This document shows positions 1 to 64,000 of a stretch of DNA of 64,000 nucleotides, piece after piece. The DNA is from Escherichia coli (GTDB lineage Bacteria; Pseudomonadota; Gammaproteobacteria; Enterobacterales; Enterobacteriaceae). A program made the translations under genes and the position numbers. Under the pieces are notes generated by a model. That model had not been told where the DNA came from and did no database searches. It saw nothing but the letters and a program-made list of their open reading frames with translations. The DNA is taken from the NCBI RefSeq assembly GCF_050920415.1, contig NZ_CP169309.1. One strand, 5' to 3'. Positions within the stretch are counted from its first letter, which is position 1; each line of letters opens with the position of its first letter.

Positions 1-21
1 ATTACCCGCTACGCCAGCAGA

Positions 22-684
22 TTAAGTATTTTCCAGATAATGCTTCAGTGTTAAACGCAGTTCCGGGCTCATGCTGTCCAGGTTATTAAATAACCAGCGC
101 AGATAGCCCGGATCGCGTTCGGCAACGTCGGAAACCGCTTTGCCACGGTATTTGCCAAAGGTGAAGGTCGTCATCAACGATGGACGTCCGGTGATATCGG
201 CCATCTGTTCTGCCGTCCAGCCGGAGGTGTTCATAATATCGATAAGCAACGCAGCGGTGATATAACAGTCATACAACGCGCGGTGATGATGCAGGCCCGG
301 CGGCGTCTGTACATTGAGCTTCCGTGTTTTATATAACGCCATATTGCTGTACTTGATCCCTGGCCACAGACGACGGGCCAGTTTCATAGTGCAAATCCAC
401 TCACCGGGCATCTCAGGCAGTACGCGGCGGTCAAAGCTGGCGTTGTGCGCGACATACCATTCACTACCGTAATAGTGCGGGATCACATCTTCAATCCACG
501 GTTTATCGGCGACCATGGCTTCGGTGATGCGATGAATCGCCATCGCCTGTGGACTAATAGGACGATCGGGGCGCACCAGGTGGCTCATGGGGTTGACGAT
601 TTTTCCGTCAATGACATCAACAGAGGCAATCTCAACGATCCCTCCCTGCAAACCGCAGGTTTCTGTATCGATAATGCGCAACAT
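22..684 (-). CDS. exoX: exodeoxyribonuclease X (DnaQ-like 3'-5' exonuclease)
   Basis: ORF 22..738 (-); translation from internal Met MLRIIDTETCGLQGG... matches E. coli ExoX (220 aa) as recalled; start placed at that Met. Confidence 0.9.
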   Translation of the reverse strand: MLRIIDTETCGLQGGIVEIASVDVIDGKIVNPMSHLVRPDRPISPQAMAIHRITEAMVADKPWIEDVIPHYYGSEWYVAHNASFDRRVLPEMPGEWICTMKLARRLWPGIKYSNMALYKTRKLNVQTPPGLHHHRALYDCYITAALLIDIMNTSGWTAEQMADITGRPSLMTTFTFGKYRGKAVSDVAERDPGYLRWLFNNLDSMSPELRLTLKHYLENT

Positions 685-707
685 GGCATGCTCCAGGCCG
701 AAAAAGC

Positions 708-1364
708 CTAGCGTAATGGAATGATATCGCCTTGCCAACCCTGTGATGAACGCTGACCGACTAACAATAATGAACCACGATCGGCGCGAACGATGAGACG
801 ACCATGTTCATCCCATAGTGCACTGTTACCACGGGCATTTGCCATCAGCACGGCAATTGAGTACTGATGTGAAAAAAATTGTAAGCGGCGGGTCGACGCC
901 AGCAGGTCGGGTTCCCCCAGACATTGCCCTGTCGTAAATAGTGAACAGGTCGGATCCATATCCATACCTTGCGGTTGTTCATCGACCACCGTGATGGTTC
1001 TGGAACGACGGCCCAGACATGCACCATGACTCTGATGGTAGATCCCTGGCGTTTTTCGCCACGGTGCGAACACCGCAATTCCACGAATAAAGCGATCGTT
1101 ATATTCAACGGGAAGGCCGGCAATGATGGTCATTCGCCAGGTCGTTGCAGCATAACAAAGCGGGTCTAACAGCGAGAGATCGGGTGGGGCAGGAAGGGCA
1201 CGTCGCGAATAATCACACCCCAGTAAAGAAAGCGATGGAAAAACTAACAGCTGACATTGTTGCCTGGCGGCGGCCCTCACAAACTCCAGATGATGAGCTA
1301 CCTGTTCAGTCAGTGAGGTTGTACGAGGCTCATATTGCGCTGCTGCGACTTTCCAGAACGACAT
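708..1364 (-). CDS. yobB: carbon-nitrogen hydrolase (nitrilase superfamily) protein
   Basis: ORF track 218 aa; position between exoX and holE as in K-12; identity recalled, not searched. Confidence 0.85.
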   Translation of the reverse strand: MSFWKVAAAQYEPRTTSLTEQVAHHLEFVRAAARQQCQLLVFPSLSLLGCDYSRRALPAPPDLSLLDPLCYAATTWRMTIIAGLPVEYNDRFIRGIAVFAPWRKTPGIYHQSHGACLGRRSRTITVVDEQPQGMDMDPTCSLFTTGQCLGEPDLLASTRRLQFFSHQYSIAVLMANARGNSALWDEHGRLIVRADRGSLLLVGQRSSQGWQGDIIPLR

Positions 1365-1465
1365 AATGACTTCCTTTTCAAAATGACTGTAAATTATGGG
1401 TGCGGTTTAGAAAATACTCATAATTTAGCAGGCGTTATGTAAGAAAGTGTAACTCTGTATAAGTT

Positions 1466-1696
1466 TTATTTAAGTTTGGGCTCGTAAGGTAAACGTGACA
1501 GATTGACCGAAGCCAAACGGTGGGCGATAAGCCGCTCGCGAAACCAGCTGCGCAAATGTTCAGGCTGTTCACGTTCAACCGCTTCAGCGATCACCGGCAT
1601 ATTGTAGCGTTCTTTAAATGCCACCCCGGCTGCCGCCAAATCGACATTCACTTTATCCATTTCTGTTTGATCCAGTTTAGCCAGATTCTTCAGCAT
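1466..1696 (-). CDS. holE: DNA polymerase III theta subunit
   Basis: ORF 1466..1783 (-); internal Met [35 protein letters not shown]... gives 76 aa matching HolE. Confidence 0.9.
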
Positions 1697-1834
1697 TCTT
1701 AATCTCCTCATCATTCGCGGGCAAAAGTTACTAAGAGTGAGCCTGGATGGCAAGCCGGAATTGATGATCCTCGACTCAGACATTAGACAAGGTTATGCTC
1801 TGTAAAAAAGTTATTACAAAAAGGAATAGATAAT

Positions 1835-2209
1835 ATGACTTCAACTGCACGCTCCTTTCGCTACGCGCTGGCAATCCTGACCACTACGTTGGTGACACCT
1901 TCCGTCTGGGCACATGCGCATTTAACGCATCAGTATCCTGCGGCAAACGCGCAAGTGACAGCTGCCCCGCAGGCAATCACTTTAAACTTCTCGGAAGGCG
2001 TTGAAACAGGATTCAGTGGTGCAAAAATCACGGGGCCAAAAAACGAAAATATTAAAACATTACCGGCGAAGCGGAATGAGCAGGACCAAAAGCAACTGAT
2101 TGTTCCACTGGCCGATTCGCTGAAACCCGGAACCTACACCGTTGACTGGCATGTTGTTTCGGTGGACGGGCATAAAACGAAAGGGCACTACACCTTTAGC
2201 GTGAAATAA
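1835..2209 (+). CDS. yobA: CopC-family periplasmic copper-binding protein
   Basis: ORF 124 aa with N-terminal signal peptide then HAHL... (mature N-terminal His typical of CopC Cu site). Confidence 0.9.
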   Translation: MTSTARSFRYALAILTTTLVTPSVWAHAHLTHQYPAANAQVTAAPQAITLNFSEGVETGFSGAKITGPKNENIKTLPAKRNEQDQKQLIVPLADSLKPGTYTVDWHVVSVDGHKTKGHYTFSVK

Positions 2210-2212
2210 ATC

Positions 2213-3085
2213 ATGCTGGCGTTTACCTGGATCGCGCTGCGATTTATCCATTTCACCTCGCTGATGCTGGTTTTTGGCTTCGCAATGTACGGTGCCTGGC
2301 TGGCCCCCTTAACGATTCGTCGCTTGCTGACGAAGCGTTTTCTGCGTTTACAACAGCACGCTGCCGTCTGGAGTTTGATCAGTGCCACTGCAATGCTCGC
2401 CGTTCAGGGCGGGTTGATGGGAACGGGATGGTCAGATGTATTTTCGCCAAACATTTGGCAGGCTGTTTTGCAAACGCAGTTTGGTGGCGTCTGGTTATGG
2501 CAAATTGTTCTCGCCCTCGTAACGTTGATCGTCGCCCTTATGCAACCGCGGAATATGCCACGTTTGCTGTTTATGCTCACTACCGCGCAATTTATTCTGC
2601 TGGCGGGAGTCGGGCATGCGACGCTGAATGAAGGGGTAACGGCGAAAATCCATCAGACTAATCACGCGATTCACCTGATCTGTGCGGCGGCGTGGTTTGG
2701 AGGATTACTTCCGGTGCTCTGGTGTATGCAACTCATCAAAGGCCGTTGGCGACACCAGGCTATTCAGGCGCTGATGCGTTTTTCCTGGTGCGGGCATTTT
2801 GCGGTGATCGGCGTACTGGCAAGCGGCGTGCTTAATGCATTGTTGATTACCAGATTTCCCCCCACGCTTACGACTTACTGGGGCCAACTCTTATTGCTCA
2901 AAGCCATCCTGGTGATGATTATGGTGGTCATCGCGCTGGCTAATCGTTATGTTCTTGTACCGCGCATGAGGCAGGATGAAAATCGTGCGGCTCCCTGGTT
3001 TGTGTGGATGACTAAACTCGAATGGGCGATAGGTGCGGTAGTGCTGGTGATCATCAGCCTGCTTGCGACTCTCGAACCTTTTTGA
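2213..3085 (+). CDS. copD: CopD-family inner membrane copper resistance protein
   Basis: ORF 290 aa, polytopic membrane protein, 3 nt after yobA stop (operon); matches YebZ/CopD. Confidence 0.9.
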   Translation: MLAFTWIALRFIHFTSLMLVFGFAMYGAWLAPLTIRRLLTKRFLRLQQHAAVWSLISATAMLAVQGGLMGTGWSDVFSPNIWQAVLQTQFGGVWLWQIVLALVTLIVALMQPRNMPRLLFMLTTAQFILLAGVGHATLNEGVTAKIHQTNHAIHLICAAAWFGGLLPVLWCMQLIKGRWRHQAIQALMRFSWCGHFAVIGVLASGVLNALLITRFPPTLTTYWGQLLLLKAILVMIMVVIALANRYVLVPRMRQDENRAAPWFVWMTKLEWAIGAVVLVIISLLATLEPF

Positions 3086-3097
3086 TGGATTACGAAA

Positions 3098-3439
3098 ATG
3101 ATGAAAAAAAGTATTCTGGCGTTTCTGTTACTCACCAGTTCTGCAGCGGCGCTGGCGGCACCGCAGGTGATTACCGTCAGTCGTTTTGAAGTGGGTAAAG
3201 ACAAATGGGCATTTAACCGCGAAGAGGTGATGCTGACATGCCGACCGGGCCATGCGTTGTATGTTATTAATCCGAGTACCCTCGTGCAGTATCCTTTGAA
3301 CGATATCGCACAAAAGGAAGTCGCCAGCGGGAAGACCAATGCCCAGCCCATTTCGGTGATTCAGATTGATGATCCTAACAATCCAGGTGAAAAAATGAGT
3401 CTGGCACCGTTTATAGAGCGAGCTGAAAAACTCTGTTAA
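3098..3439 (+). CDS. yebY: DUF2511 family secreted protein
   Basis: ORF 113 aa with signal peptide; third gene of yobA-copD-yebY operon. Confidence 0.85.
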
Positions 3440-3470
3440 TTACCTAAAATAGCCTTTTGATTTCCAATAA

Positions 3471-3509
3471 AAAACCGCCTCAGTTCTTTCACCAGAACAG
3501 GCGGTTTTT
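3471..3509. terminator. bidirectional intrinsic terminator hairpin (yebY / RyeA)
   Basis: 10-bp perfect stem AAAACCGCCT...AGGCGGTTTT flanked by A/T runs on both sides. Confidence 0.6.
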
Positions 3510-3596
3510 AACATTTAAGCTGATGACCACCACGCTTTTTATTGACCATTTTGCACGCAAACTGGAAAACCTGGCGTCGTCATCTATTCTTAAAGG

Positions 3597-3699
3597 GCAA
3601 GGCAACTAAGCCTGCATTAATGCCAACTTTTAGCGCACGGCTCTCTCCCAAGAGCCATTTCCCTGGACCGAATACAGGAATCGTGTTCGGTCTCTTTTT
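3597..3699 (+). ncRNA. sdsR: SdsR (RyeB) RpoS-dependent sRNA
   Basis: Sequence GCAAGGCAACTAAGCCTGCATTAATGCC...CCGAATACAGGAATCGTGTTCGGTCTCTTTTT matches SdsR as recalled; sigmaS-like -10 TCTATTCTT at 3582..3590; 3' terminator hairpin plus T-run. Confidence 0.7.
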
Positions 3700-3833
3700 A
3701 TCTGTTAAAAGCCAGAAGCATTCCCTTCGCTGACTTTATAGTCAACCATAACACACACTCTACTGTCTGAGTCCAGCGTTTTTTAACATTCTTGTTAAGA
3801 TTATGTGATCTTTAGCGCGGGAGGAAAATATTG

Positions 3834-4490
3834 ATGAAACAGCCTGCGCCCGTTTATCAGAGAATTGCGGGTCATCAATGGCGACATATCTGGCTTTCAG
3901 GTGATATACACGGATGTCTTGAGCAGTTGCGCCGCAAATTATGGCATTGTCGTTTTGATCCGTGGCGAGATTTACTTATCTCAGTGGGAGACGTTATCGA
4001 TCGTGGGCCGCAAAGTTTACGCTGTCTGCAGTTACTGGATCAACGTTGGGTTCGTGCGGTAAGAGGCAATCATGAACAGATGGCGATGGATGCGCTGGCA
4101 TCCCAGCAGATGTCTTTGTGGTTGATGAATGGCGGCGACTGGTTTATTGCGCTGGCAGATAATCAACAGAAACAAGCGAAAACGGCGCTGGAAAAATGTC
4201 AGTATTTGCCCTTTATTCTTGAAGTACACAGTCGCACCGGCAAACATGTTATTGCCCATGCCGATTATCCGGATGATGTTTATGAATGGCAAAAGGACGT
4301 CGATTTGCATCAGGTCTTGTGGAGCCGCTCACGATTACGTGAAGGCCAAAAAGGGCAGGGAATTACAGGTGCTGATCATTTCTGGTTTGGTCATACACCG
4401 TTGCGCCATCGCGTGGATATTGGCAACCTACATTATATTGATACCGGTGCTGTCTTTGGGGGAGAACTGACTCTTGTGCAATTGCAATAA
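3834..4490 (+). CDS. pphA: serine/threonine protein phosphatase 1 (PrpA)
   Basis: ORF 3831..4490; metallophosphatase motifs GDIHG, GDVIDRG, GNHE visible; 218 aa from second Met. Confidence 0.9.
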   Translation: MKQPAPVYQRIAGHQWRHIWLSGDIHGCLEQLRRKLWHCRFDPWRDLLISVGDVIDRGPQSLRCLQLLDQRWVRAVRGNHEQMAMDALASQQMSLWLMNGGDWFIALADNQQKQAKTALEKCQYLPFILEVHSRTGKHVIAHADYPDDVYEWQKDVDLHQVLWSRSRLREGQKGQGITGADHFWFGHTPLRHRVDIGNLHYIDTGAVFGGELTLVQLQ

Positions 4491-4682
4491 TTAAAAATCA
4501 CCGTACTCCTGTGCAGGTCGCCAGAAACCATCTATAAAATCCTCAATCGGAAAACAACCGCCATGGCGGATCCGTTGATCGCTCATAGAATAAAGACACT
4601 GTTGTTCCGTGTTGTAGACATCCACAACAATATCTTCACAACCGCCATCCAGGTAGCAAACAAAAAGTACCAGCGCGAACAT
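4491..4682 (-). CDS. yebW: uncharacterized small protein YebW
   Basis: ORF 4491..4766 (-); internal Met MFALVLFVCYLDGG... gives 63 aa as in K-12; abuts pphA stop. Confidence 0.7.
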   Translation of the reverse strand: MFALVLFVCYLDGGCEDIVVDVYNTEQQCLYSMSDQRIRHGGCFPIEDFIDGFWRPAQEYGDF

Positions 4683-4786
4683 TTCATCCCCGAAGTGTGG
4701 TGCCGTACCGTTAAGTTTAGGAGAGATTTTACAACGGGGGAATAACCAGGACAAATAACCCGCCATGCCGACGGGTTCTTTTTGGA

Positions 4787-5023
4787 TCAGGCAAGACGCA
4801 TAATCCAGGCATCAGATTGTTGATCGTAACGGGTACGGTAAAGGACAGAGTGTTCGCCATTTAGCAGGGCAGGGATACTGGTTTCAGCATCCCAGGCATC
4901 CAGTTGCATACATAAATCGGGGTCTGATTTACAAGGAATGGTTAACGTTCGATCACCCGGCGATTCGCCGTGTAATTCGCCGTCGTCGATTTCAAAAGCG
5001 CCTATGCGCACACTGGTTTTCAT
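4787..5023 (-). CDS. yebV: uncharacterized protein YebV
   Basis: ORF 4787..5038 (-); start at MKTSVRIGAFEIDDG... gives 78 aa. Confidence 0.8.
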   Translation of the reverse strand: MKTSVRIGAFEIDDGELHGESPGDRTLTIPCKSDPDLCMQLDAWDAETSIPALLNGEHSVLYRTRYDQQSDAWIMRLA

Positions 5024-5140
5024 CTTCGTGCTCTCCATTTAGCTGCCGGTTGTGGTACGACCAGTCCGATCGCACCATTTTTCAGCCTAGTTGAGGCAGC
5101 CGAATGTGCCAGTCAAAAAGTGCGCTTTTTTTGTGCGCTG

Positions 5141-6586
5141 TCAGGCGTTACCTGTAAAAAGTTTCCCGTCCCGCACCAGTTCACGCGGGTAGCTGTTTTT
5201 CAGTCGCGAACCAATCCGTTTGGCTAAACCAATCGGCTGATGCTGGAAAGTAACCAATACATCATCCGCTACTGGCGCGGCTTGCGGGTAAACATCGCGC
5301 CCGCGATACCATTCTTCCGCTTCCTGCGGTGTCAGTTCAAAAGCGTTCACATTGTCGGGGGAGGCAAGGGCAATAACCGCTTCATGCTGCCAGCGATAAC
5401 CTTTATTATGTGTTTCGGCAAGTTTAATCCCCAACCGAGAAAATCGGACTTTACCGATCAAGGCTTCAATGCCCACCGGGAACAACCACAGTTCTTTGTC
5501 GCGTTGCCAGAGTCGCAGGTTTCCATCCCAGTTTAAGCCAACACTTGCAGCCGCCTGACGAATTTGACCGGCTTCGCGATCTTTCACCGGGCTAAACGGA
5601 AAATTGCCCACTTTGTATTTTGGGGCGGGTAAGACGGGGATCGCCTGAGTTTTACGCAGACGAGCAACGAAGAAGCCTTCGCAGTCGTAAATTTGTGGGA
5701 AAACATGCAAAAAGCCTTCTTCGGTCAGCGCCTTATTTGCACCAGGGAAGAGATCGCCAAGCGGTAAAAACTCTACTGCGTCGGGGTAAGTCTCTTTCAG
5801 CCACCGGCAGACGGCTTCATTTTCTTCCTGGTTTAAGGTACAGGTCGAGTAAACCAGCGTACCGCCAAGGCGTAATGCATGAAAGGCGCTGTCGATCAGT
5901 TCCCGTTGGGTAGCTGCGATTTCCTGATTGCTTTCTGGTGACCAGTTTTTTAGCGCATCGGGATCTTTACGCACCACGCCTTCACCGGAGCAGGGAGCGT
6001 CCAGCAAAATGGCATCGAACATTTCTGGCACTGCCGCACCAAATACACGGCCATCAAAATGCGTGAGCGCAACATTACGGATGCCACAGCGGCTGATATT
6101 GGCATGTAACACTTTTACCCGACTGGCGGAAAACTCATTGGCAAGGATCGCCCCTTCGTTATTCATCCGCGCGGCAATTTGCGTCGTTTTGGAGCCGGGC
6201 GCGGCAGCGACATCCATCACCCGCTGTGGTGCATTACCGTCAGCAAACAAGGCGGCGACGGGCAACATTGAACTGGCTTCCTGAATATAAAACAGGCCAC
6301 TTAAATGCTCGGCGGTACTACCCAATGGCAAGGCATCTTCATCGTTGCGTTCAATCCAGAAACCTTCTTCACACCACGGAATTGGCGTAAGCGTCCAGCC
6401 ATAAGGGGCGGTTAATTGCAGGAAATCAGCAACGGAGATTTTCAGCGTATTAACGCGAATACTACGGCGCAACGGGCGCTGACAGGCGGCAAGAAAATCA
6501 TCAAATGAGAGCGTCGAAGGCATTGCTTCGCGCATTTGTGTCAGAAAGGCGTCCGGGAAATAAACGGTGTGTTGGGCCACGAGCAT
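5141..6586 (-). CDS. rsmF: 16S rRNA m5C1407 methyltransferase
   Basis: ORF 481 aa; SAM-dependent MTase with PUA-like C-terminus; K-12 annotation 479 aa may use GTG at codon 3. Confidence 0.9.
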
Positions 6587-6659
6587 GTACCACTGGCAAA
6601 AAAACAGGCGCGCAGTTTAGCATAAACGCTCCGGCGCAGGCACGCCGGAGCAGTGGGCA

Positions 6660-9293
6660 TTATTTGGGAAGCGCTGTTCCCCATTCACGCCACTCTTTCG
6701 GTTCACTTTCCTGCAACAGGAAGTGCTTGCCTTCCTGGGCTTTCGGTGCCAGCGGCGTACCCGGAGGCGTAGCGAAGGCGATGCCGCCACGGATAAACTG
6801 GTTAAAGGTGCCGGTTTTCACGACGCCGCCCGTCAGACCAAAGTCCAGACTGTAACCCGATGCCAACCAGAAGACGGAATTGTTACGCACCAGGTGTTGA
6901 TAGCGTTTACTGATGCGCATCGCAATCATCACGCGATCTGACAATGTCCCCAGCGTCATTCCGGTAACCGTACCGACTTCCAGACCACGGAACAGCACAG
7001 GCGTACCGATGCCTAACGAACCGGCTTCCGGCGCTTCAACAATAATGCTTAAGCCATCCAGGTAACGCGAATCAGTTATGGTGGCCTCTTGTAATTCAAA
7101 GTCGCGGCGAGGATTGCCCCGGCCTGGTTCGACGTTGATATACGGCTGGAGGATAGTATCAAGATGCTCAACGCCAGCTGCCGAAATTTGCGGTGTGACC
7201 ACTGAGAAGCGTGTACCACCGCGTGCAAAGGTCTGGACATATTCCGGATAGAGTACCGCCTTTGCCTGTACTTCATTGCGCGCGGTAATCAGATCCAGCG
7301 TCTGGATTTGCCCGATATCAATACCGAGATAGCGAATTGGCATCCCGACCGCCAGTTTTCCGGCATCGAAAGCGTGAAGCGTAATTTGCCCGCCAACCGC
7401 ACGGGCCGCTGTTTCGGAAGCATACAGAATACGCTTGTCGCCTTTACGCTGACTGGCGCTGGCACCGCTGAGGTTATCGAAGCTAATAGCTCCCTTTAAT
7501 GCTCTGGAGAGCGGGGATGCCTGTACAGTCAGACCACTACCATTTAGCTGAACTTTCGCCCCACCTTCTGCCCAGAACACGCTGTTGCTGGTCAGAAGGT
7601 TGCGATACTCCGGCTTAATATGCAGATCGATATCAAACGCGTTAGCTCGCGGACGCACAGTAATAACTTCACCAACTTCAAATTTACGGTACAGTACTAC
7701 CGATCCTGCCTGCACATCTGGCAATGTCTCTGCACTCAAACTCACGGTTGTGGTGGGCAAATCGCTAAGGCTGTTCTCCAGTGCTTTTTCCAGATTGGCA
7801 TACAGTGGATAGCTGGCTTTCATCTCGCCTTTATCGCCTGGCAGAATACGTATCCCGCCGTTAATCCATTCTGAGGCGCTGGCACCGAGAAATTCAACGC
7901 CATCCAGCCCCACCTTCACGTCGACACGGCTGTTGACGACAAATTTGCTATCGCCTTTTACCAGTTCGCGATGCTGAGGCTCGATGGCGACGGTAAAGGT
8001 GACGCCTTTGCTGGTGAGTTTACGATCAATAACCTGGCCTACCTGCACGCCGTGAAGAATGAGCGGCTGACCAGCATCAATGCCGTAACTTTCTGGTGCT
8101 GTCAGGGTCAGCGTCAGAACATCTGGCTCATGGAGTAGGGCTTTTTCGCCAGGAACAACAATAAACTCTTTACGTGGCTCACCGTCGCCCGGCACCAACT
8201 CGAAGGTTTTGCCGGTCAGCAAGGCACTGAGATTAGCATCGCTAAGGGATAATTTTGGATTACGTAATTCGATGCGGGTATTTTCCCGTAACAGCGTGAC
8301 GACGCTGGGATCAACGGTCATTTCCCCAGTGACTTTACCACCAGGATTTAAATCCAGTTTAGTCAGCTGTCCGACTTCCAGCCCCTGATACATTAACGGC
8401 GTCGAGTCGGCGGTTAATCCGGCCCCACTCGGCAGTTCCAGTTTTATTATTACGCCACGCTGGCTGTGGGCGAGATCTTCATACAGACCAAAGGTATCTT
8501 CCGCCTCGGCAGGTTTCGACTCTTCAGGTGAATCGAAGGCAATCGCACCGTTAACCAGTGCCGCCAGACTTTCCAGTTTCACCTTCGCGCCACTGATACT
8601 GACGTTGGCATCAACGCCGGAAACGTTCCAGAAACGGCTACCTTTTTTCACCAGATCGGTAAAACGCCGCTCGATCAGGACATCAATCACCACGCCTTGC
8701 TTATTGGGATTGATGGCATAGTCGTAGACTTTACCCACCGGGATCTTACGGAAATATACCAATGAACCACTGTTCAGTGAACCGAGATCGGGGGCTTGCA
8801 GGTGGATCATCAGATCGCCATTATCCAGCCGATACTTCGGTTGGGTATCGAGTGCGACAAAGTGATCCTGCTCTTTACCTTTACCCGGCATCATGCCGAT
8901 ATAGTTACCCCCGACGAGGGCGTCCAGCCCGGAGACACCTGCCAACGAGGCTTTTGGCGTCACCAGCCAGAACTGTGTCTCCTCGCGCAGCGCATCTTTC
9001 ATATCGGACTTGATGCTGACTTTGACTTCAATCTTACGAAGATCGTCGCTCAGGCTGATATCCTGCACTGTTCCGACCTCAACGCCCTGATAACGAACAG
9101 GTGTGCGGCCCGGGACGATACCGTCCGCCGACATAAAGTCGATGGTGACGGTATTACCCCGATCCTGATAACTGTCCCAAATCAGCCAACCGGCAATCAT
9201 AAGCGCGATGAACGGCAGCAGCCAGAAAGGTGAGATACGGCGTTTATTTTTAATCTGCGCTTCAGTCGTCGAAGCGGGCGTTTCCTGACTCAT
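6660..9293 (-). CDS. letB: lipophilic envelope-spanning tunnel protein LetB (multi-MCE domain)
   Basis: ORF 6660..9335; start at MSQETPAST... gives 877 aa; N-terminal TM helix then repeated MCE domains. Confidence 0.9.
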
Positions 9294-10545
9294 GTGCATC
9301 CCAAAGTAAGCGGCTGTCCAGCCATTCCACAGCAAGAATAGTCAAAATTACCGCTGCGCCGAAATAAAACGCAGCCGGTCCCATAGTAAAAGCGAGGATC
9401 TGATCGCGATTAATTAGCGACATGGTTAAAGATATGACAAACAGGTCGAGCATCGACCAGCGACCGATCCAGGTCACCATCCGCAGTAACAGAATCCGTG
9501 TGCGTAAACCTTGCTGGCATTTAAAATGAATGCTCAACAGTAAAGTGAACATGACGATCACTTTGGTAAATGGCACCAGAATACTGGCGATAAACACGAT
9601 TCCGGCGACCGCAATGTTGCTACTTGCCAGCGACATAATCCCGGAAAGAATCGTATCTTCCTGCCGGCCACCATTCAGATAAATGATAGAAATAGGTAAC
9701 AGGTTGGCAGGTAACAACAACACGATTGATGCTAACAGCGCCGCCCAGCACTTTTGCAGACTATGACGGCGACGCAGGCGTAGCGGGATATGGCAACGCG
9801 GGCAGCGACCACGCTGATCGGGATAGCCGGTAAAATGGCATCCCAGGCAGACACGAAGTTTCTCGTCCCTACGCGTAGCGGGGCGCTGTGGATAAAATCG
9901 CGCCCACAGTTCCTCGACATTAAGATGTGACAACGTCACCGTGGTCAATATCACTAATGCAACAAAAGAGAACAGACCAATACCCGCCTGAATGTGCGCA
10001 TAATCCTGCACCTTTATAGAAGCAACGCCAATACCGACCAGATAGATGTCCAGCATCACCCACTCTTTCAATCGCTCAAGCATCAGCAGTACCGGGCGTA
10101 GATTCATTCCCAGTCGGTTACCAAACCATAAATAAGCTATGGAGGTCACCAGAATAAGGGGGGCACCAATAACGCAAAAAAAGACCATCGCCCCCGTTAT
10201 TGCATCGCCCTGTTTGGTCATTTGCCAGATGCCTTGCATGACATTGGCGTCAATACGAATACCTAACAGCCAGATATGCAACAGCGGTTCGCCCCAGGCA
10301 AACGGCATCAGCAACAGCATGGTGAATGCCATTGCTGCCAGGCGCGTTAGCGACCAGTCGCGCCCGTCACGAATTTTTGCCTGACAGCGCGGACAATAGG
10401 CACTTTGATGAGAGTTTATCTCGGGTAGGCTAAACAGCATGTCACATTGCGGGCAACGTTGGTAATCACCACGCGGCAGTTCCTCGCCAATTGCCCTCAC
10501 TGTTATCTTTTTTGTCGGCGTAATTTGTGGTGTGTTAAGAGCCAT
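9262..10545 (-). CDS. letA: inner membrane protein LetA (PqiA family)
   Basis: ORF 427 aa; Cys-rich zinc-ribbon-like motifs (CPQC...CPRC) and TM segments; 3' end overlaps letB start by 32 nt. Confidence 0.9.
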
Positions 10546-10674
10546 GACGTGCCAAATGTAATAAGAATTAACATTAATCTTAACCCATGATGGGAATGAT
10601 CTTGAGCATTAACGCATTTAATGCTTATTTTAATAGGCTGGCAGTTCCAGGTAAGACAACCAAGTGATTATATA

Positions 10675-11172
10675 ATGAACAAAACAGAATTTTACGCGGA
10701 TTTAAACCGTGACTTTAACGCGCTGATGGCGGGAGAAACCAGTTTTCTGGCAACGCTTGCTAACACCAGTGCGTTGTTATATGAGCGTCTCACTGACGTA
10801 AACTGGGCAGGTTTTTATTTACTTGAGGACGAGACGTTGGTTCTCGGACCGTTTCAGGGCAAAATTGCTTGTGTACGCATCCCCGTCGGGCGCGGTGTGT
10901 GTGGCACTGCAGTTGCCCGTAATGAAGTGCAGCGAATCGAGGATGTTCACGCTTTTGACGGACATATTGCCTGTGATGCAGCAAGTAATTCTGAAATTGT
11001 CCTGCCGCTGGTGGTGAAAAATCAGATTATTGGTGTTCTCGATATCGACAGTACCGTCTTCGGTCGCTTTACAGACGAGGACGAGCAGGGCTTACGTCAG
11101 CTTGTGGCACAGCTTGAAAAGGTGCTTGCAATGACGGATTACAAAAAATTCTTTGCGAGCGTCGCAGGATAA
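10675..11172 (+). CDS. msrC: free methionine-(R)-sulfoxide reductase (GAF domain)
   Basis: ORF 10621..11172; start at MNKTEFYADL... gives 165 aa. Confidence 0.85.
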   Translation: MNKTEFYADLNRDFNALMAGETSFLATLANTSALLYERLTDVNWAGFYLLEDETLVLGPFQGKIACVRIPVGRGVCGTAVARNEVQRIEDVHAFDGHIACDAASNSEIVLPLVVKNQIIGVLDIDSTVFGRFTDEDEQGLRQLVAQLEKVLAMTDYKKFFASVAG

Positions 11173-11268
11173 TCAACGGATAACGTAGCATTTACTGATG
11201 GCGTCATTATAATGACGCCTGTTCATGCCTGCGCTTGTTGGCTACGTCCGTTGTAATCAGGAAATTTC

Positions 11269-11967
11269 ATGGAAAATCAACCTAAGTTGAATAGCAGTAA
11301 AGAAGTAATCGCGTTTCTGGCCGAACGTTTTCCCCACTGTTTCAGTGCGGAAGGTGAAGCGCGTCCGCTGAAAATCGGTATTTTTCAGGATTTGGTCGAT
11401 CGTGTTGCCGGGGAAATGAACCTGAGCAAAACGCAATTGCGATCCGCTTTACGTCTCTATACCTCGAGCTGGCGTTACCTTTACGGTGTTAAACCCGGCG
11501 CAACGCGTGTCGATCTTGACGGCAACCCATGCGGTGAGCTGGACGAGCAACATGTAGAGCATGCTCGCAAGCAGCTTGAAGAAGCGAAAGCACGTGTTCA
11601 AGCACAGCGTGCTGAGCAGCAAGCGAAAAAACGCGAAGCTGCCACAGCTGCTGGTGAGAAAGAAGACGCACCGCGCCGTGAACGCAAGCCACGTTCGACC
11701 ACGCCACGCCGCAAAGAAGGCGCTGAGCGTAAACCACGTGCGCAAAAGCCGGTAGAGAAAGCGCCAAAAACAGCAAAAGCACCTCGCGAAGAACAGCACA
11801 CCCCAGTTTCCGACATTTCAGCTCTGACTGTCGGACAAGCCCTGAAGGTGAAAGCGGGTCAAAACGCGATGGATGCCACCGTATTAGAAATCACCAAAGA
11901 CGGCGTCCGCGTCCAACTGAATTCGGGTATGTCTTTGATTGTGCGCGCAGAACACCTGGTGTTCTGA
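11269..11967 (+). CDS. proQ: RNA chaperone ProQ
   Basis: ORF 232 aa; FinO-like N-domain, Lys/Arg/Ala-rich linker, Hfq-like C-domain. Confidence 0.95.
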
Positions 11968-11986
11968 AACGGAGGCCGGGCCAGGC

Positions 11987-14035
11987 ATGAACATGTTTTT
12001 TAGGCTTACCGCGTTAGCTGGCCTGCTTGCAATAGCAGGCCAGACCTTCGCTGTAGAAGATATCACGCGTGCTGATCAAATTCCGGTGTTAAAGGAAGAG
12101 ACGCAGCATGCGACGGTGAGTGAGCGCGTAACGTCGCGCTTCACCCGTTCTCATTATCGCCAGTTCGACCTCGATCAGGCATTTTCGGCTAAAATCTTTG
12201 ACCGCTACCTTAATCTGCTCGATTACAGCCACAACGTGCTGCTGGCAAGCGATGTTGAACAGTTCGCAAAAAAGAAAACCGAGTTGGGTGATGAACTGCG
12301 TTCAGGCAAACTCGACGTTTTCTACGATCTCTACAATTTGGCGCAAAAGCGCCGTTTTGAACGTTACCAGTACGCTTTGTCGGTACTGGAAAAGCCGATG
12401 GATTTTACCGGCAACGACACTTATAACCTTGACCGCAGCAAAGCTCCATGGCCGAAAAACGAGGCTGAGTTGAACGCGCTGTGGGACAGTAAAGTCAAAT
12501 TCGACGAGTTAAGCCTGAAGCTGACAGGAAAAACGGATAAAGAAATTCGTGAAACCCTGACTCGCCGCTACAAATTTGCCATTCGTCGTCTGGCGCAAAC
12601 CAACAGCGAAGATGTTTTCTCGCTGGCAATGACGGCGTTTGCTCGTGAAATAGACCCGCATACCAACTATCTTTCCCCGCGTAATACCGAACAGTTCAAC
12701 ACTGAAATGAGTTTGTCGCTGGAAGGTATTGGCGCAGTGCTGCAAATGGATGATGACTACACCGTTATCAATTCGATGGTGGCAGGTGGCCCGGCAGCGA
12801 AGAGTAAAGCTATCAGCGTTGGTGACAAAATTGTCGGTGTTGGTCAAACAGGCAAGCCGATGGTTGACGTGATTGGCTGGCGTCTTGATGACGTGGTTGC
12901 CTTAATTAAAGGGCCGAAGGGCAGTAAAGTTCGTCTGGAAATTTTACCTGCCGGTAAAGGGACCAAGACCCGTACTGTAACGTTGACCCGTGAACGTATT
13001 CGCCTCGAAGACCGCGCGGTTAAAATGTCGGTGAAGACCGTCGGTAAAGAGAAAGTTGGCGTGCTGGATATTCCTGGCTTCTATGTGGGTTTGACAGATG
13101 ATGTCAAAGTACAACTGCAGAAACTGGAAAAACAGAATGTCAGCAGTGTGATCATCGACCTGCGTAGCAATGGCGGTGGGGCGTTGACCGAGGCAGTATC
13201 GCTTTCAGGCCTGTTTATTCCTGCAGGTCCGATTGTTCAGGTTCGTGATAACAACGGTAAAGTTCGTGAAGACAGCGATACCGACGGTCAGGTCTTCTAT
13301 AAAGGCCCGCTGGTGGTGCTGGTTGACCGCTTTAGTGCTTCGGCTTCAGAAATCTTTGCTGCGGCAATGCAGGATTACGGTCGTGCGCTGGTTGTGGGTG
13401 AACCGACATTTGGTAAAGGCACTGTCCAGCAGTACCGTTCATTGAACCGTATTTACGATCAGATGTTACGTCCTGAATGGCCAGCTTTGGGTTCTGTTCA
13501 ATACACGATCCAGAAATTCTATCGCGTTAACGGCGGCAGTACGCAACGTAAGGGCGTAACGCCAGACATCATCATGCCGACAGGTAATGAAGAAACGGAA
13601 ACGGGAGAGAAATTTGAAGATAACGCGCTGCCGTGGGATAGCATTGATGCTGCAACCTATGTGAAATCAGGCGATTTAACGGCCTTTGAACCGGAGTTGC
13701 TGAAGGCGCATAATGCGCGTATCGCGAAAGATCCTGAGTTCCAGAACATCATGAAGGATATCGCGCGCTTCAACGCCATGAAGGACAAGCGCAATATCGT
13801 TTCTCTGAATTACGCGGTGCGTGAGAAAGAGAATAATGAAGATGATGCGACGCGTCTGGCGCGTTTGAACGAACGCTTTAAACGCGAAGGTAAACCGGAG
13901 TTGAAGAAGCTGGATGATCTACCGAAAGATTACCAGGAACCGGATCCTTATCTGGATGAGACGGTGAATATCGCACTCGATTTGGCGAAGCTTGAAAAAG
14001 CCAGACCCGCGGAACAACCCGCTCCCGTCAAGTAA
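11987..14035 (+). CDS. prc: tail-specific periplasmic protease Prc
   Basis: ORF 11939..14035; start at MNMFFRLTALAGLLAIAG... (signal peptide) gives 682 aa; GGAGG RBS at 11971..11975. Confidence 0.95.
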   Translation: MNMFFRLTALAGLLAIAGQTFAVEDITRADQIPVLKEETQHATVSERVTSRFTRSHYRQFDLDQAFSAKIFDRYLNLLDYSHNVLLASDVEQFAKKKTELGDELRSGKLDVFYDLYNLAQKRRFERYQYALSVLEKPMDFTGNDTYNLDRSKAPWPKNEAELNALWDSKVKFDELSLKLTGKTDKEIRETLTRRYKFAIRRLAQTNSEDVFSLAMTAFAREIDPHTNYLSPRNTEQFNTEMSLSLEGIGAVLQMDDDYTVINSMVAGGPAAKSKAISVGDKIVGVGQTGKPMVDVIGWRLDDVVALIKGPKGSKVRLEILPAGKGTKTRTVTLTRERIRLEDRAVKMSVKTVGKEKVGVLDIPGFYVGLTDDVKVQLQKLEKQNVSSVIIDLRSNGGGALTEAVSLSGLFIPAGPIVQVRDNNGKVREDSDTDGQVFYKGPLVVLVDRFSASASEIFAAAMQDYGRALVVGEPTFGKGTVQQYRSLNRIYDQMLRPEWPALGSVQYTIQKFYRVNGGSTQRKGVTPDIIMPTGNEETETGEKFEDNALPWDSIDAATYVKSGDLTAFEPELLKAHNARIAKDPEFQNIMKDIARFNAMKDKRNIVSLNYAVREKENNEDDATRLARLNERFKREGKPELKKLDDLPKDYQEPDPYLDETVNIALDLAKLEKARPAEQPAPVK

Positions 14036-14040
14036 CATCA

Positions 14041-14072
14041 ATCAGGCACAAGAAATTGTGCCTGATTTTTTA
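14041..14072 (+). terminator. intrinsic terminator of prc
   Basis: stem ATCAGGCACAA / TTGTGCCTGAT with GAAA loop followed by TTTTTT. Confidence 0.8.
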
Positions 14073-14226
14073 ACAGCGGCAAGATGCCGTAAATCAGATG
14101 CTACAAAATGTAAAGTTGTGTCTTTCTGGTGACTTACGCACTATCCAGACTTGAAAATAGTCGCGTAACCCATACGATGTGGGTATCGCATATTGCGTTT
14201 TGTTAAACTGAGGTAAAAAGAAAATT

Positions 14227-15108
14227 ATGATGCGAATCGCGCTCTTCCTGCTAACGAACCTGGCCGTAATGGTCGTTTTCGGGCTGGTACTGAGCCTGAC
14301 AGGGATACAGTCGAGCAGCGTTCAGGGGCTGATGATCATGGCCTTGCTGTTCGGTTTTGGTGGTTCCTTCGTTTCGCTTCTGATGTCCAAATGGATGGCA
14401 TTACGATCTGTTGGCGGGGAAGTGATCGAGCAACCGCGTAACGAAAGGGAACGTTGGCTGGTCAATACTGTAGCAACCCAGGCTCGTCAGGCGGGGATCG
14501 CTATGCCGCAAGTGGCTATCTACCATGCGCCGGACATCAACGCTTTTGCAACCGGTGCGCGCCGTGATGCCTCTCTGGTTGCTGTCAGCACCGGTTTGCT
14601 GCAGAACATGAGCCCGGATGAAGCTGAGGCGGTAATTGCTCACGAAATCAGTCACATCGCCAATGGTGATATGGTCACCATGACGCTGATTCAGGGCGTG
14701 GTGAACACCTTCGTTATCTTTATTTCACGTATTCTGGCGCAGTTGGCTGCTGGCTTCATGGGCGGTAACCGTGACGAAGGTGAAGAGAGCAACGGCAACC
14801 CACTGATCTACTTTGCCGTCGCGACGGTGCTGGAACTGGTGTTTGGTATTCTGGCGAGCATTATCACCATGTGGTTCTCGCGTCACCGTGAATTCCACGC
14901 CGATGCGGGTTCAGCAAAACTGGTTGGTCGTGAGAAAATGATTGCCGCGCTGCAACGCCTGAAAACCAGCTATGAACCACAAGAAGCAACCAGCATGATG
15001 GCTTTCTGTATTAACGGGAAGTCGAAATCGCTCAGTGAGTTGTTCATGACTCACCCGCCGCTGGATAAACGTATTGAAGCTCTGCGTACGGGTGAATACC
15101 TGAAGTAA
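14227..15108 (+). CDS. htpX: membrane zinc metalloprotease HtpX
   Basis: ORF 293 aa; HEISH zinc-binding motif visible. Confidence 0.95.
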
Positions 15109-15123
15109 TATGAAGTAAATACT

Positions 15124-15153
15124 AAAAAGCGCGTCCTGATCGACGCGCTTTTT
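15124..15153. terminator. bidirectional intrinsic terminator (htpX / yebQ)
   Basis: stem AAGCGCGTC / GACGCGCTT, A-run upstream and T-run downstream. Confidence 0.8.
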
Positions 15154-16527
15154 TTATGCCCTGGATCGTGGCTGGGTAATACGTAAGCCACTGACACAGG
15201 CAGCAATCACTGCCAGAATAGCCGCAGCCATCAGCGAGACGTGTGTACCATTATCACCAAACTGATTTAGCATCAGCGCCACCAGCGCCGCGCCACTACT
15301 CTGACCCAATAGACGAGCCGTCCCTAACATGCCACTGGCCCCACCGCTACGTTCGCGCGGAGCGGAGGTAATAATGGTGTGGTTATTGGGTGACTGGAAT
15401 AAGCCAAATCCAGCGCCACATAAGATCATCGGCCAGATAATATTGATATCCGCAGGTGACGCGGGCAGCAGAACCAGGGAAAAAAGCCCCGCAGCCATGA
15501 TGAACAACCCTAAAGCACCCAGCAATCCTGCATGTACGCGTTCAATCAAATAGCCTGCCAGCGGAGCCATCACCATTGTTGCTAACGGCCACGGTGTCAG
15601 AAGTAAACCTGTTTCGACTTCACTACGCCCGAGCACGGTTTGCAGGTAAAAGGGCAGGGAAACCATTGCCAGCATTTGTGCGCAGAAAGAGCAAACAGAT
15701 GTGCAAATAGAAAGTGAAAACAGCGGGATACGCAGTAAATCCACCGGTAGCAGCGGTACGGGAAGAGAAAGCTGGCGGCGAATAAAGAAAATACCAACGA
15801 CAACCATTACCACCAGTTCCGCGCCAATTAACGTCAGCGATTGCCCCTGAGCGAAACCACTCAATGCAGTAATAAGCAGGCCGAAGGTTAACGCGTTCAT
15901 CACGGCGCTGGGCAGGTCGAAACGGGGTTTACTGGCACGAGAGCCATTGGGTGGCAGAAAACGCATGGCCAGAAGCAGGGCGATAATACCCAACGGTACG
16001 TTGATTAAAAATAACCATTTCCAGGATGCGATGGAGAGGATTGCTGCAGCAATTGTCGGCCCGGCAGCAGAAGAGACGGCAACAATAAACGAGTTTATGC
16101 CCATCCCTCTACCCAGAAAACGTTGTGGATAGATCAGGCGGATAAGTGCGGTATTAACGCTCATCAACGCTGCACCGCCGAAACCTTGTATGACACGCGC
16201 AAGGGTGAGCATTTGTAGCGAATCAGAAAGGGCACAGAACAGTGAAGACAACAGAAAAACGACCAGACCGCATTTATAAATACGTCGATAGCCAAACATA
16301 TCGCCCAGAAACGAAAACGAGAGCAGGGAGATGACAATGGCGATTTGATAGGCGTTCACTACCCAGATGGAACTGGCCGGTGTGGCATGAAGGTCTGTGG
16401 CGATTGTTGGCAAGGCGACGTTGGCGATTGCGCCGTCAAGCACAGCCATCGAAATACCAATCACAATGGTTAATATCGCACCGTATCGCTGGGGCAACGG
16501 CAGGCCGTCGGCCTGAACTTTTGGCAT
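15154..16527 (-). CDS. yebQ: MFS transporter
   Basis: ORF 15154..16638; start at MPKVQADGLPLPQRYG... gives 457 aa; 14-TM MFS-like hydropathy. Confidence 0.85.
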   Translation of the reverse strand: MPKVQADGLPLPQRYGAILTIVIGISMAVLDGAIANVALPTIATDLHATPASSIWVVNAYQIAIVISLLSFSFLGDMFGYRRIYKCGLVVFLLSSLFCALSDSLQMLTLARVIQGFGGAALMSVNTALIRLIYPQRFLGRGMGINSFIVAVSSAAGPTIAAAILSIASWKWLFLINVPLGIIALLLAMRFLPPNGSRASKPRFDLPSAVMNALTFGLLITALSGFAQGQSLTLIGAELVVMVVVGIFFIRRQLSLPVPLLPVDLLRIPLFSLSICTSVCSFCAQMLAMVSLPFYLQTVLGRSEVETGLLLTPWPLATMVMAPLAGYLIERVHAGLLGALGLFIMAAGLFSLVLLPASPADINIIWPMILCGAGFGLFQSPNNHTIITSAPRERSGGASGMLGTARLLGQSSGAALVALMLNQFGDNGTHVSLMAAAILAVIAACVSGLRITQPRSRA

Positions 16528-16703
16528 AGGAATTTTATATCTTTGGTGAATAATCAACAGGGGTAAGATTCTAGCACTGATATTCACGGTGGATGTCGCA
16601 GAATTGTAACTAACCGGCAAAAGATGGATTGCGACCACCCAGGTGCGAAATTATAATAAAAAGCAGTTCTGATTTTTATAAAACACTCGCAATGAGGTGA
16701 TAA

Positions 16704-17495
16704 ATGGCTAACGCAGATCTGGATAAACAGCCTGATTCTGTATCTTCCGTGCTGAAAGTTTTTGGCATTTTGCAGGCGCTGGGTGAAGAGCGCGAAATAG
16801 GGATAACCGAGCTGTCGCAGCGCGTCATGATGTCAAAAAGCACCGTTTATCGCTTTTTACAGACCATGAAAACCTTGGGTTATGTGGCGCAGGAAGGGGA
16901 GTCGGAGAAATATTCGCTGACCCTGAAATTGTTTGAACTGGGCGCTCGTGCGTTACAAAACGTCGATTTAATTCGTAGTGCAGATATCCAGATGCGTGAG
17001 ATCTCCCGCCTGACCAAAGAAACGATCCACCTCGGTGCTCTGGACGAAGACAGTATTGTTTACATCCACAAAATTGACTCTATGTACAATTTGCGCATGT
17101 ATTCACGGATTGGGCGTCGTAATCCGCTGTACAGCACCGCGATTGGTAAGGTACTGCTGGCATGGCGCGATCGCGATGAAGTGAAGCAAATTCTTGAGGG
17201 CGTGGAGTATAAACGCAGTACCGAACGGACCATCACCAGTACAGAAGCGTTATTACCCGTTCTGGACCAGGTGCGCGAGCAGGGGTATGGCGAAGATAAC
17301 GAAGAGCAGGAAGAAGGACTGCGTTGCATTGCGGTTCCGGTATTTGATCGCTTTGGCGTGGTCATTGCCGGTCTGAGCATCTCCTTCCCGACGTTGCGTT
17401 TCTCTGAAGAGCGTTTACAGGAATATGTCGCAATGTTGCATACCGCGGCGCGCAAAATTTCTGCACAAATGGGTTATCACGACTATCCGTTCTGA
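16704..17495 (+). CDS. kdgR: IclR-family transcriptional repressor KdgR
   Basis: ORF 263 aa; HTH N-domain plus IclR effector domain. Confidence 0.95.
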   Translation: MANADLDKQPDSVSSVLKVFGILQALGEEREIGITELSQRVMMSKSTVYRFLQTMKTLGYVAQEGESEKYSLTLKLFELGARALQNVDLIRSADIQMREISRLTKETIHLGALDEDSIVYIHKIDSMYNLRMYSRIGRRNPLYSTAIGKVLLAWRDRDEVKQILEGVEYKRSTERTITSTEALLPVLDQVREQGYGEDNEEQEEGLRCIAVPVFDRFGVVIAGLSISFPTLRFSEERLQEYVAMLHTAARKISAQMGYHDYPF

Positions 17496-17513
17496 TGAGA
17501 GTAAGAACCTGTC

Positions 17514-17550
17514 TGAATATCAAACAGACAGGTTCTTTATTTAGCATGAG
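17514..17550 (+). terminator. intrinsic terminator of kdgR
   Basis: 12-bp stem AGAACCTGTCTG / CAGACAGGTTCT followed by T-rich tract. Confidence 0.75.
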
Positions 17551-17638
17551 AAAAATAAAGTTGAAGGTGGCGTTATATTAAACGCACTTGCGATAAGAAT
17601 ATTTTACTTATGAGTGAGAATCTGGTTATTTATTACCC

Positions 17639-17878
17639 TTAACCATTATCGACCACAATATTGCTTTTACGTAACAACGGGCAATCTGTTATCCCCAGAA
17701 AACCACTTTTAGTGTGCAGGTATTGTACCGTGCTGGTGCCTCTGGCGGTCAGATAGGTACATTGCAAACCTAATCCCGCGGCATTCTCTTTGCTTCCAAT
17801 CAAAACGCCATATCCGCTGAGTAATAATCCTATCCATACCAGTGCTATCAGCATAGCTGTGCGAATGATGAATCGCAT
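17639..17878 (-). CDS. yobH: uncharacterized secreted protein YobH
   Basis: ORF 79 aa with N-terminal hydrophobic signal sequence. Confidence 0.8.
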   Translation of the reverse strand: MRFIIRTAMLIALVWIGLLLSGYGVLIGSKENAAGLGLQCTYLTARGTSTVQYLHTKSGFLGITDCPLLRKSNIVVDNG

Positions 17879-17980
17879 TACAACCTCTTCTCTTTTTATG
17901 TTCGCTTAATCGTAGCGGCAATATGCGCTGAAGCAAGCGACTCATTCTGAAAAAGCACGAATATCGACATAGTTAGGCGC

Positions 17981-17997
17981 TGTTTAACTAACACATG
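17981..17997 (+). promoter_or_regulatory. candidate PhoP box of the mgrB promoter
   Basis: TGTTTA-actaa-CACATG (half-sites 5 nt apart) followed by TTTAAT -10-like hexamer at 18003..18008, about 40 nt upstream of mgrB. Confidence 0.45.
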
Positions 17998-18036
17998 CTA
18001 GTTTAATGACATAAGGTAGGTGAAACGGAGATTGGA

Positions 18037-18180
18037 GTGAAAAAGTTTCGATGGGTCGTTCTGGTTGTCGTGGTGTTGGCTTGCTTGCTGCTTTGGGCGC
18101 AGGTATTCAACATGATGTGCGATCAGGATGTACAATTTTTCAGCGGAATTTGTGCCATTAACCAGTTTATCCCGTGGTGA
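18037..18180 (+). CDS. mgrB: PhoQ-inhibitory small membrane protein MgrB
   Basis: 47-codon GTG-initiated [50 protein letters not shown] read by eye; absent from ORF track (<60 aa). Confidence 0.9.
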
Positions 18181-18254
18181 TATCATTTTTTCAGCACTAG
18201 ATTTTCTTCCTCTCCAGCAGTGGTAGAATAGCGCCTCTACTCAGAGGTGGTGAA

Positions 18255-18542
18255 ATGAACGAAGTTGTAAATTCAGGCGTGATGAACATTGCGTCTTTGG
18301 TTGTATCGGTGGTGGTTCTTCTTATCGGGCTCATCTTGTGGTTTTTTATCAATCGTGCCAGTTCACGAACTAACGAACAGATTGAACTGCTTGAGGCGTT
18401 GCTGGATCAGCAAAAACGTCAAAATGCACTGTTACGTCGTTTGTGCGAAGCAAACGAACCTGAGAAAGAAGATAAAAAGACCGTTGAGAGTCAAAAATCG
18501 GTTGAAGACGAAGATATTATTCGTCTGGTCGCCGAACGGTAA
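18255..18542 (+). CDS. yebO: uncharacterized membrane protein YebO
   Basis: ORF 95 aa; one TM helix then charged coiled C-terminus. Confidence 0.8.
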   Translation: MNEVVNSGVMNIASLVVSVVVLLIGLILWFFINRASSRTNEQIELLEALLDQQKRQNALLRRLCEANEPEKEDKKTVESQKSVEDEDIIRLVAER

Positions 18543-19211
18543 TCCTTCCTCAATCTTGAGTAACCCCGTCGTTGAAGGGTTACTCAATTCATCCTGATTA
18601 TACGCACTGTCATGGTGCAACTGCTTCAAATTAAAACTCTGGTCTGACTTCAAATAATTATCATATTATTTATTTGCGTAACGGGATATCAGAAAAAGAT
18701 ATTTAGCCCATTAATTTATTAGGATGTTTACATCGGATTTGTGATTAAGCGTGTTATTATTTATTAGCGAAACGTTTCTCTCTTGATTTTTTTGCGCATT
18801 CATCAATTTTTCTTATTTTAAATTTACAATACCTTTGGCGATTGACTTCTCTTTGGGGTGATTGATAGCCGTTAACTGACTGTTTTATGAGAAAAAGTGA
18901 TATAACTTTTTATTCATTGCATAGCAGAAAATGTGATATTGCACGCACTATGTAATAACTTCTCCCATTGGCCTGGAACAACTGAACTTATTGAACTATG
19001 TTAGAAAATACGTCAGTTTAAGTATCTGCCTGAACTGGCAAGGTTAAGCACAATGATATATCGGCGCGTATTCCGTTGCATAAGTGTGCAAAAAAAGTGG
19101 AAGACGTATCGAGATTTGTGCGTCTGATCGAGACATGTTTAAAAATGGCTTGCCATAATTAACGTTGTATGTGATAACAGATTTCGGGTTAAACGAGGTA
19201 CAGTTCTGTTT

Positions 19212-19355
19212 ATGTGTGGCATTTTCAGTAAAGAAGTCCTGAGTAAACACGTTGACGTTGAATACCGCTTCTCTGCCGAGCCTTATATTGGTGCCTCATG
19301 CAGTAATGTGTCAGTTTTATCTATGTTATGCCTGCGGGCGAAGAAAACAATCTAA
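19212..19355 (+). CDS. yobF: small protein YobF
   Basis: 47-codon [50 protein letters not shown] read by eye, 12 nt upstream of cspC; absent from ORF track. Confidence 0.8.
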
Positions 19356-19367
19356 GGAATTTTTCAA

Positions 19368-19577
19368 ATGGCAAAGATTAAAGGTCAGGTTAAGTGGTTC
19401 AACGAGTCTAAAGGTTTTGGCTTCATTACTCCGGCTGATGGCAGCAAAGACGTGTTCGTACACTTCTCCGCTATCCAGGGTAATGGCTTCAAAACTCTGG
19501 CTGAAGGTCAGAACGTTGAGTTCGAAATTCAGGACGGCCAGAAAGGTCCGGCAGCTGTTAACGTAACAGCTATCTGA
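19368..19577 (+). CDS. cspC: cold-shock-domain protein CspC
   Basis: ORF 69 aa [20 protein letters not shown]... with RNP motifs. Confidence 0.97.
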
Positions 19578-19622
19578 TCGAATCCACTGATCTGAAGTGT
19601 GAATACGCTTCAATCTCGCTAT

Positions 19623-19649
19623 AAAGCCTCGTCGAATGCGAGGCTTTTT
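19623..19649 (+). terminator. intrinsic terminator of cspC
   Basis: stem AAAGCCTCG / CGAGGCTTT followed by TT. Confidence 0.8.
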
Positions 19650-19742
19650 ACTTTGCTTTATCTTCGCTCCTGGCATTCGGATATTTGCCCGCCGCGTGAT
19701 TCGCGTTACACTTGCGGCCTTTAGTATCCTGCCGGAGTTGTC

Positions 19743-20552
19743 ATGTCGTTTTCCTGTCCACTTTGCCATCAGCCTCTTTCGCGTGAAAAAAACAGCTATA
19801 TCTGTCCCCAGCGACATCAGTTTGATATGGCGAAAGAAGGGTATGTCAATCTGCTGCCCGTTCAGCATAAACGGTCTCGTGATCCGGGCGACAGCGCGGA
19901 AATGATGCAAGCACGACGCGCATTCTTAGATGCCGGACATTATCAGCCGCTGCGTGATGCAATTGTTGCCCAACTGCGGGAACAGCTTGATGAAACGGCC
20001 ACGGCGGTGCTGGATATCGGCTGTGGTGAAGGGTATTACACACACGCATTTGCCGATGCGTTGCCCGAAATCACCACGTTTGGTCTGGATGTCTCGAAGG
20101 TGGCGATCAAAGCTGCGGCAAAACGCTATCCGCAGGTCACTTTTTGTGTCGCTTCCAGTCACCGTTTGCCGTTTGCCGATGCCAGCATGAACGCCATTAT
20201 TCGCATCTATGCGCCGTGTAAAGCAGAAGAATTAGCGCGCGTAGTGAAGCCCGGCGGTTGGATCATTACAGCTACGCCGGGACCGCGACATTTGATGGAG
20301 CTGAAGGGGCTGATTTACAATGAAGTACATCTTCATGCACCTCATGCAGAACAGCTGGAAGGTTTTACATTACAGCAGAGTGATGAATTGTGTTATCTGA
20401 TGCGTCTTCGCGGTGATGAGGCCGTCGCGTTATTGCAGATGACGCCGTTTGCCTGGCGTGCGAAGCCAGAAGTCTGGCAAACGCTGGCAGCAAAAGAAGT
20501 GTTTGACTGCCAGACGGACTTTAATATTCACCTCTGGCAGCGCTCTTATTAA
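19743..20552 (+). CDS. rlmA: 23S rRNA m1G745 methyltransferase
   Basis: ORF 269 aa; N-terminal Cys4 zinc motif (CPLC...CPQRH) and SAM-binding DIGCGEGYY. Confidence 0.9.
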
Positions 20553-21115
20553 CCGTGGTAGTGCGTCCAGAGGATCTGGACGCCGATGCCGATCAGCACC
20601 AACCCGCCGAGAATTTCTGCTTTTTTCCCAATAATTGAGCCGATAAAGCGGCCAACCATCATCCCTAATGTCGACATAATCAAGGTTGCACAACCAATGG
20701 CCAATGCGGTCGCGATAATGTTGACCTGCAGGAAGGCCAGACCAACCCCCACAGCCATCGCATCCAGGCTGGTGGCAATCGCGGTGGTTACCAGTAGCCA
20801 GAAACCGTGTCGACGGCGCGGTTCTTCATCTTCATCATCTGCGCCACGAAAACCCTCAATAATCATTCGCCCGCCGAGGAATATCAGCAGCACAAACGCA
20901 ATCCAGTGGTTCCATTCAAGGACAAACCGGCTGGCTAACATGCCCATTCCCCAGCCGATCAGCGGTGTCAGGGTTTCGACGGCACCAAAAATAAGGCCGG
21001 TTCGCAACGCTTCAGAAAATTTCGGTTTATGGAGGGTGGCACCTTTACCGATTGATGCAGCAAATGCATCCATCGACATACCAAACGCAAGAAGAACAGT
21101 AGCAGTGATATTCAT
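20549..21115 (-). CDS. mntP: manganese efflux pump MntP
   Basis: ORF 20549..21169; start at [21 protein letters not shown]... gives 188 aa. Confidence 0.9.
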
Positions 21116-21124
21116 GACAACGTC

Positions 21125-21345
21125 CTGACCGGGGTATCCATAAAACACACCATCGCCCCCAGCAAACATGCATACATGAACAACAAACCGCGATGATTTT
21201 CGCGTTCATGCAGGCATAGCGATTGATGTGCATATGGTCTCGCCTGACTGAAAGTGTTCAGTCCGTACGTGCCACGTTTTGCAACGAGTATGTTGACACG
21301 TACATTTCCGGAATCTGGAAATCGGCTACTCCCCAAATGAGGGCG
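21125..21345 (-). ncRNA. yybP-ykoY manganese riboswitch in mntP 5' leader (approximate bounds)
   Basis: Minus-strand motif GGGGAGTAGCC (complement of 21324..21334) typical of the yybP-ykoY class; long untranslated leader upstream of mntP. Confidence 0.5.
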
Positions 21346-21543
21346 CAACATTAACATATTTTTAGAATATAAAACAACTGTTGGGATATATTATTTCAGC
21401 AGTTAATTGATAACGATTTTCATTTAGATTTATATATCAATGAAACGTTAAAATAAATAACAAATAAGGGATGGGATAATATAGCCTAAGCTATGTCTGA
21501 TTATTTAAAATACAGCAAACATAGCTTTGGCTAAATTCATAAC

Positions 21544-22002
21544 TTATTGAGTGGAAACAAGAAGTTTATAAATTTTCTCCAGGTCGTCGATATTTCGAAC
21601 GCGGATTAACAGCCGGCGCTGTTCTAATTGCATCACCAACACGCCATCTTCAGACAAGTTCATCGCTTTAATTCGACTATATTCAATCCAGACATTGGCG
21701 AAGAAAAAACCTTTTTGTTTAAAGATGATCTTCGGAACGCGGATCCAGAATATATAAAAACCCATCAGAGCCAGTGCACTTAATAACCATGTCGTTATTT
21801 GCGCGCCATGATTCGTGACGTTGTTATAGATAAGAATGACAATCAATCCGACGAAGATAACGCTATCGATGCGACCACGCCGGAGCAAAGGAATTGCCAG
21901 CAGAGTGGGGCCGTTGCGGCGGGGCATGATGAACTGATCGTAGATCGCGAAGGTCAGGAGTGCGGCGATAAAAAGAATCAGTACCAGGTCCGTGATTGTC
22001 AT
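21544..22002 (-). CDS. yobD: UPF0266 inner membrane protein YobD
   Basis: ORF 152 aa, hydrophobic. Confidence 0.85.
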
Positions 22003-22013
22003 TAATCCTCCAG

Positions 22014-22040
22014 ATAAAAAAACGGGGCCAAAAGGCCCCG
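22014..22040 (-). terminator. intrinsic terminator after manZ
   Basis: minus-strand hairpin CGGGGCC-TTTT-GGCCCCG followed by TTTTTTT. Confidence 0.8.
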
Positions 22041-22056
22041 GTAGTGTACAACAGTC

Positions 22057-22917
22057 TTACAGTCCCAGTAGGCCGCAAGCATAACCCGCGATACCGATGA
22101 CGAAGAAGCCAACGATGATCCACAGCGGATTAACTTTTTTGCGCAGCAGCCACATACAAGCAAAGGTCAGCAGTAGCGGTACCAGGCCCGGCATTAACTG
22201 GTCAAGAATAGTCTGGACAGTGGTAACGTGTTCTTTGCCCGTCTGGTCAGTAATGCGAGAGACAACCAGCGGGATGTTGACATGTGTCCACTTGTTAACC
22301 AATGCCCCCATGACAAACAGGCCGAGAATAGACGCCCCTTCCGTCAGTTTTTGCAGGAAGCCGCCACCCATATCTTTAACGATATCGATACCTTTGGAGT
22401 AACCATACGCTACGCCGTAATAACGGGTTGCCAGACGCACCAGGTTAAACAGGATGAAGAACAGAAGCGGACCTAACAGGCTGCCGCTCATCGCGATACC
22501 GGCACCCAGCGCTGCAAATACCGGACGTACCGTTCCCCAGAAGATCGGGTCGCCCACACCAGCCAGCGGGCCCATCAAACCAACTTTGATACCGTTGATA
22601 GCACCGTCGTCGATCTCTGCGCCATTAGCACGCTGTTCTTCCAGCGCCAGGGTTACGCCGAGAATCGGCGCAGCCACGAACGGCTGGGTGTTAAAGAACT
22701 CCAGGTGACGGCGAATAGCTTGTTTACGAGCTTCGTTGTTCTCAGGGTAGAGGCGACGAATTGCCGGTACCATAGAGAAGCAGAAACCCAGTGCCTGCAT
22801 ACGTTCGAAGTTCCATGAACCCTGGAAGAGGTTAGAACGCAGGAAGACGCCACGAATATCACTTTGAGTGAGTTTTTTCTCGGTGGTAGTTTGAGTTGTA
22901 TCAACCATTTCGCTCAC
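22057..22917 (-). CDS. manZ: mannose PTS EIID component
   Basis: ORF 286 aa (K-12 annotation may start at Met4, 283 aa). Confidence 0.95.
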   Translation of the reverse strand: MSEMVDTTQTTTEKKLTQSDIRGVFLRSNLFQGSWNFERMQALGFCFSMVPAIRRLYPENNEARKQAIRRHLEFFNTQPFVAAPILGVTLALEEQRANGAEIDDGAINGIKVGLMGPLAGVGDPIFWGTVRPVFAALGAGIAMSGSLLGPLLFFILFNLVRLATRYYGVAYGYSKGIDIVKDMGGGFLQKLTEGASILGLFVMGALVNKWTHVNIPLVVSRITDQTGKEHVTTVQTILDQLMPGLVPLLLTFACMWLLRKKVNPLWIIVGFFVIGIAGYACGLLGL

Positions 22918-22920
22918 CTG

Positions 22921-23721
22921 TTAGTCCAGTTCGTTATCGAGATCGTTGTTACCAGCTGCCTGAGCAGGCGCACCGGCTACGCGGTTGTATTTCGGGCTAA
23001 GTTGGATGTAGAGCACTGCCATAACAGTACCAATCACACCCAGAGCAACCAGGTTAAAGTTGGTGAATGCTGCGGTTACGAAGCCGAGGTAGAAGAACGG
23101 CATCAGGTAGCCAGCACGCATCATGTTGATAACCATCGCATAACCAACCACCACGATCATGCCACCGGCGATATTCAGACCATTGGTTACCACTTCCGGA
23201 ATCGCATTCAGCATGTTCTGTACTTCGCTGGTACCAACAGACAGCGCAACGATGACGGCTGGAATAGCCACACGCATTGCTTGCAGGAACAGAGAAGAAA
23301 CGTGGATCCAGGAAATCGCTGTCAGGTTGCCGTTATCTGCAGCCTTATCCGCAGCGTGCTGGAAAGCAACGGTAATAGTACGAACGATGATGGTCAGTAC
23401 CTGGCCCGCAGCGGCCAGAGGGATTGCCAGTGCGATACCCGCACCAATGCTCTGATGACCTGCAATAACCAGAATGGTAGAAATGATAGAAGCCAGAGCG
23501 GCGTCAGGCGCAACGGCAGCACCGATGTTCATCCAGCCCAGCGCGATCATTTCCAGCGTACCACCGATAATAATACCGGTTTTCATATCCCCAAGAACGA
23601 TACCCACCAGGGTACACGCGATTAGCGGACGGTGAAACTGAAATTCATCGAGGATTGATCCCATACCTGCGATACAGGCTACGATAAATACCAGCACAAT
23701 TTGAAGAGTGGTAATCTCCAT
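22921..23721 (-). CDS. manY: mannose PTS EIIC component
   Basis: ORF 266 aa; 3 nt upstream of manZ. Confidence 0.95.
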   Translation of the reverse strand: MEITTLQIVLVFIVACIAGMGSILDEFQFHRPLIACTLVGIVLGDMKTGIIIGGTLEMIALGWMNIGAAVAPDAALASIISTILVIAGHQSIGAGIALAIPLAAAGQVLTIIVRTITVAFQHAADKAADNGNLTAISWIHVSSLFLQAMRVAIPAVIVALSVGTSEVQNMLNAIPEVVTNGLNIAGGMIVVVGYAMVINMMRAGYLMPFFYLGFVTAAFTNFNLVALGVIGTVMAVLYIQLSPKYNRVAGAPAQAAGNNDLDNELD

Positions 23722-23783
23722 TGTACTTCTCCTGTTTACGTAAGACTTAAGTGTGAAAACTGAGTGATAATCAACACAATACG

Positions 23784-24755
23784 TTACTTATCGATTTTGC
23801 TGATCAGATCCATCATTTTCAGTTTCGGATCGGTGGAAACCTTACGGACTTCCAGCTCAATACCGCGCGCATTCAGTTTCTTGAACGCCTCGATATCTTT
23901 TTCATCAACCGAAACCGCGTTATTCACCTGGGTTTTACCCTGACGGAATGCCATACCACCGACGTTAACAGAGGTGATTTTCACGCCGCCTTCAACGAGA
24001 CGCTCAACATCTGTAGGGTTGGTAAATAACAGCATTACGCGTTCGCCAGCATATTTCGGGTTGTTGTAGACGCGAATCATTTTGGCGACATCAACCACGT
24101 GCGCTGTTACGCCCGGAGGTGCAACCTGGGTGAGCAGTGTCTTACGAACGGTATCCGCAGCCACTTCATCACTAACAACAATAATACGGGAGACATTGGT
24201 TTCTTTAGTCCAGCGGGTAGCGACTTGACCGTGAATCAGACGGTCGTCGATACGCGCAAGACCGATGACCATGTAGTCGTTTGGTCCCATTGGTTTTGCC
24301 GGAGTTGGAGCCGTTTTTGGGGCAGCGGCAGCGGGGGCTGGCGCGGCTTTTTCAACCGGTTTGGCTTTCAGTGCTTTCACGCCTTCACGGCCTGTTTCTA
24401 CTGCCAGTGCCACCAGTTCATCAAAGCTTGGGTCATCATCACGGGCCATTAACGTTTCCACGAGCATTGGAATGTTAACGCCTGCAATGACTTCATAATG
24501 CTCTTTGTCGACGACAATGCGGCTGGCAGCATTGAACGGGCTGCCTCCCCATGTATCAACGAGAAACAGCACGCCTTTAGTGGTGTCGAGTTTTGCCAAC
24601 TGAGCGTTATACTTTTCAATCAGCGTTTCGGCATTTTCACCTGGAACGAAATCGATCCAGCCGACGTTTTCCTGCTCGCCTAACAGCATTTCTGCCGTTT
24701 TAAGCAACTGCTCTGCAGCCCAACCATGTGTGCCTATAACAATAGCAATGGTCAC
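23784..24755 (-). CDS. manX: mannose PTS EIIAB component
   Basis: ORF 323 aa; Ala/Pro-rich linker (PVEKAAPAPAAAAPK) between IIA and IIB domains. Confidence 0.95.
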   Translation of the reverse strand: MTIAIVIGTHGWAAEQLLKTAEMLLGEQENVGWIDFVPGENAETLIEKYNAQLAKLDTTKGVLFLVDTWGGSPFNAASRIVVDKEHYEVIAGVNIPMLVETLMARDDDPSFDELVALAVETGREGVKALKAKPVEKAAPAPAAAAPKTAPTPAKPMGPNDYMVIGLARIDDRLIHGQVATRWTKETNVSRIIVVSDEVAADTVRKTLLTQVAPPGVTAHVVDVAKMIRVYNNPKYAGERVMLLFTNPTDVERLVEGGVKITSVNVGGMAFRQGKTQVNNAVSVDEKDIEAFKKLNARGIELEVRKVSTDPKLKMMDLISKIDK

Positions 24756-24872
24756 TTGCTACCTCCTTTATTATCGTTAACACCTCAACGTGCCAGATGT
24801 ATTTTTGAATCGTCGTCCACAATCGAATCGATTCAGATAAGGGCTACAACCAAAAACCCCTGCGTTTCGCGA

Positions 24873-24896
24873 TTTATTTTAGATATCGAAAAAATT
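24873..24896. promoter_or_regulatory. candidate Mlc/NagC-type operator in manX promoter
   Basis: Imperfect palindrome TTTTAGATATCGAAAA in the manX-yoaE divergent region; Mlc control of manXYZ is established, exact site not verified. Confidence 0.35.
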
Positions 24897-25217
24897 ATTT
24901 TATGTGATGAAGATCCGTAATTTAACTTTCGATTAGCAGAAATTTCGAAAGGTAAAATATCCTTGTCACATTCGTTTGCAAAGGAAGGTAAATCTTTGCC
25001 AAATCAGATGTGTCTCTGATATGTTTAACTCCCGTTTAACAACCATGGAGTATAGGGCAGTAGCCCGCAGTATGGATCGTCACCGACGTCATTTCAGCAT
25101 CAGGCCTTTTAACGCCTGCTTTTCTGGCACTTTATGCCGCACCTTTCGTTTGCCTTTTGTCGTTACGCCTGCATTATTTCTGGCGCCGAATAGCTATTCC
25201 TTAAGCAGGAGCTTGTC

Positions 25218-26774
25218 ATGGAATTCTTAATGGACCCCTCAATTTGGGCGGGGCTACTCACGCTTGTTGTTCTCGAAATTGTGCTGGGTATCGATAACCT
25301 GGTCTTCATCGCCATTCTTGCTGACAAACTGCCGCCAAAACAACGCGATAAAGCGCGTTTGCTGGGATTATCACTGGCGCTGATTATGCGTCTGGGGCTG
25401 CTGTCGCTGATTTCATGGATGGTCACGCTGACCAAACCGCTCTTTACCGTCATGGATTTCTCCTTCTCCGGACGCGACCTGATTATGTTGTTCGGGGGGA
25501 TATTCTTGCTGTTCAAAGCAACAACCGAACTGCATGAACGGCTGGAAAACCGCGATCATGATTCCGGCCACGGTAAAGGCTACGCCAGTTTCTGGGTGGT
25601 CGTCACACAGATCGTCATCCTTGACGCCGTCTTCTCGTTGGATGCGGTAATTACGGCAGTAGGGATGGTTAACCATCTACCGGTGATGATGGCGGCGGTG
25701 GTGATTGCGATGGCGGTCATGTTGCTGGCATCGAAACCGCTGACGCGATTTGTTAATCAGCATCCAACGGTGGTGGTGCTCTGTCTGAGCTTCCTGTTAA
25801 TGATTGGTCTGAGTCTGGTGGCAGAAGGTTTCGGTTTCCACATTCCGAAAGGTTACCTGTATGCCGCGATTGGCTTCTCGATCATCATCGAAGTGTTTAA
25901 CCAGATTGCGCGTCGCAACTTTATTCGTCACCAGTCGACTTTGCCGCTGCGTGCGCGTACTGCCGATGCCATCCTGCGTTTGATGGGGGGGAAACGTCAG
26001 GCCAATGTTCAGCACGATGCCGATAACCCGATGCCTATCCCGGTACCGGAAGGTGCGTTTGCCGAAGAAGAACGTTACATGATTAACGGCGTACTGACGC
26101 TGGCGTCGCGTTCTCTGCGCGGGATCATGACGCCGCGCGGTGAAATAAGTTGGGTTGACGCTAATCTCGGGGTGGATGAAATCCGTGAGCAGCTGCTCTC
26201 CTCACCGCACAGTCTGTTCCCGGTATGTCGCGGTGAACTGGATGAAATCATCGGTATCGTACGTGCTAAAGAACTGCTGGTGGCGCTCGAAGAAGGTGTT
26301 GATGTGGCGGCGATTGCTTCGGCGTCTCCGGCGATTATCGTCCCTGAAACCCTTGACCCGATCAACCTACTGGGCGTGCTGCGTCGTGCTCGCGGGAGCT
26401 TCGTTATCGTGACCAACGAGTTTGGTGTGGTACAAGGCCTGGTCACGCCGCTGGATGTGCTGGAAGCCATTGCGGGTGAATTCCCGGACGCTGACGAAAC
26501 GCCGGAAATCATTACCGATGGTGACGGCTGGCTGGTAAAAGGCGGTACAGATTTGCATGCCTTGCAGCAGGCGCTTGATGTTGAGCACCTTGCCGATGAC
26601 GATGATATCGCGACGGTCGCGGGCCTCGTGATCTCGGCAAATGGTCACATTCCCCGTGTGGGCGATGTGATTGATGTAGGGCCACTGCATATCACCATCA
26701 TTGAAGCCAATGATTATCGTGTTGATCTGGTTCGCATTGTTAAAGAGCAACCGGCGCACGATGAAGATGAGTAA
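25218..26774 (+). CDS. yoaE: TerC-family membrane protein with CBS/CorC domains
   Basis: ORF 518 aa. Confidence 0.9.
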
Positions 26775-26777
26775 GCG

Positions 26778-28376
26778 TTAACGTAACGGCATAACGGGCG
26801 TGATATGTCCATTATGCCGGGCGGGCGGCGGTTGGCTGCCCGCCAGCCATTTGGGAAAATCACGTAGCGGCATCGGCTGTGCGTACAAATACCCTTGCAA
26901 AATATGCACGCCATGACGGCGCAAATACTTCGCCTGTTCTTGTGTTTCCACACCCTCCGCCACCAGTTCAATATTCAGTCTTTGCCCCAGTGCGATGATG
27001 ATATCGGTCACCGTCGAGTTAACCGCGTCAGAACCTATAGCTGCGGTAAATGACTTATCAATTTTCAGCACGTCAGGACGTAATGTTTCAAGCCAGGAAA
27101 ATGAACTGTTGCCGGTGCCGAAGTCATCAATCGCCAGTTTGACGTTTTTACGATGCAGCTCGCGGGCAATCCGATAATCAACATCCAGTAAGGCATCGCG
27201 TTCGGTGATTTCGAGGATTAGTTGCTGAATCGGGTGAGCGCTAAACCAGTACTGATTGAGATCTTTTATCAGCACACCACGGCGAAAATGGCTGGGTGCG
27301 ACGTTAATGCCAATATGAAACTGACTACTCATTGGGAAAACATGCCGCTGACGGATGGTTTCTGCCATCACATAGCGGGTCAGTGGCACAATTAAATGAT
27401 GTTCTTCCGCGATAGGAATAAACACATCCGGTGAAATCCAGCCCTGACGTGGATTGTTCCAGCGCAGCAAAATCTCTACACCAATACATTGCTGGCTGCG
27501 CGCATTAAGCAAAGGCTGGCAGAACAATTCGAACTCATGTTGCGCCAGGCCCAGATTGATTTCACGGGAAAAACTCATCCGGTAAGCGGTCGCCAGCCAG
27601 GCGATATAGCTCACAAGTAAACTTAGCAGCACCGCCAGCGGTAATTGTGTTGGAAGATAGTGCCATGCCAGCGCCGTAGCCCCCGGACCATTAACGTTAA
27701 TGGTAAAAGGAAAGCGTTGCGAAGAAACATGATAGTTTTCATTGTCTTCAGGTTGCGGAAGGGAATCTACCAGCCCATTACCATAGAGCAAATGCCGATC
27801 GTCCACCGTCAGGCTGGCGCTACTGATTTGCGGCAGTTGTGGCTCAAGCAGCATTGCCGCCAGTAAGTCGATGTTGATCATCTCCATGACCCCAGCATTG
27901 CTGCTGCCCGCTGCAGGCGTCCATTGAATCAAAACCGGACTGCCTTTAATCAGGGCATGGTCGGTCGTCAGTCGTAAAAGTGGTTGCGGTGCAGGAAGTT
28001 CAGCCAGAATGTCCACGACGGGCACATTGCGATAACCAAAAATGCTGGAGCAATAAAGTGTGCCGTCTTGCACCAGGCCAATGGATCGCACAGTTTGGAG
28101 TTTTGCCGCCTGTTTACGTAATGGCAAATGGGCGACAGAGCAGGGCAGACCAATTAGCGGAAGTAAGACTTCGCTACCTGCCTGTAGGGGAAGCAGTACT
28201 TTATCTAATTCCTCTACAGCGTGATTGGCGAATTGTACTACCCGTTGTTGATTTAAGTTACGCTGTGAAATAAATCGCACGCTCAGGGTCGAAGCGAGCG
28301 TAACGAGTGCGCAAATCGTACAAACAATCATTCGATTACGGCGATAGGTTTTAATGATCCGTTGTGCTTTTTGCAT
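26778..28376 (-). CDS. pdeD: c-di-GMP phosphodiesterase PdeD (CSS-domain EAL protein)
   Basis: ORF 26778..28406; EAL-domain signature IGVEILLRW visible; 532 aa from MQKAQRII...; start uncertain. Confidence 0.85.
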   Translation of the reverse strand: MQKAQRIIKTYRRNRMIVCTICALVTLASTLSVRFISQRNLNQQRVVQFANHAVEELDKVLLPLQAGSEVLLPLIGLPCSVAHLPLRKQAAKLQTVRSIGLVQDGTLYCSSIFGYRNVPVVDILAELPAPQPLLRLTTDHALIKGSPVLIQWTPAAGSSNAGVMEMINIDLLAAMLLEPQLPQISSASLTVDDRHLLYGNGLVDSLPQPEDNENYHVSSQRFPFTINVNGPGATALAWHYLPTQLPLAVLLSLLVSYIAWLATAYRMSFSREINLGLAQHEFELFCQPLLNARSQQCIGVEILLRWNNPRQGWISPDVFIPIAEEHHLIVPLTRYVMAETIRQRHVFPMSSQFHIGINVAPSHFRRGVLIKDLNQYWFSAHPIQQLILEITERDALLDVDYRIARELHRKNVKLAIDDFGTGNSSFSWLETLRPDVLKIDKSFTAAIGSDAVNSTVTDIIIALGQRLNIELVAEGVETQEQAKYLRRHGVHILQGYLYAQPMPLRDFPKWLAGSQPPPARHNGHITPVMPLR

Positions 28377-28472
28377 GCGGGCCACCCTGTAAGCGTATGG
28401 CGACAAACGCCTGAAGCAACAGTGGAAGTGTAGTGGGGAAAATTACAGCAGACGAGAAAGCAGGGATAAATT

Positions 28473-28495
28473 CGCCCATCCGTTGCAGATGGGCG
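28473..28495 (-). terminator. candidate terminator hairpin after sdaA
   Basis: stem CGCCCATC / GATGGGCG; weak T-tract. Confidence 0.4.
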
Positions 28496-28506
28496 AGGAT
28501 AAAGTA

Positions 28507-29871
28507 TTAGTCACACTGGACTTTAATTGCCAGACCACCACGAGACGTTTCGCGGTACTTGGCGTTCATGTCTTTACCGGTTTCGTACATCGTTTCGATG
28601 ACTTTATCCAGCGAGACGCGCGGCGCACTGGTGCGACGCAGGGCCATCCGCGCGGCGTTAATCGCCTTGACTGACGCAATGGCGTTACGTTCAATGCACG
28701 GCACCTGAACTTGCCCTGCAACAGGGTCACAGGTCAGACCGAGGTTGTGCTCCATGCCAATTTCCGCTGCCACACAAACCTGTTCCGGGCTACCGCCCAA
28801 CAGCTCGGCAAGGCCCGCAGCAGCCATTGAACAGGCAACACCCACTTCGCCCTGGCAACCGACTTCCGCACCGGAAATAGAGGCGTTCATTTTATACAGT
28901 GCACCAATCGCGCCCGCAGCCATAAAGTAACGGGTATAGATGTCCGGGCTAACCGATTCAATAAAGTGGTCATAATAAGCCAGCACTGCCGGAACAATGC
29001 CACAAGCACCGTTGGTTGGCGCAGTTACCACACGACCACCGGCGGCGTTTTCTTCGTTAACTGCCAGCGCAAACATGTTTACCCAGTCAATGACATTCAT
29101 CGGATCGTTAGACAGTTTATCGCTGGAAACCAGCATCCGGCGCAGGGCCGACGCACGACGCGGCACGCGCAGCGGGCCTGGCAGTACGCCTTCGGTGTTC
29201 ATCCCGCGATCGATACATGCCTGCATGGTTTGCCAGACATGCGCGAAATACTCGTCGATCTCTTTCTTGCTGTGCAGCGCCAGTTCGTTCTGCATAGCGA
29301 GACCAGACAGCGAATAGCCGGTTTCATTACAGTACGCGAGCAGTTCGGTGGCAGATTTGAACGGATACGGCACGCTCACTTCGTTGGCTGCATCCTGACC
29401 AAAGTGTTCTTCATCGACGATAAAACCGCCGCCGATGGAATAATAAGTTTTGCTGTAGACGACTTCATCGCCGTTATAGGCGTGGATTTGCATACCGTTT
29501 TCATGCAGCGGCAGGTTGCCGTTATGAAAACGCATCCCGTTGTCGCGCGGGAAATCCACTTCATGCCGTCCCTGTGCCAGCAGCAGACGTTCGCGCTCTT
29601 CTACGTCGCGAATAAAACCGGGAATACTGTCGATATCCACGGTGGCAGGTTCGTTACCTGCAAGACCCATAATAATGGCGATATCGGTGTGGTGGCCTTT
29701 ACCCGTCAGCGACAGTGAACCATAAACGTCCACGGCAACGCGAGTAACGCTATCCAGTAAGCCTTTTTCGACCAGATCATCGACGAACTGTTTACCCGCC
29801 TTCATAGGCCCTACGGTATGGGAAGATGAGGGACCAATCCCCACCTTAAACATGTCGAATAGACTAATCAC
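28507..29871 (-). CDS. sdaA: L-serine deaminase I
   Basis: ORF 454 aa; Fe-S L-serine dehydratase. Confidence 0.95.
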
Positions 29872-30054
29872 GATAATACTCCTGACAAGGTGACTGGACT
29901 TCCAGTAACGAACGAATAACAGCGCATAGTGTAAGAGGGAACGCGGCGACTGGCTTAACTATTCACATGAATTAAACTAATCAAAAACCGCGATTTAACT
30001 AATATTGCGATGATTGTCTCAAGTAGTGTTTTGTAGATGTAAAGATAAGTATAG

Positions 30055-30633
30055 TCAGGGTTTCACACCAATTTGCAGCGCCAGCTCACGAATTATGCCT
30101 GCGGTCATTCCCCATACAAAATACTGTTCATACCAGGACAGCCATACCCGATGTGAATCGCCACGGCGGTAGATATCTAAAGGGTGATAACGACCCAGAT
30201 GTAATGCCTGGGCGAGCGGCATTTCAAACACAGCGGAGACTTCATCTTCACTGGCGCGATACGGCAGATCGGGCGGGATAATGCCGACCACTGGCGTTAC
30301 CTGGTAGCCAGTGACGCTATCGACGGGCGGCAGCACGCCGATAACTTCGACGGCGGAAGGTGGTATAGCAACCTCTTCTTCAGCTTCGCGCAGCGCAGCG
30401 GCGATAACTGACGCGTCCGTATCATCCACTGCGCCGCCTGGAAACGCCACTTGTCCGGCGTGTTTACGCAGATGAATCGAACGCTGAGTCAGCAACAACC
30501 CCGGTTGCGGTCGACGGACGATGGGGATTAACACGGCAGCCTGACGATGATTTAGGGTTTCCCGGTTAATTTGCGGGCGCAAAAGTTGAAAACGCGATAA
30601 AAAATCATCAAGCGTCAGGCTACGGTATTCCAC
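30055..30633 (-). CDS. nudL: Nudix hydrolase NudL (CoA pyrophosphatase-like)
   Basis: ORF 192 aa; Nudix box [22 protein letters not shown]; 3 nt after pabB stop. Confidence 0.9.
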
Positions 30634-30636
30634 GTC

Positions 30637-31998
30637 TTACTTCTCCAGTTGGCGTAATATCTTATTAACTTTATCAAAAGTTTCCTGATATTCCGCTTCT
30701 TCCTGGCTATCGGCGACAATTCCACCGCCCGCAGAGCAGTATATTTGTCCGTTAATGGCAGTCAGCGTGCGGATAGTAATGCTGGTATCCATGTTGCCGC
30801 AAAAGCTCAAATAGCCAATGCTGCCGCACCAGGCATTGCGTCGCTGCGGTTCCAGTTCGTCGATAATTTCCATAGCCCGTACTTTCGGTGCTCCAGTTAT
30901 TGAGCCACCAGGAAAAGCTGCGCGCAGCAGATCGCTGGTGTGTAACTGTTCTGGTAGTTGCGCCGTTATGGTGCTGACCAGATGATGCACGGCAGGGAAG
31001 GGTTCCACCACGAACAGCTCTGGTACTTTTACCGAACCTGCTACGGCAACACGACCGATATCATTACGCATTAAATCGACAATCATCAGATTTTCGGCAC
31101 GATCTTTCGCTGAGTTCGCCAGTTTTTCTGCTTGTTTGCTATCTTCCTGAGGATCGGGCAGGCGTGGTAGCGTGCCTTTAATCGGGCGGGTCTGGATTTC
31201 ACTATTATCACAAAGAATAAACCGCTCTGGCGAAAGGCTTAAAATCGCGCCCTGTTCAAGACGTAAAAAAGCGCTAAATGGCGCGCGGTTGGCCTGATTA
31301 AGCTGAAGGAATGCCTGCCATTCATCGCCAGAATAGGTCGCATGGAAACGCTGGGCGAGATTCACCTGATAGCAATCACCGCTGTGCAGATATTCCTGTA
31401 CCTGGCGAAATTTTTCGCCGTACAGCTCGCGGGTCATATTGGATTGCCAGTCGGAAGTGAGCGTGAAATCTTCCTGCGGCGAGAATTGCTGGCTTTCCAG
31501 CCAGGCCCGACGGGCATTGACATCATTATGACTCAGCAAAGAAACTGTTTGACGCTGGTGGTCGACAATGAGCGCCCAGTCGTAGATACCCACAGCCATA
31601 TCCGGCAGAACGATATCTTGCTGCGCAATTTCTGGCAGTGACTCAAAACGGCGGCCCAGATCGTAGCCAAACAACCCCAGCGCGCCGCCCTGAAATGGCA
31701 AATCTTCGTTATGCGCTGGGCGAATGTCTGCGCGATCCAGCACCTGCTGGAGCACCTGTAGCGGGTCATCAGTGGTCGTTGTGCATTTTTCGCTTTCACT
31801 AACAACGGTTTCTTTACCGAAAGTGGTTAAAGTGCAAATCGGCTCGGCGACCACAATATCAAAGCGGCTATATGGATGATCGGCATAGCCGGAGTGTAAA
31901 AGCATCGCCCACGGCAGGTGACTTAAGCGGGAGAAATAAAATTCAGCGGCGTCCTGACGCCAGGGTAAAGTAATCACAGCGGGAGATAACGTCTTCAT
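30637..31998 (-). CDS. pabB: aminodeoxychorismate synthase component I
   Basis: ORF 453 aa. Confidence 0.95.
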   Translation of the reverse strand: MKTLSPAVITLPWRQDAAEFYFSRLSHLPWAMLLHSGYADHPYSRFDIVVAEPICTLTTFGKETVVSESEKCTTTTDDPLQVLQQVLDRADIRPAHNEDLPFQGGALGLFGYDLGRRFESLPEIAQQDIVLPDMAVGIYDWALIVDHQRQTVSLLSHNDVNARRAWLESQQFSPQEDFTLTSDWQSNMTRELYGEKFRQVQEYLHSGDCYQVNLAQRFHATYSGDEWQAFLQLNQANRAPFSAFLRLEQGAILSLSPERFILCDNSEIQTRPIKGTLPRLPDPQEDSKQAEKLANSAKDRAENLMIVDLMRNDIGRVAVAGSVKVPELFVVEPFPAVHHLVSTITAQLPEQLHTSDLLRAAFPGGSITGAPKVRAMEIIDELEPQRRNAWCGSIGYLSFCGNMDTSITIRTLTAINGQIYCSAGGGIVADSQEEAEYQETFDKVNKILRQLEK

Positions 31999-32071
31999 CA
32001 GTCCTGACTCTACTGGCTATGTGCCGGGTAGCATGAAATAATTAGCGCCAACAATTTAGCAGGAGTTAACA

Positions 32072-32251
32072 ATGTTTGCAGGTTTACCTTCACTCACCCA
32101 TGAACAGCAGCAAAAAGCCGTCGAGCGGATCCAGGAACTGATGGCACAAGGGATGAGCAGCGGCCAGGCAATCGCGTTGGTGGCAGAAGAGCTGCGTGCC
32201 AACCATTCCGGCGAGCGAATCGTGGCGCGTTTTGAGGATGAAGACGAGTAA
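32072..32251 (+). CDS. yoaH: UPF0181 small protein YoaH
   Basis: 59-codon [62 protein letters not shown] read by eye; AGGAG RBS; not in ORF track. Confidence 0.8.
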
Positions 32252-32309
32252 CACACTAATCCGTATCGCTTTCGTTATAGAAGCCGATGGTTATTTGATT
32301 GTGAGAAAA

Positions 32310-32342
32310 AGGACGCTTTTCATATGTGATTAAAAGCGTCCT
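32310..32342. terminator. bidirectional terminator hairpin (yoaH / yoaC)
   Basis: stem AGGACGCTTTT / AAAAGCGTCCT with 11-nt loop, A/T tracts on both sides. Confidence 0.65.
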
Positions 32343-32370
32343 GACCCATTTATGCTGATGTAAATTTAAC

Positions 32371-32670
32371 TTAGACCAGTGCTTTTAGTTCTTCCTGCAT
32401 ATATGTTGAAAAGTATTCAGGATTTTTAATCACAATGCGTTCACCAGACTCCATTTTTTTTGCCCATCCAACCATTTTTTCCGTGAACCCCGGGTTCCAG
32501 CCTTCCTGGTCAGCTCGCGCCGTAATATCAGCGGCACTCGCGGGTACTCCCAGTTCTTTCAAATATTTAAAGATTCCCTTCGCCGTGCTTTCATTCATCG
32601 AACTTGGTGTTGGCGCTGATACATCCATGGCACCAATGAAATCCAGGGCTTTATCTATTACAGCAGGCAT
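32371..32670 (-). CDS. yoaC: DUF1889 protein YoaC
   Basis: ORF 32371..32730; start at MPAVIDKALDF... gives 99 aa; start uncertain. Confidence 0.75.
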   Translation of the reverse strand: MPAVIDKALDFIGAMDVSAPTPSSMNESTAKGIFKYLKELGVPASAADITARADQEGWNPGFTEKMVGWAKKMESGERIVIKNPEYFSTYMQEELKALV

Positions 32671-33091
32671 ATTCTTATCCTTAAAATTAACCATGTTATC
32701 GATAAGGCTATATATGACCTTAATTTGCATCTAATATCAAAGGGATTATAACGATATGGCACGAGTTAACCTGTTGACATTCAGGTGTTTTAAAGGTAGC
32801 AGCTCATGGTGTGTTATCCAGTAAGAGGGAGAAAATTAACGGTCAGTTCTCACGCTATAACCAGATTGTTCAGCTAAGAAAGAAAACCAGAGATGCTAAT
32901 CGAAGGGCGAACACAACGGCATTGTTATGTTTATTTATATAGTTAGTTTTATAGCTAAAATTGAAATTATAAAAATAAATAATGAATTAGCAGGAGCATC
33001 AACAGTAATATCTTAATCTCTGGTCGATTTATGTAAAACCGACCAGTATTATCGATAAATTATCGTCTGACTTATTTTGCTTCGATAAAGC

Positions 33092-33436
33092 TTACACCGC
33101 AGCCACAATCTTAATTTCAACTTTATACTTCGGGTTCATCAAACCCGCTTGTACCGTGCAGCGCACCGGCGCATGACCCGCGACAACCCAGGCATCCCAC
33201 GCTTTATTCATCGCCGCGAAGTCGTTTTTATCAGCCAGGAAAATGGTGGCATCCAGAATGCTCGATTTATTGCTGCCCTGTTTTTCCAGCACGGCGTCAA
33301 TCTGCGCCAGCGTGTTGGCGGTTTGCTCAAAGGCATTGGCGTCAAGGTTTTCCGGCACACCCGTATAGTAGAGAGTGTTGTTGTGGATCACGACATCAGA
33401 CCAGCGGGCTTCGGCGTCGATACGAACGATAGTCAT
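33092..33436 (-). CDS. yoaB: RidA/YjgF-family protein YoaB
   Basis: ORF 33092..33484; start at MTIVRIDAEARW... gives 114 aa; GAGGA RBS. Confidence 0.85.
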   Translation of the reverse strand: MTIVRIDAEARWSDVVIHNNTLYYTGVPENLDANAFEQTANTLAQIDAVLEKQGSNKSSILDATIFLADKNDFAAMNKAWDAWVVAGHAPVRCTVQAGLMNPKYKVEIKIVAAV

Positions 33437-33567
33437 CATTTTGTCCTCATTATACTTCCATTTTCGTGCTGCAAAGACTGCCACAATGTGAGGTCGCCGT
33501 CACCACTTCAACTGGCGAAAGCGCCCTCATCCTGACATAATCCCTGTTCAAATCAACAGGGGGTAGT

Positions 33568-35478
33568 GTGACGGACGATTTTGCACCAGATGGTCAGCTG
33601 GCGAAAGCAATACCAGGCTTTAAGCCGCGAGAACCACAGCGACAGATGGCGGTAGCCGTCACCCAGGCGATAGAAAAAAGCCAGCCGCTGGTGGTGGAAG
33701 CCGGAACCGGTACGGGCAAAACCTACGCTTACCTGGCCCCTGCGCTGCGGGCGAAAAAGAAAGTCATTATCTCGACCGGCTCAAAAGCGTTGCAGGATCA
33801 GCTCTACAGCCGCGATTTGCCAACGGTCTCAAAGGCGTTGAAATACACGGGCAACGTGGCGTTGCTGAAAGGGCGCTCAAACTATCTCTGCCTCGAACGA
33901 CTGGAACAGCAGGCGCTGGCGGGCGGCGATTTGCCGGTACAAATCTTAAGCGATGTGATCCTGCTGCGCTCCTGGTCCAATCAGACGGTAGATGGCGATA
34001 TCAGCACCTGCGTCAGCGTGGCGGAAGATTCGCAGGCGTGGCCGTTGGTCACCAGCACCAACGACAACTGTCTTGGCAGCGATTGCCCGATGTATAAAGA
34101 TTGCTTTGTGGTTAAAGCACGCAAAAAAGCGATGGACGCCGATGTGGTGGTGGTAAACCATCATCTGTTTCTGGCGGATATGGTGGTGAAAGAGAGTGGA
34201 TTTGGCGAACTGATCCCGGAAGCTGACGTGATGATCTTCGACGAAGCCCACCAACTGCCTGACATTGCCAGCCAGTATTTTGGTCAGTCATTCTCCAGTC
34301 GACAACTGCTCGACCTGGCAAAAGACATCACCATCGCCTACCGCACCGAATTAAAAGACACCCAGCAGTTACAAAAGTGCGCCGACCGCCTTGCCCAGAG
34401 CGCGCAGGATTTTCGCCTTCAATTAGGTGAGCCAGGTTATCGTGGCAACCTGCGCGAACTGTTAGCTAATCCGCAAATTCAGCGAGCATTTTTACTGCTC
34501 GATGACACCCTGGAACTTTGTTATGACGTGGCGAAACTGTCGCTGGGGCGTTCCGCCTTGCTGGATGCGGCATTTGAGCGCGCCACGTTGTATCGTACGC
34601 GGCTGAAACGGCTAAAAGAGATCAATCAGCCGGGCTACAGCTACTGGTACGAATGCACTTCGCGCCATTTTACTCTGGCACTCACGCCGCTCAGCGTGGC
34701 GGATAAATTCAAAGAATTAATGGCGCTAAAACCAGGTAGCTGGATCTTTACCTCAGCAACGCTGTCGGTGAATGACGATCTGCATCATTTTACCTCGCGG
34801 CTTGGCATTGAACAGGCAGAGTCGTTGCTGTTACCCAGCCCGTTTGATTACAGCCGCCAGGCGTTACTCTGTGTGCCGCGCAACCTGCCGCAAACCAATC
34901 AACCGGGCTCCGCACGGCAACTGGCGGCAATGTTGCGACCGATCATCGAAGCTAACAACGGTCGTTGTTTTATGCTTTGTACCTCGCACGCCATGATGCG
35001 CGATCTGGCCGAGCAGTTCCGCGCTACCATGACGCTTCCCGTTTTGTTGCAGGGGGAAACCAGCAAAGGGCAACTGTTGCAGCAATTTGTCAGCGCCGGT
35101 AACGCGCTGCTTGTGGCAACCAGCAGCTTCTGGGAAGGGGTGGATGTGCGTGGCGATACATTGTCATTGGTGATTATCGACAAGTTGCCGTTTACCTCAC
35201 CGGATGATCCACTATTAAAAGCGCGCATGGAAGATTGCCGTTTGCGCGGAGGCGACCCGTTCGATGAAGTACAGCTGCCGGATGCGGTCATTACTCTCAA
35301 GCAGGGGGTAGGGCGACTGATTCGCGACGCCGACGATCGAGGGGTTTTGGTGATTTGCGACAATCGGCTGGTGATGCGCCCTTACGGCGCGACGTTTCTC
35401 GCCAGTCTGCCGCCAGCGCCGCGCACCCGTGACATTGCCCGTGCGGTTCGTTTCCTTGCGATACCATCCTCCAGGTAA
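33568..35478 (+). CDS. yoaA: DinG-family ATP-dependent DNA helicase YoaA
   Basis: ORF 636 aa; Walker A AGTGTGKT, DEAH box (FDEAHQL), Fe-S cysteine cluster (CLGSDCPMYKDC). Confidence 0.9.
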   Translation: MTDDFAPDGQLAKAIPGFKPREPQRQMAVAVTQAIEKSQPLVVEAGTGTGKTYAYLAPALRAKKKVIISTGSKALQDQLYSRDLPTVSKALKYTGNVALLKGRSNYLCLERLEQQALAGGDLPVQILSDVILLRSWSNQTVDGDISTCVSVAEDSQAWPLVTSTNDNCLGSDCPMYKDCFVVKARKKAMDADVVVVNHHLFLADMVVKESGFGELIPEADVMIFDEAHQLPDIASQYFGQSFSSRQLLDLAKDITIAYRTELKDTQQLQKCADRLAQSAQDFRLQLGEPGYRGNLRELLANPQIQRAFLLLDDTLELCYDVAKLSLGRSALLDAAFERATLYRTRLKRLKEINQPGYSYWYECTSRHFTLALTPLSVADKFKELMALKPGSWIFTSATLSVNDDLHHFTSRLGIEQAESLLLPSPFDYSRQALLCVPRNLPQTNQPGSARQLAAMLRPIIEANNGRCFMLCTSHAMMRDLAEQFRATMTLPVLLQGETSKGQLLQQFVSAGNALLVATSSFWEGVDVRGDTLSLVIIDKLPFTSPDDPLLKARMEDCRLRGGDPFDEVQLPDAVITLKQGVGRLIRDADDRGVLVICDNRLVMRPYGATFLASLPPAPRTRDIARAVRFLAIPSSR

Positions 35479-35535
35479 TTTGTGATGGAGTATGGTATGA
35501 TGCGCGCCTTTTTATTGATCTAAGCACGAAGACCC

Positions 35536-36231
35536 ATGCGAATTCTGGCTATCGATACCGCGACAGAGGCCTGCTCTGTCGCCCTGTGGAACGACGGTAC
35601 TGTCAACGCTCATTTTGAGCTTTGCCCTCGTGAACATACTCAACGAATCTTACCGATGGTGCAGGATATCCTGACCACCAGCGGAACTTCCCTGACGGAC
35701 ATAAATGCTCTGGCTTACGGGCGCGGCCCCGGTAGCTTTACCGGCGTGCGCATTGGTATTGGCATTGCGCAAGGGCTGGCGCTTGGCGCGGAATTACCGA
35801 TGATTGGCGTCTCCACGCTAATGACGATGGCGCAAGGGGCGTGGCGCAAAAACGGCGCAACCCGCGTGCTGGCAGCCATTGACGCGCGAATGGGCGAAGT
35901 TTACTGGGCCGAATATCAGCGTGATGAAAATGGTATCTGGCACGGTGAAGAAACCGAAGCCGTACTCAAACCTGAACTCGTTCATGAACGGATGCAACAG
36001 CTTTCCGGCGAATGGGTGACGGTAGGGACGGGCTGGCAAGCCTGGCCGGATCTCGGTAAAGAGAACGGTTTGGCCCTGCGCGATGGCGAAGTGTTACTGC
36101 CCGCTGCAGAAGATATGCTGCCGATTGCTTGTCAGATGTTTGCCGAGGGTAAAACGGTGGCGGTGGAACATGCCGAACCGGTTTATTTACGTAACAACGT
36201 CGCATGGAAGAAACTTCCGGGCAAAGAATGA
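35536..36231 (+). CDS. tsaB: tRNA t6A37 biosynthesis protein TsaB
   Basis: ORF 231 aa [17 protein letters not shown]... Confidence 0.95.
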
Positions 36232-36269
36232 ATCTTAAGAGTATGCCCTGAGAAAAAAGGAGTCGCATC

Positions 36270-36851
36270 ATGGCGGTTCAAAAGAATGTTATCAAAGGCA
36301 TACTGGCAGGTACGTTTGCGCTAATGCTGAGCGGTTGTGTTACTGTGCCGGATGCCATTAAAGGCAGCAGTCCCACGCCGCAACAAGATTTAGTTCGGGT
36401 GATGAGTGCGCCGCAGCTGTACGTTGGTCAGGAGGCACGCTTTGGCGGCAAAGTGGTTGCGGTACAAAACCAGCAAGGGAAAACCCGCCTGGAAATTGCT
36501 ACCGTACCGCTCGACAGCGGAGCCAGACCAACTTTGGGAGAACCTTCTCGCGGTCGCATTTATGCCGATGTGAACGGTTTTCTGGATCCGGTAGATTTTC
36601 GTGGACAATTGGTCACGGTAGTTGGACCAATCACCGGTGCGGTTGACGGCAAAATCGGCAACACGCCCTATAAATTTATGGTGATGCAGGTAACGGGTTA
36701 CAAACGTTGGCATTTAACCCAGCAGGTGATTATGCCGCCTCAGCCGATTGATCCATGGTTTTATGGCGGTCGTGGCTGGCCCTATGGCTACGGTGGATGG
36801 GGCTGGTATAATCCCGGCCCCGCGAGAGTACAAACTGTTGTAACTGAATAA
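36270..36851 (+). CDS. yeaY: Slp-family outer membrane lipoprotein YeaY
   Basis: ORF 193 aa with lipobox LSGC. Confidence 0.85.
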
Positions 36852-36872
36852 TTGCTTGTTTTTAAAGAAAAA

Positions 36873-36897
36873 GAAACAGCGGCTGGTCCGCTGTTTC
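36873..36897 (+). terminator. candidate terminator of yeaY
   Basis: stem GAAACAGCGG / CCGCTGTTTC; weak T-tract. Confidence 0.5.
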
Positions 36898-36966
36898 TGC
36901 ATTCTTACGGTAAAGATAAAAATAAATAGTGACGCGCTTCGCAACCTTTTCGTTGGGTAATCATCA

Positions 36967-36983
36967 AGCTGGTATGATGAGTT
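36967..36983. promoter_or_regulatory. candidate FadR operator upstream of fadD
   Basis: AGCTGGTATGATGAGTT resembles FadR consensus (ANCTGGTCNGACCTGTT), ~75 nt upstream of fadD start. Confidence 0.5.
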
Positions 36984-37055
36984 AATATTATGTTAACGGC
37001 ATGTATATCATTTGGGGTTGCGATGACGACGAACACGCATTTTAGAGGTGAAGAA

Positions 37056-38741
37056 TTGAAGAAGGTTTGGCTTAACCGTTATCCCGCGGACGTTCCGACG
37101 GAGATCAACCCTGACCGTTATCAATCTCTGGTAGATATGTTTGAGCAGTCGGTCGCGCGCTACGCCGATCAACCCGCGTTTGTGAATATGGGGGAGGTGA
37201 TGACCTTCCGCAAACTGGAAGAACGCAGTCGCGCGTTTGCCGCTTATTTGCAACAAGGGTTGGGACTGAAGAAAGGCGATCGCGTTGCGTTGATGATGCC
37301 TAATTTATTGCAATATCCGGTGGCGCTGTTTGGCATTTTGCGTGCCGGGATGATTGTCGTAAACGTTAACCCGTTGTATACCCCGCGTGAACTTGAGCAT
37401 CAGCTTAACGATAGCGGCGCATCGGCGATTGTTATCGTGTCTAACTTTGCCCACACTCTGGAAAAAGTGGTTGATAAAACCGCCGTTCAGCACGTAATTC
37501 TGACCCGTATGGGCGATCAGCTATCTACGGCAAAAGGCACGGTAGTCAATTTCGTTGTTAAATACATCAAGCGTCTGGTGCCGAAATACCATCTGCCAGA
37601 TGCCATCTCATTTCGTAGCGCCCTGCACAACGGCTACCGGATGCAGTACGTCAAACCCGAACTGGTGCCGGAAGATTTAGCTTTCCTGCAATACACCGGC
37701 GGTACCACTGGTGTGGCGAAAGGCGCGATGCTGACTCACCGCAATATGCTGGCGAACCTGGAACAGGTTAACGCGACTTATGGGCCGCTGTTGCATCCGG
37801 GCAAAGAGCTGGTGGTGACGGCGCTGCCGCTGTATCACATTTTTGCACTGACCATTAACTGCCTGCTGTTTATTGAACTGGGTGGGCAGAACTTGCTTAT
37901 CACTAACCCGCGCGATATTCCGGGGTTGGTAAAAGAGTTAGCGAAATATCCGTTTACCGCGATAACCGGCGTTAACACCTTGTTCAATGCGTTGCTGAAC
38001 AATAAAGAGTTCCAGCAGCTGGATTTCTCCAGTCTGCATCTTTCTGCAGGCGGTGGTATGCCTGTTCAACAAGTGGTGGCTGAACGTTGGGTGAAACTGA
38101 CCGGACAGTATCTGCTGGAAGGTTATGGCCTGACCGAGTGTGCGCCGCTGGTCAGCGTTAACCCGTATGATATTGATTATCATAGTGGTAGCATCGGTTT
38201 GCCGGTGCCGTCGACGGAAGCCAAACTGGTGGATGATGATGATAACGAAGTACCACCGGGTCAACCGGGTGAGCTTTGTGTCAAAGGACCGCAGGTGATG
38301 CTGGGCTACTGGCAGCGTCCGGATGCCACTGATGAAATCATCAAAAACGGTTGGCTACACACTGGCGACATTGCCGTAATGGACGAAGAAGGTTTCTTAC
38401 GCATCGTTGATCGCAAAAAAGACATGATTCTGGTTTCCGGTTTTAACGTCTATCCCAACGAGATTGAAGATGTCGTCATGCAGCATCCTGGCGTACAGGA
38501 AGTCGCGGCTGTTGGCGTACCTTCCGGCTCAAGTGGTGAAGCGGTGAAAATCTTCGTTGTGAAAAAAGATCCATCGCTTACCGAAGAGTCACTGGTGACT
38601 TTTTGCCGCCGTCAGCTCACGGGCTACAAAGTACCGAAGCTGGTGGAGTTTCGTGATGAGTTACCGAAATCTAACGTCGGAAAAATTTTGCGACGAGAAT
38701 TACGTGACGAAGCGCGCGGCAAAGTGGACAATAAAGCCTGA
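37056..38741 (+). CDS. fadD: long-chain fatty acid-CoA ligase
   Basis: ORF 36990..38741; known TTG start at 37056 giving (M)[15 protein letters not shown]..., 561 aa; AMP-binding motif [16 protein letters not shown]. Confidence 0.95.
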
Positions 38742-38760
38742 GCGTTAAGTCAGTCGTCAG

Positions 38761-38787
38761 ACGCCGGTTAATCCGGCGTTTTTTTTG
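38761..38787 (+). terminator. intrinsic terminator of fadD
   Basis: stem ACGCCGG / CCGGCGT, loop TTAAT, followed by TTTTTTTT. Confidence 0.85.
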
Positions 38788-38810
38788 ACGCCCACTAAAG
38801 AGAATACAAT

Positions 38811-39938
38811 TTGAATTACCAAATGATTACCACGGACGATGCGCTGGCTTCTTTGTGTGAAGCTGTCCGTGCCTTTCCGGCGATAGCCCTGGATACTGAA
38901 TTTGTTCGTACGCGCACCTATTACCCGCAGCTGGGTCTAATTCAACTTTTCGATGGCGAGCATCTGGCGCTAATTGATCCTCTCGTGATCACCGACTGGT
39001 CACCGCTGAAAGCGATCCTGCGCGATCCGTCCATCACAAAATTTCTCCATGCAGGCAGTGAAGATCTGGAAGTGTTCCTCAATGTCTTTGGCGAATTACC
39101 ACAACCCCTGATTGACACGCAAATCCTTGCTGCCTTCTGCGGACGCCCGATGTCATGGGGTTTTGCTTCCATGGTGGAAGAGTATTCCGGCGTTACGCTG
39201 GACAAGAGTGAATCGCGCACCGACTGGCTGGCCAGACCGCTGACTGAACGTCAGTGTGAATACGCAGCGGCGGATGTCTGGTATCTGTTACCGATCACCG
39301 CAAAGCTTATGGTAGAAACGGAGGCCTCCGGCTGGCTACCTGCGGCGCTGGATGAATGCCGCCTGATGCAAATGCGTCGTCAGGAAGTCGTTGCGCCGGA
39401 AGATGCCTGGCGTGATATCACCAATGCCTGGCAGTTACGCACACGCCAACTGGCCTGTCTGCAACTGTTAGCCGATTGGCGACTGCGTAAGGCGCGGGAG
39501 CGCGATCTGGCGGTGAACTTTGTCGTGCGTGAAGAGCATTTGTGGTCGGTAGCGCGTTATATGCCGGGAAGTTTAGGCGAACTGGACAGCCTGGGCTTAT
39601 CCGGTAGCGAAATCCGCTTTCACGGTAAAACGCTGCTGGCGCTGGTGGAAAAAGCGCAGACATTGCCGGAAGAGGCCTTACCGCAGCCGATGCTTAACCT
39701 GATGGACATGCCGGGTTATCGTAAAGCGTTTAAAGCGATTAAGTCGCTGATTACTGACGTGAGCGAAACACACAAGATCAGCGTCGAATTGCTGGCATCG
39801 CGTCGGCAAATCAACCAGCTGCTGAACTGGCACTGGAAACTGAAACCGCAGAACAATTTGCCGGAGCTGATTTCCGGCTGGCGTGGTGAGCTGATGGCGG
39901 AAGCATTACACAATTTATTGCAGGAATATCCACAGTAA
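38811..39938 (+). CDS. rnd: ribonuclease D
   Basis: ORF 375 aa; codon at 38811 is TTG (known UUG start of RNase D); DEDDy exonuclease plus HRDC domains. Confidence 0.95.
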   Translation: MNYQMITTDDALASLCEAVRAFPAIALDTEFVRTRTYYPQLGLIQLFDGEHLALIDPLVITDWSPLKAILRDPSITKFLHAGSEDLEVFLNVFGELPQPLIDTQILAAFCGRPMSWGFASMVEEYSGVTLDKSESRTDWLARPLTERQCEYAAADVWYLLPITAKLMVETEASGWLPAALDECRLMQMRRQEVVAPEDAWRDITNAWQLRTRQLACLQLLADWRLRKARERDLAVNFVVREEHLWSVARYMPGSLGELDSLGLSGSEIRFHGKTLLALVEKAQTLPEEALPQPMLNLMDMPGYRKAFKAIKSLITDVSETHKISVELLASRRQINQLLNWHWKLKPQNNLPELISGWRGELMAEALHNLLQEYPQ

Positions 39939-39944
39939 AATCTT

Positions 39945-39987
39945 CCGAAGCCGGACTGGGCGCGCTCAGCGCCACATCCGGCTTCGG
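39945..39987. repeat. REP-like palindromic hairpin between rnd and yeaX
   Basis: 11-bp perfect inverted repeat CCGAAGCCGGA...TCCGGCTTCGG with GC-rich 21-nt loop; no clear T-run. Confidence 0.5.
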
Positions 39988-39991
39988 CAAA

Positions 39992-40957
39992 CTACAAATC
40001 CAACACCAGGCGTTTACCCTTCGCGCGTGAACAACAGATCAACATACTTTGCTGGCTGGCACGCTCTTCATCGCTAAAATACTGATCCCGATGGTCAGCT
40101 TCACCTTCCAGTATTGCCGTTTCGCAGGTTCCGCATACCCCTTCACGACATAAACATTCCACTTTCGCTGCTTTATTATTTTCAATAACCTGCAAAATAG
40201 TCATCTCTTCCGGCACCACAAACTCTTTACCGGAACGGGCAAGCACCAGCGTAAATGCATCGCCGGTTTTGTCTTCGATAGCAAATTGCTCAAAGTGCAG
40301 CGTATCGGTGACGATGTCCAGACGCCCAGCTTCACTTCTTACCGCCTCATTTAGCGCCTCGGGGCCACAGGTATAAACATGTGTGCCAGGTTCGATATCC
40401 GCCAATAATCGCGCTAATTCCAGTCGTGTTCCGGTTGATGAATGATGCAAATGGACTTTCTCGGCCTGCGGATGCTGGACTAGCTCATCACGAAATGCGC
40501 AACTTTCTGGATTTCGCGAGCAGTAATGTAACTGCCAGTCGACGTCGCTGTATTGCAACTCTGCCATGTGCGACAGGAAAGGGGTGATACCAATACCGCC
40601 CGCGATAAACAGATGCTTTCTGGCCGAGGGAATTAGCGCAAACAGGTTATTCGGCGTTGAAATCGTTAACCGATCGCCAGCCTTCACTTTCTGATGTAAA
40701 AAACGCGAACCACCGCGCGAATTTTCTTCCAGTCGAACGGCAATCTGATAACGAGACGTATCGAGTGGCGAACTCAGCAGTGAGTACGCATTGCTGTACT
40801 GGTTATCACCATCGGCCATCTGCACAATGATGTGACTTCCGCCGTTGAACGCAGGCAGCGGTTTGCCCTCAGTTGCCACCAGCGTGAAGCGTTTCACCTG
40901 TTCGGTAAGCGGTTCAACCTGGCTCACCTGTACTTCAAACATTTGGTAGTTTGACAT
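39992..40957 (-). CDS. yeaX: carnitine monooxygenase reductase subunit (FMN/2Fe-2S oxidoreductase)
   Basis: ORF 321 aa; plant-type ferredoxin Cys motif CREGVCGTCE near C-terminus. Confidence 0.9.
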   Translation of the reverse strand: MSNYQMFEVQVSQVEPLTEQVKRFTLVATEGKPLPAFNGGSHIIVQMADGDNQYSNAYSLLSSPLDTSRYQIAVRLEENSRGGSRFLHQKVKAGDRLTISTPNNLFALIPSARKHLFIAGGIGITPFLSHMAELQYSDVDWQLHYCSRNPESCAFRDELVQHPQAEKVHLHHSSTGTRLELARLLADIEPGTHVYTCGPEALNEAVRSEAGRLDIVTDTLHFEQFAIEDKTGDAFTLVLARSGKEFVVPEEMTILQVIENNKAAKVECLCREGVCGTCETAILEGEADHRDQYFSDEERASQQSMLICCSRAKGKRLVLDL

Positions 40958-41012
40958 TGCTGTACTCCATCAAAAATCAGCCCGGCGGCGGAAAATACCG
41001 CCGCCGATGTCA

Positions 41013-42137
41013 TTAGTCCTTAAACACCTGCGCCAGCAGATTATGGAAATGGGCGATACCGTGTTCGGAAATTCCGCTACCGCTACTGTCGGCCATGATG
41101 CGCCCCTGACCACGATAGCCACGCGATTTCAGCCCTTTCTGTACGCTTTCAACCAGACGTAAATCTTCCGGACGGAACACGTCGCGATACCACTCAATCA
41201 GTGATTTTTGCTCGTCGGTTAACTCTTCATTGGTGAAGTAAATATCGTAGTTTTGCAGGGTAGTTTCAGAATCCACCGGGAATTCATAAATGACCGTCAT
41301 CATCCCTTTGATAGGCGTAACGTTCAGCATTGTGCACGGCCACAGCCAGAAACCGTGGAATGCCGCATCCGTACCCTCTTCAAATTTGAAAGACTGTTCG
41401 GACGGTTTGGCGAAACCGTATTGCAGCGTCCAGTTACCGTGCATGGTGTGCCAGTAACGATCAACCTGAACGGAGTCGGAGAAACCTGGATGCACCGGAC
41501 CACAGTGATAGCACTCGAGATAGTTATCGACAATGTTCTTCCAGTTGGCAGGCGTGCGGGTGGTAAAACGGGCCGCCAGTTTCAGGTCATGGACTTCCGG
41601 GCAGGCTTCCAGCACTTTCTCTCCCAGACCGGGTAACTGATCTTCTACGCTGGTGGCGTTGGGGTCCATGTTGATGAAGACGAATCCGGCATATTCTTCC
41701 AGACGCACCGGAACCAGTTGCGCTTTGTCACTATCGAAATTGGCGACGTTTTCGCAGTTACGCGCATGGGCCAGGTTGCCATCGAGTTTGAATGCCCAGG
41801 CGTGATACGGACAGGTAATTACATTTTTCGCTTTCCCTTCGCCGCTCAATAACTGATGACCACGGTGTGGACAAACGTTATAGAACGCGCGCAAAACCTT
41901 ATCACGACCGCGTACCAGCACGATGCTTTCACCAATGATCTCACGGGTCACGTAATCATTGGCATTCGCCAGTTCGCTGCTGTGAGCGACACAAATCCAG
42001 CTTTTGGCGAAGACGTTCTCTTTTTCGTGTTCAAAGGCATTCTGATCAGTATAAAAACGGGCAGGAATGGTCCACGCCTCTTGCGGGTTAGCGCAAAAAT
42101 TTTCGGGTAGTACAAAGTCAGGGCTCAGATTGCTCAT
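41013..42137 (-). CDS. yeaW: carnitine monooxygenase oxygenase subunit (Rieske)
   Basis: ORF 41013..42257; start at MSNLSPDFVLPENF... gives 374 aa; Rieske motif CPHRGH...CPYHAW. Confidence 0.9.
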   Translation of the reverse strand: MSNLSPDFVLPENFCANPQEAWTIPARFYTDQNAFEHEKENVFAKSWICVAHSSELANANDYVTREIIGESIVLVRGRDKVLRAFYNVCPHRGHQLLSGEGKAKNVITCPYHAWAFKLDGNLAHARNCENVANFDSDKAQLVPVRLEEYAGFVFINMDPNATSVEDQLPGLGEKVLEACPEVHDLKLAARFTTRTPANWKNIVDNYLECYHCGPVHPGFSDSVQVDRYWHTMHGNWTLQYGFAKPSEQSFKFEEGTDAAFHGFWLWPCTMLNVTPIKGMMTVIYEFPVDSETTLQNYDIYFTNEELTDEQKSLIEWYRDVFRPEDLRLVESVQKGLKSRGYRGQGRIMADSSGSGISEHGIAHFHNLLAQVFKD

Positions 42138-42168
42138 AGGGATACCTTTATCGTTAGGATGATGGCGT

Positions 42169-43779
42169 TCAGTTGTCGCCTTTGAATACGGTTCCAGCAG
42201 GAAGCACTGGCGCTTTTCCCGGGGCTTCAACCGGTGTCTGCGGGAGATAATGTTCAACTTGATGAGCTGGAATGTCGGCGTAATCCTGTTTCAGCCAGCG
42301 AATAAATCCGCCGACTTTCACCAGTAAAATGGCGAGGAAGGGAAGGGCAGTGAGGACGACGGTAGTTTTCATTGTTTCCAGCGAAGCACCGGTAAACAAG
42401 ATGGAAAGCGGGATCAGAGTGATCACTACGCACCAGAACAGACGCAGCCCACGGTCAGGATCGTCACCTTCCTGGAGATTACGCGTGCTGGTCGCCGCCA
42501 TGGTGTAAGCCACCGCATCCATATGCGAGGCGAGGAAGATAATCATCACGCCCAGGTATGCGGCGAGGAACAATTTACCGGCTGGCAACGACATCAGAAC
42601 TTGCTGCACAGCTGTTTCGCCGCCCAGTGTTTCCAGCACCTGTGGGACGTTGATTACGCCATTGATAAACTGATGAATGGCATAGCTTTCCATTACACCG
42701 AAGAAGAACCAGCAACCGACAGTGCTGCCGAGGATCAGTCCCCAGATAACTTCTTTAATCTTTCGACCGCGCGAAACGCGGGTGACAAACATTGCTACGC
42801 CAGGGGTGTATGAGATCCACCACAGCCAGTAGAAAACGGTCCAGTTGCGGGTAAATGAACCATCGCCAAGCGGATCGGTGAATAAGCTCATTTGCAGGAA
42901 GTTTTGCGTGGTCAGGCCGATGGCATTGATGATGCTGTTGGTAATAAATTCGGTTGGACCGACAATCAGCACCAGTAATGGCAGCAGGAATGCGCCCCAG
43001 CCAACCATTTTGCTTAGACGTTGCAAACCGTTGTTGATACCAATCCACGAGCTTAGGCAAAAAATGCCGCCGGAAAGCAGGATCACAAATGCCTGTACGG
43101 TAAAGTTATCGGGTAAACCGGTCAGCGCGGAAAGCCCACGGGTAAAGGTTGCTGCGGTGACAACAAGGGAAATGGTCAGTGCGCCGACAGTGGCGATCAG
43201 GAACATCAAATCGACCAGTTTCCCCCACGGGCCTTGCGGGCGAACGCCGGTAATAGCAGCAATAATGCCGGAAAGGCTCAGCCCTTTATTTTTCCGCACA
43301 TGAAAGTGATAAGCCATGATTAATGAGGCCAGCGTATAAGTTGCCCAGGCGCTGATGCCCCAGTGGAAGAAGGAGTAGGGAACGCTAAATTCGAGTGCCT
43401 GTTGTGAACGCGGTGCGATATTTAATCCAGGCGTTTGATAATAATAGGCCCATTCAGCAACCCCCCAATAAAGCGTAGAAGAACCTAAACCTGCACAAAT
43501 AAACATAAACAGCCAGGAGAGCGTGCTGTATTCCGGTTTTCCTTCGCCAAGACGAATATTGCCGTATTTACTGGTGGCTAAATAAATCACCAGTCCCATT
43601 GCCAGCAAAACCAATACCTGTACGGCGGAACCTAACGTACGCGTGACAAAAGTGTATATAGCGTTTGCCGCGTCGGCCGATTGTTGTGGGAAAAGGCTTA
43701 ATGCAGCTGCGATGAAAAGAATGGCCACCAGGCTGATGCTTATCAACGGCACATCTTTTTTCTTAACATTGCTCATCAT
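42169..43779 (-). CDS. yeaV: BCCT-family transporter
   Basis: ORF 536 aa with AGGAG RBS 7 nt upstream of ATG at 43779; K-12 annotation as recalled is shorter, so start uncertain. Confidence 0.85.
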
Positions 43780-43982
43780 GAGTCATCTCCTGGGCATAAA
43801 AGCCCGCCTCTGGCTTTTGCCAGTTGTAATTATTTGCAGGGTATGAGTTGTATGTTGTGTTTAACAAATTGATTATTTACATGTTACATAAATTAAACAA
43901 TTAAGAATACGGAAAGCCATAAAACACGAAACGGAAACAATAAAAGGTGAAATGACGCAGGTTATTTACTGCAAAGAACGAA

Positions 43983-44010
43983 TAAAAAAACCGCGTCAGT
44001 GACGCGGTTC
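43983..44010 (-). terminator. intrinsic terminator after dmlA
   Basis: minus-strand hairpin ACCGCGTC-ACT-GACGCGGT followed by TTTTTTT. Confidence 0.8.
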
Positions 44011-44028
44011 AAATAAACTGGTTTGACC

Positions 44029-45114
44029 TTAACGCAAAATAATTTTGCAAATCGCGTCGGCAACCTGTGGCGTGGTGGCATTGCCTTTCATATCAGGTGT
44101 TTTCGGCCCGTGAGCAATCACTTCTTCAATCGCGGCCAGAATACCGTTATGCGCTTGCTGGAAACGCTCATCGCCATTGCCGAGAAAATCGAGCATCATT
44201 GCACCGGCCCAAATCGTGGCGATAGGGTTAGCAATATTTTTCCCGTAGATATCCGGCGCGGAACCGTGGACTGGCTCGAAGAGCGACGGGAAAGTGCGTT
44301 CCGGATTCAGGTTGGCGGATGGGGCAATGCCAATGGTGCCGGTGCAGGCCGGGCCAAGATCGGAAAGGATATCGCCAAACAAATTGGACGCCACTACCAC
44401 ATCGAAGCGTTCCGGCTGCATCACAAAACGTGCGCAGAGAATGTCAATATGCTGCTTGTCCCAGCGGATCTCCGGGTAATTCTCAGCCATTGCTTCCACT
44501 CGCTCATCCCAATACGGCATGCTGATGGCTAAACCGTTCGATTTAGTGGCAGAAGTTAGCGTCTTACGTGGGCGGCTTTGCGCAAGTTCAAAGGCATAGC
44601 GCAAAATACGATCGACACCACGACGAGTAAATACCGATTCCTGAATGACGACTTCATGCTCTGTACCTTCATTCACTCTACCGCCGAGCGAGGAATATTC
44701 GCCTTCGGTGTTTTCCCTGACCACGTAAAAATCGATGTCGCCAGGCTGTTTTCCCGCCAGCGGGCAGGGAACGCCAGGAAAGAGACGAACCGGGCGCAGG
44801 TTGACGTACTGGTCGAACTCACGACGAAATTTCAGCAGCGAACCCCACAACGAAATATGGTCCGGAACGGTATCCGGCCAGCCGGCGGCACCAAAATAGA
44901 TGGCGTCGAAACGGCTAAGTTGCTCATGCCAGTCGTCCGGCATCATTTTACCGTGATGGCTGTAATACTCGCAGCTCGCCCACTCCATTTGCTCAAAACT
45001 CAAGGCGAAGCCCCAGCGCTCAGCGGCAGCCTGTAACACGCGAATCCCTTCAGGAAGGACTTCTTTGCCAATCCCGTCTCCCGGGATCGCAGCAATACGC
45101 ATCGTTTTCATCAT
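44029..45114 (-). CDS. dmlA: D-malate dehydrogenase (decarboxylating)
   Basis: ORF 361 aa MMKTMRIAAIPGDGIGKEV...; isocitrate/isopropylmalate dehydrogenase family. Confidence 0.9.
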   Translation of the reverse strand: MMKTMRIAAIPGDGIGKEVLPEGIRVLQAAAERWGFALSFEQMEWASCEYYSHHGKMMPDDWHEQLSRFDAIYFGAAGWPDTVPDHISLWGSLLKFRREFDQYVNLRPVRLFPGVPCPLAGKQPGDIDFYVVRENTEGEYSSLGGRVNEGTEHEVVIQESVFTRRGVDRILRYAFELAQSRPRKTLTSATKSNGLAISMPYWDERVEAMAENYPEIRWDKQHIDILCARFVMQPERFDVVVASNLFGDILSDLGPACTGTIGIAPSANLNPERTFPSLFEPVHGSAPDIYGKNIANPIATIWAGAMMLDFLGNGDERFQQAHNGILAAIEEVIAHGPKTPDMKGNATTPQVADAICKIILR

Positions 45115-45216
45115 TGGGTTCTCACTTCCTGACCATCAAAATTGACAACCTCACCATCCTATAATTGACTGAAAAGGAATTAATCCCCGCAACTGGTGAA
45201 ACATAAAACACGAATC

Positions 45217-46140
45217 ATGAATAATTTACCGCTGCTGAACGATTTGCGCGTCTTTATGCTGGTGGCTCGCCGGGCTGGTTTTGCCGCTGTGGCGGAAGAA
45301 TTGGGTGTTTCACCGGCTTTTGTCAGCAAACGCATTGCCTTGCTGGAACAAACGCTAAATGTGGTGTTGTTACACCGTACCACCCGCCGCGTCACCATTA
45401 CCGAAGAAGGAGAGCGGATTTATGAATGGGCGCAGCGGATTTTGCAGGATGTCGGCCAGATGATGGACGAACTTTCTGACGTGCGTCAGGTGCCGCAGGG
45501 GATGCTGCGTATTATCAGCAGCTTTGGTTTTGGACGACAGGTAGTGGCTCCGGCGTTATCAGCGCTGGCGAAAGCGTATCCGCAACTGGAATTACGTTTT
45601 GATGTGGAAGACCGGTTGGTCGATTTGGTCAATGAAGGTGTCGATCTCGACATTCGCATTGGCGATGACATCGCCCCTAATTTAATCGCCCGCAAACTGG
45701 CGACCAATTACCGTATTCTCTGCGCATCGCCGGAATTTATTGCGCAATATGGCACGCCGAAACATTTAACCGACCTTTCTGCATTGCCGTGCCTGGTCAT
45801 TAAAGAGCGCGATCATCCTTTTGGTATCTGGCAATTACGCAATAAAGAAGGCCACCATGCGATTAAAGTCACCGGCCCGCTGTCGTCTAATCATGGAGAA
45901 ATTGTTCATCAGTGGTGTCTTGATGGTCAGGGGATTGCGCTACGCTCCTGGTGGGATGTCAGCGAAAATATTGCCAGTGGTCATTTAGTGCAAGTGCTAC
46001 CGGAGTATTACCAGCCAGCAAATGTCTGGGCCGTTTATGTTTCAAGGCTGGCGACGTCAGCGAAAGTGCGGATAACGGTAGAATTTTTACGCCAGTATTT
46101 TGCCGAGCACTACCCGAATTTTTCACTGGAGCATGCCTGA
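45217..46140 (+). CDS. dmlR: LysR-family regulator DmlR
   Basis: ORF 45196..46140; start at MNNLPLLNDLRVF... gives 307 aa; divergent from dmlA. Confidence 0.9.
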   Translation: MNNLPLLNDLRVFMLVARRAGFAAVAEELGVSPAFVSKRIALLEQTLNVVLLHRTTRRVTITEEGERIYEWAQRILQDVGQMMDELSDVRQVPQGMLRIISSFGFGRQVVAPALSALAKAYPQLELRFDVEDRLVDLVNEGVDLDIRIGDDIAPNLIARKLATNYRILCASPEFIAQYGTPKHLTDLSALPCLVIKERDHPFGIWQLRNKEGHHAIKVTGPLSSNHGEIVHQWCLDGQGIALRSWWDVSENIASGHLVQVLPEYYQPANVWAVYVSRLATSAKVRITVEFLRQYFAEHYPNFSLEHA

Positions 46141-46197
46141 TTAATGATTCAATTATCGGGTTGATATCGGGTTAAAACCTGATTTTCTCCTTTCTAA

Positions 46198-46905
<708 letters not shown>

Positions 46906-46912
46906 TGCTTTC

Positions 46913-46932
46913 AGCCCGCGTTATCGCGGGCT
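46913..46932 (+). terminator. candidate terminator of leuE
   Basis: stem AGCCCGCG / CGCGGGCT, loop TTAT; weak T-tract. Confidence 0.5.
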
Positions 46933-46988
46933 TCCTGCCTGTAATCTTTCCTTATTCATCGCTGATACGGTGCTAAAAAGTAACCAAT

Positions 46989-47011
46989 AAATGGTATTTA
47001 AAATGCAAATT
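46989..47011. promoter_or_regulatory. candidate NsrR operator upstream of yeaR
   Basis: AAATGGTATTT-A-AAATGCAAATT resembles the 11-1-11 NsrR inverted repeat (AAGATGCATTT-N-AAATGCATCTT); ~70 nt upstream of yeaR. Confidence 0.45.
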
Positions 47012-47077
47012 ATCAGGCGTACCCTGAAACGGCTGAAATAAACTGTTTTCAGCACATTCATCGAAGGAGGGAAAAGG

Positions 47078-47437
47078 ATGCTGCAAATCCCACAGAATTA
47101 TATTCATACGCGCTCAACGCCTTTCTGGAATAAACAAACTGCGCCTGCCGGAATATTCGAACGTCATCTTGATAAAGGAACGCGCCCGGGGGTATACCCA
47201 CGCCTTTCCGTTATGCATGGGGCGGTCAAATATCTCGGCTACGCTGATGAACACAGTGCAGAACCTGATCAGGTGATCCTTATCGAAGCGGGGCAGTTTG
47301 CGGTGTTTCCGCCAGAAAAGTGGCACAACATTGAAACCATGACTGACGATACTTATTTCAACATTGACTTCTTCGTTGCTCCTGAAGTCCTGATGGAAGG
47401 CGCGCAACAACGGAAAGTCATTCATAACGGGAAATGA
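47078..47437 (+). CDS. yeaR: DUF1971 protein YeaR
   Basis: ORF 119 aa. Confidence 0.9.
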   Translation: MLQIPQNYIHTRSTPFWNKQTAPAGIFERHLDKGTRPGVYPRLSVMHGAVKYLGYADEHSAEPDQVILIEAGQFAVFPPEKWHNIETMTDDTYFNIDFFVAPEVLMEGAQQRKVIHNGK

Positions 47438-47440
47438 ATC

Positions 47441-47623
47441 ATGGGCAAAGCAACGTATACCGTGACCGTTACCAATAACAGCAATGGTGTTTCTGTCGAT
47501 TATGAAACAGAGACGCCGATGACTTTGCTGGTGCCAGAAGTGGCGGCTGAAGTGATAAAAGATCTGGTGAATACCGTGCGTTCTTATGACACGGAAAACG
47601 AACATGATGTTTGTGGTTGGTAA
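47441..47623 (+). CDS. yoaG: DUF1869 protein YoaG
   Basis: ORF 60 aa, 3 nt downstream of yeaR. Confidence 0.85.
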   Translation: MGKATYTVTVTNNSNGVSVDYETETPMTLLVPEVAAEVIKDLVNTVRSYDTENEHDVCGW

Positions 47624-47770
47624 TTATCACTGATCGTAGATGGCGCAATTTCTGCGCCATCGCAAAAAAATCCTCCGTGATGCTTGTCACAAATCTTGCC
47701 CTCCTGATGTTGTGCTATGCTTTTTATCAGCGACTAACCCGCTAATGCAAAACAGATAAGTGAGGAAACA

Positions 47771-48019
47771 ATGGGCATTCTGTCATGGATTATTTTTGGG
47801 CTTATTGCCGGTATTCTGGCGAAGTGGATCATGCCAGGTAAAGATGGTGGTGGATTCTTTATGACTATCCTGCTGGGAATAGTCGGTGCCGTAGTCGGCG
47901 GATGGATCAGCACGCTGTTTGGCTTTGGTAAAGTCGATGGCTTCAATTTTGGCAGCTTCGTGGTTGCCGTTATTGGTGCGATTGTCGTGCTGTTTATCTA
48001 CAGAAAGATCAAAAGTTAA
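47771..48019 (+). CDS. yeaQ: GlsB/YeaQ/YmgE-family small membrane protein
   Basis: ORF 82 aa, Gly-rich TM helices. Confidence 0.85.
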   Translation: MGILSWIIFGLIAGILAKWIMPGKDGGGFFMTILLGIVGAVVGGWISTLFGFGKVDGFNFGSFVVAVIGAIVVLFIYRKIKS

Positions 48020-48032
48020 CGCGTAAATTGCA

Positions 48033-48067
48033 CAAAGGCTGCACACAGGCAGCCTTTGCTATTTTTT
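48033..48067 (+). terminator. intrinsic terminator of yeaQ
   Basis: stem CAAAGGCTGC / GCAGCCTTTG followed by CTATTTTTT. Confidence 0.8.
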
Positions 48068-48077
48068 AGATGTGACG

Positions 48078-48152
48078 TTACCACCATCCCAACTCAGTGC
48101 CGAGAACGACAATAATCGCTACGCCCATCATAATAATCGTTGTTTTTTTCAT
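48078..48152 (-). CDS. yoaJ: small membrane protein YoaJ
   Basis: 24-codon ORF MKKTTIIMMGVAIIVVLGTELGWW read by eye on minus strand; not in ORF track. Confidence 0.7.
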   Translation of the reverse strand: MKKTTIIMMGVAIIVVLGTELGWW

Positions 48153-48154
48153 CT

Positions 48155-48253
48155 TTATGCTCCCGGGGCAGCATAGCCGCCAATAAAAAACCATGCTAAA
48201 AATACGACCGCTGTAATAAAGATTACAACCGGAAAAATAATACCGATTCGCAT
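48155..48253 (-). CDS. yoaK: small membrane protein YoaK
   Basis: 32-codon ORF MRIGIIFPVVIFITAVVFLAWFFIGGYAAPGA read by eye; stop 2 nt before the yoaJ ATG. Confidence 0.7.
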   Translation of the reverse strand: MRIGIIFPVVIFITAVVFLAWFFIGGYAAPGA

Positions 48254-48285
48254 GTTATCACCAATCAAAAGGATGTGAATACGCC

Positions 48286-49311
48286 TCAGGAATGTAGCAC
48301 TGAATGCGCGACAAAAGGTGTTTTCTGTTTGTGTTTTTTCTCCTGATACATCGCGATATCGGCAGCATGCAGGGCGCTGTCTGCATCGGTCGTTTCAGGA
48401 TCGACTTCTACTATGCCAAGACTGGCACCAGGATAATACAAATCAACATCACCTAAGTGATATTCTCCGCGTATTTGCTGTTGAATACGTTCTCGCAGCG
48501 ATGGAATATCCGCATTCTCATTGTTCAGTGAAACAACCAAAAACTCATCACCGCCGAGACGACCAATAACTTCGCCATTTTGCTGGAGCGTATTAAGGCG
48601 CTCGCCAACCTGAATAAGAAACAGATCGCCACTATTATGACCAAAACGATCATTGATTAATTTGAAGTTATCCAGATCGATAAATGCGATCATTATCTTA
48701 TGGTTAAGATGCCGGGCGAGGGAAAACAGCGTCGTCAGATTTTCAAAAATCGCCCGCCGATTTGGTAACCCGGTTAACGAGTCGGTATACGATTGCGCAA
48801 TCAGCGCGGCATTGGCTTCGCGCAGCTGTTCTACCAGCGCCTCTTTTTGAATATATTGTGCAATCAGTCCGGCGAATAACTGCAAAACCTGTTCCGCGCG
48901 TTCACTCCACTGGCGCTTCTCACTGCTGGCGGCGCAAAGCGTGCCATAGAATGATCCATCCGGTAAGTGAATTGGCGTGCTCAGAAATGTGGTGATGCCA
49001 AGATTGCGTGCCGCAATACAGTCGCCCCAACGGTCGGGGACTTCATCGCTGAAAAAGCAGTTTTCATCAATGGCGCGTTTGCATAACGAGTAATCCCACG
49101 AGACGGTAAAATTCTCCGGGATGTGCATTTTCTGGCTGTTACGGGCAAACATTATATGCTGCAGGCGCGCTTCGACATCCACTTTGGTCAGGTAGGTTGA
49201 TTCCATATCAGTGACCATTTCCAGCATCTCCAGAAGCTGTCGGACCAGACTTTCCAGTGACTGTTCTTTGGCAAGGGATTGCGAGACGCGGGCGATAATC
49301 TGATCTGACAC
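48286..49311 (-). CDS. dgcP: diguanylate cyclase DgcP
   Basis: ORF 48286..49440; GTG start giving (M)SDQIIARVSQ..., 341 aa; GAF-like N-domain and GGDEF motif RLGGDEFLVV. Confidence 0.9.
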   Translation of the reverse strand: MSDQIIARVSQSLAKEQSLESLVRQLLEMLEMVTDMESTYLTKVDVEARLQHIMFARNSQKMHIPENFTVSWDYSLCKRAIDENCFFSDEVPDRWGDCIAARNLGITTFLSTPIHLPDGSFYGTLCAASSEKRQWSERAEQVLQLFAGLIAQYIQKEALVEQLREANAALIAQSYTDSLTGLPNRRAIFENLTTLFSLARHLNHKIMIAFIDLDNFKLINDRFGHNSGDLFLIQVGERLNTLQQNGEVIGRLGGDEFLVVSLNNENADIPSLRERIQQQIRGEYHLGDVDLYYPGASLGIVEVDPETTDADSALHAADIAMYQEKKHKQKTPFVAHSVLHS

Positions 49312-49493
49312 GAAACAACTCCAGGATACGGCGGGTAAATGCTGATTATTTAATCTTTGCAGGCATGATAAAACATCATCAACAAAGATGAAACAAGGCG
49401 TAATATGATTTGAGTGAATGTAATAAAAATAGTGCTGCAAAACAAAACGATACCGCGATACTCTAAGCCTGGATAAATATGTGAGATCAATAA

Positions 49494-49748
49494 ATGAAAA
49501 TTATCAGTTTTGTTCTGCCTTGCTTGCTGGTCCTGGCTGGTTGTTCAACCCCTTCTCAGCCAGAAGCACCTAAACCGCCGCAGATTGGTATGGCAAATCC
49601 GGCGTCGGTCTATTGCCAGCAGAAGGGCGGGACGCTCATTCCTGTGCAGACAGCGCAAGGGGTCAGCAACAATTGCAAATTACCGGGCGGTGAAACGATT
49701 GATGAATGGGCATTGTGGCGACGGGACCATCCGGCTGGTGAAAAATAA
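49494..49748 (+). CDS. yoaF: DUF333 lipoprotein YoaF
   Basis: ORF 84 aa with lipobox LAGC. Confidence 0.85.
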   Translation: MKIISFVLPCLLVLAGCSTPSQPEAPKPPQIGMANPASVYCQQKGGTLIPVQTAQGVSNNCKLPGGETIDEWALWRRDHPAGEK

Positions 49749-49769
49749 CCGCCGGATGCTGCACTAAAA

Positions 49770-50117
49770 TCACAAGCTACGTAGCCAGTCGGCCAGCACC
49801 AGCGCATGGTTCTGCGTGGTGTTTTTTGCTGAGTAGAGCAGGGTCAGCGGCTGTTTTTTGGCGATGTCTGCCAGCCGCTTTCCTTCTTGCTCGTGTTGCG
49901 TCAGTTCTGCAAGATATTGCTCGCGAAAGGTTGCAAAATCGACGACTTCGCCGTGAAAGGCTTTGCGCAGTTCCGTTGACGGCGTGATTTCTTTATCCCA
50001 CTCATCAAGGGCTAAATCGGTTTTTTTGATACCGCGTGGCCAGAGGCGGTCGACCAGTACGCGATAACCATCGCTCTGTTCAGCCGGATCATAAACGCGT
50101 TTGCACTGAATATTCAT
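49770..50117 (-). CDS. yeaO: DUF488 protein YeaO
   Basis: ORF 49770..50138; start at MNIQCKRVYD... gives 115 aa. Confidence 0.85.
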   Translation of the reverse strand: MNIQCKRVYDPAEQSDGYRVLVDRLWPRGIKKTDLALDEWDKEITPSTELRKAFHGEVVDFATFREQYLAELTQHEQEGKRLADIAKKQPLTLLYSAKNTTQNHALVLADWLRSL

Positions 50118-50171
50118 CGTATTTGTTCTCCCTTTCACGCATGATTTGTCACGTCACTATAGCACCGGATA

Positions 50172-51353
50172 TTAGCGAATTTCTTTGTCTCTCCCGGCGC
50201 AAAGTCCGAAAATCGCCATCAGTAGTGAAAGTATTGCAACACCCATCAGTGGTACGGACCAGTCACCGTTAGCATCGTGTATTTTACCCATCAGTGGCGG
50301 CCCACAGGCTGCCAGCAAATACCCGACGGATTGTGCCATCCCCGAGAGTGCCGCCGCCTGATGCGCAGAACTTGCCCGCAGACCAATGAACGTCAACCCC
50401 AGTATCATTGTTGCGCCGGAACCAAAACCGAAAAGCAGAGTCCAGGTGATCGCGTGTGCTGGCATAAAGCAGAGCCCAACCGCGCCCACTGCGCACATCA
50501 AGGCAACGAACGCTGCAATACCACGCTGATCTTTCACATGATGTAAGAAAAGTGGGATCAGCAAGCCGGGAGCTGCTGTGGCTAGTTGCAGCAAACCATG
50601 CAGTGAACCCGCCTGTGCTTCGCTATAGCCGTGACTGATGAGGATCGCCGGAAGCCAGCCAATAATCACGTAATAGACCAGTGAGTTGATCCCAAGAAAC
50701 AATGTCACCTGCCAGGCAAGCGGCGAACGCCAGATACCCCGAGTATGTAAGGCGCGTGAGGTACTCAAATTTGCATGTTGTTGACTTCGCCACTGTGGCA
50801 GCCATAAAAAAAGAGCCAGCAGAGGAAAACACATCAGCATGAGCAACGCGCCTTGCCAGCCAAAACCGTTCAAAGCCAGCGGCACTACCATAGCCGATCC
50901 CAGTGCCGCCGCAGCTCCCATTGTCAGGGAATATGCGCCGGTAAGTCTGGCGACGGAATGAGGGAAATCGCGTTTAATTAATCCTGGCAGTAAGACATTG
51001 CCTAATGCAATCCCACCGCCAATGACCGCTGTACCGCCAAATAATAAGTAAGGCGAAGGGAGAGAGCGAATTGCAATACCAGCACAGATCAAAAGTAACG
51101 CGGCAAACAGGCTACGTTCCATACCAAAACGTCGCGCCACCGGGGCGGCCAGCGGTGAGATTAGCGCAAAGGCTAATAATGGCAGGGTGGTCAATAAGCC
51201 GGTTTGCGCCGTCGTTAGCGAGTAAGCGGAACGAATCGTATCCAGTAACGGTGCTGCGCCGGTAAAGGTGACGCGTAATGTTGTGGCAATCATCAGAATG
51301 CCAGCGATAAGGACAATCCTGTTTTTACCGCTTAATGAAGTTGAACAGGTCAT
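50172..51353 (-). CDS. nimT: MFS exporter NimT
   Basis: ORF 393 aa, 12-TM MFS. Confidence 0.9.
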   Translation of the reverse strand: MTCSTSLSGKNRIVLIAGILMIATTLRVTFTGAAPLLDTIRSAYSLTTAQTGLLTTLPLLAFALISPLAAPVARRFGMERSLFAALLLICAGIAIRSLPSPYLLFGGTAVIGGGIALGNVLLPGLIKRDFPHSVARLTGAYSLTMGAAAALGSAMVVPLALNGFGWQGALLMLMCFPLLALFLWLPQWRSQQHANLSTSRALHTRGIWRSPLAWQVTLFLGINSLVYYVIIGWLPAILISHGYSEAQAGSLHGLLQLATAAPGLLIPLFLHHVKDQRGIAAFVALMCAVGAVGLCFMPAHAITWTLLFGFGSGATMILGLTFIGLRASSAHQAAALSGMAQSVGYLLAACGPPLMGKIHDANGDWSVPLMGVAILSLLMAIFGLCAGRDKEIR

Positions 51354-51449
51354 ATGCTTCTCATTGTCACAAACGAGGCTGTACCTTACCGTTTTTATTG
51401 TTATGTTGAATCAAGCTAAAATGACAAAATATCGCTAAATTCTGACAAA

Positions 51450-52271
51450 ATGATGCACAGGTTGAATCTCAATGGCTATGAACCCGACCGACACCATGAA
51501 GCCGCGGTCGCATTTTGTATTCACGCCGGAACGGATGAGTTAACCAGTCCTGTACATCAGCACCGCAAAGGGCAGCTGATACTGGCGCTACATGGTGCAA
51601 TTACCTGTACGGTGGAAAATGCGTTGTGGATGGTGCCGCCGCAATATGCGGTTTGGATACCGGGAGGGGTGGAACATAGCAATCAAGTGACAGCTAACGC
51701 TGAACTCTGTTTTTTGTTTATAGAGCCCAGCGCAGTGACAATGCCGACAACATGTTGCACATTGAAAATATCGCCCTTATGCCGGGAATTAATTTTAACC
51801 CTGGCAAACAGGACGACGACTCAGCGTGCTGAGCCGATGACCCGCAGATTAATTCAGGTCCTGTTTGATGAACTCCCTCAGCAGCCACAACAACAGCTGC
51901 ACCTGCCCGTTTCTTCTCATCCTAAAATCCGCACGATGGTGGAGATGATGGCGAAAGAGCCCGTTGAGTGGGGCTCATTGGGGCAATGGGCTGGCTTTTT
52001 TGCGATGAGTGAACGCAATCTTGCCCGGCTGATAGTGAAAGAGACGGGGTTGAGTTTTCGCCAGTGGCGTCAGCAGTTACAGCTGATTATGGCGCTTCAG
52101 GGATTAGTGAAAGGCGATACTGTACAGAAAGTTGCTCATACGCTGGGGTATGATTCAACAACGGCCTTTATTACTATGTTTAAGAAAGGCCTGGGGCAAA
52201 CGCCAGGCCGATATATTGCGGGATTAACTACTGTTTCCCCACAATCAGCGAAACCAGACCCGCGGCAATAA
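51450..52271 (+). CDS. nimR: AraC-family regulator NimR
   Basis: ORF 273 aa; cupin-like N-domain and AraC HTH C-domain. Confidence 0.9.
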
Positions 52272-52674
52272 GCGGGCCAACCGGTACGCCGCGAAACAGC
52301 GCCACGCCCAAAACAGTGCCCACCAGCAGCCCGGCGACCAGTTGCGGCTGGCTGCCCATTAACGTCACGCCGCGCCCACCTAGCCAGGAGACAATAACGC
52401 CTACTGCAATTGCCACCAGCGATTTCCAGTTCAGAAACGAGTGAATCAGGGTTGAGGGCGGTAGCGTCCCGCTGGCGATGGGGGCCATAACGCCAATCGT
52501 CAGAATGATTATCCCGATACTTAGCCCCTGTTTTTCAATCCACGGGAAAAAGGTGCTTAACGGTGTGACGCGGACAATGATTAACACCAGAATTGAAACG
52601 GCCACAGTGGTGTTATGACTGATAAAGCCCAGCGCAGCTAACCCGAGCAGGATCAGCAAAGTGACATCAAACAT
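52228..52674 (-). CDS. yeaL: UPF0756 membrane protein YeaL
   Basis: ORF 148 aa; 3' end overlaps nimR 3' end by 44 nt. Confidence 0.85.
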
Positions 52675-52842
52675 CGTGGTTTCCTTGCCAAAAAATAATA
52701 AGCCTGCTTACTTTACGCTTGCTGCAGGAAGGAAGTAGAAAATCTTTACGTTTTTTGCATAAAAAATCAGGCGAACTGTCATCAAACTGCCATTTGTACA
52801 CGCTATCAATAACGTGAAAACAGTTATCTCCCGGGGCATACC

Positions 52843-52947
52843 ATGAACGATCAAATGTTCGTTGAGACACTGATTATCACGTCATCGTTTTTTGTTATTG
52901 CTGTTGTGCTGGTTTTGTCCGTTCTGCTTATTGAACGGACAGGCTAG
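52843..52947 (+). CDS. yoaI: small membrane protein YoaI
   Basis: 34-codon [37 protein letters not shown] read by eye; not in ORF track. Confidence 0.7.
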
Positions 52948-53451
52948 TTACGCAGTGCGGCGGAAATTGACCAGTTCTGGTTGCGCAATGCGCAAATAAT
53001 CCGCAGTTTTCAAAATAACGGATTTATTCAGCATGCCTGCATTAAAGGCGATTTCATCGAATCGCTCGAAGAGCAATGGGTCGGCGACCAGTTTGAGTTT
53101 TGGATGGAAGCTGAAAGGGGGGATCGCGCCGAAGACACAGCCTGTGAGTTCATCGACTTCCGCCGGGCTGGCCAACGAAGCGCGTAATCCGCCTATATGG
53201 CTGGCGAGTTGGCTCAGATCGGCCTGTTGATCGGCCGCGAGGATCGCCAGAACATGTTGATTTACACCATTGCCTTTGACTTTACATACCAGTGCCTTAG
53301 CCCCCTGGCCTAAAGCGGTGCCACGAATTTCTGACACCGCTTCACATTTACCTACCGCTTCATGGGTAACGACGCGGAAGTCAGCACCTTCTTGTGATAA
53401 TAAAGCGATTAACCGCTGATGCGTCACGCTTCCTTTAGCCATTTCAGTCAT
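52948..53451 (-). CDS. yeaK: YbaK/ProX-family aminoacyl-tRNA deacylase
   Basis: ORF 167 aa. Confidence 0.9.
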   Translation of the reverse strand: MTEMAKGSVTHQRLIALLSQEGADFRVVTHEAVGKCEAVSEIRGTALGQGAKALVCKVKGNGVNQHVLAILAADQQADLSQLASHIGGLRASLASPAEVDELTGCVFGAIPPFSFHPKLKLVADPLLFERFDEIAFNAGMLNKSVILKTADYLRIAQPELVNFRRTA

Positions 53452-53493
53452 TTCATGCTCCTGAGATTACAAGCAAACAACCACAGAAGGTTA

Positions 53494-54984
53494 TCATGAA
53501 CGGCTGTTTTTGTTCTGCTTATTGACATATAAACGCTCATCGGAAGCTTTATATGCATCATGTAACGTATCGTTTTCTTTCATCGCGTAAATACCGGAAG
53601 AGAAGCCGATCTCTTTCTGAGGCGCGATATGTTGCAGACGTTTTTCGATACGTTCAGGCAGTTGTGCTGCAATTTGCGGCGTCGAATCGACAAGAATGAT
53701 GCAGAATTCATCGCCACCGAGTCGGATGGCATAATCACTTTTACGAATCGACTGTTTAATCGCCTGAGCTAATAACGTAATCGCTAAATCCCCCTCCTGA
53801 TGACCGAGGGTGTCATTTATTTGCTTTAACTTGTCCATGTCAATTGCAATAAACATCACCGAAGAACCGGATTGCACCAGTTTCTGCAACCGCTGCTCCA
53901 GTTCAGGGGTTAAAATTTTGCGATTATACAGTCCAGTCATCGCATCACTAATATTTTCTCGCGACACGTTTTGGTATAAACGGAAGTGCATCCGGACCAT
54001 ATTCAGCAAAATTAACGCCGTCAAAATCCAGAACAGAACGCTTTTCCACGAAGACGTGATAAAGTAAAGAATATCAATGGATAACGAGACACGAATACCG
54101 CCCGGTAAGTCATGGACGTAACTGACATACTGGAACAGATTATCTTCGCTCTGGTTGATGATAATGTCGCGCCCTGAATCTGTATCAGTTAGCGTGACAT
54201 TGAGAAAACGCCAGAGGAGAGGGCGGTCATGAGTGTAAAAGATATTCCGCAGATTGTTTTTGTTAATATCCAGCAGCACAATCCCTTTTAGCTGCCCTGC
54301 GACATATACCGGCGTCAGCAAACTCATCACGTTCTGTTTAGTACGCTGATCCTGGTAAATGCTCGATAATACGGTACGCCCGGTAAATACCTTTTCAATA
54401 TCTTTGCGATCGATGCCAATACTTCCTGACTGCAGGAAGGACCAGTTATTCATCGCAAAGTACTCAACATTAACCGGCTCATAAAAATAGACATAGCGGT
54501 CATTGAGATCGAGATAATAGTGAAATTTCTCTTCGGCCATTCCAAGACCTGAACCGTAATCATCCTGGTGGCGGTTGCCTTCCACTGCCTGATCAAAAGC
54601 GGGTAATAGTGCTGCAGCTTCCACAATTGTGTCGCAGTCAGTGGATGCGGTTTGTAGTGTGCCGCGTAAGCCCGGGTATTTATGGGCAGTCAGGTTTAAG
54701 CCATGGGTATTATTGGCAGACTCAAAAGCCTCGCAGATGGCGCGCCGCTGTTCTGGCGACACTTCCGACTGCTCAGCAGCGAGAGCGCGCATCACATGCG
54801 CGGCAATACTCTGATTCTGATACTTATCATAAAGAAAGGAGGAATCTGCTCTCTGCACGATATAGCGCAGATAGGCACTCATTGCTCTGTCGCTGGCGAC
54901 AAGTTCAAAAATAAGGAAGGAAGATGTCAGCACAATGACACTTGCGGCGATAAAATGCCGGAGCATTCTATGGTGCAATTTCAT
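53494..54984 (-). CDS. dgcJ: membrane-anchored diguanylate cyclase DgcJ
   Basis: ORF 53494..55164; start at MKLHHRMLRHF... gives 496 aa; canonical GGDEF (RLGGDEFCII). Confidence 0.9.
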   Translation of the reverse strand: MKLHHRMLRHFIAASVIVLTSSFLIFELVASDRAMSAYLRYIVQRADSSFLYDKYQNQSIAAHVMRALAAEQSEVSPEQRRAICEAFESANNTHGLNLTAHKYPGLRGTLQTASTDCDTIVEAAALLPAFDQAVEGNRHQDDYGSGLGMAEEKFHYYLDLNDRYVYFYEPVNVEYFAMNNWSFLQSGSIGIDRKDIEKVFTGRTVLSSIYQDQRTKQNVMSLLTPVYVAGQLKGIVLLDINKNNLRNIFYTHDRPLLWRFLNVTLTDTDSGRDIIINQSEDNLFQYVSYVHDLPGGIRVSLSIDILYFITSSWKSVLFWILTALILLNMVRMHFRLYQNVSRENISDAMTGLYNRKILTPELEQRLQKLVQSGSSVMFIAIDMDKLKQINDTLGHQEGDLAITLLAQAIKQSIRKSDYAIRLGGDEFCIILVDSTPQIAAQLPERIEKRLQHIAPQKEIGFSSGIYAMKENDTLHDAYKASDERLYVNKQNKNSRS

Positions 54985-55164
54985 GATAAATGGCACTCCT
55001 TCGGTTAGTGAAACGAGAAAACCAGATAAAGTTCGATTGCGGCCTGGCACAGGGGCGCTAATTATACTCATCTCTGCGCCGCTGGGGAGGGGAAATTTAG
55101 GGGTAATAGTAATAAATTGTATGCAAAAGCCACGCAAAAAGCATGGCTCTGAATATTTTTGCAC

Positions 55165-56640
55165 TTAAATATGATGAATAATCACTTTGTTGCCCCCCTC
55201 GCTTTTCGCTTCGCGTAAGGCTTTATCTGCTTCCGTCATGACAAGCGAGATATTACGCGTGTCACCCGTTGAAAAAACCGTGCCAATACTGATGGTCATT
55301 TGTTCAGGAACATCATATCTGTTACTAAAACCGGTCAGGAGTTCGACATTTTTACGCATACGTTCCGCAATGATTTTTGCCTGGGCACTATTGAGTTCGG
55401 TAAATAGCAAGCCAAACACCTCACCCTCCAGTCGCGCTAAAATATCATCGGGGCGGATGCTTTGCTGGATAATATCGACAATTGAAACCAGCACTTTATC
55501 ACCCACACGATGTCCCCATTGGGCATTGATGCGCTTGAACTGATTAATATCAACCAGCATGACACAAAAGTCCTTAACAACAGGTCGCGACAATAATGAC
55601 TCTACGCTGTTGAAAAAGTAGCGCCGATTATAAATATTGGTCAGTACATCATGAACTGCCAGTTTGCTGGAGAGTTGCAGTTCCTGAAAAATGTTATAAA
55701 TCAGAAAAGACACAACAAACAGTTTACTGGAAACTTCAATCCCGCGACTGATATACCAGATGGTGTAATTATACTCATCCAGAGTCAGTAGAAGTAAGTT
55801 GCAGCATAGCGATGCCAGACATAATAATGCTATTAACGGCCATAGTTCGCTGGCTAATCGTGTACGCATGATAATAAAGAACAGTAAAAATGCCCACAGA
55901 CAAACCAATATTTTTGTATAGTTGATTCCCCAGGTCGCAGTATGGTTGTCCGGACAGTAATCGACGACATACAAAGAATAGTCAGCGTTATAACTGCTCA
56001 GATTGTGTGCCAGAAGGGGAAAAAATAAAAAAGGAATCAGCGCCAGCAACAGAATGCCAGTTTTTTTCTTATTGTTGTCAAGGATGTTGTCTTTCCCATA
56101 ACAAAAGAGCGCCAGCGAGGTTAAACAAATGAAACTGAGTTGGCGGAAAATATAGAAAATAGAAACATCATTCGACTTTGTCTGGATCAGTGTACTGCCG
56201 TTGATTGGTTTATGGATAATTACAATGGTTTCAACTAAATAGATAAGGCCACTTAAAAATGCAAGGCTTAAAATGAGTGTTGGTAAAATTTGTTTGTTAG
56301 TGAAATACTTCATTAACATGAAAAGAAAAATGACGGCGTTAAGGAAAAACAAAGCCACAACAACCATCAGGTAATTCATCTGTGGGATGAGTTTTACATT
56401 CGTGTTTTCGTTATATAAGGTAGTAATGCAAAATAAAATTAACGTCAGCAATAAGCTGAAAATAAAAAAGCCTTGAGCTTTTAATTTTTGTGTACCCATA
56501 GAAGCCATAAAAAGGAGAGCAATGTGAGTGCTGGATTTTATTGATGGCAGAGATATATGGTTTTGACCAGGATCAATTTTCGTTGACGATAAAAAATAAT
56601 TAAAGAATAACCCCAGGGAAATACGTGTTGACCGAATCAT
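55165..56640 (-). CDS. yeaI: degenerate GGDEF-domain membrane protein YeaI (CdgI)
   Basis: ORF 491 aa; multi-TM N-terminus; GGDEF position reads EGEVF (RLEGEVFGLL); AT-rich coding sequence. Confidence 0.9.
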   Translation of the reverse strand: MIRSTRISLGLFFNYFLSSTKIDPGQNHISLPSIKSSTHIALLFMASMGTQKLKAQGFFIFSLLLTLILFCITTLYNENTNVKLIPQMNYLMVVVALFFLNAVIFLFMLMKYFTNKQILPTLILSLAFLSGLIYLVETIVIIHKPINGSTLIQTKSNDVSIFYIFRQLSFICLTSLALFCYGKDNILDNNKKKTGILLLALIPFLFFPLLAHNLSSYNADYSLYVVDYCPDNHTATWGINYTKILVCLWAFLLFFIIMRTRLASELWPLIALLCLASLCCNLLLLTLDEYNYTIWYISRGIEVSSKLFVVSFLIYNIFQELQLSSKLAVHDVLTNIYNRRYFFNSVESLLSRPVVKDFCVMLVDINQFKRINAQWGHRVGDKVLVSIVDIIQQSIRPDDILARLEGEVFGLLFTELNSAQAKIIAERMRKNVELLTGFSNRYDVPEQMTISIGTVFSTGDTRNISLVMTEADKALREAKSEGGNKVIIHHI

Positions 56641-56786
56641 TTTTCCGAATGATTGTTTTCTGAAACTAAATTGTGTAAAGGTTATGCTGTCATATTTAAA
56701 GCGATTGTAAGCTAATGTATGTAATAAATGAGATAATTTACAGTGAGCTAAAAATCAGCCAGGCGATAATGACCCGGCTGACAGTT

Positions 56787-58082
<1,296 letters not shown>

Positions 58083-58182
58083 CTACATTTGCCAACTGTT
58101 TGCTACGCCTGTGTTGCCGCTTCTCTGGCCCACGGTTCGCTGTCGTTGTAGGCCCGGTAGCATGCGTACCGGGCCATGGTTG

Positions 58183-60117
58183 TTAAGACGATTTACGTAC
58201 GCGCAAATACCATTCGCACAGTAAACGCACCTGTTTACGGGTGTAGCCTTTTTCCATCATACGGTCGACAAAATCGTCGTGTTTCTTCTGCTCGTCGGTT
58301 GACGTTTTGGCGTTAAACGAAATAACTGGCAACAGCTCCTCGGTATTAGAGAACATTTTCTTCTCAATAACCGTGCGCAGTTTTTCATAGCTGGTCCAGT
58401 TCGGATTGCGTCCGCTGTTATTCGCTCTGGCGCGCAGTACGAAGTTGACAATCTCGTTGCGGAAATCTTTTGGATTACTGATCCCCGCCGGTTTCTCAAT
58501 TTTCTCCAGCTCAGCGTTGAGAGATTCGCGGTCAAATAGCTGCCCGGTATCCGGGTCGCGATACTCCTGATCCTGAATCCAGAAATCTGCATACGTGACA
58601 TAACGGTCAAAAATGTTTTGTCCATATTCAGAATAGGATTCAAGATACGCAGTCTGAATCTCTTTACCGATAAACTCAGCATATTTCGGAATCAAGTAAC
58701 CTTTCAGGAACTCGAGATAACGCTCAGCCTGCTCCTGAGGGAACTGCTCGCGCTCGATCTGCTGTTCCAGGACGTAGAACAGATGGACCGGGTTTGCCGC
58801 CACTTCTACATGATCGAAGTTGAACACGCGAGAGAGGATCTTAAACGCAAAACGCGTGGACAGACCGTTCATCCCTTCATCAACGCCTGCGTAGTCACGA
58901 TATTCCTGATACGACTTGGCTTTCGGATCGGTGTCTTTCAGACTTTCGCCATCATAAACCCGCATCTTCGAATAAATGCTGGAGTTTTCCGGCTCTTTCA
59001 GACGCGAAAGAATGGAAAAACGAGACAGCGTTTCCAGCGTGCCAGGTGCGCAGGGGGCGTGAGTCAGTTCACTGTGATTAAGCAATTTCTCGTAGATTTT
59101 GATCTCTTCGGAAATACGCAAGCAATATGGCACCTTCACGATATAAACACGATCGAGGAAGGCTTCGTTGTTCTTGTTATTACGGAAAGTGACCCATTCG
59201 GATTCGTTCGAATGGGCGAGAATAATCCCGTTAAACGGCAAGGCGGAGATACCTTCCGTCCCGTTGTAGTTACCTTCCTGAGTGGCGGTTAACAGGGGAT
59301 GCAGCACTTTAATCGGTGCTTTAAACATCTCGACAAACTCCATGATCCCCTGGTTGGCGCGGCATAGTGCACCGGAATATCCGTAGGCGTCTGGATCGTT
59401 CTGCGCGTAGTGTTCGAGTTTACGGATATCGACTTTCCCTACCAGCGCTGAGATGTCCTGGTTGTTCTCATCGCCAGGTTCCGTTTTGGCGATAGCAATT
59501 TGTTGCAGAATTGACGGCCAGACCTTTACCACCCGGAACTTAGTAATATCGCCACCAAATTCATGCAGGCGTTTTGCTGCCCACGGCGACATGATGGTGC
59601 CAAGATAGCGTCGAGGAATGCCATACTCTTTTTCCAGAATCTGCGCATCTTCTTGCGGATTGAAAAGACAGAACGGATGATCGTTGACCGGGCTCCGCTC
59701 ACCGTTAGCGCTTAATACATAGATCGGCACGAGCTGCATTAATGATTTCAGTCGCTCAGCAAGCGATGATTTACCCCCACCCACAGGCCCCAGCAGATAC
59801 AGGATTTGTTTCTTCTCCTCCAGCCCCTGAGCCGCGTGTTTCAGATAAGAGACAATCTGTTCAATCGCGTCTTCCATGCCGTAAAACTCTTCAAAGGCCG
59901 GGTAACGTGCAATGACCCGGTTAGAAAAGAGTCGAGAAAGTCTGGGTTCCTGGGCTGTATCGACCATGACAGGCTCACCGATAGCCATCAATAGCCGCTC
60001 AGCCGCGTTGGCATAAGCACTGCGATCTTGCCGACAAGTGGTAAGAAACTCCTGCAGTGTGAACTCTTCGTCCTTGGCAGCTTCATATCGCTGGCGATAG
60101 TGATCGAATATATTCAT
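58183..60117 (-). CDS. yeaG: PrkA-family serine protein kinase YeaG
   Basis: ORF 644 aa; Walker A GPVGGGKSS visible. Confidence 0.95.
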   Translation of the reverse strand: MNIFDHYRQRYEAAKDEEFTLQEFLTTCRQDRSAYANAAERLLMAIGEPVMVDTAQEPRLSRLFSNRVIARYPAFEEFYGMEDAIEQIVSYLKHAAQGLEEKKQILYLLGPVGGGKSSLAERLKSLMQLVPIYVLSANGERSPVNDHPFCLFNPQEDAQILEKEYGIPRRYLGTIMSPWAAKRLHEFGGDITKFRVVKVWPSILQQIAIAKTEPGDENNQDISALVGKVDIRKLEHYAQNDPDAYGYSGALCRANQGIMEFVEMFKAPIKVLHPLLTATQEGNYNGTEGISALPFNGIILAHSNESEWVTFRNNKNNEAFLDRVYIVKVPYCLRISEEIKIYEKLLNHSELTHAPCAPGTLETLSRFSILSRLKEPENSSIYSKMRVYDGESLKDTDPKAKSYQEYRDYAGVDEGMNGLSTRFAFKILSRVFNFDHVEVAANPVHLFYVLEQQIEREQFPQEQAERYLEFLKGYLIPKYAEFIGKEIQTAYLESYSEYGQNIFDRYVTYADFWIQDQEYRDPDTGQLFDRESLNAELEKIEKPAGISNPKDFRNEIVNFVLRARANNSGRNPNWTSYEKLRTVIEKKMFSNTEELLPVISFNAKTSTDEQKKHDDFVDRMMEKGYTRKQVRLLCEWYLRVRKSS

Positions 60118-60220
60118 GGTATGCCGTCCTTTCGTTTTTTAGCACAGGTTAAGAGCCGTTCATATGAATAGTAGAGGCTCCCGGAAGAGGTAAACTGAAC
60201 GACGTCTCTTGCTAAAACAC

Positions 60221-60236
60221 AGCAACTCTCATGCCA
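60221..60236 (-). promoter_or_regulatory. candidate sigma54 (-24/-12) promoter of yeaG-yeaH
   Basis: minus strand reads TGGCAT-GAGAG-TTGCT versus consensus TGGCAC-N5-TTGCW; ~100 nt upstream of yeaG ATG. Confidence 0.55.
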
Positions 60237-60552
60237 TTTTATCGACGATGAGAACAACGTGCCCGGTGATACACCTTCAAAATTAAGCGTAGATGGCAAA
60301 TGGAAAACTTGCCTGCACGGCTTTCTTAATTTCAATGGCATATCAACAACTCATCCATAAAATTTGCATAATTAATGTAAAGACCAGGGTCGCCAGTAAC
60401 GCGTAATTCATTTGGCTGTAAGCGTGGTGTCATCTGCGTCAGGAAAATTAAACAGTTACTTTAAAAAATGAAAACGTAAAAAGGTTGGGTTTCGATGTAT
60501 TGACGGGTAAACTTTGTCGCCCGCTAAACATTTGTTTAAGGAATGATTAATT

Positions 60553-61299
60553 GTGACCAAACTCAAACTTCTGGCACTTGGAGTGCTTATCGCAACGTCT
60601 GCAGGCGTAGCGCACGCTGAAGGTAAATTTTCCCTGGGCGCAGGCGTAGGTGTCGTTGAACACCCATATAAAGATTACGATACCGATGTTTACCCAGTAC
60701 CGGTAATCAACTATGAAGGCGATAACTTCTGGTTCCGTGGCTTAGGTGGTGGTTACTACCTGTGGAATGACGCAACGGATAAACTTTCAATTACCGCTTA
60801 CTGGTCGCCGCTTTACTTCAAAGCTAAAGACAGTGGCGATCACCAAATGCGTCACCTGGATGACCGTAAGAGCACCATGATGGCTGGTCTGTCTTATGCT
60901 CACTTTACCCAGTACGGTTACCTGCGTACCACCCTGGCTGGCGATACCCTGGATAACAGCAACGGCATCGTCTGGGATATGGCCTGGTTGTATCGTTACA
61001 CCAACGGTGGCCTGACCGTGACTCCGGGTATTGGTGTGCAGTGGAACAGCGAAAACCAGAACGAATACTATTATGGCGTATCGCGCAAAGAGTCTGCGCG
61101 CAGCGGTCTGCGTGGCTATAACCCGAACGACAGCTGGAGCCCTTACCTGGAGCTAAGTGCCAGCTACAACTTCCTCGGTGACTGGAGTGTTTACGGTACC
61201 GCGCGCTACACCCGTCTGTCTGATGAAGTTACTGACAGCCCAATGGTGGATAAATCCTGGACTGGCCTGATTTCTACCGGGATCACCTACAAATTCTGA
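60553..61299 (+). CDS. mipA: MltA-interacting outer membrane protein
   Basis: ORF 248 aa with signal peptide; beta-barrel-like ending in aromatic residue. Confidence 0.95.
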   Translation: MTKLKLLALGVLIATSAGVAHAEGKFSLGAGVGVVEHPYKDYDTDVYPVPVINYEGDNFWFRGLGGGYYLWNDATDKLSITAYWSPLYFKAKDSGDHQMRHLDDRKSTMMAGLSYAHFTQYGYLRTTLAGDTLDNSNGIVWDMAWLYRYTNGGLTVTPGIGVQWNSENQNEYYYGVSRKESARSGLRGYNPNDSWSPYLELSASYNFLGDWSVYGTARYTRLSDEVTDSPMVDKSWTGLISTGITYKF

Positions 61300-61388
61300 T
61301 AATGCATCTTTCCAGGGCATTTTGTGCATAAAAACAGGGCGTAACGCCCTGTTTTGCATTACGGTGGTGCAATACCTGGGAGGAAACA

Positions 61389-62243
61389 ATGCAACAAAAA
61401 ATGATTCAATTTAGTGGCGATGTCGCACTGCCAGCCATAGGGCAGGGAACATGGTATATGGGCGAAGATGCCAGTCAGCGTAAAACAGAAGTTGCTGCAC
61501 TACGCGCGGGCATTGAACTCGGTTTAACCCTCATTGATACCGCCGAAATGTATGCCGATGGCGGTGCCGAAAAAGTGGTTGGGGAAGCATTAATCGGTCT
61601 GCGTGAGAACGTCTTTCTCGTCTCTAAAGTCTATCCGTGGAATGCTGGCGGGCAAAAAGCGATAAATGCATGCGAAGCCAGTTTACGCCGTCTCAATACT
61701 GATTATCTCGATCTCTACTTATTACACTGGTCTGGCAGTTTCGCTCTCGAAGAGACTGTCGCAGCGATGGAAAAATTGATCGCCCAGGGAAAAATCCGCC
61801 GCTGGGGCGTTTCTAACCTTGATTATGTCGATATGCAGGAACTCTGGCAGCTGCCGGGGGGAAATCAGTGTGCCACTAATCAGGTGCTTTACCATCTCGG
61901 TTCACGAGGGATTGAGTACGATTTACTTCCCTGGTGCCAGAAACAGCAGATGCCGGTGATGGCTTACAGTCCATTAGCCCAGGCCGGGCGGTTGCGCAAT
62001 GGACTGTTAAAAAATGCGGTAGTCAACGAAATTGCACATGCTCACAATATCAGTGCGGCACAAGTATTGTTGGCGTGGGTAATCAGCCATCAGGGTGTGA
62101 TGGCGATTCCAAAAGCGGCAACTGTCGCACATGTCCAACAAAATGCGGCTGTGCTTGAGGTTGAACTTTCGTCAGCGGAATTAGTTATGCTGGATAAAGC
62201 GTATCCGGCACCAAAAGGAAAAACTGCGCTGGATATGGTGTGA
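61389..62243 (+). CDS. yeaE: aldo-keto reductase (methylglyoxal reductase-like)
   Basis: ORF 284 aa. Confidence 0.9.
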   Translation: MQQKMIQFSGDVALPAIGQGTWYMGEDASQRKTEVAALRAGIELGLTLIDTAEMYADGGAEKVVGEALIGLRENVFLVSKVYPWNAGGQKAINACEASLRRLNTDYLDLYLLHWSGSFALEETVAAMEKLIAQGKIRRWGVSNLDYVDMQELWQLPGGNQCATNQVLYHLGSRGIEYDLLPWCQKQQMPVMAYSPLAQAGRLRNGLLKNAVVNEIAHAHNISAAQVLLAWVISHQGVMAIPKAATVAHVQQNAAVLEVELSSAELVMLDKAYPAPKGKTALDMV

Positions 62244-62252
62244 TGTTGATAC

Positions 62253-62277
62253 GTGCCGGATGCATCGCACCCGGCAC
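62253..62277. repeat. palindromic hairpin (possible bidirectional terminator or degenerate REP) between yeaE and yeaD
   Basis: GTGCCGG...CCGGCAC inverted repeat with 11-nt loop; left arm resembles GCCGGATGC of REP consensus. Confidence 0.4.
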
Positions 62278-62293
62278 ACAATATTAACGCAAA

Positions 62294-63178
62294 TTAACGT
62301 TTCGCAACGCGAATGGATTGCGCCAGATGTGCAGGTTTCTCTTTGGTGACTTTTTGCGTTTCTGAAGCGTATGCCGTTTCTACACAAACAAAGGTCTTGT
62401 AGCCATCATCCGGCATATCGCCCATGCTAACTGAAAGCGCCGGTCCTGGGTTCCAGCCTACAACGTTCAGATGATGCTGGTGGCCTACGGCGATAATACG
62501 ATTCAGCGCTTCGTCATTAATTACGCTGCAATCTTGCGGATTCAGATACACGCGATCGGTACGGTCAGGGAAGGTCTGAATACCGTCGGTCAGTACATCT
62601 TCTTTCGCGTCATTTACTTTATCAATGAAGCGATCGCCTAGTCCACTGACGCTTACCTTAGCGATATCACCCACGTTAAAGTAGGTATGCAGAGCAGAGG
62701 TAGTTTCAAATTCGCCGTGTGCTTCAAGATCGATTTCACAGGTTTTACCCACGTGGAAATGCGCTAACAGCGTAAAGTCGTGCGGCCAGAATTTTTTCGT
62801 CTCTTCGCTTTGTGTCAATTCAAAAGTCAGCGCTACACCATCAGCATCTTCACGATGTGATTTCAGCGTCCACGGCAGGTTGCGGGCAAAACCGTGCGCA
62901 GGCAGACCTTGTTGTGCAGCCGGACCAAACCACGGCCAGCAAACCGGTATGCCACCGCGAATGGCGACGCCATTTTTGAACGGTGTGTTGTTACTCAACC
63001 ACAGAACTTCTTCTTCACCCGCAGGTTTCCACGAGAGAAGGTGTGCGCCCTGTAATGCAAAAGAGGCTTTTACCTGGGGATGATCGACCACAATGAGGTC
63101 CAGTTCATCCAGTTTACGACGGGAGAGGACAGGGGAGATTTGTTCGATGACCGGAAGGGCAAAAATTTTCTTAATCAT
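62294..63178 (-). CDS. yeaD: putative glucose-6-phosphate 1-epimerase (aldose epimerase family)
   Basis: ORF 62294..63199; start at MIKKIFALPVIEQ... gives 294 aa. Confidence 0.9.
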   Translation of the reverse strand: MIKKIFALPVIEQISPVLSRRKLDELDLIVVDHPQVKASFALQGAHLLSWKPAGEEEVLWLSNNTPFKNGVAIRGGIPVCWPWFGPAAQQGLPAHGFARNLPWTLKSHREDADGVALTFELTQSEETKKFWPHDFTLLAHFHVGKTCEIDLEAHGEFETTSALHTYFNVGDIAKVSVSGLGDRFIDKVNDAKEDVLTDGIQTFPDRTDRVYLNPQDCSVINDEALNRIIAVGHQHHLNVVGWNPGPALSVSMGDMPDDGYKTFVCVETAYASETQKVTKEKPAHLAQSIRVAKR

Positions 63179-63210
63179 GACGCAGTCCTTTAACTTCATT
63201 TTATCAGGTA

Positions 63211-63240
63211 AAAAAAAGAGCGACCGAAGTCGCTCTTTTT
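63211..63240 (-). terminator. intrinsic terminator of gapA (bidirectional with yeaD)
   Basis: stem GAGCGAC / GTCGCTC, loop CGAA, flanked by A7 and T5 runs. Confidence 0.85.
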
Positions 63241-63261
63241 AGATCACAGAGTCATCTCAAC

Positions 63262-64000
<739 letters not shown>

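Follow-up and report, generated by a model that had tools for sequence, protein, structure and literature searches.

Members of the yybP-ykoY riboswitch family described from Firmicutes and Xanthomonas (B. subtilis yybP/ykoY, L. lactis, X. oryzae) have much in common with the element analysed here, namely a four-way junction with coaxial legs, an A-minor contact made by an adenosine of loop L1 and a helix P1.1 that is stabilised by Mn2+ (PMC12153347). While most of these members drive an intrinsic terminator, the expression platform of the mntP type ends at the Shine-Dalgarno sequence and controls the initiation of translation, termination being carried out by Rho (PMC11647493). The mntP riboswitch itself is already known and ranks among the best-characterised riboswitches of E. 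coli. For the K-12 element (mntP, formerly yebN), a crystal structure of the apo aptamer is available (PDB 4Y1M; Dambach 2015 and Price 2015, via PMC12153347), and both of these studies as well as Waters 2011 are used here as relayed by PMC12153347, PMC11647493 and PMC8754126. Moreover, Mn-dependent reporter and probing data have been reported for this RNA (PMC12153347, PMC11647493, PMC9603457). Mn2+ bound at the L1/L3 interface stabilises P1.1, and the regulatory decision is made co-transcriptionally when the transcript measures about 205 nt; refolded mntP RNA fails to switch, its ribosome-binding site is dynamic, and a clear Mn-dependent change at this site was not seen by probing (PMC12153347). 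Manganese turns mntP translation on and partly relieves Rho-dependent termination (PMC11647493, PMC12360218), while MntR activates the gene (PMC11647493). Another E. coli member, alx (PRE), has the same L1/L3 metal-sensing core, the same P1.1 switch-helix concept, a translational ON switch and likewise a manganese exporter as regulated gene (PMC12153347). In contrast to the four-way junction and single-helix platform described below, however, it displays a three-way junction with divergent L3, responds to alkaline pH in addition to Mn and possesses a multi-helix platform including an intrinsic terminator (P6). An alx-type copy was not found in the DNA studied here by Rfam gathering scan and motif search.

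The stretch of DNA analysed, hereafter the window, comprises 64,000 nt of E. coli sequence. Its minus strand carries yobD (22002-21544), a 428-nt intergenic region and mntP (21115-20549), corresponding to the yobD-mntP-rlmA locus of K-12 with its intergenic region of identical length. With a probability of roughly 95%, the region in front of mntP is the mntP 5'-UTR harbouring the E. coli mntP yybP-ykoY manganese riboswitch, and the 81-aa ORF drawn across it is a chance open frame and not a gene. The main features of the locus are as follows.

20549..21115, minus strand: mntP coding sequence, the regulated gene, 188 aa plus stop, Pfam Mntp PF02659 with E = 1.7e-55, manganese efflux pump MntP in RefSeq
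21116..21340, minus strand: mntP 5'-UTR, the whole riboswitch (aptamer and expression platform), with +1 taken as 21340 from the literature
21123..21126, minus strand: Shine-Dalgarno sequence AGGA, 7 nt before the mntP AUG (21115-21113), read from the sequence
21112..21357, minus strand: mechanically called 81-aa ORF, rejected as a gene
21478..21537, minus strand: two MntR-box-like palindromes upstream of the promoter, with cores ATAGC-N4-GCTAT (21481-21494 and 21521-21534)

The original prediction had placed the motif GGGGAGTAGCC on the minus strand at 21324..21334, within a leader of about 220 nt upstream of mntP. This was borne out: the motif reads from 21334 to 21324, occurs only once in the 64 kb when both strands are searched and was absent from all dinucleotide shuffles (0/100), and the identity of the downstream gene agrees with both its Pfam domain and the RefSeq annotation. 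From the start of the motif to the mntP ATG (21115), the distance amounts to 219 nt, while published lengths of the 5'-UTR range from 225 to 229 nt. The shorter value was adopted, since only with +1 at 21340, and thus a UTR of 225 nt, do A11 in L1 and A48 in L3 of the published numbering (PMC12153347) fall on conserved adenosines (21330 and 21293); a UTR of 229 nt (PMC11647493) would place +1 at 21344. A scan for the sigma-70 consensus found no promoter upstream of mntP, so the start site is placed solely by the published numbering. The RefSeq records inspected annotate yobD and mntP alone at this locus and carry no riboswitch feature. Nearly every complete E. coli genome contains the locus, a 511-nt query giving matches in 5,422 of 5,426, of which only 6 reach at least 99% identity.

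For comparative analysis, mntP loci were collected from Enterobacteriaceae (best 80 of 312 relatives retrieved), and 55 distinct aptamers were aligned. The arrangement of GGGGAGTAGCC followed by mntP is common to 79 species. The aptamer consists of the following parts.

21231..21339, minus strand: yybP-ykoY Mn2+ aptamer, four-way junction, from hand-derived fold, covariation and RF00080
21339-21333 with 21237-21231, minus strand: helix P1.1, 87.6% paired, compensatory changes present
21326-21324 with 21244-21242, minus strand: helix P1.2, 100% paired, compensatory changes present
21324..21334, minus strand: GGGGAGUAGCC, comprising the end of P1.1, the L1 5' strand (A11 = 21330) and the P1.2 5' strand, with alignment positions T7-A16 invariant in 55 orthologs
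21304..21322, minus strand: P2 hairpin AUUUCC/GGAAAU with 7-nt loop, 100% paired, compensatory changes in 3 of 6 pairs
21265..21303, minus strand: P3.1-L3-P3.2 arm, helices 4 and 5 being 99.5% and 100% paired, with compensatory changes
21296-21287, minus strand: L3 5' strand UCAACAUACU, A48 = 21293, L3 invariant
21286-21275, minus strand: P3.2 with GCAA tetraloop
21246..21263, minus strand: P4 hairpin GACUGAA/UUCAGUC, all 7 pairs changed on both sides
21236..21244, minus strand: GGCGAGACC, comprising the P1.2 3' strand, the L1 3' strand (GAGA) and the start of the P1.1 3' 'switch' strand, assigned by hand and covariation

Across the 55 orthologs, 96.3% of base-pair cells of the four-way junction are paired, compared with 25-45% in slid controls, and double-sided (compensatory) changes occur in 19 of the 33 aptamer pairs, values matched by none of 500 shuffles. 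The four-way junction is thus supported independently of Rfam. All six helices of the two coaxial legs (P1.1/P1.2/P2 and P3.1/P3.2/P4) are present, and the sequence elements typical of the family are found exactly where this fold demands them. The conserved L1 sequence GGGGAGUAG with its extruded adenosine is exact at 21334-21326, and the L3 internal loop, UCAACAUAC followed by UGG, is formed by 21296-21288 and 21274-21272. L1, L3 and the 3' GAGACC closing strand are invariant across the orthologs, including L3 columns T47-T53, C55-T59 and T69-G71 as well as G100, G102, A103, G104, A105 and C106 of the closing strand. Finally, the element lies directly 5' of a gene encoding a manganese exporter (PF02659), as expected for a family whose members occupy leaders of manganese-exporter or membrane-protein genes (MntP, TerC/Alx, P-type ATPase, UPF0016). 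Every structural feature of the family that was looked for is hence in place; the one departure is a score below the Rfam cutoff, which the validated reference misses as well. The reading of the motif as the hallmark of a yybP-ykoY manganese riboswitch was therefore correct, as it represents the L1 loop of a complete, covarying aptamer that is nearly identical to the K-12 RNA.

Downstream of the aptamer, segments from GAGACC to the ATG were compared across orthologs. The expression platform turned out to consist of a conserved core and a variable insert of 0-50 nt, with these elements (labels W to Z are used below).

21146..21230, minus strand: helix H5, with 5' arm CACAUCAAUCGC (21230-21219) and 3' arm GCGAUGGUGUG (21156-21146), enclosing the lineage-specific insert
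21175..21210, minus strand: variable central hairpin CAUGAAC...GUUCAUG within H5, from alignments and folds
21157..21162, minus strand: Y, a conserved CUGGGG in the H5 loop, candidate decoy partner of Z
21138..21142, minus strand: W, UAUGG, alternative partner of the P1.1 3' strand CCAUA (21237-21233), which would extend H5 in the Mn-free state
21129..21134, minus strand: Z, CCCCGG, 2 nt 5' of the Shine-Dalgarno sequence, pairable with X or Y
21336-21331, minus strand: X, the aptamer 5' strand UUGGGG, partner of Z

When aligned without gaps, the window and K-12 MG1655 differ at 23 of 511 nt. In the aptamer the two are identical save for P4-loop base 21256 (C in the window, U in K-12), and L1, L3, P1.1, H5, W, Z and the Shine-Dalgarno sequence are shared. 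Five substitutions fall in the platform (21196, 21191, 21187, 21150 and 21121); none of these affects a pairing proposed to switch, and three lie inside the lineage-specific central hairpin. The remaining 17 are located 5' of the transcript, among them a G-to-T change at 21350 in the putative -10 region. The riboswitch is hence essentially unchanged in the window. From this identity to the K-12 RNA, we infer selective Mn2+ binding and Mn2+-dependent activation also for the window allele; likewise, Mn2+ binding, the ON direction, involvement of Rho and co-transcriptional switching are adopted here from published work on the K-12 RNA, which is nearly identical, and should apply by analogy.

Helix H5 is 92.8% paired with double changes in 9 of its 11 pairs (slid controls 11-48%), and it is predicted in constrained and free folds alike. 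The central hairpin enclosed by it is far more variable. An insertion of about 12 nt (approximately 21201-21190) is common to the window and K-12 and absent from cryptic-clade Escherichia, and a polymorphic 1-nt indel site is situated near 21197/21196. In Kosakonia, Enterobacter and Kluyvera, where platforms measure 75-78 nt, the hairpin is missing, and the long E. coli version therefore appears dispensable.

The alternative partners in the remainder of the platform are strongly conserved. Pairing of the P1.1 3' strand with W is possible in 96.5% of cells versus 23-42% in slid controls, and it forms in the free MFE structure of the window as well as of all four other genera inspected. Comparative data thus identify W as the putative invader of P1.1, which fits the report that the 3' half of P1.1 alternatively pairs within the expression platform (PMC12153347). 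X and Z are able to pair in 100% of cells across 69 sequences, and this helix is formed in the window MFE structure; X:Z is likely a consequence of the former pairing that ties the segment next to the Shine-Dalgarno sequence to the 5' end. As W, X and Z are all three invariant in sequence, their pairings are without covariation support, and we infer the exact pairings that gate the ribosome-binding site. Two further candidates were discarded. A GAGACC:GGUC helix as OFF pairing is possible in 98.9% of cells, yet it is lost in Cedecea L068, a sequence that retains both X:Z and Y:Z. A direct conserved anti-Shine-Dalgarno was not found among the platform segments, and the pairing of the Shine-Dalgarno sequence with codons 3-5 seen in the window MFE structure is not conserved as the coding sequence varies. 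At the Shine-Dalgarno sequence itself, GGAC is kept in all enterobacterial orthologs save the Cedecea type (GAGG).

Based on these elements and the published behaviour of the K-12 RNA, the following mechanism can be proposed. Nucleotides 21339-21231, roughly the first 110 of the RNA, fold into the four-way junction, in which L1 (GGGGAGUAG) and L3 (UCAACAUAC) dock and bind Mn2+, thereby locking the short P1.1 'switch' helix. Without Mn2+, UAUGG (21142-21138) would capture CCAUA (21237-21233) and extend platform helix H5, upon which the freed UUGGGG (21336-21331) could pair with CCCCGG (21134-21129) adjoining the Shine-Dalgarno sequence. In this Mn-free state, initiation at mntP is expected to be poor, leaving untranslated RNA exposed to Rho-dependent termination. 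With Mn2+, P1.1 would hold, so that the ribosome-binding region is released, MntP is made and Rho termination is partly relieved.

Simple equilibrium modelling did not reproduce this switch. In a comparison of free and aptamer-enforced equilibrium folding for 79 species, the ribosome-binding site was more open with the aptamer in only 22 of 79, and on average it was slightly less open. Equilibrium folding was hence rejected as a test of the switch, in agreement with the published result for refolded RNA. With explicit ON and OFF constraints, the Shine-Dalgarno sequence was modestly more open in the ON state in 55 of 79 species (0.46 vs 0.38), which are not independent of each other.

An additional, rather doubtful element of the platform would be an H-type pseudoknot between Y and Z, in which the strictly conserved (A/G)CUGGGG (21162-21157) might pair with CCCCGG(U) (21134-21129) and, as a decoy, keep Z off the aptamer 5' strand, balancing ON against OFF. 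Y and Z are pairable in 99.2% of cells, with one compensatory pair in Cedecea L068 (Z = CCCCAAC, Y = GUUGGGG). Mean duplex energies are -3.9 kcal/mol for P1.1, -7.3 for the P1.1 3' strand with W, -9.5 for X:Z and -12.5 for Y:Z, and Y:Z exceeds X:Z in stability in each of the 69 sequences. Adding Y:Z would bring the ON state (-70 kcal/mol) close to OFF (-81 kcal/mol). Since the pseudoknot requires UAUGG to be free of the P1.1 3' strand, it would be confined to the Mn-bound state. If true, it could link P1.1 status to ribosome access, a connection left unresolved by the published probing. More generally, dissection of the platform yields testable pairings for the way in which the state of the aptamer may reach the ribosome-binding site.

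The 2025 co-transcriptional study makes no mention of the Y element.

Among the competing explanations, the one that survives best, though still very improbable, is that the leader encodes a small protein or uORF, be it the 81-aa frame, a 40-aa PGAP product or a 21-codon in-frame version, coupled to mntP through an ATGA overlap. The 81-aa ORF is indeed listed at 21112..21357 on the minus strand exactly as the original prediction described it. It does not, however, lie entirely in the leader as had been stated, since its ATG (21357-21355) is located 17 nt upstream of the +1 adopted here (13 nt for a UTR of 229 nt). At its other end, the TGA (21114-21112) shares bases with the mntP ATG to give ATGA. 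This arrangement is kept in 76 of 79 species but is a trivial outcome of MntP beginning with a conserved Met-Asn. The window, K-12, four cryptic-clade Escherichia and all Escherichia examined that lack a 1-nt insertion have the 81-aa frame open; between the L1 motif and the ATG, however, it is open in 15 of 79 species, the two remaining frames being open in 9 and 13, and median open lengths are 65 nt for the 81-aa frame versus 90 and 67 nt. Four of the seven differences between the window and K-12 are synonymous in this frame, a sample too small to carry weight. Reading-frame preservation is lacking, with indels between genera of +2, +4 and +7 nt in the P4 loop and of -13, -17, -18 and -19 nt in the linker, in addition to +1/-1 changes within the last 40 nt.

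Within E. coli, an allele with a 1-nt insertion in the hairpin loop shifts the 81-aa frame and is found exactly in 922 of 5,426 genomes, including O157:H7. The insertion fuses two frames into the 40-aa ORF that PGAP annotates in many E. coli genomes as hypothetical protein WP_000547919.1. Annotated inside the platform in no fewer than 922 complete E. coli genomes, this protein is very likely a false gene call, and the curated K-12 annotation contains no gene between yobD and mntP. The 21357 ATG lies upstream of the inferred transcription start, reading of the sequence revealed nothing resembling a Shine-Dalgarno sequence before it or before internal ATGs, and no Pfam family matched the 81-aa product at E <= 1. 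A uORF starting from the conserved AUG of UAUGG was considered and dropped, this AUG being read in three different frames in different genera. The experimentally unsettled route from aptamer to ribosome-binding site leaves some room for a translated leader, while the nucleotide conservation that such a reading could invoke is explained by the RNA pairings; a literature search did not find a paper linking mntP to a uORF. The leader thus shows no coding constraint, as judged by frame openness, indels, the insertion allele and Pfam, and the earlier view of the ORF as spurious and reflecting structured RNA is upheld. In practice, mechanical ORF tracks always draw the 81-aa frame over the mntP leader in K-12-like alleles.

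A slightly poorer prospect is offered by the idea that the window allele switches via an intrinsic terminator, as in Bacillus and Lactococcus members, with hairpin CGCGAAAAUCAUCGCG followed by GUUUGUUGUU (21204-21189). Such a site does exist on the correct strand within the leader, as its only terminator-like hairpin, and the window-specific 21191 G and 21187 U give it, compared with K-12, a perfect stem and a longer U-rich tail; besides, terminators are used by other family members and by E. coli alx (PMC12153347, PMC11647493). The stem, however, is no longer than 5 bp, and a G breaks up the tail. One site of this kind is not unusual, given 0.3 +/- 0.6 in shuffled sequences, and the MFE structure places the tail into the larger CAUGAAC/GUUCAUG hairpin. 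Among 5,426 E. coli genomes, only 6 carry exactly this allele, and other genera lack the whole segment, while published control of mntP is translational and Rho-dependent (PMC12360218, PMC11647493).

Less probable again is a start of MntP upstream at ATG 21169, giving an ORF of 206 aa and rendering the platform partly coding. The in-frame ATG, 54 nt upstream, opens an uninterrupted ORF in the window and likewise in K-12, other Escherichia and some Citrobacter. In most species, however, an in-frame upstream ATG is absent, and the frame is interrupted in other genera by +1/-1 indels within GGA(A)UA(U)CCCC. Moreover, the Pfam Mntp domain and the conserved N-terminus start only downstream of the annotated ATG, itself preceded by AGGA at a distance of 7 nt, and both RefSeq and the K-12 annotation give MntP as 188 aa.

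Returning to the leader as an untranslated manganese riboswitch, its treatment by Rfam deserves separate consideration. The original prediction had named a covariance-model scan as a check, and the result is formally borderline without refuting the assignment. A scan of the whole window at the default gathering threshold reported four RNAs, the riboswitch not among them. In E-value mode, however, RF00080 (Manganese/yybP-ykoY), the model built for the family to which the Firmicutes and Xanthomonas members belong, recognises the sequence at 21342..21246 on the minus strand with 41.9 bits and a highly significant E = 8e-10, compared with a gathering score of 45 bits. The experimentally validated K-12 mntP element scores 41.6 bits and thus falls below the cutoff as well. 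In all 19 loci scanned (K-12 and 18 orthologous loci from other species), the match lies directly 5' of mntP, yet a score of at least 45 is obtained in only 7 of 19, with 12 of 19 remaining below. In the printed alignment, L3 is matched to the consensus GUCAACAUACU with posterior '*', some 75 consensus columns belonging to the last hairpin of the model are deleted, and the 3' P1 strand has no columns. Given these deleted columns and the equally low score of K-12, the sub-threshold result is a property of the RF00080 model and cutoff when applied to the short-P4 E. coli type. That the cutoff misses a validated E. coli element (41.6-41.9 vs 45 bits) is an annotation caveat, and the value of the present locus lies in annotation practice, its biology adding nothing new. 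The silence of the default scan is also all that speaks for GGGGAGTAGCC being a chance occurrence devoid of structured RNA, a notion of practically negligible probability in view of the E-value of 8e-10, the covarying four-way junction, the near-identity to the crystallised aptamer and retention of the motif upstream of mntP in 79 species.

Besides the riboswitch, the locus carries the two MntR-box-like palindromes, positioned near -162 and -204 relative to the aptamer motif, which are kept in most of the 79 loci. The exact ATAGC-N4-GCTAT core is also present 5' of K-12 mntH, with 0.08 matches expected by chance. These palindromes probably represent the transcriptional arm of manganese control and would add regulation by MntR upstream of the riboswitch.

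Experimentally validated as it is, the E. coli mntP riboswitch falls outside what the Rfam gathering score of the yybP-ykoY family (RF00080) will report, as the cutoff of 45 bits is too high for it. The leader in the window scores 41.9 bits and that of the K-12 reference 41.6 bits, both below this value, and a sub-cutoff score was likewise obtained for 12 of 19 enterobacterial orthologs. A riboswitch feature is absent at the mntP leader locus in the RefSeq records inspected. The features considered at this locus are the following.

Features of the mntP leader and its upstream region (window coordinates unless stated otherwise)
21246-21342, minus strand: RF00080 match (counterpart in comparison locus L002, 5462-5558)
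about 21233-21112, minus strand: region corresponding to the 40-aa 'hypothetical protein' WP_000547919.1, called by PGAP within the riboswitch expression platform of E. coli TUM18530 (comparison locus L083, 483-605)
21189-21204, minus strand: intrinsic-terminator-like hairpin CGCGAAAAUCAUCGCG, then GUUUGUUGUU, within the mntP leader
21478-21499 and 21516-21537: two palindromes with an ATAGC-N4-GCTAT core (21481-21494 and 21521-21534), some 140-200 nt before the transcription start

The protein WP_000547919.1 very likely stems from a mistaken gene call. Its reading frame consists of two leader frames joined by a 1-nt insertion. Out of 5,426 complete genomes of E. coli, 922 carry the exact insertion allele behind it, O157:H7 and O145 among them.

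Further variation is found in the central hairpin of the platform, where an insertion of about 12 nt (window ~21190-21201, minus strand) is common to the window and K-12. Loci L003-L006, which come from cryptic-clade Escherichia, lack it, even though L003 and the window encode MntP proteins with 100% identity. In Kosakonia, Enterobacter and Kluyvera, the entire central hairpin is lacking, leaving platforms of 75-78 nt versus 126 nt. The terminator-like hairpin, which sits inside a larger hairpin, arises from two substitutions relative to K-12, and the exact 40-mer of the site occurs in only 6 of the 5,426 E. coli genomes; it probably reflects chance.

Within the loop of the platform helix, CUGGGG (21157-21162, minus strand) is strictly conserved and complements CCCCGG (21129-21134, minus strand) adjoining the Shine-Dalgarno sequence. 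Pairing of both segments would possibly form an H-type pseudoknot, which is unmentioned in the 2025 probing paper. In all 69 of 69 sequences this duplex is more stable than the alternative with the aptamer 5' strand, and Cedecea displays a compensatory change in the pairing.

Upstream of the leader, the palindromes keep near-constant positions in most of 79 species, and an identical core lies directly upstream of K-12 mntH. They look like MntR operators, putative sites that would constitute the transcriptional arm of manganese control. Matches to mir-282-type Rfam models on both strands are spurious products of the palindromes themselves. The putative -10 region, immediately before the transcription start, carries a G-to-T change relative to K-12 (21350, minus strand; TAAGGT to TAATGT), and a strict sigma-70 scan returned no promoter there.

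Downstream, mntP (minus strand) and rlmA (plus strand, 19743-20552) are convergent, their 3' ends overlapping by 4 nt (20549-20552) as in K-12. An Rfam cspA thermoregulator match (135.7 bits; 19192-19652, plus strand) spans the leader and coding region of a 69-aa cold-shock-protein ORF (19368-19577), which is cspC in K-12 and annotated as cspE in one RefSeq record. Additionally, strong Rfam matches were obtained at 3559-3703 (minus/plus strand) for SraC/RyeA (175 bits) and SdsR/RyeB (114 bits), two sRNAs that overlap in antisense, and at 38700-38785 (plus strand) for sroD (115 bits).

Follow-up and report, generated by a model that had tools for sequence, protein, structure and literature searches.

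Four genes of c-di-GMP signalling lie within about 30 kb of the 64,000-nucleotide stretch of Escherichia coli DNA analysed here (contig NZ_CP169309.1, referred to below as the window). Could such closeness reflect a signalling neighbourhood, or could it have arisen from causes acting on each gene separately? The original prediction considered the density notable and suggestive of locally specific signalling modules.

Identity and active sites of the four genes

All four genes are located where they had been placed, on the minus strand, as intact open reading frames of K-12 length:

pdeD (yoaD), 26778..28376, minus strand: membrane-bound c-di-GMP phosphodiesterase (CSS domain in the periplasm, EAL domain in the cytoplasm)
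dgcP (yeaP), 48286..49311, minus strand: cytoplasmic GAF-GGDEF diguanylate cyclase
dgcJ (yeaJ), 53494..54984, minus strand: membrane-bound diguanylate cyclase (GAPES1 domain in the periplasm)
cdgI (yeaI), 55165..56640, minus strand: membrane protein with a MASE4 and a degenerate GGDEF domain, 491 aa as annotated

The gene identifications, domain calls and coordinates given previously agree with Pfam and the RefSeq annotation. The interval 26778-56640 is bounded exactly by the stop of pdeD and the start of cdgI and comprises 29,863 bp (29,641 bp in K-12). The corresponding segment of K-12 MG1655 (b1785-b1815, 1,870,385-1,900,025) matches this interval in gene set, order, orientation and lengths at a nucleotide identity of ~97.2%. 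The differences are allelic only, yeaV measuring 1611 bp in the window as against 1446 bp in K-12, and the PdeD, DgcP, DgcJ and CdgI proteins carry from 1 to 8 residue differences. Each gene is core in E. coli and is found in at least 99% (99.0-99.9%) of 5,426 complete genomes. The envelope and stress genes described as interleaved with the enzymes are all present in the window, and yeaY (36270-36851) and yeaQ (47771-48019) do lie inside the interval, but mgrB (18037-18180) and mipA (60553-61299) are outside it. An Rfam scan of the window found no c-di-GMP-related RNA. The four are probably independent core genes of E. coli with c-di-GMP functions that are already characterised, and not components of one system.

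Enzyme activities are deduced here from active-site residues or taken from the literature. The active sites of PdeD, DgcP and DgcJ are intact; the exception is CdgI, the A-site of which is degenerate (EGEVF).

PdeD (532 aa) contains the Pfam CSS-motif (3e-42) and EAL (2.3e-58) domains, and the string IGVEILLRW is found at residues 298-306. The EAL motifs are complete (QPL, EILLR, GINV, EITE, DDFGTG, KIDK, EGVET and QGY) with the full catalytic and metal-binding set (ExLxR, N, ExxE, DD, K, E, Q). In these motif blocks PdeD is like the active K-12 phosphodiesterases and unlike BluF and CsrD, which are degenerate. Among solved structures PA3825-EAL is the closest (5e-56), with the motifs aligned; none of the 8 residue differences from K-12 falls within them. 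C79 and C109 (YCSS; CSS motif) are in a loop between two hydrophobic segments, 15-37 and 241-265. The TM1-CSS loop-TM2-EAL layout, both cysteines and all catalytic motifs are shared with PdeC and other CSS-domain EAL phosphodiesterases, although the identity of the EAL domain is only 36% to PdeC and 41% to PdeN. PdeD is named among five K-12 CSS-domain phosphodiesterases (Herbst et al. 2018, PMC5897775), redox and proteolytic control being demonstrated for PdeC and PdeB but not for PdeD (PMC5897775). By analogy with PdeC, PdeD activity could be controlled through a periplasmic disulfide and through processing by DegP/DegQ. In Shigella, deletion of pdeD leads to higher c-di-GMP (bioRxiv 10.64898/2026.06.22.733758). 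A sigma-70 promoter scan gave 0 sites upstream of pdeD, with fewer sites overall than in shuffled sequences.

DgcP (341 aa; Pfam GAF_2/GAF and GGDEF, 1e-40) has no hydrophobic segments. Its A-site is intact (RLGGDEF), and the I-site RxxD, which lies five residues before the A-site and is common but optional in the family, is replaced by QNGE. DgcJ (496 aa; Pfam GAPES1 7e-151, GGDEF 3.4e-40) scores 747 bits against the NCBIfam DgcJ equivalog (cut-off 500) and differs from the K-12 protein in 1 residue. Both its I-site (RKSD) and A-site (RLGGDEF) are intact, and hydrophobic segments are located at 7-32 and 308-334.

CdgI contains MASE4 (3e-48) and GGDEF (9e-45) domains, with the I-site RPDD intact. 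CdgI proteins of other Escherichia species have DGEVF or EGDVF at the A-site, each together with RPDD. Syntenic Citrobacter-like orthologues retain GGEEF; therefore, the degeneracy of the A-site is derived. DgcT (YcdT), a MASE4-GGDEF cyclase, is a collinear full-length paralogue (37% over 445 aa; GGDEF 47%), which retains GGEEF where CdgI has EGEVF, the latter also having N-A instead of N-D. The dgcT gene, which adjoins pgaABCD, is 0.78 Mb from cdgI. Judging from these residues, CdgI would be a c-di-GMP-binding protein rather than a cyclase, in which the cyclase active site has decayed and the c-di-GMP-binding I-site has been kept. Binding of c-di-GMP by CdgI has been reported, as has binding of its GGDEF domain to several other GGDEF domains (PMC5635695); the older literature is conflicting on CdgI activity (PMC3484386).

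The start of cdgI is probably mis-annotated, the true start being M48 at 56499. Among Escherichia species the annotated ATG is unconserved and frame-breaking indels occur, whereas the M48 ATG is invariant. Relative to K-12, codons 1-47 carry 0 synonymous and 6 non-synonymous differences, as against 18 and 2 in codons 48-491. The alignment of CdgI with DgcT starts at CdgI residue 48. The GC content of cdgI is 39% (49% in the window).

Density of GGDEF/EAL genes and the replication terminus

The positions of all 29 K-12 GGDEF/EAL genes were taken from the K-12 annotation; 29 such proteins have been reported (PMC5635695). Four genes in 29.6 kb compare with 0.185 expected (29 genes, 4.64 Mb), which is 21.6 times the genome mean, and pdeD-dgcP-dgcJ-cdgI is the densest four-gene GGDEF/EAL group in K-12. 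Under a uniform null the enrichment of this group reaches p=0.017, or 0.077 family-wise over cluster sizes 2-8. Under a terminus-aware null it is p=0.066. When adjacent pairs are collapsed, so that cdgI-dgcJ counts as one unit, the values become 0.21 (uniform) and 0.40 (terminus-aware). The claim of high density is thus correct in that the local density is the highest of this gene class in K-12, but the excess is nominally significant only and fades under reasonable nulls. Genome-wide density, at which the claim was open to refutation, places the segment above the genome mean, though not robustly beyond terminus bias and one adjacent pair. A non-random cause may nevertheless be involved, this being the tightest K-12 cluster of its kind with p ~0.02 under the simplest null.

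Pure coincidence on a uniform chromosome, with neither regional bias nor a hotspot, could be read from the value of 0.21 obtained with collapsed pairs. The 29 genes are, however, distributed non-uniformly (Rayleigh test, p=0.0018, mean direction 1.63 Mb; p=0.01 with pairs collapsed). The terminus-proximal half of the chromosome holds 23 of the 29 (p=0.0012) and the terminus-proximal quarter 16 (p=0.0005), a bias based on only 29 non-independent genes of one genome (K-12). The three adjacent GGDEF/EAL pairs of K-12 are also unlikely under the uniform null (p=0.0085), and in other genera further c-di-GMP families are found in the yeaH-yeaK slot (p=0.005 to 0.0005, see below). Coincidence of this kind is accordingly an improbable explanation. 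A search of the literature for earlier reports of terminus bias in GGDEF genes gave no relevant result.

Neighbourhood, duplication or separate histories

The cdgI and dgcJ genes lie in a variable part of the chromosome, which includes the following features:

yeaH-yeaK slot, 53452..56786, no strand assigned: variable chromosomal position, here holding cdgI and dgcJ
terminator-like hairpin, 56754..56782, minus strand: directly after the yeaH stop, between yeaGH and cdgI, with an 11-bp stem and then a T-run in the terminator scan

An alignment of six Escherichia species shows the hairpin stem preserved, both arms carrying substitutions. The interval from yeaH to yeaL varies from 258 bp to ~8 kb among 80 YeaH-anchored Enterobacteriaceae loci and contains 54 ORF families, including GAPES1-GGDEF, MASE4-GGDEF, CZB-GGDEF and EAL genes. 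GGDEF/EAL ORFs of at least 9 architectures number 80 downstream of yeaH and 0 upstream in these loci. In other genera, 3-4 of the ~52-54 families in the slot are c-di-GMP families, against ~0.35 expected (p=0.005 to 0.0005). The region 3' of yeaH is a repeated holder of c-di-GMP genes across Enterobacteriaceae; in the other genera this recurrence could be due to selection rather than to flexibility.

An origin by local tandem duplication of one GGDEF gene, the copies then diverging, would agree with the arrangement of cdgI and dgcJ, which are adjacent, co-oriented and of similar size (491 and 496 aa). Such an origin is refuted by comparison of domain architectures and of GGDEF paralogues, and is extremely improbable. 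The sensor domains are unrelated: MASE4 in CdgI, GAPES1 in DgcJ and GAF in DgcP, with CSS in PdeD. GGDEF-domain identities (23% for cdgI-dgcJ, 21% for cdgI-dgcP and 26% for dgcJ-dgcP) are near the bottom of the K-12 range, and the nearest GGDEF relatives are encoded elsewhere, namely dgcT for cdgI (47%), dgcQ for dgcJ (32%) and pdeR for dgcP (32%).

A selected signalling neighbourhood, with the four enzymes and interleaved envelope and stress genes joined in local c-di-GMP modules by co-regulation or physical coupling, could account for the nominal enrichment (p=0.017) and for the repeated presence of c-di-GMP genes here in different genera. However, the four genes are separated by ~40 unrelated genes on both strands, and a terminator follows yeaH. 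Their ages differ as well. The order sdaA-pdeD-yoaE-manXYZ is kept in Salmonella, Enterobacter and Kosakonia, and pdeD is retained in genera without dgcJ and cdgI. The dgcP gene is widespread, dgcJ is patchy, and cdgI is distributed in Escherichia and a few Citrobacter-like genomes. In YeaH-anchored loci dgcP, dgcJ and cdgI are present or absent independently of each other. Sigma-factor dependence and expression are also reported to differ, PdeD being sigma-S induced, DgcP vegetative and CdgI silent and CsrA-repressed (PMC5635695). Losses have occurred independently in Shigella and in other genera: in Shigella flexneri cdgI is absent and dgcJ truncated, with dgcP and pdeD intact (PMC11327459; bioRxiv 10.64898/2026.06.22.733758). 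A link of mipA, yeaY, yeaQ or mgrB to any of the four enzymes was looked for and none was found.

Spatial specificity of another kind is known from the literature for DgcJ, the level of which is higher at 37 C (PMC8669469) and which supplies the glycosyltransferase NfrB with c-di-GMP locally (Junkermeier and Hengge 2021, PMC8669469). Among the four enzymes, only DgcJ has a local module established in the literature, the criteria of that paper being direct contact of the cyclase or phosphodiesterase with its effector and a specific knockout phenotype in spite of other active enzymes. This module uses the DgcJ encoded here and is locally specific signalling in the textbook sense, but its locality consists in protein-protein contact and not in gene proximity. 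The nfrB gene is located at 590,941-593,178 in K-12, 1.28 Mb from dgcJ and outside the window.

Co-transcription or tight linkage of all four genes was not observed; the only operon-like arrangement is dgcP-yoaK-yoaJ (gaps of 32 and 2 bp), which includes the following elements besides dgcP:

yoaK, 48155..48253, minus strand: 32-aa small membrane protein, 32 bp downstream of dgcP, in the RefSeq annotation
yoaJ, 48078..48152, minus strand: 24-aa small membrane protein, 2 bp after yoaK, annotated
G+C-rich hairpin, 48033..48058, no strand assigned: between the convergent yeaQ and yoaJ, with a 10-bp stem including 6 G-C pairs in the terminator scan

By its match to the consensus only, the hairpin is probably a bidirectional terminator closing dgcP-yoaK-yoaJ. 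The dgcP gene lies between yoaF and yeaQ in Escherichia, Citrobacter, Enterobacter, Kluyvera, Leclercia and other genera. In 26 of 31 dgcP-containing loci it is directly followed by yoaK (74-100% identity), and yoaJ, with a conserved GWW C-terminus, follows in 30. The yeaP-yoaK-yoaJ operon is backed by RNA-seq (PMC4620388). DgcP is a soluble cyclase whose gene shares its transcript with those of the tiny membrane proteins YoaK and YoaJ. Strict co-occurrence of the small genes with dgcP holds only in part, yoaJ being retained in 7 of 12 loci without dgcP, which also speaks against a selected neighbourhood. Nevertheless, dgcP-yoaK-yoaJ is a conserved three-gene unit, the sole neighbour-level unit that survived testing. 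The dgcP allele of the window is rare, with 1 of 5,417 genomes at >=99% identity. Divergence from K-12 is even along the region, which points to a rare lineage and not to local import of an unusual allele.

The second arrangement in favour of a neighbourhood is the adjacency of cdgI and dgcJ, kept in Escherichia and in some Citrobacter-like genomes. The 80 YeaH-anchored loci had suggested that cdgI is Escherichia-specific, which was refuted by the syntenic Citrobacter-like orthologues from a protein search. In two Citrobacter-like loci (L108 and L109) CdgI is 58-60% and DgcJ 63% identical. Co-inheritance of the two genes apparently predates the split of Escherichia and Citrobacter, and CdgI and DgcJ may be functionally linked. 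GGDEF/EAL genes are likewise placed side by side in dosC-dosP and pdeI-dgcI of K-12, the former being in one operon according to Sarenko et al. (PMC5635695). Those pairs are, however, 7-24 bp apart and consist of a cyclase and a phosphodiesterase, whereas cdgI and dgcJ are 180 bp apart and encode a degenerate receptor-like protein and a cyclase, the other two genes of the group being 4 and 25 kb further.

The statistics are only nominal, paralogy among the four genes is absent, and their ages, regulation and expression, and decay in Shigella differ, with ~40 genes intervening; therefore, the step from density to locally specific signalling modules fails for the cluster as a whole. A selected neighbourhood of this extent has a low probability.

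It is likely, instead, that the four genes came to be close through separate histories and a common tendency towards the terminus, and not as one signalling unit. Three causes would act jointly. The GGDEF/EAL class would be concentrated around the replication terminus, raising the local expectation approximately twofold; the DNA downstream of yeaGH would be flexible, such genes being repeatedly gained and lost in Enterobacteriaceae; and the remainder would be chance. A more elaborate reading, tentative and rather unlikely, is that the density is no accident: the terminus-proximal DNA downstream of yeaGH would preferentially retain c-di-GMP genes, as a sink throughout the family, and two genuine local units would exist within it. 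In one of them, DgcP-YoaK-YoaJ, a soluble cyclase could for example be tethered to the membrane or gated there; in the other, CdgI, a cyclase turned receptor, would modulate its neighbour DgcJ.

Implications

The finding is a restatement of the known E. coli K-12 map, that is, an ordinary known gene set and not a module, and as such it changes nothing; its by-products could matter modestly. Terminus-centred positioning of c-di-GMP genes, if true, would link the capacity for second-messenger signalling with gene dosage and growth phase. The conserved dgcP-yoaK-yoaJ unit offers a testable partner for two orphan small proteins. The corrected start of CdgI and its trajectory from enzyme to receptor would be useful to those studying or expressing this protein.

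The four c-di-GMP genes and their active sites

The four c-di-GMP genes of the original prediction are present at the places given there, with open reading frames, RefSeq annotation and Pfam domains in agreement.

Features of the four genes (window coordinates, strand, product, Pfam domains)
26778-28376, minus strand: pdeD, 532 aa, CSS-motif and EAL
48286-49311, minus strand: dgcP, 341 aa, GAF and GGDEF
53494-54984, minus strand: dgcJ, 496 aa, GAPES1 and GGDEF
55165-56640, minus strand: cdgI (yeaI), 491 aa as annotated, MASE4 and GGDEF

All four are intact and of K-12 length, and they carry these names in the matching RefSeq record; DgcJ scores 747 bits with its NCBIfam equivalog (cut-off 500). 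The genes form a well-known and already described K-12 set. Since each is covered at ≥80% in 5,372-5,421 of 5,426 complete E. coli genomes, all four are core genes. Among the neighbours said to be interleaved with them, yeaY and yeaQ fall within the interval; mgrB and mipA are in the window yet outside it.

Residue differences from K-12 (8 in PdeD, 4 in DgcP, 1 in DgcJ, 8 in CdgI) leave the catalytic motifs unaffected. The active-site check proposed with the original prediction was run; the motifs are intact in PdeD, DgcP and DgcJ, and the A-site (GGDEF cyclase motif) is degenerate in CdgI. PdeD, in which the string IGVEILLRW was found, has every EAL block of the active K-12 phosphodiesterases (QPL, EILLR, GINV, EITE, DDFGTG, KIDK, EGVET, QGY), and its periplasmic cysteines C79 and C109 (in YCSS) are both kept between hydrophobic segments 15-37 and 241-265. 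DgcP carries GGDEF, with QNGE at the position of the I-site (RxxD c-di-GMP-binding motif); a search of this protein for hydrophobic segments found none. DgcJ has RKSD and GGDEF, and two hydrophobic segments flank its GAPES1 domain. CdgI has EGEVF, N-A for N-D, and a retained RPDD. Published tables are consistent with these readings (PMC3484386).

Syntenic cdgI orthologues (58-62% identity) were found by protein search in a few Citrobacter-like genomes, located between yeaH and dgcJ (6001-7338 in each of the Citrobacter-like loci L108 and L109; proteins P0138, P0141 and P0142). In these, RSDD or RSED, GGEEF and N-D are intact. The Escherichia versions are all degenerate (EGEVF, DGEVF or EGDVF) with invariant RPDD, and cdgI GC content is low in both lineages (37-39%). 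Given the intact RxxD and GGEEF of the Citrobacter-like orthologues, Escherichia CdgI looks, by sequence comparison, like a cyclase turned c-di-GMP-binding protein, a derived receptor form.

The annotated 491-aa start of cdgI is probably 47 codons too early (window 56500-56640). The alignment with DgcT starts at CdgI M48, opposite DgcT M1. All 6 differences from K-12 in codons 1-47 are non-synonymous (0 synonymous), against 18 synonymous and 2 non-synonymous in the remainder of the gene. Other Escherichia species have other sequence in place of the annotated ATG and indels that break the frame, and the M48 ATG is invariant; the length called for most other database clusters is 444-448 aa. Because 56500-56640 is kept as DNA, codons 1-47 probably represent a 5' leader.

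The window is E. coli chromosomal DNA, about 97.2% identical, in reverse orientation, to K-12 MG1655 1,860,000-1,905,000. The alignment breaks just upstream of yeaV (42169-43779; 1611 bp in the window vs 1446 bp in K-12), at about 43651-43875. The dgcP allele is rare, being matched at ≥99% in 1 of 5,417 E. coli genomes (next best 97.9%); cdgI, by contrast, is so matched in 1,138 genomes. Since divergence from K-12 is even over the region, there is no sign of local import at dgcP. From 3669 to its end the window differs from the otherwise near-identical strain MFDS1022581 (NZ_CP169399.1) by 6 mismatches and one indel. The indel falls in mipA (60553-61299), which is an intact ORF of 248 aa in the window and carries the annotation of a frameshifted pseudogene in NZ_CP169399.1. 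The two sequences diverge at about 3668, within the SraC/RyeA-SdsR/RyeB small-RNA locus (3559-3703); window 1-3668 holds the core genes exoX-yobB-yobA-copD-yebY up to pphA, at the site of which MFDS1022581 has an inserted prophage of about 42 kb. Rfam places a cspA-type thermoregulator model over yobF-cspE (19192-19652) and the sroD small RNA at the fadD 3' end (38700-38785).

Density on the K-12 chromosome

K-12 encodes 29 GGDEF/EAL proteins (Sarenko et al., PMC5635695). With coordinates of all 29 genes taken from the MG1655 annotation, the mean spacing is 160 kb, and a 29.6-kb stretch is expected to hold 0.185 genes against 4 observed (21.6-fold). The group pdeD-dgcP-dgcJ-cdgI is the tightest four-gene group in the genome. 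Under a uniform null (200,000 random placements), p=0.017 for the group of four and 0.024 for its three inner genes, or 0.077 with free choice of cluster size (2-8). Three GGDEF/EAL pairs are directly adjacent in K-12 (pdeI-dgcI, dosP-dosC and cdgI-dgcJ; p=0.0085 for three), and collapsing such pairs to single units gives p=0.21.

The 29 genes are non-uniformly placed, with the replication terminus as their centre (Rayleigh p=0.0018, mean direction 1.63 Mb). The dif site lies at about 1.59 Mb; 23 of the 29 genes are in the terminus-proximal half, no more than a quarter-chromosome from dif (p=0.0012), and 16 are no more than an eighth away (p=0.0005). A literature search on terminus bias of GGDEF genes found no paper stating such placement. 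A von Mises null fitted to the terminus trend raises the local expectation twofold, to 0.38, and gives a cluster p value of 0.066, or 0.40 with pairs collapsed; the enrichment is therefore not robust beyond the regional trend and one adjacent pair. The notable density thus holds over the genome mean, but it is only marginally unusual.

Relatedness and coupling of the four genes

The density had been said to suggest locally specific signalling modules, a reading that is not supported for the cluster; relatedness, age, intervening genes, published regulation and fates point against it. Origin of the four as duplicates of one another was rejected. GGDEF-domain identity among CdgI, DgcJ and DgcP is 21-26%, and each of the three has its nearest paralogue elsewhere: cdgI in dgcT (47% in the GGDEF domain; full-length identity 37%, E=2e-99), dgcJ in dgcQ and dgcP in pdeR. 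For PdeD, the EAL domain of PdeN is the nearest match (41%).

By their distribution, the four genes are of differing age. PdeD orthologues (60-76% identity) occur in Salmonella, Enterobacter and Kosakonia in the identical context yoaA...sdaA-pdeD-yoaE-manXYZ. Among 80 YeaH-anchored Enterobacteriaceae loci, dgcP between yoaF and yeaQ is widespread (54-93% identity); dgcJ is patchy (Escherichia, Citrobacter, Kluyvera, the Klebsiella oxytoca group, Pseudocitrobacter, Cedecea), with no copy in Enterobacter and many others; cdgI is found in Escherichia only.

Between the four stand some 40 unrelated genes, carried on both strands, and a terminator-like hairpin conserved across Escherichia species lies 3' of yeaH. 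PdeD is sigma-S induced, DgcP vegetative, and CdgI undetectable and CsrA-repressed (PMC5635695); expression of dgcJ is higher at 37 °C, and NfrB is the specific partner of DgcJ (PMC8669469). The nfrB gene is 1.28 Mb from dgcJ. Shigella flexneri lacks cdgI and has a truncated dgcJ, with dgcP and pdeD intact (PMC11327459; bioRxiv 10.64898/2026.06.22.733758).

A module is only weakly suggested at the level of dgcP with yoaK and yoaJ, and is possible for cdgI-dgcJ. The dgcP-yoaK-yoaJ group (window 48078-49311; loci L004-L058) is a conserved three-gene unit in many Enterobacteriaceae genera: yoaJ lies 3' of dgcP in 30 of 31 informative loci, with yoaK also present in 26, and YoaK conservation often exceeds that of DgcP. 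The yeaP(dgcP)-yoaK-yoaJ operon is backed by RNA-seq (PMC4620388). Where dgcP is lacking, yoaJ is retained in 7 of 12 loci. No functional link of yoaK or yoaJ with dgcP was found in the literature searched.

c-di-GMP genes downstream of yeaH

In the 80 loci, 0 GGDEF/EAL ORFs lie upstream of yeaH and 80 downstream. Architectures additional to the three of E. coli are listed below; loci with other architectures downstream of yeaH are L019, L022, L023, L024, L030, L036, L048, L053, L061, L068 and L071.

Additional architectures and their positions
yeaH-yeaK slot (the place of cdgI and dgcJ in the window), opposite strand: CZB-GGDEF; Enterobacter, Lelliottia, Leclercia
Downstream of yeaH: CSS-EAL and GAF-EAL; Raoultella terrigena
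Downstream of yeaH: EAL-only ORF; Cedecea
Downstream of yeaH: GGDEF with unassigned periplasmic domain; Kluyvera, Pseudocitrobacter, Pluralibacter
Downstream of yeaH: dCache-GGDEF; Enterobacter mori
Beyond yeaQ: CSS-EAL genes

Between yeaH and yeaL, an interval whose length ranges from 258 bp to some 8 kb, there are 54 ORF families, 4 of them c-di-GMP genes, against about 0.36 expected from the genomic share of such genes (p=0.0005, or p=0.005 without the two families of E. coli itself; both tests are post hoc and ignore phylogeny). The region downstream of yeaH is a recurrent site for c-di-GMP genes.

Follow-up and report, generated by a model that had tools for sequence, protein, structure and literature searches.

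Where does translation of rnd, the gene for RNase D, begin in this stretch of DNA: at a TTG codon (38811–38813, plus strand), or at the in-frame ATG that forms codon 5 of the same reading frame? The same question attaches to several of its neighbors. The window, the whole 64,000-nucleotide stretch that was analyzed, covers the exoX–gapA region of the Escherichia coli chromosome, which lies at ~1.86–1.93 Mb in K-12 and is reversed relative to it. A first-pass annotation had proposed that five genes of the window open on non-ATG codons, TTG for rnd and fadD and GTG for leuE, mgrB, and dgcP. The five positions that it gave are all correct; each codon is in frame with the named gene and opens a full-length open reading frame. 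Mapping the curated starts of K-12 MG1655 onto the window returned the same five codons, with equal reading frame lengths. The five codons are genuine GTG or TTG starts of ordinary E. coli genes; they have been documented before, and there is nothing new in them.

Two features of the local sequence distinguish the five codons. An analysis of ribosome binding site spacing, which had been suggested together with the proposal, found the flagged start to be the one with the best-placed Shine–Dalgarno (SD) match among the in-frame alternatives in all five genes, at SD energies of −7.1 (fadD), −6.6 (mgrB), −6.5 (leuE), −5.9 (dgcP), and −2.9 kcal/mol (rnd). The flagged codon is also the position with the least local structure relative to the in-frame alternatives, again in all five genes. 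Between the start codon of rnd, leuE, or mgrB and the preceding upstream stop there is no in-frame ATG, GTG, or TTG, and the only upstream in-frame candidate for dgcP is a TTG at 49440, which would add 43 codons.

Published initiation-site profiling did not shift the starts to ATG codons: INRI-seq peaks are present at all five non-ATG codons, in each case 12–18 nt from the first base of the flagged start (PMC9825163, Table S2). The assay is performed in vitro on synthetic transcripts that carry only 30 nt of the native 5′ UTR (PMC9825163), and its peaks show an ability to initiate, not the extent of in vivo use. Ribo-RET values were taken from the INRI-seq table that reproduces them, and the profiling considered here comes from work in vitro or on K-12. 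In cells grown in rich medium, Ribo-RET gave no peak for four of the five genes (rnd, fadD, leuE, and mgrB), presumably due to low expression, and the same four genes have no rows in the examined part of the TRAINSPOTTER table. For rnd and fadD, the sequence context was further compared among 80 Enterobacteriaceae loci, of which 79 are counted for rnd and 75 for fadD.

The fadD start is a TTG at 37056–37058 (plus strand), which opens a CDS of 561 codons plus stop (37056–38741, plus strand). The window protein is identical to K-12 FadD (b1805, UniProt LCFA_ECOLI, 561 aa; WP_000758422.1), and the TTG, the SD, and the 5′ UTR are alike in the two. Among the orthologues, codon 1 is TTG at 57 of the 75 loci and GTG at the remaining 18, and never ATG, CTG, or TTA. 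Constraint sets in sharply at the TTG, with entropies of 0.09, 0.04, and 0.87 at the three codon positions downstream of the start, and a weak period-3 signal is also detectable upstream of it. INRI-seq coverage at the TTG amounts to 234–335 CPM. Literature searches on a TTG start of fadD, or on an extended N-terminus, found nothing relevant.

Two in-frame ATG codons lie upstream, one 11 codons (37023–37025, plus strand) and one 22 codons (36990–36992, plus strand) before the TTG, and they are the sources of the 572-aa and 583-aa FadD versions, respectively; both versions reflect a different choice of start on DNA that is the same as in the K-12-type gene. The distal ATG was rejected as the opening of a conserved frame, as indels of 1–2 nt between it and ATG 37023 break the frame in orthologues. 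The proximal ATG deserves closer attention. FadD could be translated wholly or partly from ATG 37023, which would yield a 572-aa protein with 11 additional N-terminal residues, either replacing the 561-aa form or alongside it. This candidate start is invariant and always 33 nt upstream of the TTG in the 75 loci, is preceded by a GGGG motif, and is followed by no in-frame stop before the TTG in any of 56 unique sequences. In the intervening stretch, variation affects every one of the eight third positions that can be tested and 7 of the 16 remaining positions (p=0.009, one-sided, or ~0.03 when three frames are allowed for). Conserved RNA structure was rejected as an explanation for the conserved 5′ UTR block around this ATG, RNAalifold returning 0 compensatory pairs at −6.5 kcal/mol. 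The 572-aa FadD is widespread in databases, and the INRI-seq constructs do not include ATG 37023; because the transcripts carry so short a native leader, the assay is blind to an upstream fadD start.

Against these observations stands the behavior of the TTG itself, which alternates only with GTG and never varies at its third base, as expected for a start and not for an internal leucine codon. The strongest SD, AGAGGTG (37044–37050, plus strand), lies 5 nt before the TTG and is invariant in all loci, whereas a mere 3 nt separate the GGGG motif from ATG 37023. The ten codons upstream of the TTG have accumulated 8 synonymous and 27 nonsynonymous substitutions, compared to 16 and 5 downstream. 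Conservation of ATG 37023 is by itself weak evidence, because the whole fadD promoter and UTR, a FadR-box-like region, is highly conserved. Both the curated K-12 and the automated annotation use the TTG, and the TTG alone initiates strongly in vitro. N-terminal sequencing of purified FadD, reportedly carried out by Black et al. in 1992, is likewise counted against the 572-aa form. Synthesis of a 572-aa FadD from ATG 37023 is, on balance, unlikely. Use of the AUG within the conserved element GGGGYUGNGAUGACGACGAA, whether as a second start giving a 572-aa proteoform or as an initiation or standby site that modulates the weak UUG, is to be regarded as similarly doubtful. If true, the dual start of fadD would be a conserved one, and the supposed mis-annotation at 572 aa would be partly right; the upstream AUG is a small and cheaply testable loose end.

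Returning to rnd, the TTG at 38811 opens a CDS of 375 codons plus stop (38811–39938, plus strand). It matches the curated K-12 start, and the 375-aa form is the one used by curated K-12, by UniProt RND_ECOLI, and by PDB 1YT3, chain A of which begins MNYQMITT. The window and K-12 rnd (b1804) do not differ in codon, context, hairpin, or U8 tract, and the 375-aa window protein shares ~99% identity with K-12 RNase D and with PDB 1YT3, with few strain changes such as G59V and no functional difference; the automated RefSeq call for the lineage of the window begins four codons later. The two starts predict different N-termini, MNYQMITTDDALASLCEAVR (or NYQM...) for the TTG form and MITTDDALASLCEAVR for the ATG form. 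The relevant passages of PMC7769764 and PMC5934652 describe a UUG start for rnd accompanied by a U-rich enhancer.

Could rnd instead truly start at the ATG (38823–38825, plus strand), giving a 371-aa protein and leaving the TTG four codons upstream within an untranslated leader? The ATG is the more efficient initiator codon, and it is the choice of automated annotation in a strain that matches the window at 99.99% identity, in LF82, and in 60/60 evenly sampled RefSeq E. coli genomes as annotated by the automated RefSeq pipeline (PGAP); in none of these 60 does a CDS cover the TTG. The 371-aa form is a RefSeq “MULTISPECIES” protein, carried by at least 1000 contigs. No SD lies within 3–12 nt of the ATG, however, while the TTG is preceded at 7 nt by a weak SD-like AGAGA (38799–38803, plus strand; −2.9 kcal/mol) that is conserved in nearly all 79 loci. 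The comparative pattern also contradicts an ATG start. Codon 1 is exclusively TTG (75/79 loci) or GTG (4/79), and never ATG, CTG, or TTA, in a set that was collected with six peptide patterns, one of them MNYQMITT, and which consequently carries a mild ascertainment bias. Across 70 unique sequences, codons 2–4 (N-Y-Q) vary in a purely synonymous third-position pattern, and no constraint is seen upstream of the TTG; the entropies at the three codon positions pass from a flat 0.76, 0.72, and 0.83 upstream to 0.00, 0.14, and 0.94 at codons 2–4, so that coding-type constraint sets in sharply at the TTG. In one species codon 5 is ATT and not ATG.

Profiling separates the two codons as well. The INRI-seq signal at rnd (13–26 CPM, present in 5/5 replicates) lies 12–18 nt from the TTG, and a start at the ATG would have placed it at 24–30 nt; rnd is absent from the INRI-seq table of alternative start sites (Table S3). 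The literature on rnd gives a UUG start. N-terminal sequencing work on RNase D was reportedly performed by Zhang and Deutscher in 1988, and the UUG codon of K-12 rnd with its U-rich enhancer is attributed to their reports of 1988, 1989, and 1992. An rnd start at ATG 38823 is very improbable, and the ATG is most likely an internal methionine codon of a gene that begins at the TTG.

The first codons of rnd and fadD share a further property, in that their third base never varies; internal leucine codons are under no such restriction in these alignments, one of them being read as CTG (43), TTG (8), CTC (7), CTT (7), and TTA (3).

The weak SD of rnd directs attention to the fadD–rnd junction. A run of eight T (38779–38786, plus strand) lies between a hairpin and the rnd SD, and at least six U are kept in the loci inspected. 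The hairpin is G+C-rich (38759–38781, plus strand; 9 pairs, 6 of them G-C), folds at −22.5 kcal/mol (z = −3.5), and constitutes both the intrinsic terminator of fadD and the 3′ end of the small RNA sroD (Rfam RF00370; 38700–38785, plus strand). The sroD covariance model matches at this junction with 115 bits, compared to a gathering score of 50, and the RNA overlaps the fadD 3′ end and terminator. The U-rich tract is described as a translational enhancer of rnd by Zhang and Deutscher (1992), as cited in passages of PMC7769764 and PMC5934652. From this published work we infer that the tract just upstream of rnd, which also forms the tail of both sroD and the fadD terminator, may compensate for the combination of a weak UUG and a weak SD. 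Conservation of the U-run is confounded as evidence for such an enhancer, since the same run is the terminator tail.

The three GTG starts rest on a different mix of evidence. The leuE GTG (46267–46269, plus strand; 212 codons) follows the SD AGAGGTT at 46257–46263, is kept in 4/4 other genera, and shows 179–403 CPM in INRI-seq; the upstream sequence of its orthologues has diverged, and in two loci an in-frame stop occurs 5–6 codons upstream. The mgrB GTG (18037–18039, plus strand; 47 codons) follows the SD CGGAGA at 18026–18031 and shows 162–243 CPM. It is kept in 3/4 loci, those of Salmonella, Cronobacter, and a Klebsiella sp., again with diverged upstream sequence, the exception being a GTA at the aligned start in one K. 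aerogenes strain. For leuE and mgrB, an onset of coding constraint at the GTG is seen qualitatively, and no N-terminal peptide data were found for either. A figure legend in PMC11429745 places a Ribo-RET peak, under low Mg, at the start of MgrB.

For dgcP (yeaP), the GTG (49309–49311, minus strand; 341 codons) is preceded by the SD GGAGT at 49318–49322. The four comparison loci anchored on leuE do not contain dgcP, and its start rests on the SD placement together with published peptide and profiling data. The INRI-seq signal is marginal (5–8 CPM, in 2/5 replicates), and a Ribo-RET peak is also present. The portion of Table S1 in PMC13245402 that covers dgcP lists the N-terminal peptides MSDQIIAR and SDQIIAR in addition to Ribo-RET and INRI flags. 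Methionine from a GTG arises only by initiation, and the methionine-bearing peptide therefore places initiation at this codon.

The five genes do not exhaust the non-ATG starts of the window: the entries of the first-pass list are right, but the list is incomplete, omitting six further GTG starts. [quoted passage not shown] The rsmF start (6578–6580, minus strand) is known from annotation only, with neither an INRI-seq nor a Ribo-RET peak, and yoaA (33568–33570, plus strand) combines a strong SD (−10.7 kcal/mol) with no initiation peak. In total, INRI-seq peaks accompany 9/11 of the non-ATG starts of the window, and Ribo-RET support is added for 3/11. A third TTG start, for yeaV, was considered and rejected, as the true ATG at 43779 is present here; in K-12 a 224-bp deletion removes that ATG and leaves an apparent TTG start, at which INRI-seq detects no initiation. 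The K-12 yeaV “TTG start” is a deletion artefact and constitutes a curation point.

Non-ATG starts account for 11/69 complete CDSs (16%), and E. coli as a whole uses AUG, GUG, and UUG at 83, 14, and 3%, that is, 17% non-ATG (10.1101/063800). The 11 starts observed compare to 11.7 expected (P(X>=11)=0.64), and the two TTG starts to 2.1 expected; non-ATG starts are not enriched in the window, where they are as frequent as in the genome at large. That the window is unusually rich in such starts, or clusters them, for a biological reason such as coordinated low expression of the neighbors fadD and rnd is hardly credible: these two adjacent, co-oriented genes, 1.7 kb apart, do carry two of the rare TTG starts, but the observed counts are close to expectation, an adjacent TTG–TTG pair is expected in ~6% of windows of this size in a comparison that was picked after seeing the data, and the two genes have unrelated functions and a terminator in between.

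Taken together, the five flagged codons are almost certainly ordinary near-cognate (GUG/UUG) bacterial initiation codons, at which an SD match 3–7 nt upstream would position the 30S subunit and initiator fMet-tRNA would read the codon with a first-position mismatch, so that the protein would still begin with methionine. All five genes belong to the genome-wide class of near-cognate initiation recognized by Ribo-RET, INRI-seq, and N-terminomics, and do not differ from it, rsmF and yoaA being without an initiation signal so far; proteome-wide, N-terminomics has confirmed 50 GTG and 10 TTG database starts. Initiation at GUG or UUG is probably several-fold less efficient than at AUG, with reported yields 6–8 fold lower for UUG (PMC3592434) or 10–100% of AUG for GUG and UUG (10.1101/063800), and may help to set a low or tunable output. 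That this lower efficiency is the reason for keeping the codons is suggested by the literature. Like the functionally selected GTG of lacI in Enterobacteriaceae (PMC11445065), the non-ATG starts of rnd and fadD are conserved across genera and never replaced by ATG, and this retention suggests, at the level of sequence comparison, selection for a weak start; unlike for lacI, the regulatory purpose is one that we infer.

The claim that ATG-only calling mis-sets these N-termini is borne out insofar as the errors are real and common, but extension to an upstream ATG applies to fadD only. Such calling truncates rnd, leuE, mgrB, and dgcP by 4, 57, 25, and 28 codons, respectively. FadD circulates in public collections at three lengths, 561, 572, and 583 aa, with at least 1000 contigs carrying each of them, and throughout the automated RefSeq annotations of E. 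coli the supported 375-aa RNase D start is displaced by the 371-aa call. These errors are passed on to users, in N-terminal tagging, structural constructs, proteomics databases, and start-codon statistics. The practical value of these starts is curation; their scientific weight is small, because ~17% of E. coli genes open on GUG or UUG and because the UUG of rnd has been a textbook case of translational control since 1988–1992.

Direct reading of the window confirmed all five non-ATG starts proposed in the first-pass annotation, each opening the frame of its named gene: TTG for rnd (38811, plus strand, 375 codons) and fadD (37056, plus, 561 codons), and GTG for leuE (46267, plus, 212 codons), mgrB (18037, plus, 47 codons) and dgcP, also called yeaP (49311, minus, 341 codons). 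Mapping all curated K-12 starts onto the window identified these five as the curated K-12 starts and revealed that the list, correct as far as it went, had omitted six further GTG starts: rsmF (6578–6580, minus), manX (24755, minus), sdaA (29871, minus), nudL (30633, minus), yoaA (33568–33570, plus) and mipA (60553, plus). Non-ATG codons thus begin 11 of the 69 complete coding sequences (16%; nine GTG and two TTG). Published E. coli usage of 83/14/3% for AUG/GUG/UUG (10.1101/063800) predicts 11.7 non-ATG starts, 2.1 of them TTG, and we therefore find no enrichment in the window (P(X≥11)=0.64). An adjacent TTG–TTG pair such as fadD–rnd is expected by chance in ~6% of such windows; the non-ATG starts of this window are not statistically unusual.

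Genome matches place the window in the exoX–yobB–holE–…–pphA–…–mgrB–…–fadD–rnd–…–leuE–dgcP–…–gapA region, which lies reversed at ~1.86–1.93 Mb in K-12. A 4.5-kb query around rnd/fadD matched 5,425 of 5,426 complete E. coli genomes, with 100% identity to strain MFDS1022581; positions 3669–64000 align to that chromosome at 99.99% identity with one 1-nt gap, and positions 1–3700 match ~42 kb further back. In the closest sequenced strain (NZ_CP169399.1), a ~42 kb prophage bearing baseplate, tail-fibre and recombinase genes sits at the equivalent of ~3669–3700, inside the bidirectional SdsR/RyeA sRNA locus (RyeA, 3559–3703, minus; SdsR/RyeB, 3600–3699, plus), and is absent from the window. The ~32 bp common to both flanks of the insertion suggest an attachment-site duplication. 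The 1-nt gap falls downstream of ~60,100, as starts through yeaG (60117) map unshifted and those of mipA, yeaE and yeaD are shifted; mipA (60553–61299, plus) is intact in the window, encoding 248 aa from its GTG, and is annotated as a frameshifted pseudogene in the 99.99% identical reference strain. A match to the cspA-thermoregulator (Rfam, 136 bits) at 19192–19652 (plus) spans yobF–cspC, a locus at which naming is inconsistent (cspE in automated annotation, cspC in K-12).

Retapamulin profiling and N-terminal proteomics, the experiments that the first-pass annotation had named as tests of these starts, are both already published and support them. INRI-seq profiles retapamulin-stalled initiating ribosomes in vitro on synthetic transcripts carrying 30 nt of native 5′ UTR and 51 codons, and calls a start if two or more of five replicates show a peak of ≥5 CPM at a distance of 12–18 nt, counted from the first base of the start codon as annotated (PMC9825163). 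Signal is present at all five starts (PMC9825163 Table S2): rnd (start 1887991; 16.4, 26.4, 13.5, 19.8 and 24.3 CPM), fadD (335, 270, 322, 288 and 234), leuE (403, 283, 272, 179 and 206), mgrB (241, 162, 243, 209 and 191) and yeaP/dgcP (8.1, 5.3, 0, 0 and 0, with an in vivo Ribo-RET peak of 7.5). Initiation at the downstream rnd ATG would produce a peak 24–30 nt from the TTG, outside the calling range, and the full INRI-seq table of alternative start sites lists neither rnd nor fadD. MgrB initiation is additionally marked by a Ribo-RET peak under low Mg (PMC11429745), and the N-terminal peptides MSDQIIAR and SDQIIAR are reported for dgcP (TRAINSPOTTER N-terminomics table, PMC13245402); initiation at the GTG is the only possible origin of the peptide Met at that codon. 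Across the window, nine of the 11 non-ATG starts have an INRI-seq peak, and three (dgcP, sdaA and manX) a Ribo-RET peak as well; the rsmF and yoaA GTG codons have neither, annotation being the sole basis for these two starts.

The ribosome binding site analysis, likewise put forward at first pass, favored the flagged codon at each of the five genes: relative to every in-frame alternative, it has the best-paired, properly spaced Shine-Dalgarno (SD) sequence and the least local structure. The SD sequences are AGAGGUG for fadD (−7.1 kcal/mol, spacing 5), AGAGGUU for leuE (−6.5 kcal/mol), CGGAGA for mgrB (−6.6 kcal/mol) and GGAGU for dgcP (−5.9 kcal/mol). That of rnd, AGAGA, is weak (−2.9 kcal/mol, spacing 7), and the competing rnd ATG at 38823 has none at all; the rsmF SD is also weak (−2.8 kcal/mol).

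We queried conservation using one genome per species, obtaining 80 Enterobacteriaceae loci with rnd (protein identity 75–99%; as a caveat, MNYQMITT was itself among the six peptide patterns used for collection), of which 75 also contained the fadD start. At the position aligned to the rnd start, 75 loci carry TTG and four carry GTG, and at that aligned to the fadD start, 57 carry TTG and 18 carry GTG; neither ATG nor a synonymous Leu codon occurs at either position in these 75–79 species. Because no such constraint is seen at internal Leu codons of this alignment (for example, CTG 43, TTG 8, CTC 7, CTT 7 and TTA 3), the conserved positions are starts rather than internal Leu or Val codons. Codon-position entropy at rnd is flat ahead of the start (0.76/0.72/0.83) and 0.00/0.14/0.94 over codons 2–4 (Asn-Tyr-Gln; AAT/AAC, TAC/TAT and CAA/CAG), demonstrating that translation spans the four codons left out by the ATG call; the codon-5 ATG is itself replaced by ATT in one species. 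Downstream of the fadD start, the corresponding values are 0.09/0.04/0.87. The leuE GTG is kept in Salmonella, another Enterobacteriaceae species, Kosakonia and Rosenbergiella, with unrelated upstream sequence, synonymous downstream changes and, in two loci, an in-frame stop 5–6 codons upstream. The mgrB GTG and a GGAG are kept in Salmonella, Cronobacter and a Klebsiella species. In Klebsiella aerogenes CP166143.1, GTA (434–436) aligns with the mgrB GTG, and the deposited annotation places the start at a CTG lying 11 codons further upstream, giving a 58-aa protein; judged from the sequence, this may be a start-loss allele. Inactivation of mgrB in Klebsiella confers colistin resistance. Further 58-aa MgrB entries exist for Lelliottia and Citrobacter.

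Among the five genes, fadD alone has in-frame ATGs ahead of its start, one at 37023 (+11 codons) and another at 36990 (+22 codons). The former is invariant in all 75 loci, always exactly 33 nt upstream of the TTG, within the conserved block GGGGYTGNGATGACGACGAA of the fadD 5′ UTR (37013–37034, plus; GGGGTTGCGATGACGACGAAC), and none of the 56 unique sequences has an in-frame stop between the two codons. Translation from this ATG would be in keeping with a weak period-3 signal (eight of eight testable third positions vary, vs seven of 16 others; one-sided p=0.009, ~0.03 allowing for three frames), but the substitutions are mostly nonsynonymous (8 synonymous/27 nonsynonymous vs 16/5 downstream of the TTG). 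We found no covarying RNA structure that accounts for the block, and the INRI-seq fadD construct left out ATG 37023. Since the TTG clearly acts as the fadD start, ATG 37023 could at most serve as an additional, minor start or have a regulatory role, either of which we consider improbable.

Plain near-cognate initiation is the best explanation for the five starts: the SD would position the 30S subunit and fMet-tRNA would read GUG or UUG, leaving Met at the protein N-terminus, with efficiency expected to be several-fold below that of AUG. Published estimates place UUG 6–8 fold below AUG (PMC3592434), and GUG and UUG at 10–100% of AUG (10.1101/063800). Selection for weak non-ATG starts has been argued for lacI and other regulators (PMC11445065); rnd and fadD are likewise never ATG in the 75–79 species, a pattern that would fit such selection. 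Two reviews citing Zhang & Deutscher 1992 describe rnd mRNA as having a UUG and a U-rich translational enhancer (PMC7769764, PMC5934652). A G+C-rich hairpin (38759–38781, plus) followed by a run of eight T (38779–38786) precedes the rnd TTG by 25 nt. The sRNA sroD (38700–38785, plus; Rfam RF00370, 115 bits), absent from both RefSeq records inspected, overlaps the final 40 nt of fadD together with the fadD terminator, stopping 25 nt short of the rnd TTG; one hairpin with its U-run is thus at once the intrinsic terminator of fadD, the 3′ end of sroD and the U-rich enhancer reported for rnd.

The first-pass claim that ATG-only calling mis-sets these N-termini holds in that the errors are real, but extension to an upstream ATG applies to fadD only. 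Between the preceding stop and the start codon, rnd, leuE and mgrB contain no in-frame ATG, GTG or TTG, and dgcP has a single TTG, 43 codons upstream; the effect of ATG-only calling on rnd, leuE, mgrB and dgcP is therefore truncation, by 4, 57, 25 and 28 codons, respectively. The original observation was correct but incomplete, and its interpretation partly right. Extended and truncated calls both occur in databases: RNase D, the rnd product, is listed at two lengths (375 and 371 aa) and FadD at three (561, 572 and 583 aa), with at least 1000 contigs for every form. For both proteins, N-terminal sequencing is reported in primary papers. In the window-matching strain, the RefSeq pipeline PGAP starts rnd at ATG 38823, four codons downstream of the TTG (371 aa). 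No coding sequence covered the TTG in any of 60 RefSeq genomes, sampled at even spacing from 2,149 with the exact 35-mer around it; among controls, annotated LF82 rnd begins 12 nt past the TTG and the curated K-12 coding sequence does overlap it. The RefSeq ATG call is systematic, and conflicts with curated K-12, UniProt, the crystallised RNase D (PDB 1YT3, the 375-residue MNYQMITT form), the comparative evidence and INRI-seq.

A further TTG start, that of yeaV, proved to be a K-12 peculiarity found in the K-12 annotation only. In the window, yeaV (536 aa; 5′ end at 43614–43874, minus) is intact and begins with ATG 43779; relative to it, K-12 MG1655 carries a 224-bp deletion (~43651–43874) that removes the SD, this ATG and ~43 codons. 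The K-12 TTG annotation (481 aa), at which INRI-seq detects zero initiation signal, is a makeshift call that accommodates the truncation of the gene. The biology of these starts is already known; the practical output is annotation corrections for rnd, fadD and K-12 yeaV.

Follow-up and report, generated by a model that had tools for sequence, protein, structure and literature searches.

The palindrome between the convergent genes rnd and yeaX of Escherichia coli is not a current REP: most likely a REP relic, with a probable role in protecting the rnd message

The convergent genes rnd and yeaX are separated by a gap of 53 bp in the 64,000-nt stretch of DNA analysed here (the window), and this gap is filled by one palindrome. 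The question raised by this locus is what kind of element the palindrome is, a REP, a transcription terminator or something else, and what it might do at the 3' ends of the two genes. The window was recognized as E. coli by a 601-bp query around the site, which matched strain MFDS1022581 with 100% identity and almost all complete E. coli genomes with 95-99%. The features of the site are as follows, in coordinates of the window.

38811..39938, plus strand: coding sequence of rnd (RNase D), with a TTG start; named as in E. coli records.
39936-39938, plus strand: rnd stop codon TAA; the hairpin begins 6 nt further on.
39937..39944, minus strand: tail behind the hairpin in the yeaX direction, AAGAUUUU; by direct reading a weak U-run, displaced from the stem and overlapping the stop codon of rnd.
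39945..39987, no strand: the whole palindrome, 43 bp, in the 3' UTRs of both convergent genes; from inverted-repeat search, folding and comparison with REPs.
39945..39955, plus strand: left arm CCGAAGCCGGA; its outer CCGAA is specific to E. coli, orthologues having GTAAG or CTGA.
Within 39945..39955, plus strand: core of the left arm, AGCCGGAC, invariant in Escherichia.
39956..39976, plus strand: inner part, with an irregular zone, an inner stem TGGGCGC/GCGCC-CA and a 5-nt loop GCTCA.
39977..39987, plus strand: right arm TCCGGCTTCGG, with a common polymorphism, C39985T (TTTGG, about 1,430 genomes).
39988..40265, plus strand: C-rich, G-poor stretch, a candidate rut/Rho region by base composition, antisense to the 3' end of yeaX.
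39992..40957, minus strand: coding sequence of yeaX (carnitine monooxygenase reductase subunit); named as in E. coli records.
39994-39992, minus strand: yeaX stop codon, 4 nt ahead of the hairpin on that strand.

Annotations of the rnd start differ: the K-12 annotation uses the TTG codon at 38811 (375 aa), and PGAP annotation of other E. coli genomes begins 12 nt downstream (1,116 nt, 371 aa). Upstream of the TTG start lies the fadD terminator (38700-38785; hairpin 38759-38781 followed by T8), which matched Rfam sroD (RF00370) with 115 bits and has published Term-seq 3' ends at MG1655 positions 1888018 and 1888020. Its T-run ends about 22 nt ahead of the rnd start codon.

Direct reading of positions 39945-39987 gave CCGAAGCCGGA-ctgggcgcgctcagcgccaca-TCCGGCTTCGG, i.e. 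two arms of 11 bp without a mismatch and a 21-nt spacer between them, in which GGCGC (39959-39963) pairs with GCGCC (39969-39973). This is exactly the structure described in the original prediction, which had been made from the sequence of the window. The repeat search reported the same palindrome with arms of 19 nt, 84% complementary, and a loop of 5 nt; it was the longest among the 27 inverted repeats of the window, and many of the other long ones were terminators of the A-run/hairpin/T-run form. RNA folding, which had been proposed as a check of the prediction, yielded about -34 to -36 kcal/mol: the 53-nt spacer RNA folded with -34.4 kcal/mol on the plus strand (z-score -5.8) and -35.5 kcal/mol on the minus strand (z-score -7.0), and none of 200 shuffled sequences folded equally well. 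In the predicted fold C39956 is unpaired and A39974 is bulged, and these two positions make up the irregular zone.

Sensitive BLAST searches with the 53-nt spacer located it in 5,423 of 5,426 complete E. coli genomes, at a median of one place per genome. An occasional second place proved to be the palindrome matching itself on the opposite strand of the same locus, so that the palindrome is single copy; beyond these self-matches no paralogue was found in the E. coli genomes, and the window likewise holds one copy. The search for further copies, by which REP family membership was to be recognized, thus returned none. Three major alleles were distinguished. The allele of K-12 and of the window had 2,019 exact matches among the complete E. 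coli genomes. The TTTGG allele (C39985T) occurred in approximately 1,430 genomes, and three of four sampled one-mismatch matches carried the substitution; a G.U pair is retained in the plus-strand RNA and an A.C mismatch arises in the minus-strand RNA, with folds of -32.3 and -30.9 kcal/mol, respectively. The B2-type allele (1,306 exact matches) has a 7-nt deletion, CGCCACA (39970-39976), which leaves perfect 14-bp arms, CCGAAGCCGGACTG/CAGTCCGGCTTCGG. All three alleles retained a strong hairpin in folding (-29 to -34 kcal/mol). The hairpin also still stands beside rnd in about 1,050 E. coli genomes, including ST131, in which yeaX through part of dmlA has been deleted. Missing from these genomes are yeaX, yeaW and yeaV together with part of dmlA/dmlR, with a junction about 20 nt into the 3' end of yeaX (window position ~40010-40015 onward), and fragments of tartrate dehydrogenase and LysR pseudogenes are left behind.

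REPs of E. coli are defined as extragenic, palindromic, short, consensus-sharing and multi-copy elements (PMC12306157), and TnpA-REP activity requires a GTAG tag and a bulge in the stem, perfect stems abolishing the activity (PMC8266576). Reference REPs were taken from 200 kb of MG1655; a fifth 50-kb block, overlapping the window, had none. The y-type REP of MG1655 reads GCCGGATGCGGCGTGAACGCCTTATCCGGCCTAC, and it is the minus strand of the palindrome, GCCGGATGTGGCG...CCAGTCCGGCTTCG, that resembles this consensus, the plus strand having the orientation of the GTAG side. By direct reading, 26 of the 34 positions of the y-REP consensus were matched, including GCCGGA...CGCC.CATCCGGC. Like REPs, the palindrome is GC-rich and imperfect and lies extragenically at gene 3' ends, within the 53-bp gap; published DirectRNA-seq coverage crosses it on the rnd strand. 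The unpaired C and bulged A of the K-12-type allele occupy the place where REPs have their AA/GC bulge; in the B2 allele this place has become part of a perfect 14-bp stem. On the other hand, the palindrome occurs at one place per genome, has CGAA instead of GTAG, is without a partner REP and has arms of 11 (or 14) perfect bp that extend beyond the REP stem, together with a longer loop (43 nt versus 35). In profile searches it was the top y-REP match of the window, yet with 6.9 bits (E 2.3), or 7.7 bits (E 0.97) with an iterated HMM, both in 264 kb, it scored far under true REPs (15-43 bits). A regular expression for canonical y, z1 and z2 REPs matched nowhere in the 64-kb window, and Rfam gave no match at the palindrome, the only real match nearby being sroD. 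The palindrome is thus not a current member of the REP family and, having failed the copy-number and tag comparisons and scored low against the profile, should not be filed as a REP. The RefSeq record of MG1655 used here lists no REP as a repeat_region feature, even at malE-malF, so that missing annotation between rnd and yeaX is uninformative; sroD is unlisted as well. A strict REP expression gave no match in the window versus 17 in four other 50-kb blocks of MG1655, so that the distribution of REPs is very patchy.

Descent from a REP is a different matter. The likeness of the window allele alone was not significant (E of about 1-2 in 264 kb), and the argument for ancestry leans on the orthologues. 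In a divergent Escherichia, strain E69, the minus strand of the orthologous site reads GCCGGATGCGGCGCTGGTTGCGCCTTGTCCGGCTTAC, which is a full-length y-REP match of 19.4 bits (E 3.9e-5). At the position of the tag, the orthologues of E69 and E. albertii have GTAA and are in this respect closer still to a REP, while others have CTGA. In Citrobacter and Enterobacter, moreover, the site is occupied by true REPs or BIMEs. Sequence comparison therefore indicates that the palindrome is most likely a decayed REP: a y-type REP appears to have inserted here in an Escherichia ancestor and to have decayed later, and the present palindrome is presumably no longer mobilisable. The designation "REP-type" of the original prediction accordingly fails as a statement of membership and holds as one of likely descent. 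The site would offer a natural example of REP decay, in which loss of GTAG was followed by perfecting of the palindrome, apparently through templated mutation, while the stem was conserved.

With regard to termination, the plus-strand stem is followed by CAAACUACAAAU, in which direct reading found no U-run; the tail on the rnd strand is CAAACUAC. On the minus strand the stem is followed by AAGAUUUUAC, i.e. a gap of 3 nt and then four U. The absence of a T-run that had been claimed for the palindrome is therefore correct for the rnd strand and incorrect for the yeaX strand. A consensus terminator scan called the hairpin on neither strand, TERMITe had no entries matching it, and the locus was absent from the SMRT-Cappable-seq data. 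The curated Term-seq data of Adams et al. 2021 (PMC7815308), obtained in three conditions, hold no 3' end between MG1655 positions 1886800 and 1886899 on either strand, an absence that carries limited weight at the low rnd coverage of 56 reads per 800 nt. The same study mapped a Rho termination region at MG1655 1886672 on the minus strand, which is the rnd strand, antisense to yeaX, with a Rho score of 5.03 (p 9.1e-8). Without bicyclomycin 56 reads were counted upstream and 22 downstream, and with bicyclomycin 45 upstream and 89 downstream (PMC7815308). These published data show that read-through downstream of the hairpin is under Rho-dependent control. The peak of the Rho score corresponds to approximately position 40130 of the window, about 140 nt past the hairpin, the termination point being coarse in a map built on 800-nt windows. 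The peak falls within the C-rich stretch of approximately 280 nt that starts directly after the hairpin, where the C/G ratio on the rnd strand is 1.6-3.8, compared with a median of 0.95 and a 95th percentile of 1.67 in the window. A GC-rich hairpin at a gene end does resemble a canonical intrinsic terminator, and the same site is occupied by true terminators with A-run, hairpin and T-run in Klebsiella, Kosakonia and Kluyvera. The palindrome differs from these: its hairpin has no U-rich tract next to it on the rnd strand, on the yeaX strand there is just a displaced U4, and no precise 3' end has been mapped to it. The view that it is not a classical terminator is borne out by the missing U-tract on the rnd strand, the uncalled scan, the lack of a Term-seq end and the Rho region about 140 nt downstream.

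The 3' end of rnd was compared at 80 rnd loci from other Enterobacteriaceae. In the great majority a hairpin stood right after rnd, and these hairpins were non-homologous. Citrobacter strains with yeaX had REP-like elements in the opposite orientation, Enterobacter had paired REPs, and C. amalonaticus and Kluyvera georgiana had REPs or BIMEs of the E. coli type. Klebsiella, Kosakonia and other Kluyvera had canonical bidirectional terminators (AAAAAA-hairpin-TTTTTT). Depending on the genus, one and the same site is thus filled by a REP or by a canonical terminator. With unrelated hairpins after rnd across genera, the rnd 3' end seems to require some hairpin, supplied by different elements.

Within Escherichia, the core arms AGCCGGAC/TCCGGCTT, eight positions per arm, were identical at 16 of 16 positions in five divergent lineages, in which third-codon identity of rnd was 0.72-0.90 and identity of the rest of the spacer 0.54-0.86. 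The outer stem differs between lineages, with pairing kept in a shifted register (CCGAA/TTCGG versus CTGA/TCAG). A column-wise count in an alignment of nine Escherichia alleles found no pair changed on both sides, so that covariation neither supports nor refutes an RNA structure. The invariance of the core arms could alternatively reflect maintenance of the palindrome at the DNA level. Two changes have made the palindrome more perfect, an adjacent GT->CG change in the left arm of E. coli and the 7-nt deletion, which is not flanked by direct repeats and makes the right arm, CAGTCCGG, the exact complement of the left arm, CCGGACTG. Template-switch mutation at quasipalindromes is known in E. coli (PMC7202029); both changes look like mutations of this kind and would be hard to ascribe to slippage. 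In other lineages of Escherichia the rnd stop codon is followed by the base of the hairpin at a distance of about 2-7 nt, and in other genera this distance varies widely, according to a best-hairpin scan of the 80 loci that chose over-long windows and is of qualitative use only. In Escherichia sp. MOD1-EC7003 (locus L050, 3625-3650) the rnd stop codon is TAC rather than TAA, and the reading frame continues for 7 more codons through the left arm, ending at a TGA; there the right arm, too, is degraded (TTTGCC), and yeaX is absent. When metagenomes were scanned with the core-arm pattern, 120 stretches were returned; nearly all were unrelated hairpins of organisms likewise unrelated, only a single one was the rnd locus, and the pattern was too unspecific.

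Stable stem-loops without a U-tract and with rut sites just downstream have been described by Dar and Sorek 2018 (PMC6061677) as a shield of Rho-terminated transcripts, in which they keep PNPase and RNase II away from the trimmed 3' end. The rnd hairpin resembles this class in being very stable and U-less, in having a C-rich stretch next to it and in having Rho-dependent termination beyond it, the latter according to the published bicyclomycin data at their coarse resolution. It differs in that a steady-state 3' end right after the hairpin was absent from the Term-seq tables examined. On balance, the palindrome is probably a single-copy, immobile relic of a y-type REP that now acts as an RNA stem-loop protecting the Rho-terminated rnd message and makes a poor terminator, where both the REP ancestry and the role as an exonuclease barrier are what we infer from the above. 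After a y-type REP had inserted downstream of rnd in an Escherichia ancestor, the relic would have lost its GTAG tag and its arms would have become more perfectly complementary. RNA polymerase coming from rnd would read through the hairpin, since this has no U-tract; Rho would load on the untranslated C-rich RNA just past it, and transcription would be brought to a stop some 100-250 nt further on, antisense to yeaX. The stem-loop would then block 3'-to-5' exonucleases, and the rnd message would end at the hairpin and be shielded by it. On the opposite strand the hairpin would cap the yeaX message, and the weak U-run (AAGAUUUU) may add some intrinsic termination. Counting against the protective role, the predicted steady-state 3' end of rnd at the hairpin was not seen in three growth conditions, which low expression of rnd may explain. 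The palindrome is in any case an ordinary, unannotated element of known kinds, REP-like by descent rather than by membership and not a classical terminator; for annotation, this very stable but so far unlisted hairpin can be entered as the degenerate relic of a REP that probably protects a Rho-terminated mRNA as a stem-loop, rather than as an active repeat or a terminator.

Several other readings were weighed against this one. The palindrome might be a dead REP without any present function, kept because it is harmless and because replication template switching corrects quasipalindromes towards perfect ones, a view to which we give a minor but real chance. A single-copy palindrome without GTAG, at which no 3' end has been mapped, would be expected of such a relic, and so would the lack of column-wise compensatory pairs, the drift of loop and outer stem at or above the neutral rate and the templated appearance of the 7-nt deletion and of GT->CG, by a mechanism known in E. 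coli (PMC7202029). However, the core arms were invariant at all 16 positions in five lineages in which neutral sites were 72-90% identical, and every sampled genus retains a strong hairpin after rnd despite unrelated sequences, which argues that a hairpin is needed there. A function confined to DNA, with an active REP serving as a substrate of TnpA-REP or as a BIME-like site for gyrase, IHF or Pol I, is highly improbable. The overall likeness to REPs and the irregular zone at the bulge position of the K-12-type allele point in this direction; yet GTAG, crucial for cleavage by TnpA-REP, is replaced by CGAA, the bulge is gone in the B2 allele, where a perfect stem would abolish activity (PMC8266576), and the element stands alone without a second, inverted REP and so is not a BIME. 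The gyrase or IHF role that had been suggested for the palindrome found no support, such roles belonging to BIMEs, in which REPs are paired; for want of a partner REP, the palindrome was rejected both as a BIME and as a gyrase or IHF site. A small RNA or small ORF was rejected as well, the gap being only 53 nt.

A bidirectional terminator is unlikely, though still worth reckoning with: the hairpin and AAGAUUUU could form a weak intrinsic terminator for yeaX, or the hairpin could be the pause element of a collision-type terminator. This would suit two convergent genes with a single hairpin filling the 53-bp gap and four U past the stem on the yeaX strand, and canonical bidirectional terminators do stand at this site in Klebsiella, Kosakonia and Kluyvera. 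Bidirectional terminators of convergent E. coli gene pairs, in which the stem-loop positions collisions of RNA polymerase, are moreover unlike intrinsic ones (Wang et al., bioRxiv 10.1101/2022.10.23.513370), and the palindrome shares with those of Ju et al. 2019, to the extent that they are described by Wang et al. 2022, the single hairpin in a short gap. The same description has the class as Rho-independent (bioRxiv 10.1101/2022.10.23.513370), whereas the rnd strand is under Rho-dependent control downstream, and the stop is leaky, with a coverage of 22 downstream versus 56 upstream even without bicyclomycin. In addition, Term-seq shows no end at the hairpin, the U-run stands 3 nt off the stem and was not called by the scan, and the hairpin is kept in the approximately 1,050 genomes that lack yeaX and hence a convergent partner. 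The idea of a bidirectional terminator partly overlaps with that of a protective stem-loop, and both the Rho dependence and the leaky stop speak against it. Rather unlikely, too, is a brake on translation termination, in which the terminating ribosome would have to melt the base of the hairpin. According to Liang, Rudd and Deutscher 2015, as summarised in PMC12306157, REP hairpins less than 16 nt from a stop codon stall ribosomes, and the gene upstream is expressed at a lower level; the distances read directly from the sequence, 6 nt for rnd and 4 nt for yeaX, lie within this range, and in other lineages of Escherichia, too, about 2-7 nt separate the base of the hairpin from the rnd stop codon. 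Against such a brake stand the widely varying distance in other genera and the locus L050, in which the stop codon has been lost and the reading frame enters the left arm. More improbable than these is an extended proposal, according to which a dead REP was exapted and its arms were perfected by template switching into a dual 3'-end device close to two stop codons (6 nt and 4 nt), the three major alleles setting different levels of RNase D and/or YeaX across phylogroups via mRNA stability or ribosome stalling.

Besides the protective stem-loop proposed for rnd, the window contains other hairpins of related appearance. A smaller, similar element had been noted at 62253-62277, and a hairpin is indeed present there (GTGCCGG...CCGGCAC, 7-bp stem). 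It is of a similar kind, U-less and between the convergent genes yeaE and yeaD, but it is not a copy of the palindrome between rnd and yeaX. It was also weaker (-21 to -22 kcal/mol, z-score about -3.4), and it begins REP-like (TGCCGGATGC) without giving a significant profile match. Published Term-seq 3' ends of yeaE lie 19-24 nt past it (MG1655 1864735 and 1864740). After yeaG, at 58148-58175 on the minus strand, a REP-like hairpin with a CTAC tail was observed, GGCCCGGTACGCATGCTACCGGGCCTAC, with a Term-seq 3' end just beyond; compared with MG1655 it shows two differences (A to G and T to C), which may turn an inner A-T pair into G-C. At 17503-17537, directly after a stop codon and apparently at the 3' end of kdgR, there is an inverted repeat with perfect arms of 13 bp, AAGAACCTGTCTG/CAGACAGGTTCTT, whose loop has 9 nt and which an AT-rich tail follows.

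Follow-up and report, generated by a model that had tools for sequence, protein, structure and literature searches.

The formation of trimethylamine from carnitine by gut bacteria has been linked to cardiovascular disease. In surveys of the human gut, cntA is found chiefly in Escherichia coli (PMC5433236); the cluster of this species and the biology of that cluster are already known and well studied, and what we add here is modest. In Acinetobacter baumannii, the corresponding genes are arranged as carR, divergent from mdh-bcct(Aci01347)-hyd-cntA-msadh-cntB, and Piskol (2024) reported that all five E. coli genes discussed below (dmlR, dmlA, yeaV, yeaW and yeaX, or R, A, V, W and X) are orthologues of this carnitine operon, with identities of 45, 72, 56, 72 and 52%, respectively (PMC11353897). 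That E. coli YeaW and YeaX constitute a carnitine monooxygenase has been proven biochemically: the proteins of strain KO11FL were purified and characterised, the cofactor of YeaX is FMN, and trimethylamine formation depends on carnitine (PMC9508527). A first-pass annotation of the DNA analysed here stated that the substrate range and the regulator of the operon were not fully settled; published work has largely answered the first point (high for carnitine and gamma-butyrobetaine, medium for glycine betaine, very low for choline; summary in PMC9508527), and the remark stands for the regulator of yeaVWX.

Our window—the whole stretch of 64,000 nucleotides of E. coli DNA that was analysed—holds the five genes in an interval that begins exactly at the yeaX stop (39992) and ends exactly at the dmlR stop (46140). 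ORF translation, and PGAP annotation of NZ_CP169399.1, an identical genome, place yeaX (cntB, 39992..40957), yeaW (cntA, 41013..42137) and yeaV (42169..43779, 536 amino acids) on the minus strand; the same PGAP annotation gives dmlA, the mdh orthologue (44029..45114, minus strand), and dmlR, the carR orthologue (45217..46140, plus strand), divergent from dmlA. A mechanical ORF list over-extends two of them, to a TTG at 42257 for yeaW (annotated start 42137) and to a GTG at 45196 for dmlR (annotated start 45217). The observation in the first-pass annotation proved exact to the base, the motifs that it quoted were found (CPHRGH...CPYH, C89 to H112, in YeaW; CREGVCGTC, a C-X4-C-X2-C motif beginning at residue 270, in YeaX), and its family descriptions agree with the Pfam domains of all five products. 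These are Rieske plus Ring_hydroxyl_A in YeaW, a Rieske-type oxygenase subunit; NAD_binding_1 plus Fer2 (plant-type 2Fe-2S) in YeaX, the NADH-dependent reductase encoded next to it; BCCT (residues 14-499) in YeaV; Iso_dh in DmlA, which scores 562 bits, above the cut-off, against TIGR02089 for decarboxylating D-malate dehydrogenase; and HTH_1 plus LysR_substrate in DmlR, a LysR-type regulator.

How closely does YeaW follow the oxygenase of Acinetobacter? With A. baumannii CntA (PDB 6y8j) it shares 73% identity (E = 5e-197), and all 19 of the 19 functional residues of CntA (Rieske, iron-site, bridging and substrate-pocket) are kept, which bears out the homology of the Rieske/reductase pair to CntA/CntB. 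The Rieske 2Fe-2S ligands C86, H88, C106 and H109 of CntA are C89, H91, C109 and H112 of YeaW; the mononuclear iron triad H208, H213 and D323 is H211, H216 and D325; and the bridging E205 is E208. The alignment to active-site residues that had been proposed as a check finds the pocket (Y203, Y225, F258, N270, Y295, Y315 and F319 in CntA; residue list from PMC7948474) identical at seven of seven positions, and because the whole set of 19 is conserved, the possibility that YeaW lacks the pocket residues falls away. Residues implicated in docking are also present (R271, K313 and D320 in YeaX; R83, K104 and K117 in YeaW). Among other oxygenases that act on quaternary amines, the stachydrine demethylase Stc2 and the glycine betaine monooxygenase GbcA share the Rieske and catalytic-domain architecture and the type of partner reductase, but the relationship is distant (the GbcA profile gives 153 bits, against a cut-off of 670), PDB entries 3vca and 4qup match only the N-terminal ~200 residues of YeaW (query 23-226, Rieske domain included), and the pocket residues agree with CntA as set against these distant group V Rieske oxygenases. 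The YeaW allele of the window differs from that of K-12 at two residues, and its activity is here read from sequence. V215, which adjoins H216, is alanine both in K-12 and in CntA.

The neighbourhood is as well preserved as the enzyme: a divergent LysR regulator is followed by orthologues of mdh, bcct, cntA and cntB, and all five genes share order and orientation with those of A. baumannii, at tblastn identities of 45-49% (R), 69-72% (A), 53-55% (V), 71-74% (W) and 48-52% (X). The order R, divergent from A-V-(hyd)-W-(msadh)-X, is found again in the majority of 80 loci, which represent at least nine genera (Escherichia, Citrobacter, Yersinia, Serratia, Xenorhabdus, Acinetobacter, Pseudomonas, Neisseriaceae, Vitreoscilla), and dmlA and dmlR are therefore part of the module. 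The first-pass annotation had treated them as mere neighbours, which does not hold for genes that are the mdh and carR orthologues (PMC11353897) and that keep synteny with cntA in most of these loci. We argue that the interval is probably a single inherited five-gene module for aerobic L-carnitine breakdown in its intact, ancestral Escherichia form.

Acinetobacter and E. coli have the enzyme chemistry in common, with D-malate as a downstream intermediate, but the Acinetobacter cluster has hyd and msadh, and that of the window has neither; msadh gave no tblastn match in the slice 33001-52000 of the window or in the Escherichia loci L005-L008. The closest clusters outside Escherichia are those of Citrobacter (R, divergent from A-V-W-msadh-X; YeaW 88-94%, YeaV 82-93%), which share with Escherichia the terminator, the boxes, the predicted promoter and the hairpin before cntB that are described below. 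Many Citrobacter keep msadh between W and X, and those without it (L014 and L081) keep the last msadh codon and stop, CTGTAA, as a scar. Escherichia has no such scar, yet it has kept the hairpin that trails msadh in Citrobacter.

Laboratory strains differ from the window at the start of the transporter gene. YeaV of the window fits NCBIfam PRK09950 (NF007412) over positions 1-536 of 536 (1028 bits, cut-off 647), and its resemblance to the Acinetobacter carnitine/choline transporter bcct suggests that it imports a quaternary amine, with carnitine as a candidate substrate; overexpression of the K-12 gene depleted carnitine among many other metabolites (PMC10971958). Comparison of the window with K-12 and BL21(DE3) shows that both lack a 223-bp segment (43652..43874) that spans yeaV codons 1-43 with the first membrane helix, the RBS, the 5' leader and half of the predicted -10. 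When 5426 complete genomes were surveyed for this segment and for the K-12 junction, the cluster was intact in 2930 (~54%), the junction was present in 1439 (about a quarter), and the cluster was absent from about 1054 (about a fifth, those of CFT073 type included, in which all five genes are gone together). K-12 yeaV is a pseudogene in the PGAP annotation, and its product fails the full-length BCCT profile test because the N-terminus is missing. The K-12/BL21 allele, on which most studies are based, thus has no native yeaV RBS or leader and an altered predicted -10; its other differences from the window are 4 residues in YeaV 44-536, 2 in YeaW, 1 in DmlA, 5 in DmlR and 14 in YeaX. The window has the intact ancestral Escherichia form; that K-12 and BL21(DE3) bear a 223-bp deletion is a modest new point.

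By their sequence, the genes of the module do not look like a single mdh-to-cntB transcription unit. An intrinsic terminator of dmlA (43981..44010, minus strand), a hairpin GAACCGCGTCA-C-TGACGCGGTT followed by T7, starts 19 nt beyond the stop codon of dmlA and does not vary in Escherichia or Citrobacter; it and a conserved spacer of 249 bp cut dmlA off from yeaV, as against a spacer of ~57 bp in Acinetobacter. The hairpin placed at 43983..44010 by the first-pass annotation is real, and the case made from it against co-transcription of dmlA and yeaVWX is supported; on sequence evidence, this argues for separate transcripts. The spacer at 43875-44028 is 95-99% identical across Escherichia, as against 82-92% in the flanking genes, and holds most of a predicted yeaV promoter (43872..43900, minus strand) with a -35 TTGTTT, a 17-nt spacer and a -10 AATAAT. 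In the Escherichia/Citrobacter alignment, the hexamers are conserved and their spacer is variable; the hexamers are weak, and the list from a consensus promoter scan does not include this promoter. The yeaV leader (43787..43823, minus strand) would form hairpins CTGGCAAAAGCCAG and GGGCTTTTATGCCC ahead of an AGGAG RBS; GGGC..GCCCAGGAGAT is kept in most Escherichia and Citrobacter loci, and L018 has CCGGC..GCCCGGGAGAT.

A further element lies between yeaW and yeaX, where a GC-rich, conserved hairpin (40982..41007, minus strand; fold -28.4 kcal/mol, z = -5.6) is followed by GGGCUGAUUUUU and the yeaX RBS. Across Escherichia and Citrobacter, 6 of its 11 pairs covary, with both sides changed and pairing kept. 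It comes after msadh in the Citrobacter that have that gene and precedes yeaX in Escherichia, which does not. This covarying hairpin before yeaX is a modest new observation, and because of it, the description of yeaVWX as one minus-strand operon, correct as to strand, needs a caveat.

What, then, controls yeaVWX? One 13-mer, TTCGTGTTTTATG, is found letter for letter ahead of dmlA and again ahead of yeaV; the 64 kb has just these two copies, both on the minus strand. At dmlA, it belongs to the box TTCGTGTTTTATGTTTCACC (45195..45214) in the dmlR-dmlA control region; at yeaV, it belongs to a pair of tandem boxes 22 nt apart, CACCTTTTATTGTTTCCG and TTCGTGTTTTATGGCTTTCCG (43910..43949, minus strand), a candidate binding region for a LysR-type regulator. 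Box and predicted -10 are 31 nt apart at dmlA and 33 nt apart at yeaV, and a core, GTGTTTTAT, occurs in both spacers of Citrobacter, Yersinia and Serratia; some Xenorhabdus loci have a different core, TAAATTAT, common to both. In Escherichia, the yeaV box is degenerate in its right half (TCCG, not CACG). Because the same box stands in both control regions, the shared 13-mer, likewise a modest new observation, suggests that DmlR is the most likely regulator of both dmlA and yeaVWX. Against this stand the degenerate half-box and the effector: DmlR is said (Lukas, 2010) to respond to D-malate and not to carnitine. In this it would differ from Acinetobacter CarR, which binds its DNA in a carnitine-dependent manner (PMC11353897).

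Control by something other than DmlR (catabolite or stationary-phase signals alone, or an unlinked regulator, with the 13-mer an inherited duplication or a coincidence) is a real possibility, if not the one that we favour. Such control would fit the appearance of yeaV as a predicted target in CRP genomic SELEX and the stationary-phase induction of yeaV and yeaW in O157, and the box matches do become weak beyond the Enterobacteriaceae (genus by genus outside Escherichia, p = 0.05-0.5, individually not significant). Moreover, the box lies right against the dmlR start codon, so that its conservation at that place may be owed in part to the translation of dmlR. Against this, a match as good as the observed one arises in only 2-4 of 1000 dinucleotide-preserving shuffles, the two copies share a strand and a similar distance to the predicted -10, and the core survives in Yersinia and Serratia spacers that have otherwise diverged; as for CRP itself, the box reads, by inspection, GTG-N11-CAC, unlike the CRP consensus GTG-N8-CAC.

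The box common to both control regions, the linkage of R, A, V, W and X in most of the 80 loci across Gamma- and Betaproteobacteria, the joint loss of the five genes in CFT073-type genomes and the proven place of D-malate downstream of carnitine cleavage together make it highly improbable that a D-malate/tartrate regulon (dmlR-dmlA) and an independent orphan trimethylamine operon (yeaVWX) are unrelated neighbours, even with a strong terminator between dmlA and yeaV and with DmlA also serving D-malate, tartrate and leucine metabolism (PMC11353897). The wording of the first-pass annotation implies such a reading. It is possible, although rather doubtful, that the module is a decaying or repurposed remnant, one that no longer supplies carbon from carnitine and either trims the intracellular carnitine compatible-solute pool (Piskol's idea) or is being lost. 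Carnitine does not support growth of E. coli BL21, B or K12, activity is undetectable in BL21 extract, and no condition is known under which E. coli expresses the genes (PMC11353897). The absence of msadh and hyd points the same way, as do independent lesions: the K-12 type, the loss of the whole cluster and, in E. whittamii, a frameshift in yeaV caused by an 89-nt deletion. Because K-12 and BL21(DE3), two of the three strains reported not to grow, carry the 223-bp lesion, the objection from growth is weakened but not removed. A remnant is also hard to square with 2930 intact genomes, with dN/dS of 0.01-0.10 in all five genes (dN = 0 in yeaV codons 1-43), with a non-coding control region that has diverged much less than synonymous sites have (1.3% of positions mismatched to Escherichia sp. 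E1V33, for which dS is about 0.33-0.36) or with the rise of yeaV and yeaW at entry into stationary phase in O157 Sakai, whose cluster is intact.

If the five genes are one working module, YeaV would import the quaternary amine, as its homology suggests. Electrons pass from NADH through the FMN and plant-type 2Fe-2S cluster of YeaX to YeaW, a trimer whose Rieske cluster and mononuclear iron receive them. YeaW oxygenates carnitine or gamma-butyrobetaine and breaks the C-N bond to give trimethylamine and malic semialdehyde; published biochemistry has demonstrated this step for the E. coli enzyme. Escherichia lacks the msadh of the cluster, so that an aldehyde dehydrogenase from another part of the genome, for which GabD has been proposed in print, would presumably yield D-malate, which DmlA, by its known activity, would convert to pyruvate and CO2; with both msadh and hyd absent, the steps from malic semialdehyde through D-malate to pyruvate are not guaranteed. 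The dmlA transcript would end at the invariant terminator, yeaVWX would be read from its own promoter region, better conserved than the flanking genes, and DmlR, the CarR orthologue, may regulate yeaVWX through the shared box.

We offer only tentatively the further proposal that in the ~54% of genomes with an intact cluster, DmlR controls a functioning pathway that turns carnitine or gamma-butyrobetaine into trimethylamine and pyruvate, and a housekeeping aldehyde dehydrogenase takes the place of the lost msadh. If so, the negative growth and expression results, which made the field doubt a physiological role, would stem from the use of laboratory strains of phylogroup A, of which K-12 and BL21(DE3), at least, are lesioned. 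In practical terms, about half of sequenced E. coli are intact, about a quarter have the lesion of K-12 type, and about a fifth are without the cluster; were the proposal true, an estimate of trimethylamine potential from cntA counts in gut metagenomes would be off as long as the state of the yeaV 5' end was not scored as well. With a candidate regulator in DmlR, a defined box and a predicted promoter, the timing of cntA expression in E. coli becomes directly testable.

The genes of the carnitine cluster, yeaX (39992-40957), yeaW (41013-42137), yeaV (42169-43779, 536 aa) and dmlA (44029-45114), all on the minus strand, and dmlR (45217-46140), on the plus strand, lie between the plus-strand genes rnd (38823-39938) and leuE (46267-46905). 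Window positions 39000-47000 are 100% identical to the E. coli chromosome of strain MFDS1022581, and the gene limits are those of open reading frames, concordant with the PGAP annotation of that chromosome. The first-pass annotation had read the five products as an oxygenase, a reductase, a transporter, a dehydrogenase and a LysR regulator, and each has the expected Pfam domains: Rieske and Ring_hydroxyl_A in YeaW, NAD_binding_1 and Fer2 in YeaX, BCCT in YeaV, Iso_dh in DmlA, and HTH_1 and LysR_substrate in DmlR. The Rieske motif that it named (C89-P-H-R-G-H ... C109-P-Y-H) is found in the YeaW translation, and the 2Fe-2S motif (CREGVCGTC) at residue 270 of YeaX.

The stretch 39992-42137 may be a patch that was imported or that stems from a divergent lineage. 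The yeaW DNA of this strain is less than 97% identical to other alleles (96.5-96.9% among the matches listed), and an identity of at least 99% is reached in 1 of 4372 matching genomes, namely this strain's own; the YeaW protein is just 2 residues apart from that of K-12, and yeaX is 94.4% identical to its K-12 counterpart, with 14 residue changes. Residue 215 of YeaW (codon at 41495-41497), the neighbour of the iron ligand His216, is valine in this strain but alanine in both K-12 YeaW and A. baumannii CntA. On the other side of the cluster, two genes past dmlR, an IS4-like IS421 insertion splits yeaR in BL21(DE3) (locus L004, 13967-15675).

Against the solved structures of A. baumannii CntA (6y8j and related entries), YeaW gives a match with E = 5e-197 and 73% identity. 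For the active-site alignment suggested at first reading, functional residues were drawn from the CntA structure paper (PMC7948474): the Rieske ligands C86, H88, C106 and H109; the iron ligands H208, H213 and D323, with the bridging residue E205; the pocket residues Y203, Y225, F258, N270, Y295, Y315 and F319; and, beyond these, C206, C209, F216 and F247. All 19 of the 19 are identical in YeaW, so the proposed homology to CntA stands, and the lack of pocket residues that would have counted against it is not seen. The E. coli enzyme has already been purified and characterised, chimeras with CntA/CntB included, in work that implicated YeaX R271, K313 and D320 and YeaW R83, K104 and K117 in docking (PMC9508527), all of which are found in the window proteins. 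For the CntA of E. coli and related enzymes, that paper also summarises the substrates: high for carnitine and gamma-butyrobetaine, medium for glycine betaine and very low for choline; the substrate range, which had been called not fully settled, is thus less open than claimed.

In A. baumannii, carnitine is turned into trimethylamine and malic semialdehyde, and thence into D-malate and pyruvate (Piskol et al. 2024, PMC11353897), and the E. coli cluster consists of five orthologues (carR, mdh and bcct, plus cntA and cntB, here dmlR, dmlA, yeaV, yeaW and yeaX) without hyd and msadh (PMC11353897). A YeaW scan at one genome per species gave 80 loci, which were searched by tblastn with the five window proteins and with Acinetobacter hyd and msadh. 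The order dmlR (divergent), dmlA, yeaV, (hyd), yeaW, (msadh), yeaX is found in Escherichia, Citrobacter, Yersinia, Serratia and Xenorhabdus, and the same order in Acinetobacter, Pseudomonas, Neisseriaceae and Vitreoscilla; Paraburkholderia keeps dmlR, yeaW, msadh and yeaX, with dmlA in some loci some kb downstream on the opposite strand. Because this order recurs across genera, the adjacency of dmlA and dmlR to yeaVWX is inherited rather than coincidental, and gene order thus marks the two as members of the carnitine module. Purifying selection acts on all five genes: in comparisons with K-12 and with an Escherichia cryptic-clade genome, dN/dS is 0.01-0.10.

The hairpin that had been placed at 43983-44010, between dmlA and yeaV, was found there as GAACCGCGTCA-C-TGACGCGGTT, with seven T after it. 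Conserved elements were read from an alignment of Escherichia and Citrobacter spacers, across which this dmlA terminator is invariant; with the conserved upstream region that yeaV has of its own, it supports, at the sequence level, the earlier view that dmlA is transcribed separately from yeaVWX. The spacer is 249 bp long in the window, as against ~57 bp in Acinetobacter, and 190-620 bp elsewhere in Enterobacterales and in Pseudomonas. Its 154 bp at 43875-44028 are 99.4% identical in K-12, 98.7% in two Escherichia cryptic-clade genomes and 95.5% in E. albertii, more than the flanking genes at those distances (82-92%; dS 0.33-0.36 against Escherichia sp. E1V33), which argues for strong constraint on this non-coding stretch. 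A block at 43910-43949 is conserved, with two 22-nt-spaced repeats (TTTTAT..TTTCCG), and at 43900-43872 the hexamers TTGTTT and AATAAT, conserved in Escherichia and Citrobacter, enclose 17 variable bases. A weak promoter dependent on an activator would be expected to show this arrangement, which we take as the predicted yeaV promoter on the sole basis of cross-species conservation; a consensus promoter scan gave no promoter upstream of yeaV. The leader ends in GGGC-loop-GCCC, immediately 5' of AGGAG and the ATG. A second AAATAAT (43829-43835), considered as an alternative -10, was rejected: it has no -35, and Citrobacter has GATAAC instead. The 43845 region, in the variable, non-coding part of the leader, has one T fewer than in other E. 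coli (223 vs 224 nt). A third copy of CCTGCGTCA (43953-43968), just downstream of the dmlA terminator, is complementary to its 3' arm (81% over 16 nt); it sits past the T-run, so it cannot serve as an anti-terminator of dmlA and is probably due to chance. The Citrobacter form of this element is conserved as AACCTGCG.

What, then, might act at such a promoter? The 13-mer TTCGTGTTTTATG has exactly two copies in the 64-kb window, both on the minus strand, one upstream of yeaV (43918-43930) and one in the dmlR-dmlA control region (45202-45214). Among 1000 dinucleotide-preserving shuffles of the spacer, 2 reached the 13-base match and 4 the local alignment score. The full dmlA-side box is TTCGTGTTTTATGTTTCACC, of the form GTG-N10-CAC, and the full yeaV-side box is TTCGTGTTTTATGGCTTTCCG, its right half-site degenerate in Escherichia; in Citrobacter the yeaV-side box forms a clean CGTG-N11-CACG dyad. 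In Citrobacter, Yersinia and Serratia this core is the longest string common to both spacers and is found at the same position, and some Xenorhabdus loci have CGTAAATTATGT as the dmlA-side box and TAAATTAT(GT) in the yeaV spacer. The best -10 candidate lies 31 nt from the end of the box in the case of dmlA (TATAGG) and 33 nt from it in the case of yeaV (AATAAT). From the shared 13-mer, the recurring core and the similar -10 distances, we take DmlR, which is orthologous to CarR, as the candidate regulator of both the dmlA and the yeaV promoters; the box beside dmlR could also serve dmlR's own expression. Outside Escherichia, gapless 20-mer matches per genus lack individual significance, since the spacing of the two boxes differs by one base, and such matching gave no convincing shared box in Pseudomonas and Acinetobacter spacers. 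The conserved GTG..CAC dyad upstream of yeaV also raised the possibility of a CRP site, which we rejected because 10-11 nt separate its halves, as against 8 in the CRP consensus. Our literature search linked DmlR to yeaVWX nowhere beyond the statement of orthology, and turned up nothing useful on yeaW expression or on DmlR and carnitine. Elsewhere in the dmlR-dmlA control region (45128-45169) are tandem ~22-nt repeats, GTCAATTATAGGATGGTGAGG and GTCAATTTTGATGGTCAGG, probably belonging to the dmlA promoter or to an activator site of that gene; conservation of GTCAATTATAGGAT reaches as far as Yersinia and Xenorhabdus.

K-12 MG1655 is without window bases 43652-43874, a lesion that starts inside the predicted -10 (AATAAT becomes AATTTT) and takes with it, besides the entire leader and the ribosome-binding site, codons 1-43 of yeaV, which encode the first membrane helix (hydropathy peaks at residues 11-29). 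PGAP flags the K-12 yeaV as a pseudogene "missing N-terminus," and BL21(DE3) has identical lesion geometry and the identical flag; the lesion was mentioned nowhere in the literature that we searched. The full-length form is ancestral, as judged by an end-to-end match to the NCBIfam YeaV profile (1-536 of 536 positions), by its occurrence also in E. albertii, two Escherichia cryptic-clade genomes and Citrobacter, and by dN = 0 (dS = 0.20) over codons 1-43. Among 5426 complete E. coli genomes, yeaW is present in 4372, the 223-bp segment is intact in 2930, and the K-12 junction is found in 1439 (including MG1655, W3110, TG1 and ATCC 8739); about 1054 have no cluster, and in such genomes (strain S8, CFT073) all that remains is 21 nt of yeaX and 167 nt of dmlA, together with the 3' end of dmlR.

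BL21, B and K12 did not grow on carnitine, BL21 extract was without activity and no public dataset shows cntA transcription (Piskol 2024, PMC11353897); of these strains we examined K-12 and BL21(DE3), and both carry the lesion. To conclude that the lesion kills yeaV is nonetheless unsafe, for the K-12 and BL21 remnants differ at 7 positions, all synonymous, and overexpressed K-12 yeaV changed the uptake of several metabolites, carnitine among them (PMC10971958). The short allele may therefore still work. E. coli also has carnitine importers besides YeaV. In O157 Sakai, whose cluster is intact, yeaV and yeaW rise modestly at entry into stationary phase (PMC2241611). Escherichia whittamii (locus L005) has an independent transporter lesion, an 89-nt internal deletion in yeaV that is not a multiple of three (~6996-7003; window equivalent 43143-43223), and keeps yeaW and yeaX.

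Some Citrobacter loci carry msadh between yeaW and yeaX, whereas others do not. Comparison of two loci without it (L014, 9130-9199, and L081) with L011 (10590-10654) shows that the final codon of msadh and its stop (CTGTAA) have been left in the yeaW-yeaX spacer, a scar that points to a recent and clean deletion of the gene there. The 55-bp Escherichia spacer contains a minus-strand hairpin (40982-41007; -28.4 kcal/mol, z = -5.6), followed 3' by GGGCUGAUUUUU and then by the yeaX ribosome-binding site, and this hairpin is homologous to an element 3' of msadh in the Citrobacter that carry it. Over 12 Escherichia and Citrobacter sequences, 6 of its 11 pairs keep pairing with both sides changed. 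Its probable role is to attenuate transcription or to stabilise the message upstream, which would set the level of the reductase apart from that of the oxygenase.

What was first observed in this region is thus confirmed; its interpretation is supported in part and has in part been overtaken by published work. The cluster is an already known system, to which we add the three-allele population split, the reference-strain lesion, the yeaVWX candidate promoter with its candidate DmlR box, and the hairpin—additions that are useful but incremental.
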